A DNA stretch of 63,635 nucleotides, filler included, from Asterionella formosa (taxonomy: Eukaryota), in assembly GCA_002256025.1 (NCBI GenBank). It is 5 parts of 5 records of this genome, joined end to end, with 100 filler letters (N's around TTAATTAATTAA, not from the genome) between each part and the next. Parts side by side here need not be neighbours in the genome. Positions count along the whole stretch, not along the records: positions 1 to 12,651 come from NKIB01007316.1; positions 12,752 to 25,399 come from NKIB01007317.1; positions 25,500 to 38,145 come from NKIB01007322.1; positions 38,246 to 50,890 come from NKIB01007330.1; positions 50,991 to 63,635 come from NKIB01007331.1. One strand, given 5' to 3'. The position numbers and the translations under genes were made by a program. Below the pieces are notes generated by a model, which did not search any database, was not told the DNA's origin, and saw only the letters and a program-made list of their open reading frames with translations. This document shows, piece by piece, positions 1 to 63,635 of this stretch (the first letter of the stretch is position 1; the number at the start of each line of letters is the position of its first letter).

Positions 1-1180
1 TTTTCGCTCAGAGAGGCAACAGCCTTTGGAAGCAAGGCGCACTCCTCTCGATTCATGGGAAAAGGAATGCGATTGGTTCAGAAATCAACTGCTTCTAGCA
101 GCAAATCAACCACAACAACCATGTTTTTGGGATCCGATGGAGGAATTCTCGGAATTGGGGCTCCTGAAGTGGTGAGTTTGTGCATTTATGGATATGGAAA
201 ACTCCGCCGTGTGTTTGCTTGAGATGCTCTTTCGCATGTCATTGACGTCTCGGGATGAATGTGTGATGGAATATATTGGAAACAAGAACGACTCCGATCT
301 CTCTAACACAAATATACAAATCTACCGTATACTACAACAGGCCACCATCATTCTGGTCGGATACTTTATTCTGGGCCCCTCCGACTTGTACAAACTCACC
401 AAGGAGATTGGAAAGTTTATCCAAAATTTTCGTGCCCTAGGTGCCGAAGCCACGAAAACACTTGAAACCAACATGGAATCTCAATTGCAATTGGATGAGA
501 TCCGCAAGGCACAACGTGAACTAAATGATGCATTTAGCTTTCGGCGCACAATTAATGTTGATGATGAAGGTGAAGCTTTCTCCACCATTCCATCTGAAAC
601 GAGACCAGGGGCTGAACCCATTGTACAACCATCGACAGATGGAAAGAAGAAACGGAAAAAGGTGCGAAGGCGAAAAGTTGTAGTTGACGAGGAAGAAGAG
701 GAGGAAATTCCTCCTAGAGTGGATATGGAATCTGTGATGATGAACAGCGAACTTAGTATGGATGTTCCCGATTTGGACATGAGCGACGTTATGTCAACTG
801 ATGATGTCTTGCTTCGTCAAGAGCGAATGGAACGATTGAAAGGTGAAGCAAAGAAACCACTTTCATTTGAAGATTCATTCTCTGATCAAAGTATCCCGGA
901 TGAACTGGATCGCTTTTCTCAACAACTTAGTGGAGACTGGAATGCCCGAATTATGGCCAACGAAGCAAAGTTGGAACCATTGGCTCTTCTCATGGAACGA
1001 CTAGCAATATTGGAAGATGAGAAGAATGCGGCAGATGCTCGATTGGAGGAAGAATTTCGTCTCCGTGCTGAGTTGGAAGAAAAATATTACAAAAGCAAGC
1101 GCCAAATTTTAGAGGAAGCTGCAGCAAAAGTTCAGGAAGACGCATATGTGAATTTAAATGCAAGTGACCAAGCAGCTTGA
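1..1180 (+). CDS. Plastid twin-arginine translocase subunit TatB/Hcf106-like, 5'-partial; exons <1..171 and 341..1180
   Basis: Removing the GT-AG intron 172..340 gives GILGIGAPEV-ATIILVGYFILGPSDLYKLTKEIGKFIQNFR, the TatA/B transmembrane segment, GP hinge and amphipathic helix. The upstream frame has an ATAF motif and a Ser/Thr/Lys-rich transit-like stretch. Confidence 0.85.
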
Positions 1181-1543
1181 GGTAAGTATGAGGATGGTTG
1201 TTTATTTGGATTGCTAAAGCTAGTAGGTAATCGTTTCAGCGCTTTTTCCCCTTTTGTAGTCTTTTCTACCGGTCGTCAAGGCTACCGGTAGTCAAGTCTT
1301 ACCAATCACCACATGTGTTATGTGATTCGTGTTAACTATAGGCAATTTGTGGAATTGGAAGGAGACTGGTGGGGAGGAGTAAGTACCTGGTGAAGTACTC
1401 CCTCTGGGAGTACTAATAAAAATACGGTATCTAAAGTCATAAATCTCCAAGTAAATTGGTACTCTCTTGTACTCCCTGGTTACCTCGTGGAGTACCGGTA
1501 CCTGGCACTACTCCTTGTACTAGTGCTCGTCTACCAATACCTG

Positions 1544-1613
1544 GGAAGGTCCGAAAATCGAGATATTTAGCTTTTCCTTTTCCTAAGTATAAACGTGTTT
1601 TCCCGGACCTTCA
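1544..1613. mobile_element. MITE family B copy (70 bp)
   Basis: TIR GAAGGTCCG...CGGACCTTC, flanked by a CTG/CTG duplication; inverted homolog at 15698-15770. Confidence 0.7.
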
Positions 1614-1721
1614 CTGTGGAGTCGAGTGCATGCATGGTACCAGGTACCAGGTACGAGGTTCCTGGTTAACAACAATTGAGTCAGGTATACTACTGTTAGT
1701 CTACTGGGACAGATACTTGTA

Positions 1722-2148
1722 TGTTAAAGTATTACCTTTTGATAGATCTCTATTGTTAGACAAAAAAGACTATAGATAGAGACGTTGGTTTCTCTTTCCG
1801 TTTCTATATTCTTATTGTGAGTTTACTAATCTAGTTTTAGGTTGTTCTGTTTGAACAAACAAACGAACTATTCTCCAAATGCTGTTTGCATTTCCAGAAA
1901 CATACAATCATCGATAGACCCATGTCTATCTCACACTTACTGATCATAGGTTTTTAACCATGATCATTCATTTTCAAACTATCGGTCTTCCAAAATTGCT
2001 TGTATCGTCCGGCTCATTATAGGCAGAGTACCAATGTATAATGTGTGGTTGATGAGAGCTTGGTACATCAAAGTTGACTCATTCGAATCGTTTGACTCGT
2101 TTGACTGCGAGTCCTAACTATCGGTACGTAGATGAGCTCACTTTAACA
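1722..2148. mobile_element. Solo LTR (family A)
   Basis: Starts TGTTAAAGT and ends ACTTTAACA; perfect 6-bp flanking duplication CTTGTA; diverged inverted copy at 54391-54737. Confidence 0.8.
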
Positions 2149-2567
2149 CTTGTATACTTGAATGAACATGCCACACATGAGCGATTCCTCTAATGAAAAA
2201 TACCTACCGGTATTACCTGTCGGGCGCCACTCGTTCGGTGAACCTACTCGCGCCTCCCAAGCCTCAAAAGTACTGGTACCAGGTACCAGGTACCTTGTTC
2301 TGTACCGGTGTGTAAGTTCTGTATCTGGCGTTATGAAAGATTCGTCGCTACCGGTATGTTTGAGTGTGTTGTTCGGACTATGGATTTTTGCAACAAATAC
2401 GACTGCCCATGAAAATACATACCAGCATCCAAAGCTATACTAGGCGAATTACAACTATTTTTATCAATTCCATTAGTACGAAGTGCCAGACATTTGGATA
2501 ACTCTTATCAGTATTTTATTTATAAATGTATACTGTATAATTTTGTTCATCTAAGTATTCAAGAAAG

Positions 2568-2577
2568 ATGACGTCAT
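2568..2577. promoter_or_regulatory. Perfect CRE-type palindrome ATGACGTCAT, about 1 kb upstream of the MYB-ANK-HDAC gene
   Basis: Exact bZIP CRE palindrome; function not demonstrated. Confidence 0.3.
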
Positions 2578-3567
2578 TCAAACACGATATATTCTCTTCG
2601 GTTGATGGGAGGATCTACTGTATTTTGTGTTGGCTTACCTGTACGTGCCATCGCATTGCAAGACAGAAGCAAGTCTTTCTTTCGTCGTTGGGTGTGTCAT
2701 TGAAAGGTATGTAGACCGAGTCCCTCTGAATTAGATTTCTTTGAGGCCCCATTCACCATGGTGTGCGTCGAGGGCATGACGAAAGAAGTGCTGCTAGCAA
2801 GCAAACGAAGAAGGAAACCAACGTCCGATTCTGATTTGATGTTTCGCAGTGAAATTTGTTCTTTGCCTAGCAGTGTCCTACGTAGCGCTCCGTAGTATCT
2901 TTAGCGAGAGGGAGTGTCATCAGTGTTTCGCAGTCATTTCCCGGGTATATCTTCACCATCACCGACCGCATCATGCTGTGAATTAAATATTCTACGGCAT
3001 ACGAGAATCCGAAAATCTGAACAAGCGGAACAATCTTCCTTTGAACTACCGCAGCCTCGATCGTTTGTGACCGACTTTCTTGTTCATGCTTCCACTCGCT
3101 TGCGCTGCTTAGAATCAAACGAAGTAAGCACGCACTCGTATGTGATTGTTGCACATCACAATCGTGTAGATGTGGCAGTGCGACGCTTCGATCCAGAATT
3201 GAATCAATGCAATATTGGTTTCGCGGATCCTGCTTCTGGACTCGTTTTGTGTCTGCGGTCCTTCCTTCTTGTAGCCTTGGGACTTATTTCATTNNNNNNN
3301 NNNNNNNNNNNNNNNNNNNNNNNNNNNNNNNNNNNNNNNNNNNNNNNNNNNNNNNNNNNNNNNNNNNNNNNNNNNNNNNNNNNNNNNNNNNNNNNNNNNN
3401 NNNNNNNNNNNNNNNNNNNNNNNNNNNNNNNNNNNNNNNNNNNNNNNNNNNNNNNNNNNNNNNNNNNNNNNNNNNNNNNNNNNNNNNNNNNNNNNNNNNN
3501 NNNNNNNNNNNNNNNNNNNNNNNNNNNNNNNACCGAGCCAAACGTTTCCTGCGTCGTCAAGAACAAC

Positions 3568-6500
3568 ATGAGCACACACGCGCGCACCATGTCGGACGAC
3601 TCGTTGGATCAACTGTCACCAGACGACGGACATGGTCGATTTCTCGACTTGACGGATGGAGCAGGAAATGCCTTTGCCTATTACGACGACGAAGACGACG
3701 ATGGAGAAGGCGAACCGGGATCTCCGGAACAAATTGGCAGAACAGCAGTAGGCACGAATGTTGTCGAGACTGGCCTCGAACACACGGGTCGATGGACCAG
3801 AGAAGAGCATGACGCCTTCTTGTCGGGTCTGAAGCAATACGGAAAGGAATGGAAGAAGGTGGCTGCCAAGGTCAAGACAAGAACTGTCGTGCAGACTCGC
3901 ACACATGCTCAAAAGTATTTTCAAAAGCTGCAAAAAGCGGTTTCAGATAAGGGAGGAGGAGACGCTGGGGTACTGGTGGACATTGAAAGTTTGACGGAAT
4001 CAAAAAAAGTGAGGCGAAAAAAACCTAGTACTACGAAGCAACGATCGCAGAGTACAACAGCAGCAGCACAGCTCATGGCGAATTTGAGTTCCAGTATTCC
4101 CGGAATTTCAACTCAAACCTCAAATGCATATCCAACTCCGCATGGCTTTTCCCAGTCTAGTCTAGCTGCTGCTGCTACTGCTGCTGATTCACTGTTGGGA
4201 TCGTACACTGCACCATTTCCCTTCCGTCCGGTCATGACTATTGTTGCGCCCAACCCTGAGACTTCCATGCGCAGAGGCTTTCCGGAACCGTCTCCTGCTG
4301 CTTGTGGGAAGCGCAAACTGGCCGAGCTTGCCGCAGCACAAATGTTGGCCGGTGTGGCGAATTCATCATCAGTCACTGCTGTAGGGGCAGATGGGGCGGC
4401 AACGCCTCCTCCAATGGATTATGTACCTCAGGAAATGAATTTTAGGCCAATGATGAATTTACAAATTGTTAACCCAGAAACATTGGGAATAACCTTTCAG
4501 CAGAGGAGAACTAGGGCTGATATATCCCCCACGACTCCATGGGATGGGCAGTTGGAAGCGTTGGTTAGGTATGAAAGGGAATGCATTTGTTTTGCTGCAT
4601 TTCGGTTACGTCGCTAACTTGTAATCGTCAATACTTTGCAGTGAACACAAGCGGGAAATGGATGCTACCATGATGCCTCCGGCTCCAAACATTTTTATCG
4701 ATACTTGTCTAAAAGCTCCAGATCTTAATGGTCATGCCGTCGACGAAGAAAGTCCTCCGCATCCCGTTTGTGGACCCGGAAATTCGTACAATCGATCCTC
4801 CCTTCACAAAGCCGTTTGCGAAGTGGATCTAGGAGCGGTTCAACGAGAACTTTCCGATAGTATCAGAGCATCCGCACTTCATCGACGTGATGATGCTGGT
4901 TTTCTACCCATTCACTCTGCATGTGCTCTCTGTATGGTGGATTCAAACAATGCAGCCGCCTCAACAAAAATTACTCATTTTCTCATTAGTGTGGGGGGAG
5001 ACTGCTCGGCCCTGGACGGAAACCGTAATACACCGCTTCATTGGGCAGCGCGTGCAGGTAATGACGAAGTTGCCCAATTATTGATGATGCGGAATTGCCC
5101 CCCAAATGCCCAAAATGATGATGGAGATACTGCGTTGCATTGGGCCATGCGCGCTGGTCGAAAAGGAATGACTGTTGTCAAGGTGTTGCTGGAGAATGGC
5201 GCTCGGGCTTCATTGTTTAATAACGAATTTCGACGTCCACTCGATTCGGGCTGTGAACCATTCATTGACGTGAAGAAGGCTGACGGTGACCCCAAAAAGA
5301 TTAAAAAAGTCAAGCCAGACAGTAAGAAGCGCAAAACAGAGCTGCTGCAAGAAATCCGCGAAGTTCGAGGTAATCTCCTTGTGCTGTCTGCGCAATCAAG
5401 AACGTTAGTATTGCATCACCAAGAATGTCTGGAACATATTCCCAAGTCAGAAATGGATTGGGAGGTTCCTGATCGCGTCAACGCCATTATGAATCGCCTC
5501 ATTCCAAAAATTGGATCATCGGAGACAACTGGTGTCTTTCCACACGAGGTATCAATATCGTCGGATTTTGCTCGAGCGAAGATTGACCTGCTGAGTAGGG
5601 TGCACAGTGCGGAATACTTGTCGTTTGTTAATGATCTTAGCAAAGAGTTGACTAGAAGGAAAGATGAAAATAATGGACTTGACGACTCTACAGCAAGCGC
5701 TCCGGTCGTGCCATTTACACCAATGGTAAGCAGTTCTTTTGTTGCTTGGTTTCTGTCCCTCGCCATTATCTAACTCTTGCTATTTCAGGTCCAAAAGACA
5801 ATGATGAAAACCGATGCAGGAGGCATTAAGAAAGAATCGCATTCCGATACATCGTTCAGTGCTGGATCTCTTCGAGCCGCTCGGCGAGCAGCTGGTGCCG
5901 TCCAGCATGCTGTGGATTGTGTTCTTGTTGGGCGTCATCGCAATGCCTTTTGTGTTGTTAGACCTCCTGGCCATCACGCGGGTATCAAAGGATTGCTAGC
6001 TGGGGGCGAATCATGCGGGTTTTGCATTTTCAATAATGTCGCAGCTGGAGCGTTGCACGCAATATCCGATGAACGCTTGATGTGCCAGCGGTGTGCTATC
6101 GTGGACATTGATGTTCATCACGGAAACGGCACGGAAGAAATTGTGAAACATTTTCATGATCCTGGAAAGCTGTTCTTTTTCTCCATCCACTTATATGATA
6201 CCGATAAGCGTAAAGCAGGATATTCTTTCTATCCTGGTACGGGAGACGAAGATTGTCTAGCACACAATATCATCAATGTGCCTATTGCTCCCATTTGGAG
6301 GGAAGCTGCGCAGCCAGCACCTGTTTCGGGAAACACCGTCCAGCCAAACACTCACAATACACGAAATAAGGCAAAAAATAAGTCTGCCTCTACTGCTTCT
6401 TCAACCGCATCCACGCCAAGGGAAGGGTCTTTGGATGGAGACGAATCACCTGACGGAATTGCTTGTTTGCCGTTAGACCCAATGCTTGAGAGCGATACTG

Positions 6501-6979
6501 CAAGCGACAGTGCGTCAGCTAGGGAATCCTCTTCCATTAGGTCCCAGACAACTCGACCCAGCTCGCCGCGATATAATTCGGCCGGTCGATATGCCTACCG
6601 GAAGGCAGTCCAGAATCGTCTCCTTCCAGCATTGCGGGCATTCAATCCAGATTTGATTCTAATAAGTGCTGGATTTGATGCTGCCAAGGGCGATGTTGGA
6701 AATGCTAGACATTTTGCCGGTGGCAAAGAGAAGATGGGGTTGGATCTCGAACCTGAGGACTATGCATGGACCACTCGAAAGATTATGGAGATAGCCGATA
6801 TTTGCTGTCAAGGGCGCGTTGTGTCAGTACTTGAGGGGGGATACGGACGCAGTCCCATACAAACGGCAAATGTCAACCAGCTACAGAGTCTGGATAAAGC
6901 CTTCTTTTCTGAATGTGCCATCAGGCACCTTCACGGAATGATTGACCCTTATGATTTGGAGTCTCGCTTTCCATGTTAG
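3568..6979 (+). CDS. MYB (SHAQKYF-class) - ankyrin repeat - class II histone deacetylase fusion; exons 3568..4568, 4642..5725, 5789..6979
   Basis: MYB motif GRWTREEH...RTHAQKYF; ankyrin motifs NTPLHWAA and GDTALHWA; HDAC motifs RPPGHHA, GFCIFNNVA, DIDVHHGNGT, SAGFDA, LEGGY. Introns 4569..4641 and 5726..5788 are GT-AG and keep the frame. The start codon is tentative because an N gap lies just upstream. Confidence 0.85.
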
Positions 6980-8419
6980 CTTCGTCGCAATAGCTACACT
7001 TCATGCAGACAACAATGTTGCGCGGGGATGAGGTATAGGGGTTGAATGAGGTACAACTTCCAATTCCTCAACTATATTATGCAACTGTTATGCAAGAAAA
7101 AATATGTTGATATGTGTGTATAAACACCTAGTCAATACTACTCTTCATGAACCTTTAAAGTGCAAGGATGGCAGAATTGACAGCAGTAAGCCTACAAAGA
7201 AAGGGCAGTGAATTCTCAAGTTCAGTTTTTCTTAGCTCCAAATATAAAATGATGATGATATGGTTCTCCAAATCTATGATGAGTAATATGTGCAACAGCT
7301 ACACATGTTGTTGTACCCCCTCCTGTTGATGTAGAACTACTTTTACTTTAAACTCTATATAGCAAGTGTGTGTGTGCTAGACTACTTTANNNNNNNNNNN
7401 NNNNNNNNNNNNNNNNNNNNNNNNNNNNNNNNNNNNNNNNNNNNNNNNNNNNNNNNNNNNNNNNNNNNNNNNNNNNNNNNNNNNNNNNNNNNNNNNNNNN
7501 NNNNNNNNNNNNNNNNNNNNNNNNNNNNNNNNNNNNNNNNNNNNNNNNNNNNNNNNNNNNNNNNNNNNNNNNNNNNNNNNNNNNNNNNNNNNNNNNNNNN
7601 NNNNNNNNNNNNNNNNNNNNNNNNNNNNNNNNNNNNNNNNNNNNNNNNNNNNNNNNNNNNNNNNNNNNNNNNNNNNNNNNNNNNNNNNNNNNNNNNNNNN
7701 NNNNNNNNNNNNNNNNNNNNNNNNNNNNNNNNNNNNNNNNNNNNNNNNNNNNNNNNNNNNNNNNNNNNNNNNNNNNNNNNNNNNNNNNNNNNNNNNNNNN
7801 NNNNNNNNNNNNNNNNNNNNNNNNNNNNNNNNNNNNNNNNNNNNNNNNNNNNNNNNNNNNNNNNNNNNTAGGGTTATGGTTAATTGGTCACAAGGCTGTC
7901 GTACCGGTATTACCCGGGGTTTCTGGAATTTGCATCAAGCCACCGGTTTCGATACCTACCTGATGCTGTCCTACGTCATTTACCCAATGACATCAAGGAA
8001 CAAATTGATAACCATCGTGTTCTTGGTTTATGAATAGCAAGTTCAACGAAAAGTACATCTGGTCATTCGTTAACGTATGATGACGTTTATGGAAGGATTC
8101 TCACTCGCCGGGTTTCTTTCCTGTTGAGTGTCCACAATTTCTATTTCTGGAGGGATGGTTGGCTACAAAAATGAGAAGGCGACGTTGCTTCAATGTCAAT
8201 CGACGCACGAAACATCAAGCTTCCTATACTTCTTTGTACAGCAGTACCGAGAAGTCATGTATGAACCGTATACAGAAATAAAATGTTGCACGAAGTAAGA
8301 GTAACCACGCAACATTACGTAGTACCGGTATTCTAATACGCATGATTGCAACAAAAACCATTGCCAAGTACGATCGCATTTATTTTATATAAAAGTGAAA
8401 ACAACGCCTCTGTCCCCCC

Positions 8420-9520
8420 ATGATCACTTCGAACACAGCACCGCCCCCCACGATAACAGCCGAAGCAGCAATGGCCGCAGCCATAGTTGCCGCAGCAGAG
8501 CTGGCTTCGCAAGGAGGTCTGTCACTGTTCGCGTCCAAAGCCACGCGGCCAACGAATTGGCCATTAGGCGACAGCAAGGACCATTGCTCCGTGACTTCAG
8601 ACAGCGAAAAGGCAGACAACGACGACAGTGAAGGCGAAGAAGACGCCGAGAAGCGCTTGTCTCGGTCTCGGGAGCGCAATCGTGAGCATGCCCGTCGCAC
8701 GCGACTGCGAAAGAAAGCTCAACTCGACGCCCTGCAGCAGAAAGTGAACGTCCTAGAAGCTGAAGCGCGCGTCCTCAAGCAGAGCATCGAGGAATGCAGC
8801 ATTGCGAGCATTTTAGTTGGCTTGTCGACGAACAGCTACCAACAAGCAGTCGTTGAGTGTCTCCTGGACTCGTCGGAAACGAAGAAAATCTCGACCAAAG
8901 CGCTCTCTGGAAAGCGCAAGCGATTTGTTTCAGAGGACGTTGTGGAACGCGTTCCGAAGCCTTTGAAACTGGTCATTGACGGCGAGGTTACCTTTATTGG
9001 AGGTGGCAAGACGCATGTCAACTGGAAGTCGGGAGCCTACTGCGACGATGCAGGAGTACAACGTCAGTTGACACAAGATCAGCTCGAAAGTCTCAGGTAT
9101 GTGCATAATACATTTTGCGTTGATCGTTGATTGCTTCGTATAATGTTGGAGTCTTCAACCCGGGACTCAAAATACAACAGAGCCCCGCCACTATCTACTT
9201 TATTCCTTATTATCGAATTGAATTGATGTTCGCTCACTTTCATACGTTTCGTTAGACGAGAACGCAACAGGATGCACGCGAAAATGACCCGAGACCGGAA
9301 GAAGTGCTTCATTGCCGCTGTCGAAACGACCATTGAAGTGCTCGAGAGGGACAATCAGCGTATGCGCGCCGCTCTCGCCAAGGTGGCAGACTACAACTTT
9401 AGTGGTCCGGCGGTCACACCGAACCCTTCGCCAATCCTTGGTGCTGCTGTCCCACCAACGCCAGAATCGTCCTTCTGTGGGGACCGAGTGACCCATGGGT
9501 TTTCGCTGTCTGTTCTTTAA
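8420..9520 (+). CDS. bZIP transcription factor with two bZIP domains; exons 8420..9096 and 9256..9520
   Basis: RSRERNREHARRTRLRKK plus a leucine zipper; after the phase-2 intron 9097..9255, a second RRERNRMHAKMTRDRKK plus heptads. Confidence 0.85.
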
Positions 9521-10164
9521 TAGGGAACCCTCCATGACCGGGATACAGTCACCCAACCAACCAACTAATCACCCACACCCTGTCATGTTGCAATCATCTA
9601 TCACGCACATACTTTAAGGGACAGATTTGCTTGTGCATTTATCTATAATAGAAGCACTCTCAGATCAATCTCTCAAAAGTCACACCAGCACGCAACCACG
9701 CACACGCACGCACACAGTTCAAGCAGCGCAAGTTGCTACAACTTTACTAGCATATCAAAAGCACACACAAGATCAGGAACCGACATTTTGGTGATTACTC
9801 TTACAAGGCACAAACAAACGTTTGAGCAACCAACAAGTATGAAATGATTCCAGAAATGGCCGCTAGAAAATGACACCCGAGTATTGACGCCGTCGCAAAA
9901 CTTTCTCCCCCAGCACCTCCTTGTGAAATTCCGATTGGGAATGAAACACTTTTTTCTAAAAACTCCTGTGTTCGTCTTATGTTTTGGCCATTTGTCATTT
10001 TTCCTGTGTTGCGTATGTCAATATGTCGTGTTTACTGTCAACCAAGCCGTTACTACTACCACACAAAATCATAATCTAAGTGCTATTACCATTCTCCTTG
10101 TAGGCTCCATGTATTGGTGACATATTGTCTAGCTCGATAAGAAACATCCCTAACAATGAGTTCT

Positions 10165-12651
10165 TTAATTCGCAACTCGATGCCAGGCAATGTCAAACCA
10201 GTCAAGAGAACTTTTCGCTTCCACTATAGATACTTGCAAGCCCGTCTTTGCGACGGTGCAAACATGCCAAGTAAAGTCTTTAACCTCGGGATCCAATCCG
10301 TCCTGAACAGCGTTACGGACGTCATCTATAGTTTTTCCTTCCTTGGTTAGCATTACCATAAAGCCACCACCCCCGGCACCACAAAGGGATCCAGCAGAAA
10401 TAATATCCTTGGTTAAAAGATGATTGAGAATGTTCCGGACAACCGTAGGTTCTACGCCGCTATCGGCTCCAGCCATGATTTTCTTTTGGTGCCAATATTC
10501 ATTGAGGCAATCGGCGACCACGTCAATATTCCCTTGTTCCAGTGCCTTGGACACTCGATTAGCTTCACTGACAAGTCCCTGGACTGTTTCCACTATTTCA
10601 AGGGTTCGACGAGCCCATCGACGGAGTACATTCTGGAGAATATTCTTGGCCAATCTTGTATGACCTGTAAATACCAACACCAATCGACTATTCAGTGCAT
10701 CGATTGTTGAGTCGCTCACTTTGAGTCTCTTTATGTTGGTTGACAGTGGAAATTCGTTGGCCTTGGAAGTTCCTAACTTGAAACCACCCACAAGGCCTCC
10801 AATCTGATCTTGCCAACCGCCTCCAGTTGTTAAAAACTGTTCCAACATTAAAACGATTTGCGTCAGGCGATTGTCGTCATCGCTACCAATATCAAATCCG
10901 ATGCACTTGGCGATTGCGGCAAGAATACAGCCACCGAGAATTGAACTTGTTCCCATCCCTGAACCGCGAGGAAGGAGAGATGTTGAAATGATCTCCAAGC
11001 CAACATTCTCACTGACGCCGCAGAAAGAGTTGATAAATGGTTGCAGACTATCTGTTGATCTCGAGTAAAGTGAGTCCATCATAGGCACCAAACGAAAATA
11101 TACGAGTGCGCATTTGATCAACGCTGCCTGCGCGAGAGGATCTCTAAAGTCAGAAATGTCTGCAATCGTTCTTAGATGAGTCTCAATTTCTGATTCCAAC
11201 ACACCATCTATCCTATTTCGTGATTCAGTCCGAAGGAGAATTCCTTCTCCACCCATAACAATTCTACACCTGCAAGAAACTGGGTAACATCCATCAATGG
11301 TTACAGCGACTCCGCAAACTGCTCCACCATATTCGTAGCAAACAGGAGGGGTATCGCTCCAACCACCAGATAGATCAATTCTTGCTGGTGCAGTGGCAAG
11401 GACCCATTTGTCAATTATGCTTGGTTCTTTGTTAGGACCACAAGGATCGAATGTCGCCGTTCCACATATGCACAACTCTGTCAAGGCTGATGCAGCCAGT
11501 TCCATTGCAACTGAACAAGAGAGATAAGCCTCAGACGTTAGTTCCACCGAACATCTATCAAGATGACTATTCCGGAGAGAAATCAACTTCAAGCATGCAA
11601 ACTTCCGCTCTTCATCACTGACTGTTGAGGAACTCAATTCATGGTAGTCAAAATCGATTTGCACAATTTCCATTTCCTCCACATACGGAAAACTTGCAAC
11701 AGCAAGACTCTCCAACATGGCACTAGCGACCATGAACGAACGACTTGCGACATCGTGATCTTTCTTTTCCATGGCCAGTGCAATTACCTCATCAAGAATT
11801 TTCATTGATGATGTCACGCCAACAGTATCCCTTGTCCACGCAAACTGGTCAACAATGAAATCCAAGTCACTTTCCGCATTTTGACGTTCAAGGAGATTAG
11901 TCTTGATTCGATTAAAATTTTCGTTAATTGCTTCGGGAACCCTGGTTTCTTCCAAGTGACTTCGATAAGTCCACTCTTGTTTGGCATCGACAGCATTCCG
12001 AATTTTGTTAAGTGGCAATCGGCTAGAAGCCAACCAACTTTGAAAACTAGCCTGTCCAGATGCAGACAAAGATGCTGCAGATCCGGGTGTAAAAGTCTTT
12101 ACTTCGGTGATCCAAGCAAAGTACAGGTCGTGCTGGAGATTCATAACGTTGTTGTCTTTTTCACCTCCGGCTATATCAGAAATGACTGGATGTAGATGTG
12201 CAGTCCAAAGGACTCGTTTGTGTTCTCCGTCTGCCCAAAGATCACGTTCGCACAGTCCCGTCCATTTCATCAAGTCATTCAAATCCACACCATAATACAT
12301 TGTTCCTGATTTGATATCATCGTTCAATCCAAAATACATGTACACATGACCATTGACATATCCATTTTCAGGCAGCATTTGGAAGCACATGTTGTCTGGG
12401 ATCATCAATTGCATGGCCGTTCCTCGGATTCCACTAATCAAGCAACCATTACCAATTGAAAGTGTATCAACATCCAAGTCACAATGTTCCACGACAGTAT
12501 GTGTTCCAATGGTACATGTATTTGTAGAACGTATGACACAATTGACCATGACTGTCGATGTGGCCACACATTTGCTAGGAACGCAAACGGATTTCAGTCG
12601 TTTCATCAACCCAACCTCCTGGCCAAAGGCATGACATCGTTTTTCATTTAT
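10165..12651 (-). CDS. L-fucokinase (GHMP kinase), probably the bifunctional fucokinase/GDP-fucose pyrophosphorylase type; 5'-partial
   Basis: APARIDLSGGWSDTPP, LPRGSGMGTSSIL, LEQFLTTGGGWQDQ, GAGGGGF; the frame is open to the scaffold end at 12651. Confidence 0.9.
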   Translation of the reverse strand: MNEKRCHAFGQEVGLMKRLKSVCVPSKCVATSTVMVNCVIRSTNTCTIGTHTVVEHCDLDVDTLSIGNGCLISGIRGTAMQLMIPDNMCFQMLPENGYVNGHVYMYFGLNDDIKSGTMYYGVDLNDLMKWTGLCERDLWADGEHKRVLWTAHLHPVISDIAGGEKDNNVMNLQHDLYFAWITEVKTFTPGSAASLSASGQASFQSWLASSRLPLNKIRNAVDAKQEWTYRSHLEETRVPEAINENFNRIKTNLLERQNAESDLDFIVDQFAWTRDTVGVTSSMKILDEVIALAMEKKDHDVASRSFMVASAMLESLAVASFPYVEEMEIVQIDFDYHELSSSTVSDEERKFACLKLISLRNSHLDRCSVELTSEAYLSCSVAMELAASALTELCICGTATFDPCGPNKEPSIIDKWVLATAPARIDLSGGWSDTPPVCYEYGGAVCGVAVTIDGCYPVSCRCRIVMGGEGILLRTESRNRIDGVLESEIETHLRTIADISDFRDPLAQAALIKCALVYFRLVPMMDSLYSRSTDSLQPFINSFCGVSENVGLEIISTSLLPRGSGMGTSSILGGCILAAIAKCIGFDIGSDDDNRLTQIVLMLEQFLTTGGGWQDQIGGLVGGFKLGTSKANEFPLSTNIKRLKVSDSTIDALNSRLVLVFTGHTRLAKNILQNVLRRWARRTLEIVETVQGLVSEANRVSKALEQGNIDVVADCLNEYWHQKKIMAGADSGVEPTVVRNILNHLLTKDIISAGSLCGAGGGGFMVMLTKEGKTIDDVRNAVQDGLDPEVKDFTWHVCTVAKTGLQVSIVEAKSSLDWFDIAWHRVAN

Positions 12652-12751
12652 NNNNNNNNNNNNNNNNNNNNNNNNNNNNNNNNNNNNNNNNNNNNTTAAT
12701 TAATTAANNNNNNNNNNNNNNNNNNNNNNNNNNNNNNNNNNNNNNNNNNNN
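12652..12751. other. Artificial scaffold linker (Ns with TTAATTAATTAA)
   Basis: 100-nt spacer carrying stops in all six frames; the same linker recurs at 25400, 38146 and 50891. Confidence 0.95.
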
Positions 12752-13054
12752 ACCATGTACCGGTACCGGTACCACGTAGCGACAATTAATCACCAGTCTT
12801 GAGTTTTGCATTTTCTTATTTGCGATTATTTTTGATTTAGTACCAGGGTACATCAAACGTCGACCTTCCGTCGAAAAAGGCGGAACAATGTGATGTTGGA
12901 GGGTTCCATAATCATGCCACCAACGTCTGATTTCGAACAGCGTTGTCGTGGCTGGCGACTAGCCAATCGCCAGAATTCCCACGGATCTTTGGATGTCGTC
13001 AGGCACAATGAGACATTTCGAATCTGACAGTAGATTCATGGAATAACTGTCTGT

Positions 13055-13202
13055 ACGTCAGTACATGTAAAATCTTCCTATTTCACAATCGATTTCTGAC
13101 CTCAGAAAACTTGGCTTTTGTTGCTGGGGAGATGTGGAATTGGAACTCATTTTATTGGTTCCAGTTCCCTGACGTCGTCCTCTCCTACTCCGCGCTTGAC
13201 GT
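13055..13202. promoter_or_regulatory. Cluster of three TGACGT motifs upstream of the cyclin gene
   Basis: ACGTCA 13055-13060, TGACGT 13170-13175, TGACGT 13197-13202. Confidence 0.45.
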
Positions 13203-13511
13203 CCCATCACGATTAGTATCTACAACAGGAATTCGCAGGTCGACTGCCTATTTAGAACGCGAGCAAGGTAGGTTCGTAGTTGCTTGCGGAAGTTTAGAAT
13301 TTTGTCTTGATTATGTGATTTTTTAACGTACATAGACTACAAACATTCCGGTACTATATGTACTACATAGACTACTCTATATAATGCATGAAGTCAATTT
13401 ACACATGCACTGTACCAATCTTCTACATGCACATATTATGCTATGATCCTTTAGTGTTTTTTATGTGTTGGTGCTTTGCCAGCAATTTACACATTTGCCA
13501 TAACTTTTGGA

Positions 13512-14513
13512 ATGCCGACAACCATGAGGAATAACAACAGCGCAATCGAAGCCGTTGTTGACCGTGTGGCAGTGATGCGATATCAAGAAGAGACATCCTA
13601 TGCTCTAAAGTCGTACTTGCCATCGGACTCCTCGCAGAACTTGAACGTTGCGTGGCGTGAGAAGATCTGCCATTGGTCCTACAACGTCGTCGATCATTTT
13701 GATCTGAGCCGAGAAGTTGTGGCTATTTCGCTCTCCCTATTTGATAGGTTCCTAGCCACACGCAACAATGAATGCAACGGAAACCTTGCCTTGCTCACCT
13801 CCCTCACCACCCTTCATTTGGCCATTAAGATACATGATTCTAAGAAGATTAGAATCAGTACTTTGGCGAACCTATCTCGTGGCCAATTTGGAGCCTCGGA
13901 TATTGAAGATATGGAGTGGCGCGTCCTCCGGGATCTAAAATGGAAGGTGCACCCTCCCACGGCGTATTCCTTCGTCTATCAGATTCTCCTCTTCTTACCA
14001 CAAGAGGCAAGCTCCTCGGTTCGCAAGGAAATCTTTGAACTCTCTCGGTATCTAACCGAACTGACCGTCTGCGACTCATACTTTGTGGACGCTAATCAAT
14101 CATGCATTGCCTTTGCGGCTATCCTCAATGTACTGGAGGATATTCCGTACAACCGACTATCTGCTGGTATTAGGGAATGTTTCCTTCGTGATTTGGGATC
14201 AAAGGCATCCCTTCACTACGGATCTCCAGACGTTGCGGTCGCACGGCAGCGTATCACAGCCATGTTTGCGTCTGACAGCATGCTGGAAAACAAATTAGAA
14301 CTAATCGACAGTCAAGGGTCTGTAGGATCAGGGCGCTCTAGCTCTGTAGAGTCCTTGGGACGATCCTTTCGACGTGCCAGAGCCAATTCTGGTGACAGCA
14401 AAGGATCTGCATCTCGGTGCAGCCCTTCCTCCCGACGACGCATTGCAGTGGCATCACCATCGAATCATCAGCAAAGGAGAATGCAATCATCTCCAATTGT
14501 TGCAAAGCCGTAA
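13512..14513 (+). CDS. Cyclin (diatom-specific cyclin-like)
   Basis: Cyclin box WREKICHWSYNVVDHFDLSREVVAISLSLFDRFL...LAIKIH...MEWRVLRDLKWKVHPPT. A probable 5'UTR intron spans about 13268..13482. Confidence 0.85.
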   Translation: MPTTMRNNNSAIEAVVDRVAVMRYQEETSYALKSYLPSDSSQNLNVAWREKICHWSYNVVDHFDLSREVVAISLSLFDRFLATRNNECNGNLALLTSLTTLHLAIKIHDSKKIRISTLANLSRGQFGASDIEDMEWRVLRDLKWKVHPPTAYSFVYQILLFLPQEASSSVRKEIFELSRYLTELTVCDSYFVDANQSCIAFAAILNVLEDIPYNRLSAGIRECFLRDLGSKASLHYGSPDVAVARQRITAMFASDSMLENKLELIDSQGSVGSGRSSSVESLGRSFRRARANSGDSKGSASRCSPSSRRRIAVASPSNHQQRRMQSSPIVAKP

Positions 14514-15697
14514 TACATTTGGCAATTCGAAGGAACGTCTCGCTCGGACACACATTGTTTCTAAAACATCATGCACACAATAGACACGCATAGAATTCTC
14601 GTACATATCACTTTACAAGCACATACAATCATCCTCAAGGTACTCAATCCGAGCGCACATACCCACACACTTCGGATTACGACAAATCAAATAATTTCCA
14701 TAGCTATCATTGACAATGAATCTAGACCTTCTGTCATTCATTTAAGCAATTTAGTTCCACTTGCCTACGGATACTTACCTAGATTTGTCACCGATTCCTA
14801 GCTTGGCTTACCTCCCCCCGAGAGCCTAACCATGTCTACATCCAATCTCAGACGTCGTCGCATATGCCAACATTTCCATATTACCAATTCCTATGTTGGC
14901 TCGCAACCACAAATAGTTGGCATCCCTTGGACTACAAAAGTCGTATTATGACAATACACATACAAATATATTTACTATGGGGAAAACGTTAGAATCAGCA
15001 ACGAATCAAATGAGCACATGTGACTGGTTTGCAAGAGAATCGTTTTCGTTTTCGTTTCGTCGGTTATAATATACCAGCATATTCTTGCATTTTCCCTCCT
15101 CATCCGTGTAATTTTGCTTTTACCCCTGTTATTGCTTACATAGCATGTAAATGTGATACCGGCCATTAGTCGCCTTTCTATGTACCAGGTATATCTATTG
15201 GTAAGTAAATAACGCAACTGCAACGACTACCGGTACATTACCTGGTACAAGGAACTTTCACGATTCCTGTGATTTACTGTACCTGGTAATGGAACCATCA
15301 GCCTGCAGTCCATTTTAACAAAGACATAAAATCAACATTTCGACTCCGAGTAATAATGCCAAAGTAACAGTACCTGGTACCAGGTACCAGGGTACCAGGG
15401 TACCCAACCTAAGTTTTGATGCAAGAACAAACTCGAGAGCGAGCTCTGCTGCTCCTCTCATGGACACAACTACGTATGAATTGTCCCGATATTGATGAAG
15501 GAAACTGCGTAATATCTACATTTATGTACTGGGATATCGTCCGGATAATGTAATTACATATTGGTATTGCCTTTGTTTTCCGACGTGGACGCGGGCCTCG
15601 TGACGCATCCTTGATAATGGTGAGCACGGCGACGCGAACATACGTACGAACAGCATCACATTCATCCATCCATATGCTTCCAGTATTCTCACACCAC

Positions 15698-15770
15698 GGA
15701 ATGTCCGGTAAAACACGATTTTTACTTATAAAAACATTTTAAGCTAAATATCTCGTTTACCGGACCTTCC
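15698..15770. mobile_element. MITE family B copy (inverted relative to 1544-1613)
   Basis: GGAATGTCCGG...CCGGACCTTCC, flanks CAC/CAG; interior resembles the reverse complement of 1544-1613. Confidence 0.65.
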
Positions 15771-15971
15771 CAGGCGTTATTTTTATATTCTATGCAGCAA
15801 GACAGACTGACTCGTCTTATGAGTGGTTCTATAAAAAAAAGAGGAAAATTGATTCTACACGCACCGCGAAGATAGGTCTCGTAAGGTTAATTGCATTGTG
15901 AAAGACGAGCAATTGAGATTGAAACAAGCAAAAGACAGACAAGATAGAACTTTAACAATCACAAAATCGAT

Positions 15972-17174
15972 ATGACAGCAATAAAGGAAAGGAATCTCAA
16001 ACGAAAAACAGTCGGTGCCGCAAGCCTTAATCAGAATGACGAAGTGCAAGGGCCTCCGACGCAATCTGATAGCACGAGCAGCAAGCGACCTCGACCGGAG
16101 GGCGACGATAGAAGGCAACTTCTAGTACCATCGTCTCCACGATTGAGTTACTGTGATTCGAGCAGTATGATGATGGACAACAATTCGTCGTTCAATGAAA
16201 CGTCCGTCGAAGCTGTTGACACGATCAGGACTGGGATCAGTGTTGCCCCAACCACAACTATATCGAGGGACGCGAATACGACAATGATGCACACTGATTG
16301 CATACCGGATCACAAGGAGATCACGACTTCGTCCATTCATTCCTTTGAAAGCTCGTCCACCCTATCTTCCACTGAAAGCACCCAAGTTGAAATAGTGGCA
16401 AAAAATGAAATGAAAGTACATGCCAATAGCGCAATGAGCTGTCATGATAGCATTTCAGTCGCCATGAACAAGAATCAAGCCAGTAACTCAGGATGGTACA
16501 AGTTCGTTTGGGTTATGCTGGCCCTATGTTTCGGTCGTTTCACGATGCCCAGAAACTCCTCAATGCCAGTAGACCCTGAATCCATTTACGTCCCCGGTGG
16601 CGGATTTTCTGGCTTTTGGTTTACTATTGGACGCCTCCAGTCCATTCCTAACCCAGAACAGAAGAAGTTTTATTGCTTTTCGGCCGGTTGTCTCGGTGTA
16701 GTGGCAACCTTGAGCAACTATACTGTGGACGAAATGTCTGAGATGGCATTTCATGTCCAACAGCAGTGGAAGGATGGTCACGTCGATCGATACGGAGTTG
16801 TGAGTCTATTCCTGAACGGGCTATTGAAAGAAAAACCCATTGCCACTGAGAACTTGTCGCGAATTCACATTATCACATCCGTCCGACAGGGCCTGTTTGG
16901 GCTAGCTCCCAGCGTCCAGCAGGCACGGTCGATCTCGCACCTAAACAAACTGTTGCTACAAACCACATGGATCCCTTGGGCTGTTGGGAATGGATTATTT
17001 CATGAAAATCATATGGATGGTGCGTTCACTGCCTCACAACATCCGACCTGTGAACATGCATTGCATTTACCAAGAATGTGGAGTTTGTATCTCAATACGA
17101 TCAACATCAATTTAGGTGTGAACTTGGTGCGCAAGTTTTGGAAGGCAGGACTGGAGTATGGAATTTCAAAATAA
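15972..17174 (+). CDS. Patatin-like phospholipase domain protein
   Basis: Gly-rich GGGFSG, nucleophile motif CFSAG and DGA motif; low-complexity N-terminus followed by a hydrophobic segment. Confidence 0.7.
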   Translation: MTAIKERNLKRKTVGAASLNQNDEVQGPPTQSDSTSSKRPRPEGDDRRQLLVPSSPRLSYCDSSSMMMDNNSSFNETSVEAVDTIRTGISVAPTTTISRDANTTMMHTDCIPDHKEITTSSIHSFESSSTLSSTESTQVEIVAKNEMKVHANSAMSCHDSISVAMNKNQASNSGWYKFVWVMLALCFGRFTMPRNSSMPVDPESIYVPGGGFSGFWFTIGRLQSIPNPEQKKFYCFSAGCLGVVATLSNYTVDEMSEMAFHVQQQWKDGHVDRYGVVSLFLNGLLKEKPIATENLSRIHIITSVRQGLFGLAPSVQQARSISHLNKLLLQTTWIPWAVGNGLFHENHMDGAFTASQHPTCEHALHLPRMWSLYLNTININLGVNLVRKFWKAGLEYGISK

Positions 17175-17622
17175 TACGTGTTGTGGTGATGCATGGATGG
17201 CACAATCAATGGTCCTGGTTTTCTTGAAATCTTAGTTTTTGAAATCTTTATTGATTAACGTTTATTGAGTCTAATATTCCATTGTAGTTTGCCAAGGCAG
17301 AAAGGCTTGACGATTTTTAGCATGGTTTCAAAATAGCTAGCATTGCATTATTACTCACTCAGACTTTATACAGGTGTCATAAATTGATGTGAAAGATGCT
17401 TGCAAACCCGGTAATATACCGGTAGTTGTGTTCCTACTTTTGTACCGTCGTAAGCTAGGCCCCCCTTCACTTCTTGTCAGAACGGAAACACAATACCGGT
17501 TGGTGCTATATGGAAAATGTCGTTTTGGCAGACATATATATATAGCTGTGGTGCGACTACCCGGTGGTAGTTTTATTGTGGATAGGCTTCGATGATTTTC
17601 ATCGACAGTCAAAAAGTCAAAA

Positions 17623-19080
17623 TCAAGGGTCATGTCGTTTCTTCTTGGGTGGTTCCAAGCGGAATTTACCCGCAATCATCAAGTGATCAGATGGATACCG
17701 TAGCCCCGGCAGCTTGTGCGACTCCATTTCCGCTTCCTTGGGTATCGACAAGCGATGCGTACAATGCAGTCCTTGAAAAAAAATATAGTCAATGACTCGT
17801 TGAATTGTATTTTCTCCTCGTGTCTTGTAAGTGGTGAAGAGATTTGGCGACGACAAGTCGTATGTTGATTGATATCCAGCTTGGAGGATGTTCTTGATCG
17901 CTGATACTGAGTCGTTCTTACCCCATTGTTGCGGTCTGTCAGAGTTAAAATCTCCCAGTAAGAACACCGGTGTTTCTGGGACATATCCGTATCGTAACTT
18001 TTGAATTTCCTCGATCAACTCTTGCACTTGTGCACATCGAATCTCCTCATTCTCAATACTTGCACTGGCTTTTAAGTGTGTGACTCCCACAATTATAATA
18101 TGACTTGACGCCCTGTGTTGTAGTGTTGCCAGGAGGCCCACTTGCGACCCTGACTTGTAGACGATACGTTTCTCCTGAATTAGTTTGAATTTTTCCGCCT
18201 TGAACAGAAATGCACAACCATCACTATACCACCCAAGTTTGATACCAGGTGAATATAATTTGGGCAAGAACAGTCCAGAGTACCCAAATATCCCACAGAG
18301 GATTGGTCCGAAGAATCCATGGTAACGATCAACTTCTTGGAGGGCCATAATATCCGGAGAATGCTCAAGCAAAACTTCCAAAATTCGCCATCGGCGTAAA
18401 CGAAAGTCTAATACAATCTCAGGATTCGGTAGGTTGGTAAAGCCTCCATGTGCGTTTTTGATACAATCTGCTTCCATATCGTCATCAAGAAGAAATGGAC
18501 GAAGCGATTCTGGTCCTGCAGAAAGTCCTTCGGCTAGCGTATTGAATTGAAGTACCGAAAAAAAAATTTCATCGCCATCATTGGCATTTAGATTGGACTG
18601 CTGCTTCCCTCGACTGATTCGACTTTTCCACGGCAGTGGCATCAGTGCAACAATGCGCTTGAGAAGAGCACTTCCAAAGAAGCCACGGCGTCTCTTGATG
18701 TATTCCCATTCTCGTTTGTATAACTCACATTTCCCCACAAGACTCTGTCGTTCTTTTGCGTGCTGTATTCTATCATAGACGTCCTGTACAGAGTGAAGGT
18801 CTCGAGCAACACTGGACTCCGCTTCCAGGCGCATCCATTTGTGCGGTTCGACATGGTACTCCAATGCAGCACAACCGAACGTATCCACGATATGACAGTA
18901 TTCTTCGACAAGTGGTGGTTTAGAGCCAACGTCAATGCTACTATTGGCCATGTGAATGATCCGCGGCCGAATACCGGACGACGCGGAAGCGGCTGATAAG
19001 GATCGAAGCGGAAACGCGGATGAAGCACTAATCGCAATTTGACTGAATAACGCTACAGAGAAGGCTCCTCTTTGTCGCAT
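17623..19080 (-). CDS. Nocturnin/CCR4-like EEP-family phosphatase with a probable plastid presequence
   Basis: QFNTLAEGL, PDIMALQEVD, SDGCAFLF, THLKA, LGDFNS, IDYIFF, YPSDHL; N-terminal signal peptide ending ASSAFP. Confidence 0.85.
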   Translation of the reverse strand: MRQRGAFSVALFSQIAISASSAFPLRSLSAASASSGIRPRIIHMANSSIDVGSKPPLVEEYCHIVDTFGCAALEYHVEPHKWMRLEAESSVARDLHSVQDVYDRIQHAKERQSLVGKCELYKREWEYIKRRRGFFGSALLKRIVALMPLPWKSRISRGKQQSNLNANDGDEIFFSVLQFNTLAEGLSAGPESLRPFLLDDDMEADCIKNAHGGFTNLPNPEIVLDFRLRRWRILEVLLEHSPDIMALQEVDRYHGFFGPILCGIFGYSGLFLPKLYSPGIKLGWYSDGCAFLFKAEKFKLIQEKRIVYKSGSQVGLLATLQHRASSHIIIVGVTHLKASASIENEEIRCAQVQELIEEIQKLRYGYVPETPVFLLGDFNSDRPQQWGKNDSVSAIKNILQAGYQSTYDLSSPNLFTTYKTRGENTIQRVIDYIFFQGLHCTHRLSIPKEAEMESHKLPGLRYPSDHLMIAGKFRLEPPKKKRHDP

Positions 19081-19274
19081 GGTTTGGTTGGCTCACCAAG
19101 GCAACCACAAGAAATGCTTAATGGAGCCTGTTTACAATCCTCAAGTGGAAGAACGATCCGAACAGAGAACAGCATTAAAAAGTGAGAAGGGGTGTCATAA
19201 CTTCTGAGCGAATCTGTGTACATCTAATACTATAGTGATGCTGGCATTTCTGTTACCTGGTATCCTGGTACCTG

Positions 19275-19363
19275 CAAGTTGCGGTAATTTTGCTGAAAAT
19301 AAGACTTTAGCTATCTTTATCCCTTATTCAATTGCTTATTTAAAGCAAAATGACTGCAACTTG
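19275..19363. mobile_element. MITE family A copy
   Basis: TIR CAAGTTGCGGT...ACTGCAACTTG, CTG target duplication; homologs at 39037 and 48479. Confidence 0.8.
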
Positions 19364-20474
19364 CTGGTATGGTATACCGGTAATGCATGTTCCTGGTAGC
19401 CAACAAAGCGTTCTCAATCTCCGTGTGTTCCTGAGGTACTAAGTTAGTCTGAGGTGGTGATTACAATGACGTGACCGCATCCTCGACTGGCTGACCATGA
19501 TCACTCAGCACATGTATCGGTACCAGGTACCAGGGTACCACAGGAGCTAGTAGACTCCCTCGTACTCCAACCACTTCAACCACAGTACCAGGGAGTACCT
19601 GGCTGCAAGACGAAGTGTGCAACTGGTAGGTCTGGTCCCTGCCCTAAAATACTTCTTCTCAAGACCCCACGCACCCCCCCCTAAAAATGCATGGTCCAGC
19701 CCTACATACATGTTATTTCATAATATCGTCAAGCAAACCCGGTGTACACAGCCACAATTGATGATAAAAGTATTTCATTTAGACGGGGGTACAAGATACA
19801 GGCCAACTACACCACTGTTTTTCTATAGATACACTTTTGTTTTAGGTTTGAACGGTTTTCTAGCATCAATTGAATTTCAATTTTTGGCGCACTCGCTTGC
19901 CCAAATTCCTTCAGGGCTTCAATGGTAATTTGTGTTGTTTTCCATTAAGTTTTAGAGTACATTAAAACTATGCTGAAAATAGCACCTGTGCCCCTCCTAA
20001 GAATGGAGAGGAAAAGAGGGGGTGAGGTTATGGTGGCCTATATCAGCCCCTGGGACACCAGCCTTCAAATAGTCTACTTCCTACTATTATTGAGTGATGT
20101 GGTGCCAGTCTCCATCACCTAGTTTCAGGATGTGTGCTCCTGATATGCATGAAAGGAACCTTTAAACATGATTTCAAATGAATTAGATAAAAATTGTGAA
20201 TGTATTAATATATGCACAGTTGAACACTTGCATAGAACAAAGACACTCTTTATATCCCACATCATGTGTATACTATCATCAGTTAATCTTATACATAATT
20301 CAAATCTATACAATGCAAATAATTTTTTGATCAGTTATTTTCTCATATTAATGACATTGTTTATCAAATGGTCAATATGCATTTATCGAATGAATAGGAT
20401 ACAAATATCAAACTTTACAGAGGATACTTTCTGGTCCTCGTAAATGATGATTGCCAGTAAATACTGTCCGCCTC

Positions 20475-20645
20475 CTATAGATACTAATGCTTGGTTGTTT
20501 CTTCGTGAGGCCGTTATTGTGAAACCTTATCAACTATAGATACCAATGGTAGGTTGTTTCTATGTGTCTGTGTTATTGCATACCCTCCATCCATCGCCTA
20601 TAGATACTCATGTGTGGCTGCTTCTACTTGACGGCATTATTGGTG
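20475..20645. repeat. Three imperfect tandem units of about 60 bp
   Basis: CTATAGATAC...GGTTGTTTCT...TTATTG recurs at about 20475, 20534 and 20598. Confidence 0.6.
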
Positions 20646-21419
20646 TTACGTGATAGTTGTTTCCATTTCGTCATTGTAATCATCACATGCATCATTAGAG
20701 GTGCGGCAGAAATGGTTTCCATGTGAATATTATCGTCGCATCATCTTTATTTCTACCGATTTTCATTATTGTTGAGTTCATGAATCATCATGAGAACGAG
20801 CGTTTTGATCATCAATGCGACAAGGAGTAGAATACAGACGAGAGATTGTGCCAGGCTTGCACGTTCTCTCATTGGTTGCTGAGACTGGGTTGCCTGCTCC
20901 TGGAATTTTTCCAAAGGACAGTAGAGGCTCTTATTTTCTGGACAAGAATTTCACAACGCGTTGCTTAGGTGCGGTTGCAAGAAGGCATGGACAAGGAGCA
21001 GGCAATGACATGCATGATGAATGAAGTGTCATAACAAATGAATACGATGTTTTGAGGAGAAAAGGGATGATACAAGTTGGACATGACACCAGTGTATAGA
21101 GTATTCAATTAAATTGATGAATTATCTTGGTATAATTGAAGCATCCTCCACAATGATGACCCTTGGACGATGGAATCGAAGCCTTGTATACAATACAAAA
21201 GATTTCAATCTTAACAGTGATACAAATTATTTTTTGTTGTTTCTTCAGAAAAAATGAATCTTTACAGAGATACATTTCACAAATATATCTCTGTAACGGC
21301 AAAAAAATAGCCGTTTTCTTTATGTCTCTGCAAACATGTGCATCAGACTCAGCAAAAATATTTGCAATATGCGCTTCAATTATTCAATGTTTCTGACAAT
21401 TATCATAACTGTAACGAAA

Positions 21420-21925
21420 ATGACAAATCGACCGGAAGAACCTGACAGTTGGGATGTCATTGACAATCTTGATATAGAAAGAGGAACAACAGAGCTTTTT
21501 GTTGATTGCAGCAGTTGTATTATCATTTTTGAAGTCCTAGTATGAACGAAACTCAAAGCCAGTGAGAATTCCAAAATGGGAGCATCAACGAATTGACTGG
21601 AATGAGCATGTTGCAAAGCTTCTTCATGAGAATAGATTTCATCATGAATATTGAATGACTCTTGAAGCTTTCAAACAACTACTGGAACTCCTTCGACTTT
21701 CCATCACAGTTAATGTTGTCAAATCAAATGCAAGTTCCGGTTTATACAGCTCAAATCAGAATATTTATCCTGAGTTGATCCTTGCCATTGGACTTCGCTG
21801 GCTTGCAGGCTGAAACCTCATAGACATTTGTCATGTCTATGGAGTTTCATTGATGTTGTCACCAACAATGGGTTTAGGCGACCTCCGGCTAATGTATTGT
21901 GCCGACAGTGTGAACTGACTGAAAT
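21420..21925 (+). pseudogene. PIF/Harbinger-type transposase remnant with stops and an internal deletion
   Basis: Translates to DWNEHVAKLLHENRFHHEY*MTLEAFKQLLELLR...IYPELILAIGLRWLAG*NLIDICHVYGVS, then jumps to a C-terminal-like GFRRPPAN. Confidence 0.7.
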
Positions 21926-21971
21926 AGGATTAATGTACTAGCATACAACTACAACTGGAAGGAATTAGGTT

Positions 21972-22704
21972 TTAAAAAGAACTAAGTATAAAAATAATTG
22001 TTAACCTAATTATGATTAGATGCATTTTTTCAGCTGTTTGTATGAGAGCTACAGAATTCTTGTTCAGTGCATCCATAGCTTCAAAACGTTTGGCTTCAAA
22101 AAATTCAACAAAACTGACATTCTCTTGATACTCTTTAGAACCATCACATTTTCGTGACACCTTATTGCTTGCTACTTCAGTTAGAGCTTCCTTTAACTTT
22201 TCGCGGTACATATTTACAACATCTATTAGTTCCTTCTCTCGTTTTACAAGAAAAGTTGCTCGAGAAAATTCTGCATTGGAACTTTGAAAGGCAAGTGTCA
22301 TTTGTGTATGACGCTCATTTGCTTTTGAAAGTTCTATAAGCGCATTGACCACTTGTTTGGATGTGTTTTCAAACTCATTTCTGCCATATTTTCTACCTTT
22401 TCTTCATTAAACAGGTAGCTTGGCAAAATCATCCTATACAGGAATGTGAATAAGACTGTACATAGCAACACCATCACTTCAACTTGGTACTGCATAGGCA
22501 CGGAAATGTGGCACCTGTTGAAGCCATAAATGATAGTACAAACAATAAGGCCGGTTTTGAGTCATTGGCAATATCTTCTCTGGTAGTAGAAAGTTGCTTT
22601 GATAGTAGTAGGCAAGGGGAATTCCTTGTTGATGATTCAGGAGTAAAGGGAGTGCCGTTTTTTTTCAGACCCTTCTGATCACAGGTTGACCAGTCACATC
22701 TCAC
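21972..22704 (-). pseudogene. Disrupted ORF convergent with the Harbinger transposase remnant (possible accessory ORF2)
   Basis: Fragmented helical/low-complexity ORFs (126 aa and 76 aa) facing the transposase, as in two-ORF Harbinger elements. Confidence 0.4.
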
Positions 22705-23784
22705 CTTGCTTACTCCAACCTCCTTGATTTCTTACTATAAATTAAGAAAGCAATATGCTTACTTTGCATCCAAGCATGGCTGGACTGTTACTGATTCAGA
22801 AAATATTGACTGGATTAATCTTCACCCAGGTGAGACTGAATGAACTCCCCACTAGTCGAGGTCCATAAAACATACTTAAAAATTTATTTCATTACTACTA
22901 CCGGTATACAGGTACCGGGTAAATATGATGGCAACATGATTGTTGATTTGTTGGAGCAGCGTGACAAATAAATAAAGTGCACTCACATGATGAAGAGGCG
23001 TGAAGCACGCAAACAAGCCCGCACTGCCATTTGAGTTTTGTTCGTCCTGGTTCTTAGTGAATCTTGCTTTCGTCGTGGGTTTGCTCTTGACTATATGTAA
23101 TACCGGGACATAGAGGTACCGCCATGAGCCACTACAGGTAGTGCATGAGACACAGTCTGTACTGCATATATTTATATCGCTAACACGATTGATTGCATGC
23201 ACTACCCGGTATACTAACGGTATTTATATCGGTTTTGAATTCATAAAACTCGCGCCGGCCGATCCATGGTGTCTCCATTGATCATAGGCGACACATGAAT
23301 GCGACCATATGTGAGAACTCGCAACCACAGACAAGTACGAATGAATATGCAGGTACCGTTGATCAAGCGATGTCGACAATTTCTACAGAGCTTACCGAAG
23401 TCGGACCTGCCAGGATGGTCTCTTAACAACATCGCAACACACGCTCATAGTTAAGAACAAGCCGGTAATTCATGTTGTTTAGTGCAAGACCGATTTAAAA
23501 TCCCGGTAGAATAGTATGTTAGATATACGTTTCTTAATATATTCTTTATCAAAATATCGATTTCCTACTTATGAACAGAGAAATTCAAACTCACCGGTAT
23601 TAGGATGGTGTTGATACTTGTACTGAAGGTCACAGGATCAGCTGTTTTGGCAACAGGGTATCTATGTAGCTTGACACGAATGATTCACTTTCTTGTACCA
23701 GGTACTACCGATATTATTCACTGTTTCTTTATTTATTCCATATTTCCTGTGATCACCCCTCAAGATCCCAGACGAAACAGAACC

Positions 23785-24951
23785 ATGAAGCTATCTTCGT
23801 TGGCTGTAGTGACACCACTACTATTCGGGATTTCCAGCGCTTGGCAAGTGGACAACCGATGCTTACATCGTGTCTTGGAAGAAGATGCCCACGCCATGTT
23901 TCTGGAGGAGGAAGCATCAGTCATGGATGCTTACAACGATGTTGCTGTTGTTCCCGACGTTTCTTCTAGCCTCAGAGGAGCAGAAGACCGCCGTGACCTT
24001 TCATCATCCCCAACCTTCATGTTGAAGATGTACTGGGAACAAGGATACTGTTGGCAGGAGGAGTGGATTGAACGCAAGTGGTGCATGTCATGCGAGGGAA
24101 CCACTTGTGGGCAAGGTGAATTTTTGGAGGTTCAGCCTTGCGATTCTACCAAGGCAATTCAGAAATTCATCTATGTTCCTGTTTCTGGCAGTAGTGGTGG
24201 TCAACTTCGAACCTCTACACAGAACCTCTGCTTGGAACGCATCTCCGGATCTGTGTGGAAGCTCAACACGTGTCGAACAACCAATCAAGGGACCCAAATC
24301 CTTGAAGGCATCGAAACTGATGGCAGTCGCTTTGAACTTCATCCCGAAGGAAGCTCAAAGGAGTGCCTTACAAACAATGACCATCATCCGAAACCCTTCG
24401 AAAAAATATATTCGACCTCTTGTGACTCTGCTCGTTGGAGTAAAACCTCCAACTGGAGTACATACATGACATCGTCTCCTACCGCGGCACCCCCTACAAA
24501 ATCTCCTACGAAAGGCCCCACACAACCCACTTCCTCAACTGTCTTGAATCTTCGACCAGGAGAATGCAGCGTTAGTTCGCCCTGCGTAAAATGTCAAGGA
24601 GACTGTGATTCGGATAGTGAATGCAGCTCCGGCTTGTCCTGCTTTCAGCGTACAAGTACGCAAACTGTCCCAGGATGCACTGGTTCTGGTTCACCAGGAA
24701 GGGATTACTGCTACAAGAAGTCGTCTACCCCCACAAAATCTCCTACGAAAGCCCCAACGTCCTCAACGATCTTGAACCTTCGATCTGGAGAATGCAGCGT
24801 CAGTTTGCCCTGTGTAAAGTGTCAAGGCGACTGTGATTCAGATAGTGAATGCAAGTCGGGCTTGAAATGCTTTCAGCGCAGTGCTAACAGTACTCAAGCA
24901 GTTCCAGGATGCTCTGGTTCTGGTTCGCCGGGAAGAGATTACTGTTATTAA
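23785..24951 (+). CDS. Frustulin-like secreted cell-wall protein: signal peptide, Trp-rich domain, Pro/Thr linker, two ACR domains
   Basis: MKLSSLAVVTPLLFGISSA signal; LKMYWEQGYCWQEEWIERKWC; PTKSPT linkers; two CVKCQGDCDSDSEC..GL.CFQR...VPGC.GSG..GRDYCY domains. Confidence 0.85.
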   Translation: MKLSSLAVVTPLLFGISSAWQVDNRCLHRVLEEDAHAMFLEEEASVMDAYNDVAVVPDVSSSLRGAEDRRDLSSSPTFMLKMYWEQGYCWQEEWIERKWCMSCEGTTCGQGEFLEVQPCDSTKAIQKFIYVPVSGSSGGQLRTSTQNLCLERISGSVWKLNTCRTTNQGTQILEGIETDGSRFELHPEGSSKECLTNNDHHPKPFEKIYSTSCDSARWSKTSNWSTYMTSSPTAAPPTKSPTKGPTQPTSSTVLNLRPGECSVSSPCVKCQGDCDSDSECSSGLSCFQRTSTQTVPGCTGSGSPGRDYCYKKSSTPTKSPTKAPTSSTILNLRSGECSVSLPCVKCQGDCDSDSECKSGLKCFQRSANSTQAVPGCSGSGSPGRDYCY

Positions 24952-25399
24952 TACGAAAACTGTTCCATCATGAGCCAACACCTCGCCCATGTCCCGCTCC
25001 TCTGTACCCATGCTTCCGTTTGGTACTCTGCCGGCTTTTCTGTTTGGCATTTCCAATAAGTGTATTTCATTAGAGATTTTGTGTTACATTTTCCTTTAAA
25101 GATATCCATTTCTCCAGTTTTACTTAGACTTGGAAAATACCTCATAAAATTAGAGAAAGTCACCCACCAGTCCACTTCTGATAACATGATGGATCATCTA
25201 AAAATCTGAAATTGACATTACCATGAATTTCATCCTGCCAGACAAATGGATTCTAAGTAACATAAATTGACAACAAAACAAAGTATCAATCTCTGTATAG
25301 TAGTTAATCCTTCTGGGCAAAAACAATTGCGGCAATTCTTAAAACATCTCTGGGGCCATTTTGACTCCTGCAATTTCTCCTGATAATTTGCCCTGATCT

Positions 25400-25499
25400 N
25401 NNNNNNNNNNNNNNNNNNNNNNNNNNNNNNNNNNNNNNNNNNNTTAATTAATTAANNNNNNNNNNNNNNNNNNNNNNNNNNNNNNNNNNNNNNNNNNNN
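25400..25499. other. Artificial scaffold linker
   Basis: 100-nt N/TTAATTAATTAA spacer. Confidence 0.95.
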
Positions 25500-27273
25500 C
25501 ACCAACTCGCTGGCCTAAATTGTGATTCGCATGGTGGGCCACGCAACGATTTGGCCCGGGAAATGGTGTACTGGGAAGACATACCAGAGGACAGCAAGTT
25601 CGTCTCTAAATTCAAACGACCGGGACAGTACATGACATTCGAATCAGATCACGGCGGATGGAACAATGTAAGTGTGTGCTGATCTAATTTGCTCAAACGT
25701 CAACCGTTTCCTCATAGTTCTCACATCATTGTTGATTATCATCATCTTTTTGACACCTGCCTATTTTTAATCTATAGCTACGCATGGCAATGGAGACTTG
25801 TTTGGCGATTGCAGCGGCAACAGGTAGAACACTCGTGCTGCCTCCTGAAGAGGGAATGTATTTGTTGCATCATGTAAGTGCTACTTTTGGAAACATCGCG
25901 CTCAATGACACAAACTTATCACCTCACTCTACAAAATAAATTCTCTTGTCAATTTAGGAAGAAGGTCACAAGGGCAAAAAGCAAAAGAACTCATTCTCCT
26001 ATAAGAATTTCTTTCATATGGAGTCCATTGCCAACGAACATGTTGGTCTGGAAGTCATTAGCATGGACGAATTTTTGACGAGAGAAGGAATAACAGGAAA
26101 TCTTCGTGATAAAGATGGCAATGTTGTCTTTCCTCCCGAAAACAAGACAGACTGGAATAACCAGCATGGGACAGCAGCAACACTCGAAGGATACCTTCGC
26201 ACAGTCGGTATGCTGCCCCCCGGATGGGAACCAAACAAATGTATCGTGGCCTTTCCATGGGCCGCAGAAAACTTTGATGAGATAGAGAAAATTTTGAAGG
26301 GCATCAAAGAACATCCACCAAGCTGGGAGTCTTACATAGGACATCCAACACCAGTCGATGCGGCGCCGGACGAGCGATTGAGGGAGAATTGGGCGTGGAG
26401 AGACAATATTTGCATGTATTCCAAAGAATTACAGAATGCTCCCTTAATTCATTTTTCCACTGCAGGTGAATCAGACAGACTGTTGGTGCATTTTTATGCC
26501 TTTTTGTTCTTTGAGAATTGGAAGGAGGATCTTTGGATGAAGCGATTTGTGAGGGATCATGTAAGGTGTGTTCAGCTGCATGTTATAGGGCGTTTTTTTA
26601 ATGAAGTCACTTGCTGCTGTAAAATGTTTTCCCTGCTGTATTGCCAATGCACTTTGCTAATAACTCCTTGTTGTACAGGTACATTGATGAAATCAACTGC
26701 GCTGCTGCTCGTGTTGTAAATGCAGTTCGTGAAAGAGCGAGAACAAAGGATCCGCTCAATCAAGGCGGTCTCTTTGATGCCTTTCATATTCGTAGAGGCG
26801 ATTTCCAGTACAAAGAAACACGAATTGAAGCAGATGAGATTTTGAGGCGTGTAGAAAAGCATATGGTTCTTGGTTCCACCGTCTACATTGGAACAGACGA
26901 ACGTAATAAGACCTTTTTCAAGCCTATTGCGGATAAATACGATGTTGTTTATTTGGATGATTTCATGCACTTATTGGAAGGTATCAACACTAATTATTAT
27001 GGAATGTTGGACCAGTTAATTACATCCCGCAGCCGAACCTTTTTCGGCTGCTGGTTTTCGACATTCACTGGCTATATTAATCGACTTCGAGGGTACCATG
27101 CCGATAACGACAAATCTCCTGGTTACGAAGACGGCATCATCAATTCATACTACTATGCCATGGAAGACAGAATGGATCATATGCGAACCTTTTACCCAGT
27201 GAAAAGAGAGTTCTTTGCTCGAGAGTTTCCAGCTAGTTGGAGAGGGATCGACAAAGGCATTGGTGAGCTGTGA
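25500..27273 (+). CDS. GDP-fucose protein O-fucosyltransferase family protein, 5'-partial; introns 25668..25777, 25874..25957, 26566..26678
   Basis: Spliced YMTFESDHGGWNNLRMAMET...TGRTLVLPP, HIRRGDFQY, VYIGTDE, LDQLI..SRTFFGCWFSTFTGYINRLRGY. Confidence 0.85.
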
Positions 27274-27399
27274 TAGCAATGAGCATCCCTCGCCAGTGTC
27301 AACCAATTAACGAATGGCAAAACCAGATTAGCACCTAGCGGCGGCAAGCTTTATTTATCGCAACCGATGCATGTAATCAAGTCTGTATCATAATATCGA

Positions 27400-28167
27400 T
27401 CAAGGCATGTTACCTTTCCCGAGCTCAACTACATAGTTTTGAAACCAATCCAACCAAGTTCCTTGGATGACAAATTTGTTGATGCCCATGCTCAATGTCT
27501 CTTCCATCAATTCCTGTTTTGTATCTGCTGCAGTAGTAAGATCCACTATTATTCTTGATTTCATAGTGGGCCCAGTGACATCTAAATAGACAAGCTCCTC
27601 GCATAATGCCAACACATCGTCGACATCGCAGGCATAACCCACGAGTATGGAGTTTCCACCTCCTGTTTGGTCAATCAAACTAGCTACTCCATTTGCAACT
27701 TCGATTGGATCCTTGACATAATTCGAATTATCCAGGAGTGATATTGCTGTCTTGGTTCCATTGGAGACATGTGCAGCAATCTGATCTGCTAAACGTCTGG
27801 CCTTTTCGGGTTCATCATTGTAGTCAAGGAGTGGGTGCCATTGCCCTGATGGGAATGGAAGAGGAGATTGAGTGAAAATGGTAAATTCGGGTCCTGCATC
27901 CCACGTTGTCGGAACGCTGTTGGAGCCTATCATTATTGCTCCATGGATGCCCGCCTTTTGCGCAGCATGCAACAATTCGGCAGTATCCCTTGCGTGGACA
28001 TGGACAGATATCTCATCTTGATTGTGGCACGATACGTGCATCCCGGATTGAGAGTCGTAGTACGTTGTGAAGAGGCGACGATTACCTACTATGTAGCGAC
28101 CTGAATTCGACCATGATCGAGAGTGTTGGGCTGGTGGTCGGATTGATGCGCAACGACGGAACAACAT
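27400..28167 (-). CDS. Hypothetical protein with a mitochondrial-type presequence; possible degenerate TIM barrel
   Basis: Intact 255-aa ORF from ATG 28167; Arg/Ser-rich N-terminus MLFRRCASIRPPAQHSRSW...RRLF. Confidence 0.7.
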   Translation of the reverse strand: MLFRRCASIRPPAQHSRSWSNSGRYIVGNRRLFTTYYDSQSGMHVSCHNQDEISVHVHARDTAELLHAAQKAGIHGAIMIGSNSVPTTWDAGPEFTIFTQSPLPFPSGQWHPLLDYNDEPEKARRLADQIAAHVSNGTKTAISLLDNSNYVKDPIEVANGVASLIDQTGGGNSILVGYACDVDDVLALCEELVYLDVTGPTMKSRIIVDLTTAADTKQELMEETLSMGINKFVIQGTWLDWFQNYVVELGKGNMP

Positions 28168-28761
28168 GATATTTTGAAGCGATTTCTGTTCCTGGTGATG
28201 GTGCAACACACTAAATACACCGAGTGTTTCGGTTAATATTCTTCACGATTTTCTGCCTGCGAGTTGTACTACCGGTACCGGTATGTTCAAGTGTGCTGAG
28301 GGAACAAGGGGAAGTTAAAAGCAAAAAGTCCTGTGCTATATATACCAGTACCGTAATTCCACTACCGGGTACACCGTTGGTAAAGTAATTCGAAGATTGT
28401 TTGGAGCAATAATAACATACACGCGGTAACTGGTAGTTTAACATTTATGAACCGAACCGGTATAAGCGGGAAGAACTAACGGTACATACCTTATCTTCTT
28501 TACCACATGGGAAAGTTCAAAAATATACGGGTGGTTCACGTTTGTTTGTTGTCACATCCTTGTCACCAAGCTGTACCAAGTACATTACGGGTCACTCCCC
28601 ACCACCATAATTAGAATGTATTCCCGGTATTTAGTCTACTAGTGCTGTTAGCTAGAATCCCATAGTAGACCCCTCATATGATGGGAATCCCTGCTGATAC
28701 TATATAGCGAAGGAAATGATCGTACAAAAGGGATCATGAACGACCTACTATTGCAAATGCA

Positions 28762-29659
28762 TCAATTACAATTGCTGTATTCTACAACGGATGCCGCAAG
28801 CTCATACCAAGGATTGTACTCCTTGCCCCAAACATCTTGGACATTCTCAACTGTCTCGAGTAGTGGTAGAGTCGAGAGTAAATTCACATCAAAGTAGAGC
28901 CTATCACCATTGCCATCTTGCAAGAATTCAACGCTTCCAGAATGGGCATCAGGAAGAAGCGGAAGCAACCTGTCCTCAATTTCTGAAATGATTTCTATGG
29001 GGATATTCATTGCAGACAGGATAGGCTGGGCTTTTCTTACATCCTGCCAACTACAAACTCCTCTACCAGCACATCCAGTGGTAAATTCATCCACACCTTC
29101 TTGATTGGTTCGAACGATACCACATTGCACTTTCCCCCTCAAGAACCATATTCGATATAGTTGATTGTGCGATGGTGGTACATACGCTTGTATCAAGGCC
29201 ACTGGATCAGGTAATGTTGACAGTGCCATCAATGTGGACAATTCTTCCTCGTTTGTTATTTTAATAATTCCGGCACCAAAACCACCTGCATTGGGTTTCA
29301 CCAAGAACGGAAAATCGTTGCCTTTCTGTTGTAACTGATGACATGCATGCTGAACGTTCCCCTTGGTTACTGGAGAGATTCGTGTGCTCACTGGGGTTCG
29401 CAGAGAAGCTCGCTCCAACAACTTGTGATGACACCATTTGTTTCCACATTGAGCATAGGAAATAGGGCCATTCCAGACTTTAGTGGGGAATATTGAAATG
29501 AGGACTCCCATACATGCCTTGTATAGATGAGGATCTGCAGCATCCGAGACTCGATTGACAATCAATTTCGCGCTTGAAACAAGCGCACTCAACAAGTCGT
29601 CATTCAACATGGACTCCAGCGCAATCACTTCGACGCGTTCTCCCAGGGACTCAAGCTCT
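28762..29659 (-). CDS. ATP-grasp (RimK/glutathione synthetase-like) ligase, 5' end in an N gap
   Basis: VNRVSD, FPFLVKPNAGGFGAGI, LIQAYVP, GSVEFL...YFDVNLLS. Confidence 0.8.
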
Positions 29660-30577
29660 NNNNNNNNNNNNNNNNNNNNNNNNNNNNNNNNNNNNNNNNN
29701 NNNNNNNNNNNNNNNNNNNNNNNNNNNNNNNNNNNNNNNNNNNNNNNNNNNNNNNNNNNNNNNNNNNNNNNNNNNNNNNNNNNNNNNNNNNNNNNNNNNN
29801 NNNNNNNNNNNNNNNNNNNNNNNNNNNNNNNNNNNNNNNNNNNNNNNNNNNNNNNNNNNNNNNNNNNNNNNNNNNNNNNNNNNNNNNNNNNNNNNNNNNN
29901 NNNNNNNNNNNNNNNNNNNNNNNNNNNNNNNNNNNNNNNNNNNNNNNNNNNNNNNNNNNNNNNNNNNNNNNNNNNNNNNNNNNNNNNNNNNNNNNNNNNN
30001 NNNNNNNNNNNNNNNNNNNNNNNNNNNNNNNNNNNNNNNNNNNNNNNNNNNNNNNNNNNNNNNNNNNNNNNNNNNNNNNNNNNNNNNNNNNNNNNNNNNN
30101 NNNNNNNNNNNNNNNNNNNNNNNNNNNNNNNNNNNNNNNNNNNNNNNNNNNNNNNNNNNNNNNNNNNNNNNNNNNNNNNNNNNNNNNNNNNNNNNNNNNN
30201 NNNNNNNNNNNNNNNNNNNNNNNNNNNNNNNNNNNNNNNNNNNNNNNNNNNNNNNNNNNNNNNNNNNNNNNNNNNNNNNNNNNNNNNNNNNNNNNNNNNN
30301 NNNNNNNNNNNNNNNNNNNNNNNNNNNNNNNNNNNNNNNNNNNNNNNNNNNNNNNNNNNNNNNNNNNNNNNNNNNNNNNNNNNNNNNNNNNNNNNNNNNN
30401 NNNNNNNNNNNNNNNNNNNNNNNNNNNNNNNNNNNNNNNNNNNNNNNNNNNNNNNNNNNNNNNNNNNNNNCTATGGATGTACTGTCAACATGACATGCTT
30501 GATTCCCTGAGCGAACTCCTTTGATTGTTACCATCAGAGATGATTCTCATAAATTAACAAAACGACAAAATCGAACA

Positions 30578-33310
30578 ATGGCAGAAAGAACCATCACAGA
30601 CGCAACTGCAAAAGCTATTGAGCAAGCATTGACTGTGGCTCGTGACAATGGACACCCATCAGCTGAGCCACTTCACTTGGCCCTCAGTTTGTTCACTGGA
30701 GACGAGTCCATGGGCGTTCGAGTGTGTGCTCATGTTGAAGGCAATCCCAATTTCGATGTCAACACTGTACGTCGATCACTACAGAGACTAGTTCTGAAGA
30801 AGCCCTCCCAAAATCCTGCACCATTAGAGGCCAGCCCATCAACGTCTCTACAACAATTGCTTCAGCGAGCAACCAAGGCGGCGAAAGCAAATGGGGATTC
30901 ATTGGTTGCCCTTGACCACGTATTCATGGCTCTCTATGGTGATCGCGAAGTTAAAGCTGTTTTAGAGGAGGCTGGATTGAATCAGAAAGTTGTAACCAAG
31001 GCTTTGGAAGGTATCAGAGGTAATCGTAAGGTCACTTCGGCTTCTGCAGAAGAAACTTATGAGGCACTCAGCAAGTATGGAATTGACCTTGTGAAAGCAG
31101 CCGAGGACGGAAAACTTGACCCAGTTATTGGAAGGGACGAAGAGATCCGTCGAATGGTTCAGATTCTTTCCCGTCGAACCAAAAATAATCCTTGTTTGGT
31201 TGGCGAACCTGGAACAGGCAAAACCGCAATTGTTGAGGGCCTTGCCAAAAGAATTTTGGAAGGTGATGTTCCGGAAACATTAAAGGGCGTCGCACTTCGG
31301 ACTCTGGACATGGGAGCATTGGTAGCTGGGGCCAAATATCGAGGGGAATTTGAAGAACGACTTCGAGCTGTTTTGGATGAATGCAAGCAGGCTGAAGGAA
31401 AGATTATTCTCTTTGTTGATGAAGTGCACCTTGTCTTAGGTGCTGGCAGAGGTGATGGTGCTATGGATGCTGCTAACTTGTTGAAGCCAATGTTGGCGCG
31501 GGGTGAACTCAGAATGATTGGTGCGACAACGTTGGATGAATACCGTCAACATATTGAGAAAGACTCGGCTTTTGAACGTCGTTTTCAGAAGGTGATTGTA
31601 AATGAGCCATCAGTAGAGTCAACAATCTCAATCCTTCGAGGCCTCACTGACTCCTATGAAGCTCATCACGGTGTTCGAATTTCAGATGCTTCGTTGGTAG
31701 CTGCGGCTCAACTTTCAGATCGATACATCACTAATCGATTTCTTCCTGACAAAGCTATCGACTTGATGGACGAAGCTGCGGCTGCTAAACGAACTGCACT
31801 TGACAGTCGCCCGGAAAAAATTGATCAGCTTGAACGTCGCATTCTACAGCTTGAAATTGAGTCGACAGCTTTGAATCGGGAAAAGGATAAGGCATCCAAA
31901 AAACGCAGAGGTTCTATTCAGCATGAAATTGCTAACCTTCGGGAGGAGCTTGCTCCGCTCAGCTCCAAATGGCAGGCCGATCGAGGCAGAGCAAGCGAGC
32001 TGAAGCAAGTGAAGGAGAAACTTGCAACGCTTGAGGCCAAGTCAGCAGCTGCTGAGCGTATGGGAGACTATGAAAAAGCAGCAGACCTCAAGTACGGTGC
32101 TATTCCAGATCTACTTGCACACTTGAAGGAAATTACAAGGCAAGAAGACGAACGCAAGGCATCCATGACCGATGGTGATGACACAATGGTTTCCGAGGAA
32201 GTCACACCGCAGGATATTGCTGAGATCATTGCTCGTTGGACCGGAATCCCGGTTAACAAACTATCTCAGACCGATAGACAACGCCTGTTGAATCTCGATG
32301 ATCGTTTGAAAGCAAGGGTAATCGGACAAGATGATGCTGTGCAAGCCGTGGTTGATTGCGTTATACGATCCAAGGCTGGCCTGTCTCGCTCATCTCAACC
32401 AACAGGAAGTTTCCTTTTCGCTGGACCCACAGGGGTAGGCAAGACATCATTGGCAAAAGCCTTGTTTTCTGAACTTTATGATGGAGACGAGCGACACCTA
32501 GTCCGCATTGATATGAGTGAATATAGCGAGGCTCATTCAGTTGCCCGTCTTGTTGGTGCTCCCCCCGGTTACATCGGCCATGATGAAGGAGGTCAACTGA
32601 CGGAAGCAGTACGGCGCAAGCCATATACGGTTGTGCTTTTTGACGAGGTAGAAAAGGCACATCCAAGAGTGTTGACTATTCTTTTGCAGGTCCTCGATGA
32701 TGGTAGATTGACGGATAGCAAGGGTCGAACTGTTGACTTTACCAACACTGTCATTATTTTGACCACAAATATTGGAGCTGAATACCTTTTAGACTTGACC
32801 GAGTCGGACCACGCACAAAAGGAGAAGGCCCACAAGAAAGTTATGTCTGAGATTCGTTCTCACTTCAGCCCAGAATTTCTGAATCGTTTATCAGGCATTA
32901 TTATGTTCAACTCGCTCGGCACGGAACAGCTGGAGAAGATTTGCCACAATGCCATGAATGGAGTTAAACGCAGATTGGCAACTCAAGGAGTTCGGGTTGT
33001 TCTGGAGTCCAGTGGAGCCAAGGCTATTTTGGAAGCAAGCTATGATCACAATTATGGCGCCCGCCCAGTAGAACGCTACCTCGAGCAAACTGTTGTCACC
33101 GCATTAAGTCGAATGCTAATTAGTGGCGCCCTTGGAAGTGGAGATACTGTGCACATTGAGGCCATTGACATTGATGAGGATTCGCTTGACGATTGTGAAG
33201 CACCATTGAAAAAAGCTAAGACTCTCAACTACAGAGTTGAGCATGGCGAGCAGTTCGAGATTGATGACAAGAATTTCGGTAGTGGTGAGTCGGAGCATAT
33301 GGACGAATGA
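30578..33310 (+). CDS. clpB: Cytosolic Hsp101/Hsp104 (ClpB-type) disaggregase
   Basis: Clp-N repeats, [20 protein letters not shown], middle coiled coil, [19 protein letters not shown]; no targeting peptide; acidic C-terminus EHMDE. Confidence 0.95.
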
Positions 33311-33855
33311 ATATATATTTCATATTGTGGTGTGTGCATAAAATANNNNNNNNNNNNNNNNNNNNNNNNNNNNNNNNNNNNNNNNNNNNNNNNNNNNNNN
33401 NNNNNNNNNNNNNNNNNNNNNNNNNNNNNNNNNNNNNNNNNNNNNNNNNNNNNNNNNNNNNNNNNNNNNNNNNNNNNNNNNNNNNNNNNNNNNNNNNNNN
33501 NNNNNNNNNNNNNNNNNNNNNNNNNNNNNNNNNNNNNNNNNNNNNNNNNNNNNNNNNNNNNNNNNNNNNNNNNNNNNNNNNNNNNNNNNNNNNNNNNNNN
33601 NNNNNNNNNNNNNNNNNNNNNNNNNNNNNNNNNNNNNNNNNNNNNNNNNNNNNNNNNNNNNNNNNNNNNNNNNNNNNNNNNNNNNNNNNNNNNNNNNNNN
33701 NNNNNNNNNNNNNNNNNNNNNNNNNNNNNNNNNNNNNNNNNNNNNNNNNNNNNNNNNNNNNNNNNNNNNNNNNNNNNNNNNNNNNNNNNNNNNNNNNNNN
33801 NNNNNNNNNNNNNNNNNNNNNNACAGCAGCCTTGAACCTCCCACTTTTTTGCCTC

Positions 33856-34986
33856 ATGACAATGTCCGACGAGCCGCCCAATAGTATTGGTACAGATAAT
33901 AGTACTGCATCACCATCAGTTTACCAGTATGCAGAAGCAGCTGCCGAAGCTGCCATAGCCGAAGCCTTGGCGTCGGTTGATGCAGCAGCGGAAAAGGAAG
34001 CACAGGAGGAGCGAGAGCACGCGGAGCAGCAGCTGAACCTGCAGCTACTACACAGCGCTGATCCCACGGACACGAATCTGCCCCAAGCGCTTGCGGCAAA
34101 CTTGGCAGAATACTCTTCAGCAGAAGTGGTGGCAGGCGCCAATGATAACCATCCAACCATTTCTCCCAATGGAGAGTATCTACCGCTCGGTCCCCTCCCA
34201 CCAAAGAAGAAGCGTCGCACGAAATGGAGTGAAACGCGTCACACCTACAAGGGCATTTTGAGACGCACTTGTCTCTGCGGAAAGAAGGAATGCTTTCAGC
34301 GATGGAAGGCTTGGATCGACTTGTGTGACTCCAAACGCCAGGGGTACTACCGTGTGGGATGGGCTAGCTTCAAGCAGACACCCATGGCCCGAGAGCGGAC
34401 GCACCACCGAGATGTTCTCTACATGCACTTGCTCGGAGAAGCGTCGCCCAGGTACGACAAGGATGATCCCAAGCGCACGCAAAAACATTTTATTGCCTTC
34501 CACCATTTCGACCCACTCATTTTATTGGAAGACAATAAGGGGCCGATGAACTATGTGCCTCCAGACTTGGCGCCAAAGGTGGAGGGTTATACGGACAGAG
34601 ATCGCGTCCAATTCATTCATCAATACCAAGATCATTATCACCCCGTTCCTAATTACAGTGAAGAAAAGCAGGAAAGTGATTTACAGTTAGCCCAAGCGAA
34701 CAAATACGAACGTGTCAAGGATATTGTGGAAAAGTTCCAATCGAATCCCAAGGAAGCGGCGGACGAAGTCTATGCACTCGAAGTTGACCTACAAAAAGCC
34801 CAAAAGGATTTATTGCTCAGCAAGCAAGAACTGGAAGGATTGCAAAAGGAGCATATTGCTCTGCAGCAAGAATCTGGCGTGGAGATTAAAAGGCCAAGGT
34901 TGGACGATGATGACGAGCAGGAAGCTGCGGAGATGTTGGCTGCTAGTGTTAAGCATGAATCTACAGGAGATATAACTCAAGTTTAG
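33856..34986 (+). CDS. Hypothetical nuclear protein with a Cys/His (THAP-like) domain and a C-terminal coiled coil
   Basis: NLS-like PKKKRR; CLCGKKEC...IAFHHFDP; heptad-rich C-terminus. The start is tentative because an N gap lies upstream. Confidence 0.7.
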   Translation: MTMSDEPPNSIGTDNSTASPSVYQYAEAAAEAAIAEALASVDAAAEKEAQEEREHAEQQLNLQLLHSADPTDTNLPQALAANLAEYSSAEVVAGANDNHPTISPNGEYLPLGPLPPKKKRRTKWSETRHTYKGILRRTCLCGKKECFQRWKAWIDLCDSKRQGYYRVGWASFKQTPMARERTHHRDVLYMHLLGEASPRYDKDDPKRTQKHFIAFHHFDPLILLEDNKGPMNYVPPDLAPKVEGYTDRDRVQFIHQYQDHYHPVPNYSEEKQESDLQLAQANKYERVKDIVEKFQSNPKEAADEVYALEVDLQKAQKDLLLSKQELEGLQKEHIALQQESGVEIKRPRLDDDDEQEAAEMLAASVKHESTGDITQV

Positions 34987-35054
34987 ATGCTAAAAGGCGC
35001 ATTGGCCAACGAATAGGTTTGCGAGCGTTTTTATTGCTCGAAACATTCATTGGG

Positions 35055-35171
35055 GTTTCATCGAAAATCAGAAGACTTCCATAATTAGCCTGAGCTCTTT
35101 GGCAATTAATTTTGCTACCTTAATTAGTTTGTACCAATACCACTATACGTTGAAACTGATTTCAATGAAAC
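35055..35171. repeat. Short inverted-repeat-bounded element (possible MITE)
   Basis: GTTTCATCGAAAATCAG ... CTGATTTCAATGAAAC; single copy in the window. Confidence 0.4.
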
Positions 35172-35515
35172 AACATCAGCTATGACTACCGGTTTAAGTA
35201 TTTTTTTCCATTCTTGGTAGCGGGTTATCGCTATACTGCATATATTTTAATATATTCCGGTATAATACGATATAATCATTGCACCTCTTGTTAATATCCT
35301 TACTTATAACAGGTGGTACTGGTATCTGGTACTCCTACCAGGCGCTCCAGTACCAGGTGGTCTACCGGTATGTATATTGACTTTTCCTGTCAGAATCATG
35401 CATATATAATTATTTGTTAACACACGAATATGTACTGGTATGCCATCTTAAATTTCAGCTGGTGCTCTTTGAGCAGGTACTGCAATGTTGTAATACGGAG
35501 TAGGAGCGAGCGATC

Positions 35516-38145
35516 ATGTTAACAACAGGCCTTCTATCGTTAAGTGTGCATGAAGCGCTAACATTTGATGGCACAGAGATCGTGTTGCATCCTGATCTCT
35601 TCGTGGATCCTCGACGAATATCCACAGGAGTGTCGGGATCGCCTGTAATAACAGCCCCCACTGGTGGGCAAGGGATTCTGCCCTTACACAGGTCCGCAAG
35701 CAGCGACAACTCACTCCCTCATCATGCACCTCACTTGGATATCAAGTCATCATATCCAGATGACGTTAAGCAAGGATCGACCTATCCTTCTGGTGCAAAC
35801 ATTCGCAGACGGATAGAGAAAGGAAACATGCTAGAGATCAGGGTCTGGGATGCTCTTCCAGGCGCCAAAAGGTCCATGTCGCCCCCCTCATCTGCCAGGC
35901 GCACTTTGCCACCAACACCAGGTCTCGCCATGCCTTCGGAGTCTTCTAGCAACGAGCCGCTCTTTAGAAACGGCAGCACCAATGCTTCCCTACACATTTC
36001 TGTGAACATACCTTCGTCGTCAACACTAGCTTTCCAATATGCCGACGAATCTTCGCTTCAGCCATCAGGAGGGTCGGAGCATGTGAGTGGAGACGAGTCT
36101 ACTGAATCGTCCGGAGAGACCTTCACGAAGGATGCGATGGTCACATCTTCCTTGCCATCCTCTCCAAAGGAGGATCATCGCTTGCTCGGAAAAGGGAAGG
36201 TGGAACTGACTTTGAAGAATGCTGCTAACGGAACATCTGCGGGTCCTTCGCCACTGCCACCTCGGCATCGAGCCTGCAACAGTGACGTTATTCCTCGAAT
36301 GACTGCGTTGGCACTCAATAAATCGCCATTTTGGACCCGTGGTCGGGCTCCAAATCCCTTGACAAATTCCGACACTCGACATCACTCCGTTCCCAAACCA
36401 CCATTGCTCGCCGGTAGTCACATGAGGGACATTTCAGACATGACAATGGAGACATTCACAGGGAATCAGCTTCTGCAAGCGGATTCTGGATTAGAGTCCA
36501 ACACCAGTCAGGATGATGAAGATGATCCATTTAACAAAATTTCTCGGACTCATACATTGAGGCTTTCGTTTGTCATGCTGGTCACAGAAAAATCTCTGAC
36601 TTCCTTGGCAAGCACTGCACGAACACAGGTTTCGCTGTTGCGTCAAGTGGCAGAACTATACAATATTTCATCGTATGATATGGTCACAGTGAACAGGATC
36701 GAAAAATCAGATGAGGGGACGGTCCTAGAGGCTGTGTCTGCTGACTTTGTTACTGTCACCATTCAGGATCAATTCATTGGTCGCGGAGACATGTATTTGT
36801 TTCAAAAATCACTGATTGGCCGCTGGATCTATGAGGGAGAGAGAATACAAGACTTGACTCTAGGAATCAAAGCGAATTCACGAGAAATTCGTCACAAGAA
36901 TAGACTGGCCAAGTCAGGAATCATTACCGAACGAAGTGTGATCACCTTTCGCAGTCGCTCAGCGAGAATCATGTGGCTGGTTCAGTTGTCTTCAGAAATG
37001 TGGGATTATGCATCGCCATATGAAAAGAAAGGAAGCGGAGAATTGCAAGCATGTGAACTTTACTTTGAAAAATTTGTCAGATTTATGTACAAACTTTTCA
37101 AGAAATGGAAGGACCTAAAGGTATCGCACTCTTTGACTGTTGTGTTCTTTAGTCGAACATTTATCAGCTGTAATCAACCTGGTCTAGCGACCTGTATGGG
37201 TGGGGGCAACAATTTTAACGTGGATGTCTATGGACGAAGGTATGAGGATCACTATAAAACAATTGTGGAAAATGAAACAAACACTGATTGGGACAAACTT
37301 ATTTATCGCATCAAACAGGAATTTTTTCAGTTTCCCATGGAAGTAGGTTGGAATCTGAAGGGTAGGGAAATCCGGCAGCCCTCCAATGCCACGCAAGGCA
37401 ACGTGCTTGAGGCCATCAATGTTTGTTTAAATTTATTACAATTTCATTATCTTGATCGAGATTTGCACCGAACTGGAAATAGCATTGTGTTGGTGTCACC
37501 ATCAAGTGGCGTCTTTGAAGTTGACAAGGGCCTTGCTGGCATCACCTTGCAAAGAATGATGGACAATGGTATTGGAAGTGACATGCTCAGTCTTGGACTC
37601 CCGCCTCTTCATATCGCTCCCTTTTTCCTTTACAACCACGCCTTCCATTCAGTTGACACGCAAGGCGTTATAGCTGATCATACGTATTATGAAGTGCCTC
37701 ATTGGATGCACTTATCATTCGTGAGCTATGATTCAGAAGATTTACCTTTGGAGGAGCATGAGCCCGGTATGCTGGAAAAGGCACGCGCGTCCAAACCAGA
37801 GGAAGGGCCTGCATACACAATGGCAGTGGCGGCCAACGGCTTTTTGCTTCCAGAAATTCGAAACAGACAGGGAAACCCAGGGCCTCCGACGGCGATGAAT
37901 TCATCACCTTCAAAATCATTTTCTGCCATGGCCAACATTGCGGCATCCCCTAAACCCAATGCAGCCTCGCAGTCTCGGCAGCGAGCCCTTATCGAAGGGC
38001 GAGACTTTCAAGATATTCTGGAAGCCTGTCGACCTCGTCAAATACAAATAATGCCGTCTGCTCTCACTTTTCAACTCAAAATGAAGAAGATGCAACCCAC
38101 AACTCGTGTCGAATCGATACACAGGGTATCAAGTGATGACTCAAC
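35516..38145 (+). CDS. DEPDC5: GATOR1 subunit DEPDC5/IML1 homolog, 3'-partial
   Basis: ITFRSRSARIMWLVQLSSEMWDY, LYFEKFVRF, GNVLEAINVCLN..HYLDRDLHRTG, PPLHIAPFF, YEVPHW; cut by the linker. Confidence 0.9.
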
Positions 38146-38245
38146 NNNNNNNNNNNNNNNNNNNNNNNNNNNNNNNNNNNNNNNNNNNNTTAATTAATTA
38201 ANNNNNNNNNNNNNNNNNNNNNNNNNNNNNNNNNNNNNNNNNNNN
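38146..38245. other. Artificial scaffold linker
   Basis: 100-nt N/TTAATTAATTAA spacer. Confidence 0.95.
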
Positions 38246-38329
38246 TACATGACCAGCAGGGTTGGCAGGAGCGGCGGAAGCAGACCAGGCCCAGCAAAAT
38301 GCCACAACGAGAGAAGCGAAGATGAGCAT
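38246..38329 (-). CDS. 5' end of a secreted protein (signal peptide), truncated by the linker
   Basis: Minus strand reads MLIFASLVVAFCWAWSASA-APANPAGHV; APANP resembles N-termini of M6-type metalloproteases (weak). Confidence 0.55.
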
Positions 38330-39036
38330 GAATTCGTCTATTGTCAATTGTTTTATGTTCTATTGAATGGAAAGAAACTGCTGCTTGTTGCGTTAGCTAT
38401 GAGCCGATTCTTTGACAAGGTTTGAGGGATGTCGTACTTGCTATTTCCTCGAGAGAAGTCATTTCCCGTACGGTCGGGTTATTCGTGAGCAAAGTATCAA
38501 TCACTATGAGTACTTAAACCCCGACAAGACATCTCAATTACTTGTCTGATCGTATTTCGAAGGGCATTTCACTTCCAAGGCATTAATACCTGCCTCCCTG
38601 TCAGGAAACGTCCAATCACTTTATAGATTAATTACATCTATGCCGGTTTGAATTTCGCCAAGGAGGGTTCTGAAGTTTAGATAGACAGAATTCATTGTCG
38701 GCCATCCACAAGGCGTATAATTGTCCATTATGACCACCGCAATCGCAGCTACCCTTTGTAGTACCCCTGGTACCAGGTACGTAACATCACTGCCGACAAA
38801 TCTTTCGACTATTATCTAATTGTGCGTTATATTACAGTTAGCCCGTAGAGTCTACCTGAACTCATTGCATGCTGAAATATATATTATTATGATCTCCAGG
38901 ACTTTCCAGTATGTAGTGTACCTTGTTACCGGTAAGTTCTTGCCTTTGCTTAGCATTAGTATTGAATCATGCTCGCCTCGTGAGTCATTACCTGGGCGAG
39001 AATCGAAAATATGGTCATTGGAACAATGTATACCAG

Positions 39037-39123
39037 CAAGTTGCGGTAATTTTGCTGAACTAAAGATTTTGCTATCTTTATCCCAGATTAAAATGTTAAT
39101 TAAAGCAAAATGACCGCAACTTG
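39037..39123. mobile_element. MITE family A copy
   Basis: TIR CAAGTTGCGGT...ACCGCAACTTG with a CAG target duplication. Confidence 0.85.
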
Positions 39124-40245
39124 CAGTTCGCCAACTAGGAATGTACGGGCAGGGTCACTTTTGATTTGCTTTCTTGTAAATTAAAAAAACTACTACCGGT
39201 ATGTCTATCGTACACGAAATTATGATAGACTCCCTGGTACAACCGGTATTCTGGGCGAACCATCAGATATACCGGTACCTGATACAAGGATTATATACAG
39301 TGAGGGAATTCGAAACCAGCCAGTAAACTTTAAATGGGGATACATTTGCCATTCACTGCACCATGTTTACTGAACGATCAGGTGATGGTGGAATGATCCA
39401 ACATGCATGGTTGTTGCCAACTGTCATCAGGCATGGTTGGTACCACCAGGGTACCTGTTAGTCGATCACACATGCTGGGTCATTCAAACCATAATCATTT
39501 GTTTGTTTATAGCAAATCAGCAGGAGAAGGCAGCTACAATACCAGATTCCATTGAGGAAGGCAAGCATCACACTTCTTGTGGCTGCTCGTGAACCATCAG
39601 AACACTCGTCTGTGAATAGATTTTCCATTAGATCTAATGCTTTACTCAGCATACGTTAAAAACTTATTAGTTATTCATATTGTTAAAAAGTTCATGCCGG
39701 TAATGCGTTCTATTCCACATAACGAACTGATGAGGGAATGGTGATCGAGAGACTTCTACTGGTATCAAACCAACCGGTGGGAAGAGGTAAGTTGTTTGCT
39801 TCTCAACTGTCGCTACCAAGGGGCTTATGATTGGTACCATGTGAGACTGGAAGCAAACTATAAGATTGTAACACTGTTCATGTTCGCTGCTACCACTCAA
39901 AGTTTCTACACTACCTCAGGACGAACGATAAAAATCAACCTAATTACGAGGTAAGAAACCGCACTTAATATGTTTGAGCACAATGCTGCAGAGGCTTTGT
40001 AATGTCTGTGTCCATTAATTAGGATTTCGACATTAATAACATCTTTCCTTTCCATATATGCAGATGTGAGGGTTAACAACGCTACCTGTTACCCATCAAT
40101 CAACAGTGAGAGCAAAGGTAGGTTACTATACTCTCATTTGATGCTCGTTATGTCGATTGGAACGTGAAGTTATATCGAATGAATAACTGATTTGATCTCA
40201 CAATTAGCTACTATCTTTAGAGCGAACACCAAAACGTTAGTCGAT

Positions 40246-40338
40246 ATCAATCAGTATTTTTGTATAATCAATCAGTAATCCTGTATGATCAATCAGTAAT
40301 TCTGCATGATCAATCAGTTTTTTTGTATGATCAATCAT
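40246..40338. repeat. Tandem array of about 21-bp units (ATCAATCAGT...TGTATG)
   Basis: Four full units and one partial unit of ATCAATCAG(T). Confidence 0.75.
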
Positions 40339-41326
40339 AAAATAATACATCATACTAAGAATTTTTGGGGCAGTGCGTCTTACAGCAAAACTGTCAGGCC
40401 TAACGGTTTTTTATTTACAGATGCTGTTACCTGATAAAAAGGGTCATTTGCTCATCACGAGTCACAGAAAGGGCATATAAAGTAAAGGATTGCTATCAAT
40501 AGTCTGATTGCATATTAAAGCAAGGAGCTACATAGATTTCAGGGCTTCTCCTTCTAGCAAAGGCAGTATAGAATATTGAGTCAAATTGCATCGCACACAG
40601 TTGTGAAATTGGAGGGAGGGGTGAAACACCAAGTGTATTGCATCTTCAAATACATTGTGTGGTCATGAACCCATAAGATCATTTGCATGATCTTGAAATG
40701 GATCATGACAGTGACATTATTCCTGGGAGTGATAGCGCCAGTAGTATGGCTCAGCAGTTCCAAAATACTCCTACAACAAAAGGACAATCCGAGCTTGAAA
40801 ATAATATCTACTACATAGTACAGCCAGTACCCTGGTACTTCTCCTACCAAGCTACAAAGCTGGTGTTGACCTACTTATTGCTTGTTATTTATTTAGACCT
40901 GCAAGGTCTATAAACCCAAAATCATTGTAGCTGTACATGAACATTGTAGCACCATGTATTAGAAGAGCGATGTGCCTGACACATTTGCTTCATGTTGTCG
41001 TTGTGGCATTATCTGGTAGGTCGTTAGTGGATTGTACGTAGCTGGTGAAACATCGAACTTTTTCATGCTGTTGTAGTAGGAAGTCTCCAATAAAAGATTC
41101 CATCTTCAATGGCATAATTTTCCGAAGCATTCCTACAGAGTACATACATATGTACCGGTATATATCGGAAGGAGGCATAGAACTGGTAACATCCTCAACA
41201 TACGGACTAGATATAGTTAGTATCTGGTCTTGGTACCTGGAACCGGTAATTATAATACCGGTAGACAAGTTTGCATATCGTATGTACTTATTTATTTTCC
41301 AGGCTTGCTTCGCGATGAGATAGGCA

Positions 41327-43466
41327 ATGAGAAACGCATCCTCCACACCACCATCCTTACCTATCACGGATGAGTTGACAGGAGCGGAAGAACAACCACG
41401 GAAACCTCTAGTAGTGAGACAGTTTAGTGAAAGTACAGCGGCATCGAGTGTTCAAGATTTGGTCATGCCATCATCTCCAAGCAAAAGAAAGGACCCACCT
41501 GTGTTGGATGTGATTGCTAAACACGGTTCTCCTCCATCACAACCGGCATCAAAAGAGAAACCAGATAGAAATAAGAACAAAAGGAATACAATGAAAGACC
41601 AAGCGCAGCTTAACATTATTGTTATCTGTATGGTTTTGGCATACACACGAATGTTAGACGAATCCGAGAACATCTGTCACGTGGAACCAGTCCTGGCCAA
41701 AACCATTGTTGACATGGGTTCCAATTCACAAAACTACTTAAAGCCGAAGATAGGCAGACCCTACCCTGCCGAGTAAGTTTAAAAAATATATTGTCGCTCG
41801 GTGTTGTATCTTTGATGGAAACGTGTCATTCACTTCGCTTCTCGTTGCACCCACGATCATGATTGACAGCATTTGGGACACTTGGACACTCATTAGCGAA
41901 TTTCCACCTAATTTTGAAGACGACCTCTGCATTCACATCTTGGAACGAGATTCTGTTTGCAACGAATTCGTGTATTCCATTCTACATTCTCAATGTGCAG
42001 ACACTGTCTATGTTGTTTTCGGTGCAAAAGAAGAAGATCAGCATGGATTAGGTCAAGGAATGACACGCCTGCTCCCAGGTAGTGTGGATGGGTTGTGGGG
42101 GGATGGATCATCCTTAGTGGGACATTTGAAACGATTCATACAATATTCATTGAAATCACCGAAAACCATTGTGGTGTGTGGCCATGGTGGGGGCGGAGCC
42201 TTGGCTGCTATTATTGGGGCATTGTTGACAACAACAACAACAACAACAACAACACCAATGCTGAAGCCACTACAAATATGGACCTACGGAGCTCCCAAAG
42301 TTGGAGATGCAACGTTCCGAAAAATTCATCGTCAAATGGAACATCAAGGTCGTCTGCATCATCTTCGATTTGTAAATCAAGGTGACAGCATCCCTATGCA
42401 ACCCAATGCATCATGGGATGTTTGGTATCGATCGGTCGGATCCAAGATTGTGTTACCATTTACTTCCAAGACCACCTGTTTAGAACATTCCCATTCCCTT
42501 TTTGCCTATCTACAACGAGTGCAAGAGTGGAAGTGTCATGCTCCAAGCCTTGAAAATTGGCAAACCCAACAGAAGATCCAGGATCGTCAACGAACAAACA
42601 AGAATCAACGATTCGTCATGATCCTGAGTTGCATTTTACTTATTTATGGACCATTAGTGTACCTAGCCTCCTCATGGAATCATTCGGTGACACAAGAAGT
42701 TCCTGCTGCCGTGGATATACCGAATGTGCTACTTGAAAACCAAGAGGTAATTCACTACTCCGGAGATACTTCGTTGGTCTCCGAGGACCAATCGGAGTGC
42801 GCCACTGCATCGATGGAGGCGACTCCGGAAAATCACATCGAGTTTGTTGAAGCCACTGTCGAGGATACAGAGACTGTGGAAAGTAGGACCACGAATGCGA
42901 ATTCGGCTGCAGTTACGGCACTTGGTACGGTTCCATGGTTGGAAGGGGAAACTACTGCGGATGTTCAGAGCAGCCAGATCATCAACCCCTTGAACAACCA
43001 GAACGACGAACATGATACTGCCATAGCGTACGACCCAGGGAACGATACGTCCACCACCGACAACGAAGAATCCACTGCAGCAGATCCAGTTTCTGATATG
43101 CACTCTCGCCTGATGGCTGCTGTTGTGTCTGCTGCTGCTCCTTTGCCAGCCTTTATTATAATGGACTCCCCCGCTTCGCACGCCTTGGTACATTCATCAT
43201 GTTTACGCCAGCCTAATGTCCCACTTTTCAATATTGGGATGACCTTTCAACCACCCCAGCGACGTTTGTTGACGTCCGTATCGTCCGGAGAATATGGGAT
43301 TAGTTTGATACTGGCCCGATCGAGTCGACGACGTATCAAACAAATGTTGAACATGTGGGAGAAGGAAATTTTTTACCAACGCCACCTCAGGGATCATCGT
43401 GACAATGTTTTCTCAAGTACCAGTTTTACTACTAGAATGAATCAAACGCTTCTGGATGCCATATGA
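41327..43466 (+). CDS. Lipase class 3-like membrane protein lacking the catalytic serine; exons 41327..41772 and 41870..43466
   Basis: IVVCGHGGGGALA, IWTYGAPKVGD, RFVNQGDSIPMQP, H..FAYL; transmembrane helix FVMILSCILLIYGPLVYLA; frame-preserving intron 41773..41869. Confidence 0.75.
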
Positions 43467-44151
43467 GGAACAACAGTATTATGTGAACGGCAGATTAGAC
43501 GTTGATGTATAAAATATGTTGGTATATCTATTCCATACCGTTCCGTTTTGCGAATCACAACAACGAATACAAGATACCGGTTACCTGGTAGACTACTACC
43601 TGACACAACGATCGACTGAAAGACCAGCATGCTTACAGTTTTGAACACTATAATTAAATGGCTGGCCTACCCTTCGTCATGCGGCCCCGCTCGTTTCTCC
43701 ATTTTTTGGCGCGCCTATGAACGGAGATTGCATGACATGTACAAAAGACCAATTTAGGTACATCATTCTTATCATTGATTTATCAAACGGCATACCCAAT
43801 ATTCACTTATGAATATTATTGATAATGGACGATTAAATAGCCGACAATGATCTTGTATCCTACTTTACTACCGTTAGTACGGTGTATGGTTGATAATTAT
43901 GAATTATACAAACCGGCATTACTCCGTATCCAATGTAAATAGAATTATATACCGCCGCGCCAGTGAGGATGAAATCACGTTTCGTTCCACCAACATATCT
44001 ACCGTCCTCACATTCCGGCAGACTCTTTCTCGACACAGCAACACCGTCGTCCTCTATTACTATTATATCAACATACAAAATTTGTTTGGTTTGTTTGGTC
44101 AATAAAATACTTTATTAAGCACATTTGACGAGCAAGTAGATAGAATCTATC

Positions 44152-45142
44152 ATGTCGAACAAGGAAGGAGGCGCTGCTGATGTTACTCGACGAATGATTT
44201 GTGGAGGTTTAGCTGGTATGATTGCCAAAGTACGTTGCTTGGTTTCGTATGTGTATATATACCAATCGCTTTTTGAAACTACTTAACAAACATCAAACAA
44301 ACATATAGACTGCAACAAACCCATTAGATCGGATCCGTATGCTATCACAAACAGGAGAACATGGAGGAGGTGCAAATCACAGTATAGTTGGACTGTATCG
44401 TTCTATTTTACGTCACGAAGGGATCCTTGGACTATGGGCAGGAAATGGGGCTAATTTATTGCGAGTTTTTCCTTCCAAGGCCATTGTTTTTTCTAGCAAT
44501 GATGTATACACGTCTTGGTTGAAACATATCACTGGCACTGAGACATATAGTAGCGTCTTGTCCTTTTGTGCTGGTGGCATGTCGGGTATGTCTGCGACAG
44601 CTGCGACATACCCATTGGACTTGGCGCGTGGACGGATCACTGGCAAATTAGCACCAGACAAGGCATATCGTGGTGTCCTCCAAACCATCTCCATGACGGT
44701 AAGGGAAGAAGGTATTATGGCGCTATACAAGGGTGCGTTACCAACCCTGTTGGGGGCCATGCCATATGAAGGGATCAAATTTGGAACTGTCGGGGTGCTG
44801 GAAATATGGTTCCCGCCAGTGAAGGAACATGACAGTGACAACAGTAGTACTAAAAGTTCTCCACTCCGAAAAATGTGCATGGGAGGTATGGGAGGCATCA
44901 TGGCAGGTCTCATTACTTATCCGAATGATACCATCCGGCGGTTGTTGCAATTGCAAGGTAGTCGAGGGACTGAAACGAAATTCACTGGATACTTTGATTG
45001 CATGAGAAAGACGTATGCACAACATGGAATCACAAGATTCTATCGCGGTGTAGGGCTCAATATTGTTAGAATGGCACCAAATACAGCGGTTCAATTTGGA
45101 TCCTACGAAATACTGAAAAATTTAACATCAGAAATGTTGTAA
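44152..45142 (+). CDS. Mitochondrial carrier (SLC25), CoA/ADP-carrier-like; exons 44152..44229 and 44309..45142
   Basis: Three carrier repeats PLDRIR, PLDLAR, PNDTIRR; WAGNGANLLRVFP; intron 44230..44308. Confidence 0.92.
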
Positions 45143-45179
45143 TTGTAAAGAGATGAGCTTATTCTTACTCATTTACATT

Positions 45180-47864
45180 TTATTCTTGTAACATGGCCTT
45201 GTGAATGCCATCACAAACCTTTTGCAATATGCCCACGCCAGAACATGCAGTTTTCGACATTGATGCTAGGGAGAAATTTTCCAACTCCGCATTAACTTTT
45301 CCATTCTGAAAAACGGTCAAGCCACGAGGAAAAGAGGCAGTTCGATCGTAGACGAGATGGAGTTGAATGTCATGGTCCATGCCGACAATGAGCTTAATAG
45401 CTTTATTGCACTCCGTTATGACAATAGTGGACTGGACAAACGGACGTTGCCTGATGAGGCTCACATCCGTTCCCACCAATTCGATACGACCAAGAATTGT
45501 CCCAAACCGATTTAGAAACTCTTGTACACTTTGACAGGATTTCGAAATCATGTTTCGAATGGTAGTAATACAAAATAGCGCCCGAAACAGGCTTGCCGGC
45601 GCTCCAACGTCCTTGATGGTATGAACTTGAATGTTGTAAGATGAATCTGTCAGGTTGCAACACACTGTCGTCTCTAACCCGAGCAACTCGTGAGGAAAAG
45701 CGACCTTGAAATATTCGGCTTGGTACATTTGCAGTTTGAATGGAAATAGCGCCCTCGTGGCAAAATAGGTCAAACCACACCAAGGATATTCGAGTACAAT
45801 TCGGGCGTGTTCCTTGGTCTGTTGAGCCGCCACGACCTGCTGCTCCAATCTGGCAATGGCAGCTTCTTCTTGGTCGATTTGACGTTTCAACGAAGTCTTT
45901 TCCAGTGTCAAGAGATTAGTGATTGTAGAAAATTCTCTATCCAATTTCGTTGCGAACAATTTGAGCTGTGCATTGACTTTTTCAAAAGCGGCTTGCTCCA
46001 AACGCTCCACATCTACAATGGTGATTTGTTCAGCTTGTTTCCAATGCTTTGAGTTTTTGAGTAGTATGCCCTTAGGCTCCACGGTCAAAAGGCTCATGGA
46101 CCACTGTTTCAAGGTTGTCAGGAGGCAATCATAAATTTGGGATCTGACTGGCCAAAATGAATTGTTCCATTCTTCCAGGTCAGTCGTCAGCCCAGTTCCT
46201 CCTCGTGACGCCAAGGTTGTCAATGCTTCACCAGCGCTAATTTTTTGCCGATTGATCAATCGTTCCATAACATTCTACTATACAAAGCAACACACAAAAA
46301 AATGCAGTTAGCTGGATTCGGTTTGTCGTTCGAGCGATACCAAATGGGGGGCACGAACCTCCGAACATTGTTGAAAGCCCACGTCCAATTGTCGGGTAGG
46401 ACTAGTTTCATGTTGTTCTGCCATTGGCGAGTCCATTTGCAAGCTAGTCACCATGGCTTGTGGCATTCCTTCAATGTCATCCTGCAGCAATCCTTTGGAT
46501 CCAGGCGATGGGGTAAATACCGTTGAATCCCGTCGTCTGGTCGTGCCGTTTCGTTTGTTTCGCCGAGTTGTTTCCGTAAAGAGCATGGCTTCCAATTCTT
46601 CATCGTCGTCGTCTTTGATGAACTCATCAAAATCTTGTTCCCATTCACTGAGAATCGAAGTGTTGCATTTTGTTTCTGCTGTTTCCGCCAGTTCCTCTTG
46701 CGTGTTATTCTTTTGTTCAATGGGAAATCTCTCTCTAGCAACGTCAATGGGCATGGGTGTGAGTGCCCCGGTCGGTTCTTCTGCTATGAATTCTGCTGCC
46801 ATGGAGTGTCCAAACTGTACTTTCCTGGAAGGAGTCATTGCGGGGGACAACGACTCTCCAGGAGACGGAGTGGAATATGCTGACAATGGTGCGATATCGT
46901 TGGGGTTACTGATTGTGATTGAATGATGGTTCGGTCGAGAGTAAATGGTGGGAGTCTGAATGGTAATGTTGACAATTGCGTTGTTTCGCTTCTTTGTTGA
47001 GGACAAGCTGCATGAAAGAAAGTGAGTGATTGAGTGAGTGTTCGTTTGCAGATGCATGGTCTGAATCGCAAGTGTGTGTGTTAAATGTCTCTGAACGCAC
47101 CATGACTTGACAGGAGGTGCTCTAGTGGCCGACAAGGATTGTTGCTTCAAGGGTTCCGCTCCATAGCACAAATTCCAGTAGTGCTTGGCGAGTTCTTCAG
47201 GCGAGAGGCCCTGTCGAATGCGATATTGTGTGGCACTTTCATTGTCGTCATCTGACGTCGGGGAAGCAGCCGTGGAGCTCCAGCACTCTTGCAATGCCCA
47301 GCACGACGCATCCGTCGCTGTTGCAGCATCGTGGTTCTCCTTGCCACAATGTGGAAACGACCGAAGACGGCGTCGTTTGGAATGGTTGCGGCGCACTTCT
47401 TTCCCGAGTCGTTTGGCCGAGACCATAACCGGCAGAGGAGAAAATGCGGGAGGTGTCTGTTGTTCAAAGCACAAGTAGTCGTCATCGTCTTGAACTTTTG
47501 GTGTTGTGATAATCATTGCCAGTTGCTGCTGCTGCTGCTGTCCCATGGAGTGCAATGCTGCTGCGGATGATGATGATACTGCACTGCTGCTGGAGGTGAT
47601 TGTGGCATCGCGAGGGGGTGACGTTGGCGGGAATCGCTCTGACATAGCAGCAGTATCAGTATTTTCTGATGTAGAAGCAGCAGTAGCAATGCCAGCATTT
47701 CCGGTAGTACAATGATCTTCTACATCAGACATTCGTAGCAGTGGACCTCGTCGTCGTCGTCGCCTTCGTGGAGCCAACCTTGGAATCAACTTGTTACTAC
47801 TTCCTCTCCATCGATTCCAAAGGGATGCAGTAGGAACATCGTCGTCGTCGTTGATGCTTGCCAT
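45180..47864 (-). CDS. Candidate kinetochore scaffold KNL1/Spc105-like protein; introns 47008..47100 and 46275..46358
   Basis: The spliced product has KSCL (SILK-like) and RKVQF (RVxF) motifs in a disordered N-half, then a coiled coil and an alpha/beta C-terminal region (FLNRFGTILGRIELV) resembling Knl1 RWD domains. The gene model is well supported; the identity is inferred. Confidence 0.55.
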
Positions 47865-48478
47865 TGTCTACTGAAATGTTGGTTGGCTGGGGTTGACTAC
47901 TGGTACAGTAAGTACCTGGTATACGTGTGATGGAAGCGTTCTGATGTGATGATGTATGAACTACACAGTATGTACAGTATCAAGAGAATCTGACAGCTTC
48001 CATCTCTTCCCTTCTAATGGTTATTATGTAGACCTACTCCGTTTCAGTCTGTTTCCTATTACACACACACACTCTCTCTCTTCTCTTCTCGCTCTTTTTA
48101 AAATTAGACTTTAGACGACCCTGGTACCAAGGTAGTGTCATGTATTATTGTTATACGACTTATATATGTATGATGAGGCAGGTACTGGTAGGTGATGATT
48201 CGAACTGGCGGCGGATCGAAACAGCGTGGAGATACATATATTATATGTGTTTGTAAGAAAATTCCGGTTGTAACAAAAGCCACTGTCCACAAACAAAAGG
48301 AATACAAATCATTCGTTCATTGTTTTATAAAAAGTCATTGCCATACGACATCAAAAAGGGCCGTGGCACATGCACGACATAGATCTGGCTAGACCTCGAA
48401 CATTTGTATACATGATGATGATAGGTAAGCAATAATATGTATGTACCGGTATATGGATTGTGGCATTTTTCCTACGAG

Positions 48479-48562
48479 CAAGTTGCGGTTTGCCTAAACT
48501 TTCATTTTAATCTAGGATAAAAAAAGCTAAATCTTTAGTTTCAGGAATATTACCGCAACTTG
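48479..48562. mobile_element. MITE family A copy (inverted), followed by a lone TIR at 48573
   Basis: CAAGTTGCGGT...ACCGCAACTTG; interior resembles the reverse complement of the other copies. Confidence 0.75.
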
Positions 48563-48673
48563 AAAGTACCGGCAAGTTGCGGTAATTTCGCTCTACATGT
48601 CATTTAAGTTTGGCGCGAATTTTGGAAAGCAGCTATTGTAGTACTGTACCAGGTAATATTAGGTGATTGAATG

Positions 48674-49079
48674 TGTTGAAATAGTCCGTACTCCTTCCCG
48701 CGGGTTGGGTCTCTCTTCACGTAGACTCTTACGTGATCGTAGTACTACCTAGTACCACTTACTTTCTCTCTTGTCTCTGCTTCTAGCCTTTCTGCTAGAT
48801 AGACTAATTGACCTTACTGTCAATTAACACACTGTTTCCTCGGTTGATAATCTAAAACTCAAATTAAATTATAAGCTAAACTAAATGTTTCCTTTCCATG
48901 CATCTTTGCTTCCTGCAAAGTCATTCTAAGACTCTCTTCGAGTTTCCACTTAACATTTCCATAGAAATCTTCAATCTCTGATCTCGTTAGACAGCTGATT
49001 GACGTGGCAATGCAATATTCGACTCATTCGATTACAATCGAGTCCACAATCCTTGTGACTCGGGCTAATATTCTTGACA
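48674..49079. mobile_element. Possible old solo LTR (family B)
   Basis: TGTTGAAATA...TATTCTTGACA, 406 bp, flanks TGAATG/GGAGTG; shares a GACTCATT motif near its end with the other LTRs in the window. Confidence 0.4.
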
Positions 49080-49595
49080 GGAGTGCTGGTATACTACATC
49101 CATGTCACCTTTTGCTGGTGTGATACTCACTCCCTTTACAAGGGTACCTGGTACCGGCATCGTGCTCCTTGTGTGTGCTTCACAGCAACCAAAGCAACTC
49201 AATAGACTACCGGTACTGTAGAGAAAAATTTTCAAGTCGTGGTGGGGGGAACAAAACCAGCTCAAGTCATATTGTTTGATGGAAGAGGAACGACATACTG
49301 GGTATATGCTAACAACTATTATACATTGTAAGATAAGAACAGTGCATATGGTTGTACATAGCTTGCAAGTTTGCTCTGAATAACGAGCATGGTTGATCCC
49401 AACTTTCAATTCAGTCATGAAGCATCGGGATCAAAGAAATTAAAGATAAAAACCAAAAATTTGTCAGATTCAACTACAATCAAGGAATTCTGCCATTTTT
49501 CTTCTATAGGCAAGAATGGTGTTTTCCGAACGACCAGCCTTATTGTCTGCTGCAAGAACCTGTTTTGCTTGAGCTGCGAATTTTCCACTTCATCT

Positions 49596-50883
49596 AAACC
49601 GTGTATTACGTGAAGTGACCATCACGTAAATAAGCCTAGTTGATTTTGAATGGATCACATGAATTTGTTGAATACATCAAATGCTTACTTGAATATATCT
49701 ATATATTATCTGAATACATCACATCAATTATTGGATCAGAGTATCATGCATGCATTCCTGATCATCACTATATTACTTGATCACCTTCACATAATTATTT
49801 GAAATACTTCACCCAATTATTTGAAATACTTCACTTAATTCTGTAATTTAGTTCACATTGCCTTATAATTTTGTTCACGTAATTCTATAATATAGTTCAC
49901 GTAATGCATTAAATTTGTTTACGTAATTTAGAAGTACTATCAAATATGTTGATTACTAATTCAACTACTGGCCGGTGCCGGTATTTCACATTACATGGGA
50001 AATAAATCTCGATATGCAATCAAACAAAGCAGTTCTTTCAGAATGGCATCTTCAGTCTTGAGAAGGCAGGCATCATGAGACGTCTGTAAGGACAATGCAA
50101 GACAAACAGAAGCTGTTCATTCTGAATGAAAAAATTATTCATTCTTGAAGAGGCATCATGGTGCAATATTGCAACAGGAATGCATCACACTGGCTTCCTT
50201 CTTGTCCTTGAAATGACTTCTGCATTGACCTGCAAAGAATTACATAACAACAGTGTGTCAGTAATTCATTTAATAGAACTAGCAACAGCAGAAAGCAACA
50301 CACACATGTGCTATTCAACTGTTTCACGGAGCAGTCAAATTGACAGCAAGATACCGGCATTAGCCACCAGCCACCAGCCACCAGGCAGCACCGCAACTCA
50401 GTGATGCGCTCAAAAAAATGCTCCTGTTGTGAAATGGACGGCTAAAATCTTGAGGGGGGATGCTAGTTGTAAGGGTCGTCCCCATGTTGAAAATAAATTG
50501 TTCACAGTGGTGTTGAATGTTGGTGTTTTTATGAATTCAGAGGGTCAAAAATCCTGGCGCAGCCATGACTTCCTCTTTGAACCAACAGAACCTACAATCT
50601 ACACGAAAAAATCTGGCGCAATCTTGCTAACAATTTCGTTGGGACAAATTTTTGAGGCTACAAGTGTGACTTGAACAAATATGACAAGAGGGAGAGGACA
50701 CAGCCAAAAGTTACTCCTAATTGCACATGCACTGGATGATCTACCATTAGCCTTATCCTACTACATCTAAGACGCGAAATACGCCACTTTTCGAAATTTC
50801 GTCTACGTATGAGTGTTAATTATGTGGTACTTCACATGCATTAATGCCACTCTTCACGTAAAAAAGATTACTTTTAACGGTTT
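49596..50883. mobile_element. Possible non-autonomous DNA transposon with subterminal repeats
   Basis: Imperfect inverted ends (AAACCGT...TTACGTGAAG) and an array of about 21-22-bp TTCAC/TAATT units at about 49790-49930. Confidence 0.4.
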
Positions 50884-50890
50884 CATGTGA

Positions 50891-50990
50891 NNNNNNNNNN
50901 NNNNNNNNNNNNNNNNNNNNNNNNNNNNNNNNNNTTAATTAATTAANNNNNNNNNNNNNNNNNNNNNNNNNNNNNNNNNNNNNNNNNNNN
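50891..50990. other. Artificial scaffold linker
   Basis: 100-nt N/TTAATTAATTAA spacer. Confidence 0.95.
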
Positions 50991-51559
50991 GTAGTACCAT
51001 AGACAGCTACCATATCTGCATTTCCCATAACGAGGGCAATTTCAGTAGCAGCAAAGCTCAAACGCTCAGACGCGATTCGCATCATTTCCGTTCTTTGCTC
51101 ATCTTCCATTTCGATTTCAATGCACCTCTCTTGCATGTAAAGGATCGCAATAGTAATATTTTTTCGTCGCTTCACTCGCTCTTGCAGAATGTCCTCGATG
51201 ATGATGGTCTCCAAACCTCGACGAGAGTGACCGTTTGAAGTCCAGTAGACAAGATCACCAAGCAAAGCTTTCGATAAAACTTTGCCATTTGTTATCTTCG
51301 CGTAGACCTTGGAGAGTGTCGCAGTATAGGATGGTATTGCCTTGTTAATGGCAAATGAGCGGTCGAACTCATTCGCTATGTTCGCGACATTGAAGGATGC
51401 TTTCCTCATGGATACGAATTCATCCGGTTGCCACCAGAGACGGAAATCATCGGATGACTCGCGAACAAAGTTGGAAGGGTGAATCGACGTCTTTATCTCT
51501 TCACCCTCCATCTCGAAGCGGACTCGTTGGCAGCCTGGGGATATCGAATCAGTGGACAT
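50991..51559 (-). CDS. Diatom-type hypothetical protein (RVRF ... LWW ... RGLE motif family), 3'-partial
   Basis: MSTDSISPGCQRVRF...LWWQPDEF...SRRGLE...Q...SERLS..A...A...G..D pattern, common in diatom proteomes. Confidence 0.7.
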
Positions 51560-51685
51560 ACTGCTAATAGAAATAACTGGCAAACGATTGCAAAAATGAG
51601 ATAAATTGCTGTTGACACAAGTTAGTTTCAACCAGAATTTGAGCAGGGCCACCGCATCGACCAGGACCAAGACCAATTGCAGTTG

Positions 51686-51796
51686 GGGGGTCATTAAATG
51701 TCACGATGCGTCACATTGGTCCAATAAGCTAAAATATTTTAGCCACCGCATAAACCAAGACCATATTTGCTTCGGTCTTGGTCGAGAATGACCCCC
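51686..51796. mobile_element. Possible Harbinger-type MITE
   Basis: TIR GGGGGTCATT...AATGACCCCC, flanks TTG/TTA; the internal GCCACCGCAT...CCAAGACCA is also present just upstream (51647-51675). Confidence 0.45.
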
Positions 51797-52472
51797 TTAT
51801 TATATTTTCTGACCGTAGCCAATTAGAAGAAGCATTTCTATAATGGCTGGGTGCACGAAGAAATAGTAGAGCTGGTATGTTATTTTTTTAGCTTTCGGTT
51901 GGATGAAGATTCTATTAGCTATGTCATTACACTTGCTTCATCATTACACTTGCTTCGTTCCCTCTGACAATGGTGGTGTATTTCTCCAGATCACTTTGTC
52001 TCCTGCATGCATTGATAGCTGTATTTAACCATCATGAGCCAAAGAGACATTGGTGCACACAGCAAACAATACACCCATCCATTTATATTGACTTGTTTCA
52101 AGGCTGCAATTAGCTAAGGGAACAAGCACTTCATGACCGCTAGCTACTGGCAGACCAATTGCAGCTATACATGCTCCAGAAGTACTCAATTGAGGATACA
52201 GTACAGTTTAATTAAGCTTTGATGATAAGGTTGGTCAACAAGGTGCTTCCTCACATAAGTTCTGCACCCAACACTCTAGAGATTCAAGGTGGCCAATAAG
52301 TGCAGGTATACACCATGCATTCCTTCCAAAATCGGAAACATCACTATTTCTTCTTTGTTACCATCAAATTGAAAGTCTTTCCTACCCTCCCTTCACAGTT
52401 GAAACCGTCATGATGGGAAAAGTTTTTTTAGTGACAAGGCTTTTAGCAGGCAGTCAGAGTAAGCGATTGTCA

Positions 52473-52538
52473 GGGGAACGGCTCCTCAGTGGTTAGCACA
52501 CCCTTCTGCAGCGGCGGGTTCGATTCCTGCATTCTCCA
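52473..52538 (+). pseudogene. tRNA-like sequence (degenerate tRNA or SINE head)
   Basis: Acceptor stem GGGGAAC/ATTCTCC-A, A-box-like CTCAGTGGTTAG, T-arm GCGGG-TTCGATT-CCTGC and a downstream T-run; anticodon arm not recoverable. Confidence 0.6.
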
Positions 52539-52564
52539 GCTGTCTTTTTCATGTAATCCCTAAG

Positions 52565-52760
52565 ATGTGGGTTGGTTCAAAGGGAGAATGGCCACTACTT
52601 CCAAAGGATGAAGGTACAGGCTCAATGATTTCTGCATTTGTCTCTCTTGAGCATGGGTTACTCCTACAGATACCAATGAATGTCCTTGCTGAAATAAGCC
52701 TCTGTCGCCTTGGGAAGAACTATGCAGACGAGGACGCTGCAATTTAAGTGGATGGTGGAT
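52565..52760 (+). pseudogene. IS630/Tc1-like DDE transposase fragment
   Basis: WVGSKGEWPLLPKDEGTGSMISAFVSLEHG matches the W...LPK..G.G.M.SAF pattern that follows the first catalytic Asp. Confidence 0.55.
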
Positions 52761-54390
52761 GACAAAAAAGACAAATATTGGTAAAAGGCTACAGACAAAG
52801 TTAAACTTCCATTTCAATTCTTGGAATTTTAGGTTCAGGAAAACCTAATAATGACTTGCTGCCTTCAATACTTTTGTACAGTGTAAAACGGATGACGGAT
52901 TCAGGTGTATAGATTGATCTTGGTACATGATGCATTGGGTTACCGGTACAGTACCAGTTCCTGGTGCCCTACTACATTTACCTGGTATGATGGTTCTACA
53001 CGTAGATAAAAGACCGGAAAATCTAGATTTTTCTATTAATGGGAGATTGATAACAATACCTGTAAGTATGACTGGGGTATGGAATATCAAGTACCAGAGG
53101 ATCATTTAAGTACATCCCAGAGTTGGAAAGAATATTGTTGGCATGAACTTTTCGTTGTCCTTGTCACAATCATTAAAAAACATTCAATATTGCGAAACCA
53201 TATATTATTGATCTGCAGTTTACCACAGCTCACCTTTGGTATTCCTGCACTATAAAGCTCATCAAAGCAATCAAACAAAATCCATAATTCATATTCATTC
53301 TTTAATATACTTTCTAGCTCTTCAGAGAAATTGTAAGTGAACTTTGTGTTGTGGTATGTTGCGTTGGTTGCATGTTGGTAAAGCAGCTACCATCCTAACA
53401 GCTCGTTGCATGTGTGGCATGTGGTTTTTAACATAGGCTGTTAACGATCATAAGTTACAGCCTTGTAAATATTAGTTTGATTATGTAGTTGTCTGATCAA
53501 TTCTGTTTACAAAACTAGTATGGAGAATGAATCATTTGTTTTCGTTGTCAATTCTGCCAAATTCAAGCCCAATTGATTGCCAGCAATCATCGATTAACCA
53601 CCCTGTTCTCCTTTCTAGACCCTTCCTTAGAATGTACTTGCTGCCTAATAATGATCAATTTTAATATTTGTAACTCCAGCACATTTTTGATTGTTGAATG
53701 ATGGAAACGACCGAGCTTAGTGGCTTCTCTGTCACCATGATGTATATTTCTCACTGGGAGTCCACCATTTGTTGCAAGCTGGTAAATCAGGTTGGCTTGA
53801 TAAACATGCAAACAAAAGAAGAAAGAACATGATTCATTGAATTATATAAGGCAGTGATGATTGAACTCCATCAGGTTTTTAATAATAGACTCCTCAACAA
53901 AGGGCTTCATGAGCGATGGAAGTGCATATCATAGCTAAGCTCTGCTCATTGTGCAAGATTATTCATACCAGCTAGTAGTCTGGATAGATTTACTTAAGAC
54001 TATAATTTTGCGATCAAAATTCTGATTTTGAAACTTTGATTCAAATGAATTGCTAGTTATTGAAATAAATGGGGGAATTTGGTTCAAGCATCTGCCAGAA
54101 GAAGCTTTCAATAATGATGCCATTATTGAATGCTGTCAATAATTGTCGACAGAACTAGTAGCACTGAGACTACAAATTGCTAGCTATTTATTATATTCAC
54201 TAATCATTTCATCTACATTCTATCATTTGCTTGAAGTTGAAATGAAGTGATTGTGAGTTGTTATTTAAATTTTGTGTTCATCCTAGTATAGTAACAATAT
54301 TTTTTGTCGTATCCTCGTCCGCCTTGCAACGCATTATCAGTTCTTTCTGTATTAGGTATGGTTGGGTGTGGTCCACCCGAGAAAGAAGTC

Positions 54391-54737
54391 TCTTAAAGTG
54401 AGCTCATCTACGTAGTTATGACTCGGATTCAAATGAGTCAAATGATTCGAATGAGTCAATTTTGATGTACCAAGCTCTCATCAGCCACACGTTCAACCTT
54501 GTTATTCGTCTACCTACAATGAGCTGGAATGATATAAGCTATTTCGGAAGATCGATAGTTTGAAATGAATGATCACTGATTATAAACCTATGATCAGTAA
54601 GTGTGAGATAGACATGGGTCTATCTAACTAGTTTAGTAACTCACAATAAGAAAATAGAAACGAAAGAAAAACAAATGTCTCTATCTATAACCTCCTTTGT
54701 CTAATGATAAAGATGTATCTAAAAAGTTACTTTAACA
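54391..54737. mobile_element. Solo LTR (family A), inverted and internally deleted
   Basis: Reverse-complement homolog of 1722-2148; ends TCTTAAAGT/ACTTTAACA; degenerate flanks GAAGTC/AAATTC. Confidence 0.75.
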
Positions 54738-56659
54738 AAATTCAGGGTGTGAAGAAGAAGAATTGCTTGGGGGGGGGGATAAAAACTGAGAGTCATCCCT
54801 ATTTTACCCTATATTACGACTCAAATTATTTTAGTCCGATTACATGGCAATGTTGAAGCAAGTTTGAAGGTTATTGTAGCTCATCCTCTCGGGTACTACT
54901 AGATCTAATTATAACTTGGGTGAGCTCAATATTTCTTGAGATATAAAAGATTCTGATGTCATCGTTTTGCCTCAAAAGGATGACTTTCAGTATATTGGTT
55001 TTTAACACATACATGAGGAAATTTTGATCTTCCATTTTTTTCGTGACGGTTTGAGAAATATTTAATTAGGTCTATCGCGTGACAGCCTTCCACTTGTTGT
55101 TTGACAATTCTCATACATAAAACATATAGGTCATACAATAGTAACTGCTGGAGATAACCTGGTAATGGTAACAGGTAAGCATCATGACGATGCTGCTGAT
55201 TGACCAAGAAGCCATGACAACGATGAAAGACAATTTTGTTTAAATATTGAATTATGAATGAATAATGGGTTTTTAAAATGTAATCTCGAGTAGATTATGT
55301 TTTATCGTAGAATGGCGCATCTGTTCGAAAGTGTTGCATCTTGATGCGACAAAGAGGGATCGAGAAATCATCGATAGTGTTGAGCGCCATTGTGAGTTTT
55401 CCGATTATACATTTTCGACTATATCTAAACAAGTATACAAGCTACAATAAAATTCGTTTCATAATATACTAGCAAATAATCTATTCTACTCAGAGGACTA
55501 ATAACAACATAGCTTTTCATTTGTTTTAATGGTTGTACATAATGATAATGCCGGCAAAAAATAGATTTATACGCTGGTGAGATTCTGCCGTCAGTGCGTA
55601 CATACCGGTAAATTGATCGCTGCCTTGAATCAATGCGTGGTGAACAGGACGGAGCAACAGCGCTCCATGTGACATCTTCTGCAAAATAAAACCATCATAT
55701 TTCCATGATGCATCATAGGATTATGATCATCTGATCATAATTTTTCGTTATATCATCTAATAATTTTGATAAATGCCCTTGTAATTTAAATAGTAACCCT
55801 TTTGACTATGTAAATTTAATTATTATATGTACTGTTTCTGTTAGGCTCCTTTATTTAAATTTCTTGGTAGGATAATGTCGTACCAGCTAAAGTAATGTGG
55901 TTTGGCTCATCATCCTCTCCAGTCCTCACTCTGATTCTTGCAACAACGACAAAGCAGCCATGTAGAGCAGAGGAACAAGTGTTTGTGATAAAATCTTCAT
56001 TTGTCGTTCAAGTCACTATATGTCTTTGATGAATCACTATCTACAGTGTACAGTATGTTCGTATGCAATCCGTTAAGAGCTTGAAAAGAAATCCAATGAA
56101 AACCAAATGGCTCATCACACAAAAAGAATATTTCCGGTCTGTCACCAGAGCATCGATGAGTGTTACAACCTCAATCATAGCTAAATAGCATCCATTATAG
56201 AACAGCATAATCTACTTCTATGTTACATCGTCTCTCTAACAAAAACGTAATACATCTAGAATTGAAATGCAGCATAGCAGGCGATATGCACGAAGAAGCA
56301 TGAGACTGTATATGTATAGTAACAGAGTGATTCTGGTTTCGTAATTTTCATGTCTCATTAGATTTCCTTTGTCATCGTACTAGTTCCTTACCTTTGAAGA
56401 CAGGAGCGTATACTTTGATGTATCTGGAAGGGTTCAATGAATGGCAGCAGTTGGATTTAGACACAAACCTTGACAAAAGCACTATTTTGTAAATGAAAAG
56501 CCAGACACTTTGACCTATCGCCCACCGGCCAGTCTATACTGCAAAACTGCAAGAAGCACAAGTTGAATGCCCATTTATGTATTCATGTTTCAGTTGTGCA
56601 ACAATGTAAAATATTAGAAACCGCAAGTAACATTTCATCTAATTACGGTTTTCAATTTT

Positions 56660-57360
56660 ACTGTTTTTGATTGAGAGGAAGCAATGGGGGTAGAATGCCA
56701 AACGGGAGGGGGCAAACACAGAGAAGCCTACTAATTTTCCCCCCAATGATCCCTGACCTTCTTTCATGTCACTTGCTACAGAAAATGGAGAACAGCCGCC
56801 ATGATGTGTTGATTGTTGCTGTATGGTGCCACTGACCGAAACCTCTAGAAATCTCAATGAGTCGCTTGATTTTTTGACTTGAATGCCAAAGGGATCAAAA
56901 CCAGTAGAAAAAATAAAAGGGAACTAAAAATGCTCTGCAAACGTCAGGACAATTGTGAAAGAGAAATGAAGGTTCTTGGGGGGAGAAGTAAAGGGATAAC
57001 TGCTTCTGGTCTTGCGGGAACAAGAATGGATTGACCCAAACAATGTTGACAAATAGGTACCTACCGGAAAAGGAAGCAATGCTTTTGGCATCATCAATCT
57101 ATACACAAGCCTGCGCCACCTGATGTCGTCAATATAGCTACCTCGACTTCATCAATGAAGAAATCGATGGGCGGAGCATGTGAGGAAAATCGGGGTTGAT
57201 GTTTTCTTGACGCCAATGTGCTTGGCTGAACTTGCAGATGAAAGCATTGAGTAACCTGGGCCTCTGCAGCCAAAGGATAAAGAAAAGTCTATGACAATGG
57301 TGGTGAGATAGTGTCTAGGAGCAACAGTTATCATAGCTGAACGCATTCGAAAATTGGTAT
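56660..57360 (+). pseudogene. IS630/Tc1-like transposase remnant (C-terminal half)
   Basis: Frame-broken GGEVKG*LLLVLREQEWIDPNN, DFINEE, GVDVFLTPMCLAELADESIE (cf. TPKCHAELAGEGIEY), ERIRK. Confidence 0.6.
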
Positions 57361-57399
57361 AGACAATAAATGGTGGCAACCTTGAAAATTGAGCATCGA

Positions 57400-58200
57400 C
57401 ATCCATCATAGTTGGGGTTTTCTGTTTGCTTGGTGATGAATATTCATCATGATGATGCTTTCGTTTGTTGCTCCTTCCATGCTCCTTATTCCTCTTCTCT
57501 TCGCGATCTGCCAGCAGCATCTCTTGTCGACTATATTTACAACATCACTGTCTTTTCTCATCTGGAACCAATTGCATATTCTTCCGAAAAATCTTTAAAG
57601 TAAGCAAATAGCACAAAGTTGGATCCCTGTATTCCCAATGATTGGGTGGGCTTGGAACAACCATGATTTCGAGTCTGCTGGTTGATTGACCAGGTAGATC
57701 AACTCCATCAATCATGATTTGATACATTGGATTCTTCTTTTGGAAACTTTGCTTTTAAATATTGCAGACAAATTTGAAATATGCATCCTTCAAACCTTGT
57801 CCACTTGGAAGTTTGTGCATATCCTGGGCGATGTTTGAACTAGAAATGATACTGTTGCGAAGTTTGTTTCTAATCTCCTGCCACTTTCTCCATAAGGTAT
57901 CGCCAGTCATGCTCGACTTATCCTTGGACCCCAATGCATATCGCAGTTGAGTTTTTATAGCGGTATCACACATATCATCCTTGAGGTCTTCATCCAGAAT
58001 TCGAAAATACGCTTCAGCCATATCTCGAAATTTCTTCTCCTCCCTAGATGCAAACCTGTGTTGAAGTTCACAACCAGCAGCAAATATAATGGCAATCTGT
58101 ACACTTCGAAGCATGTGCACTTAAATGGGGCCGCCTATCCAATATCGAATACGGTCGCAAAAGGAATGCTCCTCCTCAGTTGAGTATTCTATTGGTCCTT
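57400..58200 (-). pseudogene. Disrupted Myb/SANT-like ORF, probably a transposon accessory gene
   Basis: TGDTLWRKWQEIRNKLRN...KLPSG in fragmented ORFs; a GCC|TAA Harbinger-like terminus lies at about 58564. Confidence 0.4.
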
Positions 58201-58676
58201 CAGTCGCCATTGTGATAATAGAGAGATGCTGGTGGTGGGACGAGCAGAGGAGAAAGGATATAGGACGATGTGAAGGCCGATCACCTTAAAACAACAATAG
58301 CAATGATGATGATGGAGCATTGAGTGTTGACAATTTTCATCATAATTAATTACTATAATATTCCTGCGGACGAGACTACTAATTTTCATGTAGGAAATAA
58401 ATTTCAATTCTCGAGATCGGTGATTTGACATATGGATTGACATACTATTTAATCTTTGGGACCGTAAGGTGGCCATAAAATTTCCCGAATACAAAGATCG
58501 AAGATTTTGCTGCGATAGCTTCGCAATATTCGATCTTCGTATTTCGTGCACCGTAATTTCAGCCTAACACCAGGGTACCACCTAAAAACTGAGAGTCATT
58601 CTTATTTTTTTTAAACTGAGAGTCATCCTTAAACAGGGTAATCACACGTTTTGGCACGAATATTGGAGATACGTTC

Positions 58677-58950
58677 TAGTCTACCCAGTCTTGCTTGTTC
58701 TTGTCTGATTACTCATGTAATCCTGAACAAGACTTCTCACACTTTCCTTGATCCCGTCAAAATGATCTTGCTTACTTTGACAATAAGTAAGCATATTCAT
58801 TTGACAATAAGTGAGCATCTGATTCACTTGTCAATAAGTAAACATCTCCAGTCATTCGTCAATAAGTGTCGCATGTTTTGGATCTTGGTTTTTAATCACT
58901 ACTACTAAGAATATTGATTCTCGACTCATTGGATTTCATATATTTTATCA
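58677..58950 (-). repeat. 3' LTR of the Copia element (truncated by about 100 bp)
   Basis: Near-identical to 63339-63610. Confidence 0.85.
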
Positions 58951-61900
58951 CCCTCCCTGATCTCGAAACCAACAATCCATAGTCCCATTCATAGTAATGT
59001 GGGTTGCATGAGTGTCATGAATTTTTTGAGTGACATTCTTTGAAAGTAGGTCTGCGGGATTCTTCAAAGTATTCCATAGTCAACTCTAATATCCCCAGCC
59101 TTTACCTTCTCTCGAATGAAATGATATCTCACATCAATATGCTTAGTTTGTGAACCAACCTGCTGATTCTTTGATAGAAAAATTGCACCTGTATTGTCTT
59201 CTGCAATGATACTGGTTATTTCCACGTATTCAACTTCATTGAGTAGATTCATCATAAAAGTAGTTTCCTTTGATCCATCTGATAGAGCCACATACTCTGC
59301 TTCAGTGCTGGAAACAGTAACAATCTTCTGTCCTTTCGAAATCCAATTCACTAGCTATGCACCACCAATCGTACCCAAATATGCACTTGTCGATTTCCTA
59401 GTATCTGGTGGATTGTCCCCAAATGAGCTGTCTACCACATCTTGAACTCGTAATTCATGTGCTGGTGGTCTCATTTATAATTTTCTGTTCCTTTCATCAG
59501 TTGCAATGAAACCAAACAAACGTTCAACAGCACTGCAATGGGCATCACCTGGATTCTCTAAATGTTGAGAAAGTTCACGACATGCATTCGCGCATATTTG
59601 TCCAACTTTCTTCACAAAATACAACAATTTTCCAACCATTGAACGATATTCTTTATGGAGAGTCACTTTGTCTGGATTCTTTCTGAGAACAATTCCTGGA
59701 AATGCTGGGGTTGATGCATCTTTTGGATACTTTCCAAAAAGATCATGAGAATCTTGGAGCATAACATGCACAAAATCCTCCATGCTCGACTCCAAGTACC
59801 GTCCCACTTTATCTTCGCCCCAATTGTACCACACTCCCAAATGCTTTTTCAAAGGGCCAAGCTCCTTACTTGTGAAGTGTTTCTTGATTTCATTTTTGAA
59901 CCATTTAATATTATTTGGCTTTCCAGCAACTGCAAACCAATTGTCGACATGTGTGGCAATTATTAGGATTAGTGCATTATTTTCCTTGATGAAGAATACA
60001 ACACATGGATCGACCTTGCTTTGTCGCATTCCAACTTGCTTTGGTTAAGTTTTGAACCATCTTCTTAAAGAATTGTAGCGCTGCTTGAACTGTGCCATAC
60101 ATGGCCTTCTCCACTTAATGCATTTGTTTTTCATTGTTTCTTTTGTTTCGAAAACAAAGTCTAAAACCCCATCTGGCCATTCAATATAGATTTGCTCTTC
60201 CATGTCTCCTTCAAGAAAAGCAGCTTCAACATCAATGATTTCACAAACCCATCGTATTTCTTCAGACTTATCCCATTTGTAGAACGAGAGAGCGAATATC
60301 ATACGCATTGAAGCATCTGTTGCAACTGGAGCAAATGAATCAGTGAAATCCAGTCCTGGGATCTGAATGTAGCATTTCACTACAATACATCCTTTGTATC
60401 AAATACTTTTATCCTGTTCAGACTTCTTCTTGAATACACAGCGTGTGCCTAACGGTTTTCTGCCATTGAGATTGTCAAGAGGAACCATTTTCCAAAAATT
60501 TCGCTTGTAGAAGTTGTTGATTTCATTTTTAATAGCAACGGTCCACTGCTTGCTCTCATCTACTTTCATACTAGCCTTCTTGTAATGCTTTGGCTCACCA
60601 GGATCTGAAGCAAGAGTAGTAGAATATACATAGAACCTCTCTACTCCTTCTTCACTTTGAAATATTTCATAATCATCTTGTTGATAGTCCGATTCAGCAT
60701 TATCGATTCCTTCAATTGATCCTTTGTCCTTGTCATCTAGTTGTATGTTGCGCCGAGCACTGGTGCGTTTGCCAGTAACTTCTTTCCAACCATCAAGGCG
60801 TCGTTTCAATTCTCGTTCCAATTTTGCTTTCTTCGAAGCATCTTTGTTGATCTCATCATCTAACTTCCCCTCTGCTTCGGATAGCTGAAATCTTGTTTGT
60901 TTCACAACTGGAACAGGTGTTTCCAGATCAATTTCCTGCTGGATAGGTGGCACGACAGCAGGAATAACATCTTCGTCCTGCTTTTCATCATCAATTGGAA
61001 TAACAACCACTTCTGTTTCCCCTTCCACATTGAAAACCCCCCTCAAACCTGCGATTGGACTTGTTTGGCCATGCCAATTAGCCCAGGAAATGTTTCGACT
61101 ATTTAAAATCTTTCGTGTCTGAGGGTTAAACATTCGGTAAGTTTCTCCAGCATGATCATGAGAATAACCAACCATCACACATTTAATGGCCTTTTCTTCG
61201 AGTTTATTTGTTTTCTTAGCACCAATTTTCACCCATCCGATCCTGCCAAAATGCATTAGATGATCGTAAATCATTGGAACCTTTTTGTAAAACTTCTCAT
61301 CTGCACTTTTTACATCATTAGATGTGGCCACAATGTTCGTGATTCGTGTGTTGGTGTTGATGGCCTCTGCCCAAAGTAAACCTTGAAATTCATCATTAAA
61401 TTTTGCAGCAAACATTGCTGCACATGCTCGTTGACGAATGATTACAAACTTTTGCTCAACAATTCCATTCTGTTGTGGCGTGTAGTGTGCCATAAACTCA
61501 ATTTGAATATTGAATTTGTCACATAGCTTTGTCAAACCTGAGACGTTTTCACCCGCATTGTCACAACGGAGAAACTTGGTAACATACTCAGCCGTTTTGA
61601 GTTTAGTCAACAAATCTTCAATCTTTGAAGCAACCTGTGACTTCTTCTTAACAAAGAAACTCCAAGATTTTCCGGTGTAATCGTCAACAACAAGGATCCA
61701 ATAGTCATTTGTTCCTAAAATCGACTTTTTATATAGACCGCTGATATCTGTGCACAAACATTCGCCCAGCCGGTTGAGTAGCCTTGCTCACAGTCATTTT
61801 AGGAACACTTTTTGCTTTAGCACTTAGCTAGCGCACATCCTTCACATGTATACATCACACCTGTCATTTTGATACCAAGCAATTTCATAGTAGCCCGCAA

Positions 61901-63233
61901 TGCTGCTTCCCCAATATGTTTGTATTTAGCGTGAGCTTCATTAATGTCCATACTGGTCGATTTCGTTGTGATGACCTCTGCAGATAAGATATCACTCCCA
62001 CCTGGGTAAATTCCACGAGTTCCTTGGAAATAGTACAAAACATCCGAATGATCACATCATTTGAAATCTAGCATCTCAGTTTTTCCCGCTTTTGTCAAAG
62101 TCATTTTGTTGTGCTTCATACTTAGTTCGTATTTACCATCACGTAAAAAAGTACCAATGCTGATAATATTTTTATGAAAGGTAGGTGTATATATGACATT
62201 CTTAAGCAAGAGAGTCTCATTGGTCACTTTGTTTTGCACGCAGACATCTCCGCCTTCCTTGCAAATGAATTCTTTACCATCGCCTATAACAACGCGTACA
62301 TTTACTGCTTTCACATTTGTCATATAATTATTGCACATAGTAATATGACTGGTTGCGCCTGTATCAGCTAACCAACGTTCATTTTCCTCGCTTGATGCGC
62401 AAATTTTACTCTCACTGTTTTTGATGCTTGCAGATTGTGCTTGATTGATCTCTTTTTCTGTTTCTTCGCATGTAATGTAGACCTTTGTGTCTTCAACATA
62501 TTCATAGTCAAAAAACGTCTTGTTGTTTGTAGTCAAGTCAATTATTTCAAAATCATCATCTGTATCAGACTTTTCATCATGAATTTCGATCGTTTCAACA
62601 ATACCAACAAACATTCCAGTTTCTTTCTTTTCCTTTGTTTTCTTTTCTTCAGGACAATCCTTAGCAATGTGACCTGCATACTTGTTGCAATTGAAACATT
62701 TGACACCTTTGCCTTTCGTTTCTTTGTTTGCGCCTGCTGTATTGTTCTTGGATCGGCAGTCGGCTGCCTTGTGTCCTTGTTTTCCACAATTCTTGCATAG
62801 TCCCTTGAATTTACCATTTGCAGACAAAGCAATCTCGTTGGTATTTAAATCCTTGAACTTTCTTTTGTAGAATGCACGAAGTTTAGATTTCAAATCTGAT
62901 AAAGTAATAGTACCCATTCCTTCAGCAACAGTAAAAATCCCAAATGCAATCCCACTGACACGAAGAATCAATAGCTGATATGCCTTGTCATTCAACTTGT
63001 ACTTCTTCTTCTCGTCATCATCAGTAGACACCAAATAGGCATCATCATTGATTGGCTTCGTGTCTTTGGCATAAAGATGCCTAAAACCTTTAGATTTCGC
63101 AAGCTGAAGAGTCTTGATACTCCACTCATGCCAAGCAGTTTCGCTTCCATCAAACTTGATCAAGCAAACAGTCTCACCTGATTTCTCATTGGCCATAACC
63201 ATTTCTCTAGACCTGTAGGTTCATTATAAAACG

Positions 63234-63610
63234 TGTTAAATTGTCTAGTTGAAATATCACAGATCTTACTTTAAAGATCACTAAAGCTGAAAACTTATTT
63301 TCACTTAACACTTTGTAATATTGTGAGCTTTCTGTTAATAGTCTATCTAGTCTTGTTCTTGCCTGATTACTCATGTAATCCTGAACAAGACTTCTCACAC
63401 TTTCCTTGATCCCATCAAAATGATCTTGCTTACTTTGACAATAAGTGAGCATCACTTATTCATTTGACAATAAGTGAGCATCTGATTCACTTGTCAATAA
63501 GTAAACATCTCCAGTCATTTGTCAATAAGTGTCGCATGTTTTGGGTCTTGGTTTCTAATCACTACTAAGAATATTGAGTCTCGACTCATTGGATTCCATA
63601 TATTTTATCA
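63234..63610 (-). repeat. 5' LTR of the Copia element
   Basis: On the minus strand TGATAAAA...TTTAACA; internal CAATAAGT repeats. Confidence 0.85.
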
Positions 63611-63635
63611 CCCTGGTACCCGGTACCCTGGTACC

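Follow-up and report, generated by a model that had tools for sequence, protein, structure and literature searches.

The question raised by this locus is what process places the palindrome TACCGGTA so often in the non-coding DNA of the diatom Asterionella formosa. The window (the whole analysed stretch, 63,635 nucleotides including filler) consists of five pieces joined via N44-TTAATTAATTAA-N44 spacers. The first-pass annotation had counted 24 exact copies, in excess of chance and on all five scaffolds. All 24/24 were exact, no further copy was found in the whole window, and the pieces held 6, 6, 3, 7 and 2 copies in window order. Dinucleotide-shuffled windows (n = 100) carried a mean of 0.29 copies and a maximum of 2, and 0/100 reached 24. 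The absence of copies from CDSs, also claimed, held for ORFs, which stand for CDSs in this window without annotation: 0/24 fell within the 22 ORF blocks treated as genes, and an excluded, likely spurious 153-codon stop-to-stop frame contained those at 41153 and 41256.

Across the whole genome (68.4 Mb), TACCGGTA (TA-CCGG-TA, class I) occurred 28,528 times vs 1,718 for the reversed control, and a sister word, TACC(A/T)GGTA (TACCWGGTA, class II), 26,886 times. Exact words of both classes numbered at least 55,414 in 68 Mb and made up ~1% of sampled non-coding DNA, with TACCGGTA at a density of ~1 copy per 2.4 kb. In a non-coding sample of 788 kb, taken partly from transposon-bearing contigs, 425 copies of TACCGGTA were counted; Markov models of orders 2 to 5, for which the motif family had been masked in training, predicted 5.4, 9.0, 19.7 and 31.0, and the excess survived this correction. 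Orders 5-6 fitted to the window without masking were discarded as circular. Both classes belong to a wider family, TA-CC(N0-3)GG-TA, overlooked in the first-pass annotation, which adds 22 nine-mers and 7 ten-mers to the window. Genome-wide, ~3,393 copies of TACCAGGGTA were found vs 168 of TACCTGGGTA (control 152), so the extra G is added during formation and not via later slippage. No report of TACCGGTA, or of genome-scale footprints, in diatoms was found among the literature matches listed (mostly open-access texts, supplements aside).

The origin of the words was read from paralogous copies of their surroundings. For TACCGGTA, 450 sites were queried, 77 had a paralog and 56 were classifiable (21/77 unclassifiable); an empty-TA paralog was present in 33/56, vs 15/382 for TA-N4-TA controls (p 3e-23), and the remaining 23/56 had filled copies only. 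For TACCWGGTA (432 queried, 41 with a paralog), the empty-TA state was found in 16/29 vs 12/384 in controls (p 6e-14). With at least 3 informative paralogs, the majority was empty in 11/26 and 8/15 sites, respectively, and in 1/214 and 1/221 of the controls. Gaps of 6, 7 and 13 bp were clean in the alignments. TACCGGTA is therefore a 6-bp insertion at a plain TA, not a product of substitution, and the pattern, a short core framed by TA on both sides in place of one ancestral TA, is that of a Tc1/mariner/pogo (ITm) excision footprint. For the window sites near 2205-2349 and 22899, the paralog search gave no copy spanning them. Four public runs were compared with 38246-50890; a few long pieces differed in length by 6-9 bases, and high-copy repeats swamped the comparison, which was uninformative about strains.

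Both words are most probably (at roughly 0.85) accumulated excision footprints of TA-duplicating transposons, as far as can be judged from sequence. TACCGGTA would then be a trace of transposon movement, not a methylation signal of the HIP1 type, and among the origins proposed in the first-pass annotation transposon footprints are the one favoured.

Candidate donors reside in the genome, and the core of each word equals the terminal bases of a resident element (TA-CCG...CGG-TA and TA-CCA...TGG-TA). Pogo-like DDE_1 elements with TA-CCG ends make up families A and D, with 144 and 377 ends, respectively; family A (~2.46 kb) has a DDE_1 domain (E 3e-20) with a DDD triad at D-35-D spacing, as read from its sequence, short TIRs and a TA duplication. 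Family E (549 ends, TA-CCA) includes one intact copy of 3,532 bp with a 779-codon frame, whose fold was nearest to Mos1 (Z 13.0), SETMAR (12.8) and Sleeping Beauty (11.4). With its mariner-type transposase fold, TIRs and TA duplication, family E is an unannotated ITm lineage preferring GG-TA-CC targets. It had zero Pfam matches, its profile found nothing among the sequences of solved structures, and against the family A profile its motifs were colinear and the match weak (E 0.054, probability 1%). Genome searches with the DDE_3 and Transposase_1 profiles returned nothing, the controls for the latter being likewise unmatched. In metagenome contigs, relatives of family E bearing CCA ends lie next to TACCWGGTA stacks (L362, L363), and three marine E relatives start TA-CCGG. 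Family B (TA-CAG ends) left no clear scar, with TACAGTA enriched just 1.3-fold. Family F (422 matches) is excluded as a donor: its upstream flank is conserved, so the match does not mark a genuine end. For family E, a 4-bp GTAC duplication is contradicted by full copies with other flanks, which keep TA alone.

In the window, predicted class I footprints stand as exact single units at 1283..1290, 1493..1500, 2205..2212, 2349..2356, 7902..7909, 17417..17424, 19375..19382, 35363..35370 and 38927..38934, and at 8323..8330, 76 bp ahead of a bZIP ORF. Two units are stacked at 12758..12771 (12758, 12764) and at 28270..28283 (28270, 28276), and two lie apart at 39194..39277 (39194, 39270) and 41153..41263 (41153, 41256). 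A TA-CCGG-TA at 22899 is followed by TA-CCGGG-TA at 22913 (22899..22921); TA-CCGGG-TA recurs at 28363..28371, and TA-CCCGG-TA occupies 23203..23211. One copy at 55603..55610 is a repeat passenger, for which other copies were exact in 4/8 and had one change in 4/8.

Class II words in the window include two stacked TA-CCAGG units at 1638..1653 and again at 2277..2292, TA-CCAGG-TA at 38771..38779 and at 23696..23704 (close to the 5' end of a stop-to-stop frame), TA-CCTGG-TA at 19254..19262 and 43582..43590, and TA-CCAGGG-TA, with its extra G, at 12841..12850. TA-CCCTGG-TA lies at 40828..40837. TA-CCTGG-TA at 47913 is accompanied by TA-CCAAGG-TA at 48125 (47913..48134). Further stacks combine CCAGG with CCAGGG (19521..19537), CCCGG with CCCTGG (63617..63633), and CCTGG, CCAGG, CCAGGG and CCAGGG in a mixed run of four units, each TA-bounded (15371..15402). 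TA-CCGG-TA at 15228 clusters with class II words at 15183, 15239 and 15280 (15183..15288). That at 48444 is followed by TA-CCAGG-TA at 48647 (48444..48655), that at 49208 is preceded by TA-CCTGG-TA at 49145 (49145..49215), and that at 52941 is followed by TA-CCTGG-TA at 52979, inside a repeat whose copies vary in unit number and kind (52941..52987). On the plus strand, 58576..58605 carries a family E terminus (TA followed by CCA...) next to a CCAGGG word; elements of this type are the predicted source of class II scars.

Flanking bases match each word to its candidate donor at position -1, where the flanks follow the donor's target preference. After 25 family F flanks had been taken out, G preceded TA at 23/81 A+D ends (0.28) vs 0.30 of TACCGGTA flanks (p 0.99), and at 57/68 E ends (0.84) vs 0.78 of TACCWGGTA flanks (p 0.37), and the crossed comparisons gave p 1e-21 and 2.5e-17. 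At position -2, the A+D ends differed mildly from TACCGGTA flanks (p 0.03, and p 0.008 for family D by itself). A single donor with an untemplated A was dropped because the two words differ in flanks. An older scar adjoined 24/68 E ends (35%) and 32% of class II words, vs 3.7% of A+D ends and 7.9% of class I words. Since family E prefers GG-TA-CC, its own scars likely attract it again.

At three sites, the element, a class-matched scar and the empty TA were found at one TA across repeat copies, with one element end each; as these sites rest on paralogs, the same TA may have been used more than once independently. B_L125 and D_L226 pair an element with the opposite scar class. E_L268 and E_L344 were dropped from this set, being E insertions into older scars.

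Selection for sites bound by an abundant dimeric factor acting at promoters or boundaries is very unlikely to be the main cause of the abundance. Scars are biased upstream of genes 3- to 4-fold (208:64 and 202:46) over an even TA background, and oomycetes are reported to carry the upstream motifs TACATGTA and GTACCGGTA/ATACCGGTAT (PMC3520976, PMC10031896), the first of which is bound by a Myb protein (PMC11134190). Surviving E ends lack the bias (7:8), and A+D ends stand at 10:4. Such selection leaves unexplained the insertion of whole units at TA, the agreement between the flanks of each word and a single donor family, the asymmetry of A before G, and free decay in repeats. It could, however, operate in addition to a footprint origin; in view of the upstream bias, regulatory co-option of the scars may play a part. 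The boundary-binding protein proposed in the first-pass annotation is thus dispensable for the origin and retained as a possible cause of the bias. Counted for the footprint reading, the frame-preserving TACCGGTA numbered 8 vs 1.1 expected in ORFs (334 kb). The density of the word in coding DNA was far lower (7.8 vs 53.9 per 100 kb).

It is highly improbable that the TA insertions came from a source other than A/D/E excision, for example a different element or the repair of breaks from a template. Paralog pairs were seen, not excision events, and TAC-CWG edges are common to other repeats, notably a small MITE. This MITE was rejected as a donor: among its 18 full copies the CWG duplication was direct in 7, inverted in 1 and neither in 10, and the direct duplication indicates that it lands in the word. 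Its 89-bp copy at 19275..19363, with a 3-bp CTG duplication and seated within TACCTGGTA, is a lodger and not a donor; a second copy lies at 39037..39123 (3-bp CAG duplication). Against another source stands also the crosswise match of the A/D and E ends and flank preferences to the two words.

CCGG and CCWGG are classic C5-methylase targets, and the genome encodes two bacterial-like C5 methyltransferases with the PCQ motif intact. A HIP1-like ratchet, in which methylation of these sites and biased repair convert near-matches and keep the palindrome, is nevertheless extremely improbable. The CpG of TACCGGTA is probably methylated, because it mutates faster than the word's other positions. In old repeat copies, however, the word decays, quickest at that CpG, and its commonest neighbour is the CpG transition (274 vs 45.7), which means loss of the word and not upkeep; near-matches among the paralogs are dispersed remnants left as an older word decayed. 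At 134 and 105 bits, both methylases fall short of the 710 bits required for the Dcm subfamily. The HIP1 model is one of substitution (PMC4390886), whereas the diatom paralogs lack the six bases. Of the active process that the first-pass annotation had seen as writing or maintaining the motif, the writing stands, as insertion of whole units at TA, and the maintenance does not; methylation-coupled repair likewise lacks support, given a 6-bp insertion that decays fastest at CpG.

That the word is a degenerate microsatellite expanded via replication slippage is a next to negligible prospect, for although 133/857 runs are arrays of 2 to 4 units, 724/857 are single and neighbouring class II units share the middle base 40 times and differ 39 times, a random order that contradicts it.

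The excision footprints would form as follows. A TA-duplicating pogo element with CCG...CGG ends would leave TACCGGTA as its repair scar, and family E, with CCA...TGG ends, would leave TACC(A/T)GGTA. The transposase presumably cuts three bases inside either end, giving 3' overhangs; CCG overhangs could anneal through the terminal CG to yield TA-CCGG-TA, CCA overhangs would pair with an A-A mismatch between them and so yield TA-CC(A/T)GG-TA, and slippage during fill-in at the latter could add the extra G. Re-targeting of GG-TA-CC scars by family E may build the mixed stacks. Roughly 500 elements survive. If elements jumped at modest rates for long enough, and whole elements were purged while their scars were tolerated, ~100 scars per surviving element might result.

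Footprints are usually met singly in assays, and here few words in the genome would be as strongly over-represented. Such scars are countable and datable, and would document earlier cut-and-paste activity as well as diatom break repair. Promoter motif searches would label them regulatory elements.

Sleeping Beauty leaves the footprint TAC(A/T)GTA. Other ITm footprints range from 0-4 bp in Passer (PMC9976928) and 0-3 bp in ZB (PMC7913693) to TACATGTA for Tc1 (cited in PMC3520976); in rice, stereotyped footprints are rare (PMC4423477), which was counted against the footprint reading. The diatom words resemble these in the duplicated TA retained around a few terminal element bases and in TA-duplicating donors with DDD transposases. 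They differ in scale and uniformity (at least 55,414 words to those roughly 500 elements) and in having two donors with two separable words, the scars of one donor being its own preferred target. Family A resembles the Passer-like pogo DD35D type in DDE_1, D-35-D, TIRs and TA, with ends that start CCG.

HIP1 is common in coding DNA too. The diatom word, a genome-wide over-represented palindrome like it, avoids ORFs. Both are 8-bp palindromes at ~1 per 2.4 kb with a methylatable core, and HIP1 (GCGATCGC) is modelled as made and kept by substitution under methyl-directed repair (PMC4390886); TACCGGTA enters as a whole unit, comes in length variants, decays, and shows no such gain and upkeep.

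The oomycete upstream palindromes comprise motif-1 (TACATGTA), motif-9 (GTACCGGTA) and the PsMyb37 site, and they have been read as transcription-factor sites, with a footprint origin dismissed on abundance and conservation (PMC3520976, PMC10031896, PMC11134190 for PsMyb37). They share with the diatom words the TA-XXXX-TA form, one being the same word, and abundance upstream of genes in another stramenopile group. It is a doubtful, tentative extension that excision mass-produced a promoter word, with self-seeding upstream scars recruited as transcription-factor sites, and that TACATGTA and GTACCGGTA arose likewise across stramenopiles. The diatom genome shows that abundance is no argument against a footprint origin, and the empty-site test is applicable to oomycete genomes.

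All 24 exact copies of TACCGGTA counted in the window by the first-pass annotation were recovered at their positions, no further copies were found, and the copies were spread over all five pieces (6, 6, 3, 7 and 2). Its estimate that chance would give far fewer also held (mean of 0.29 in shuffles of the window). The statement that genes lack the word also stood, with ORFs standing for genes: 0/24 copies lay within the 22 ORF blocks taken as genes, and 2/24 lay within a 153-codon frame judged spurious. Enrichment persisted after Markov correction (425 observed vs 5.4 to 31.0 expected, orders 2 to 5, motif family masked in training), and genome-wide there were 28,528 copies vs 1,718 of the reversed control. 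For a host gene, the homologues that carried names were from diatoms. TACCGGTA is one member of a word family, whose members were counted in 1.24 Mb. This sample combined 120 fetched stretches with the five pieces of the window and came in part from contigs that bear transposons. In it, TA-CCGG-TA (class I) occurred 460 times vs 9.7 expected, TA-CC(A/T)GG-TA (class II, TACCWGGTA) 438 vs 10.5, TA-CC(C/G)GG-TA 45 vs 3.6, TA-CCAGGG-TA 57 vs 1.9 and TA-CCAGGGG-TA 10 vs 0.35; exact family words made up 1.05% of its non-coding bases. Genome-wide counts were 26,886 vs 902 for TACCWGGTA, and ~3,393 for TACCAGGGTA vs 168 for TACCTGGGTA, the latter being at control level. TTAATTAATTAA between N runs (window 12696-12707, 25444-25455, 38190-38201 and 50935-50946) is the non-biological joining spacer, and inflates TTAATTAA counts. 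Elsewhere in the window, successive same-strand frames at 2905-6979 carry Myb, ankyrin and histone deacetylase domains and are possibly one multi-exon gene, and short tandem arrays lie inside high-copy repeats (21-bp units at 40246-40350, ~60-bp at 20467-20642, 22-bp at 49864-49930).

In alignments of repeat copies the word stood opposite a bare TA, with clean gaps of 6, 7 and 13 bases. Among 450 TACCGGTA sites, 77 had a paralog and 56 were classifiable; an empty-TA copy was found for 33/56, vs 15/382 for the TA-N4-TA control, and for TACCWGGTA in 16/29 vs 12/384 in the control, sites sharing one repeat family being partly non-independent. Near-matches in paralogs were scattered single changes, a pattern that fits decay of the word, and the commonest change was the CpG transition (0.25 per position vs 0.03 to 0.06 for other transitions). 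The empty-TA paralogs and these scattered, CpG-led changes therefore indicate that the word is inserted whole at TA and then decays. The proposal of a HIP1-like signal made or kept by methylation-coupled repair was thus not borne out, and transposon footprints, another option of the first-pass annotation, were favored by the empty-TA paralogs and by matching donor ends and flanks. Some copies do not stand for events of their own: window site 55603 was common to copies of one repeat, and site 52941 lay within a stack varying between repeat copies. Replication slippage was rejected as the source of stacks, as adjacent class II units were of the same type 40 times and of different type 39 times; serial events fit instead. 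Within sample ORFs, in-frame TACCGGTA occurred 8 times vs 1.1 expected (e.g., fetched stretches L194, L200, L076 and L113), mostly in Thr/Gly-rich linkers; these are possibly two-residue insertions from excision.

Candidate donors were sought among transposons, and a DDE_1 search gave 93 matches. Families A and D are pogo-like and bounded by TA/CCG...CGG/TA (144 and 377 ends, respectively, at ≤1 mismatch). The frame of family A spans 433 codons and shows D-35-D spacing, and copies of this family are near-identical. In both families a second frame, alike in the two and 120-145 codons long, faces the transposase (L026:3323-3760, L028:1578-1931); that of family A had no Pfam match. Family E is bounded by TA/CCA...TGG/TA (549 exact ends, one at window 58576), and its intact copy (L340:5-3540, G000:C14068) is 3,532 bp long and contains a frame of 779 codons. 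A Pfam search with its protein gave no match, and homologues were unnamed or hypothetical, two being from Fragilaria crotonensis. The structure model (pLDDT 88.6) best matched Mos1, SETMAR and Sleeping Beauty, a weak profile match to family A aligned the catalytic motifs, and ~37 residues separated the last two candidate aspartates. Family E is an abundant Tc1/mariner/pogo (ITm) transposase lineage of ~3.5 kb (L315-L359); the genome gave 154 matches to it, and 377 stretches related to it came from metagenomes. Its target preference is GG-TA-CC, and full copies lay mostly in GG-TA-C, often on older predicted excision remnants (scars). Across 79 metagenome loci with relatives, visible ends were mostly TA/CCA, word stacks adjoined two relatives with visible ends, and three marine relatives start TA/CCGG. 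Relatives apparently starting in this way (L352, L353, L355, L408, L415 and L416) may also donate TACCGGTA, their own ends reading as the word. A minus-strand Copia-type LTR retrotransposon (window 58694-63614, LTRs ~97% alike) adjoins a scar stack and lies immediately inward of an end of family E.

G preceded TA at 23/81 A+D ends vs 30% of TACCGGTA flanks (p 0.99), and at 57/68 E ends vs 78% of TACCWGGTA flanks (p 0.37); crossed comparisons gave p 1e-21 and 2.5e-17. Because of this match in target context, A+D were assigned to TACCGGTA and E to TACCWGGTA. Older scars were abutted by 24/68 E ends and likewise 32% of class II words, and by 3.7% of A+D ends and 7.9% of class I words. At three sites the element, a class-matched scar and an empty TA were found in different repeat copies, each from one element end only; at two further sites the element was paired with the other class of scar. 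Family B (CAG ends) gave no clear scar, its word being only 1.3-fold enriched in the 1.24-Mb sample. On this sequence evidence, the word is real, genome-wide and not HIP1-like, and most likely represents scars that have accumulated from the excision of two ITm families (probability about 0.85).

The stagger of Mos1 and Sleeping Beauty is 3 bases. When ITm elements excise, bases of their ends are described, in the excerpt available, as staying behind in short 3' overhangs (PMC4423477). CCG overhangs would pair via CG to give TA-CCGG-TA, and CCA overhangs would meet at an A-A mismatch to give TA-CC(A/T)GG-TA; slippage on the CC template would account for an extra G after A and not after T. As a rough check, an assumed mutation rate near 5e-10 per site per generation and ~0.06 changes per site gave a mean scar age near 1e8 generations. 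For ~1e5 scars of that age, each genome would need ~1e-3 events in a generation (~1e-6 per element), and this rate is not extreme.

Scars were three to four times as frequent upstream as downstream of ORFs (208:64 and 202:46), with TA even; surviving E ends showed no such excess (7:8), and A+D ends were 10:4. The bias would follow if elements insert into open chromatin and whole copies are later purged, and it would also follow from a function of the words. Two C5 DNA methyltransferases of bacterial type, each with its PCQ motif intact, were found among eukaryotic-looking neighbours, together with a DNMT2-like gene (L461:451-1935, L462:937-2940, L463:1432-3105); given the two bacterial-like enzymes, the word's CpG may have a methylation role, and this does not extend to a methylation origin. 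Small MITEs, presumably Harbinger/NuwaI-like, carry 3-bp CWG duplications (window 19275-19363, 39037-39123 and 48489-48606; further stretches 1544-1613 and 15741-15770) and often lie inside TACCWGGTA. For the MITE at 19275 and 39037 the duplication was direct in 7, inverted in 1 and neither in 10 (n = 18). As a source of the word this MITE was rejected, since CWG duplication indicates landing in it.

HIP1 is modelled, in the part of the source available, as gained by substitution and then kept up (PMC4390886); the diatom word, inserted whole and decaying, is the opposite. Among the literature matches listed, of limited coverage, no diatom report of the word was found. The oomycete motifs TACATGTA and GTACCGGTA, compared through published descriptions alone, are likewise abundant words; in the excerpts available they are upstream motifs read as factor sites, with a footprint origin dismissed (PMC3520976, PMC10031896), and a Myb protein is described as binding TACATGTA (PMC11134190). 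For ITm elements, footprints 0 to 4 bases long are given as standard in the sections available (PMC9976928, PMC7913693), and in rice only 8/94 excisions left just the duplication, per the excerpt (PMC4423477). The diatom scars would differ from these in their number and uniformity, their two separable donors and their self-seeding target.
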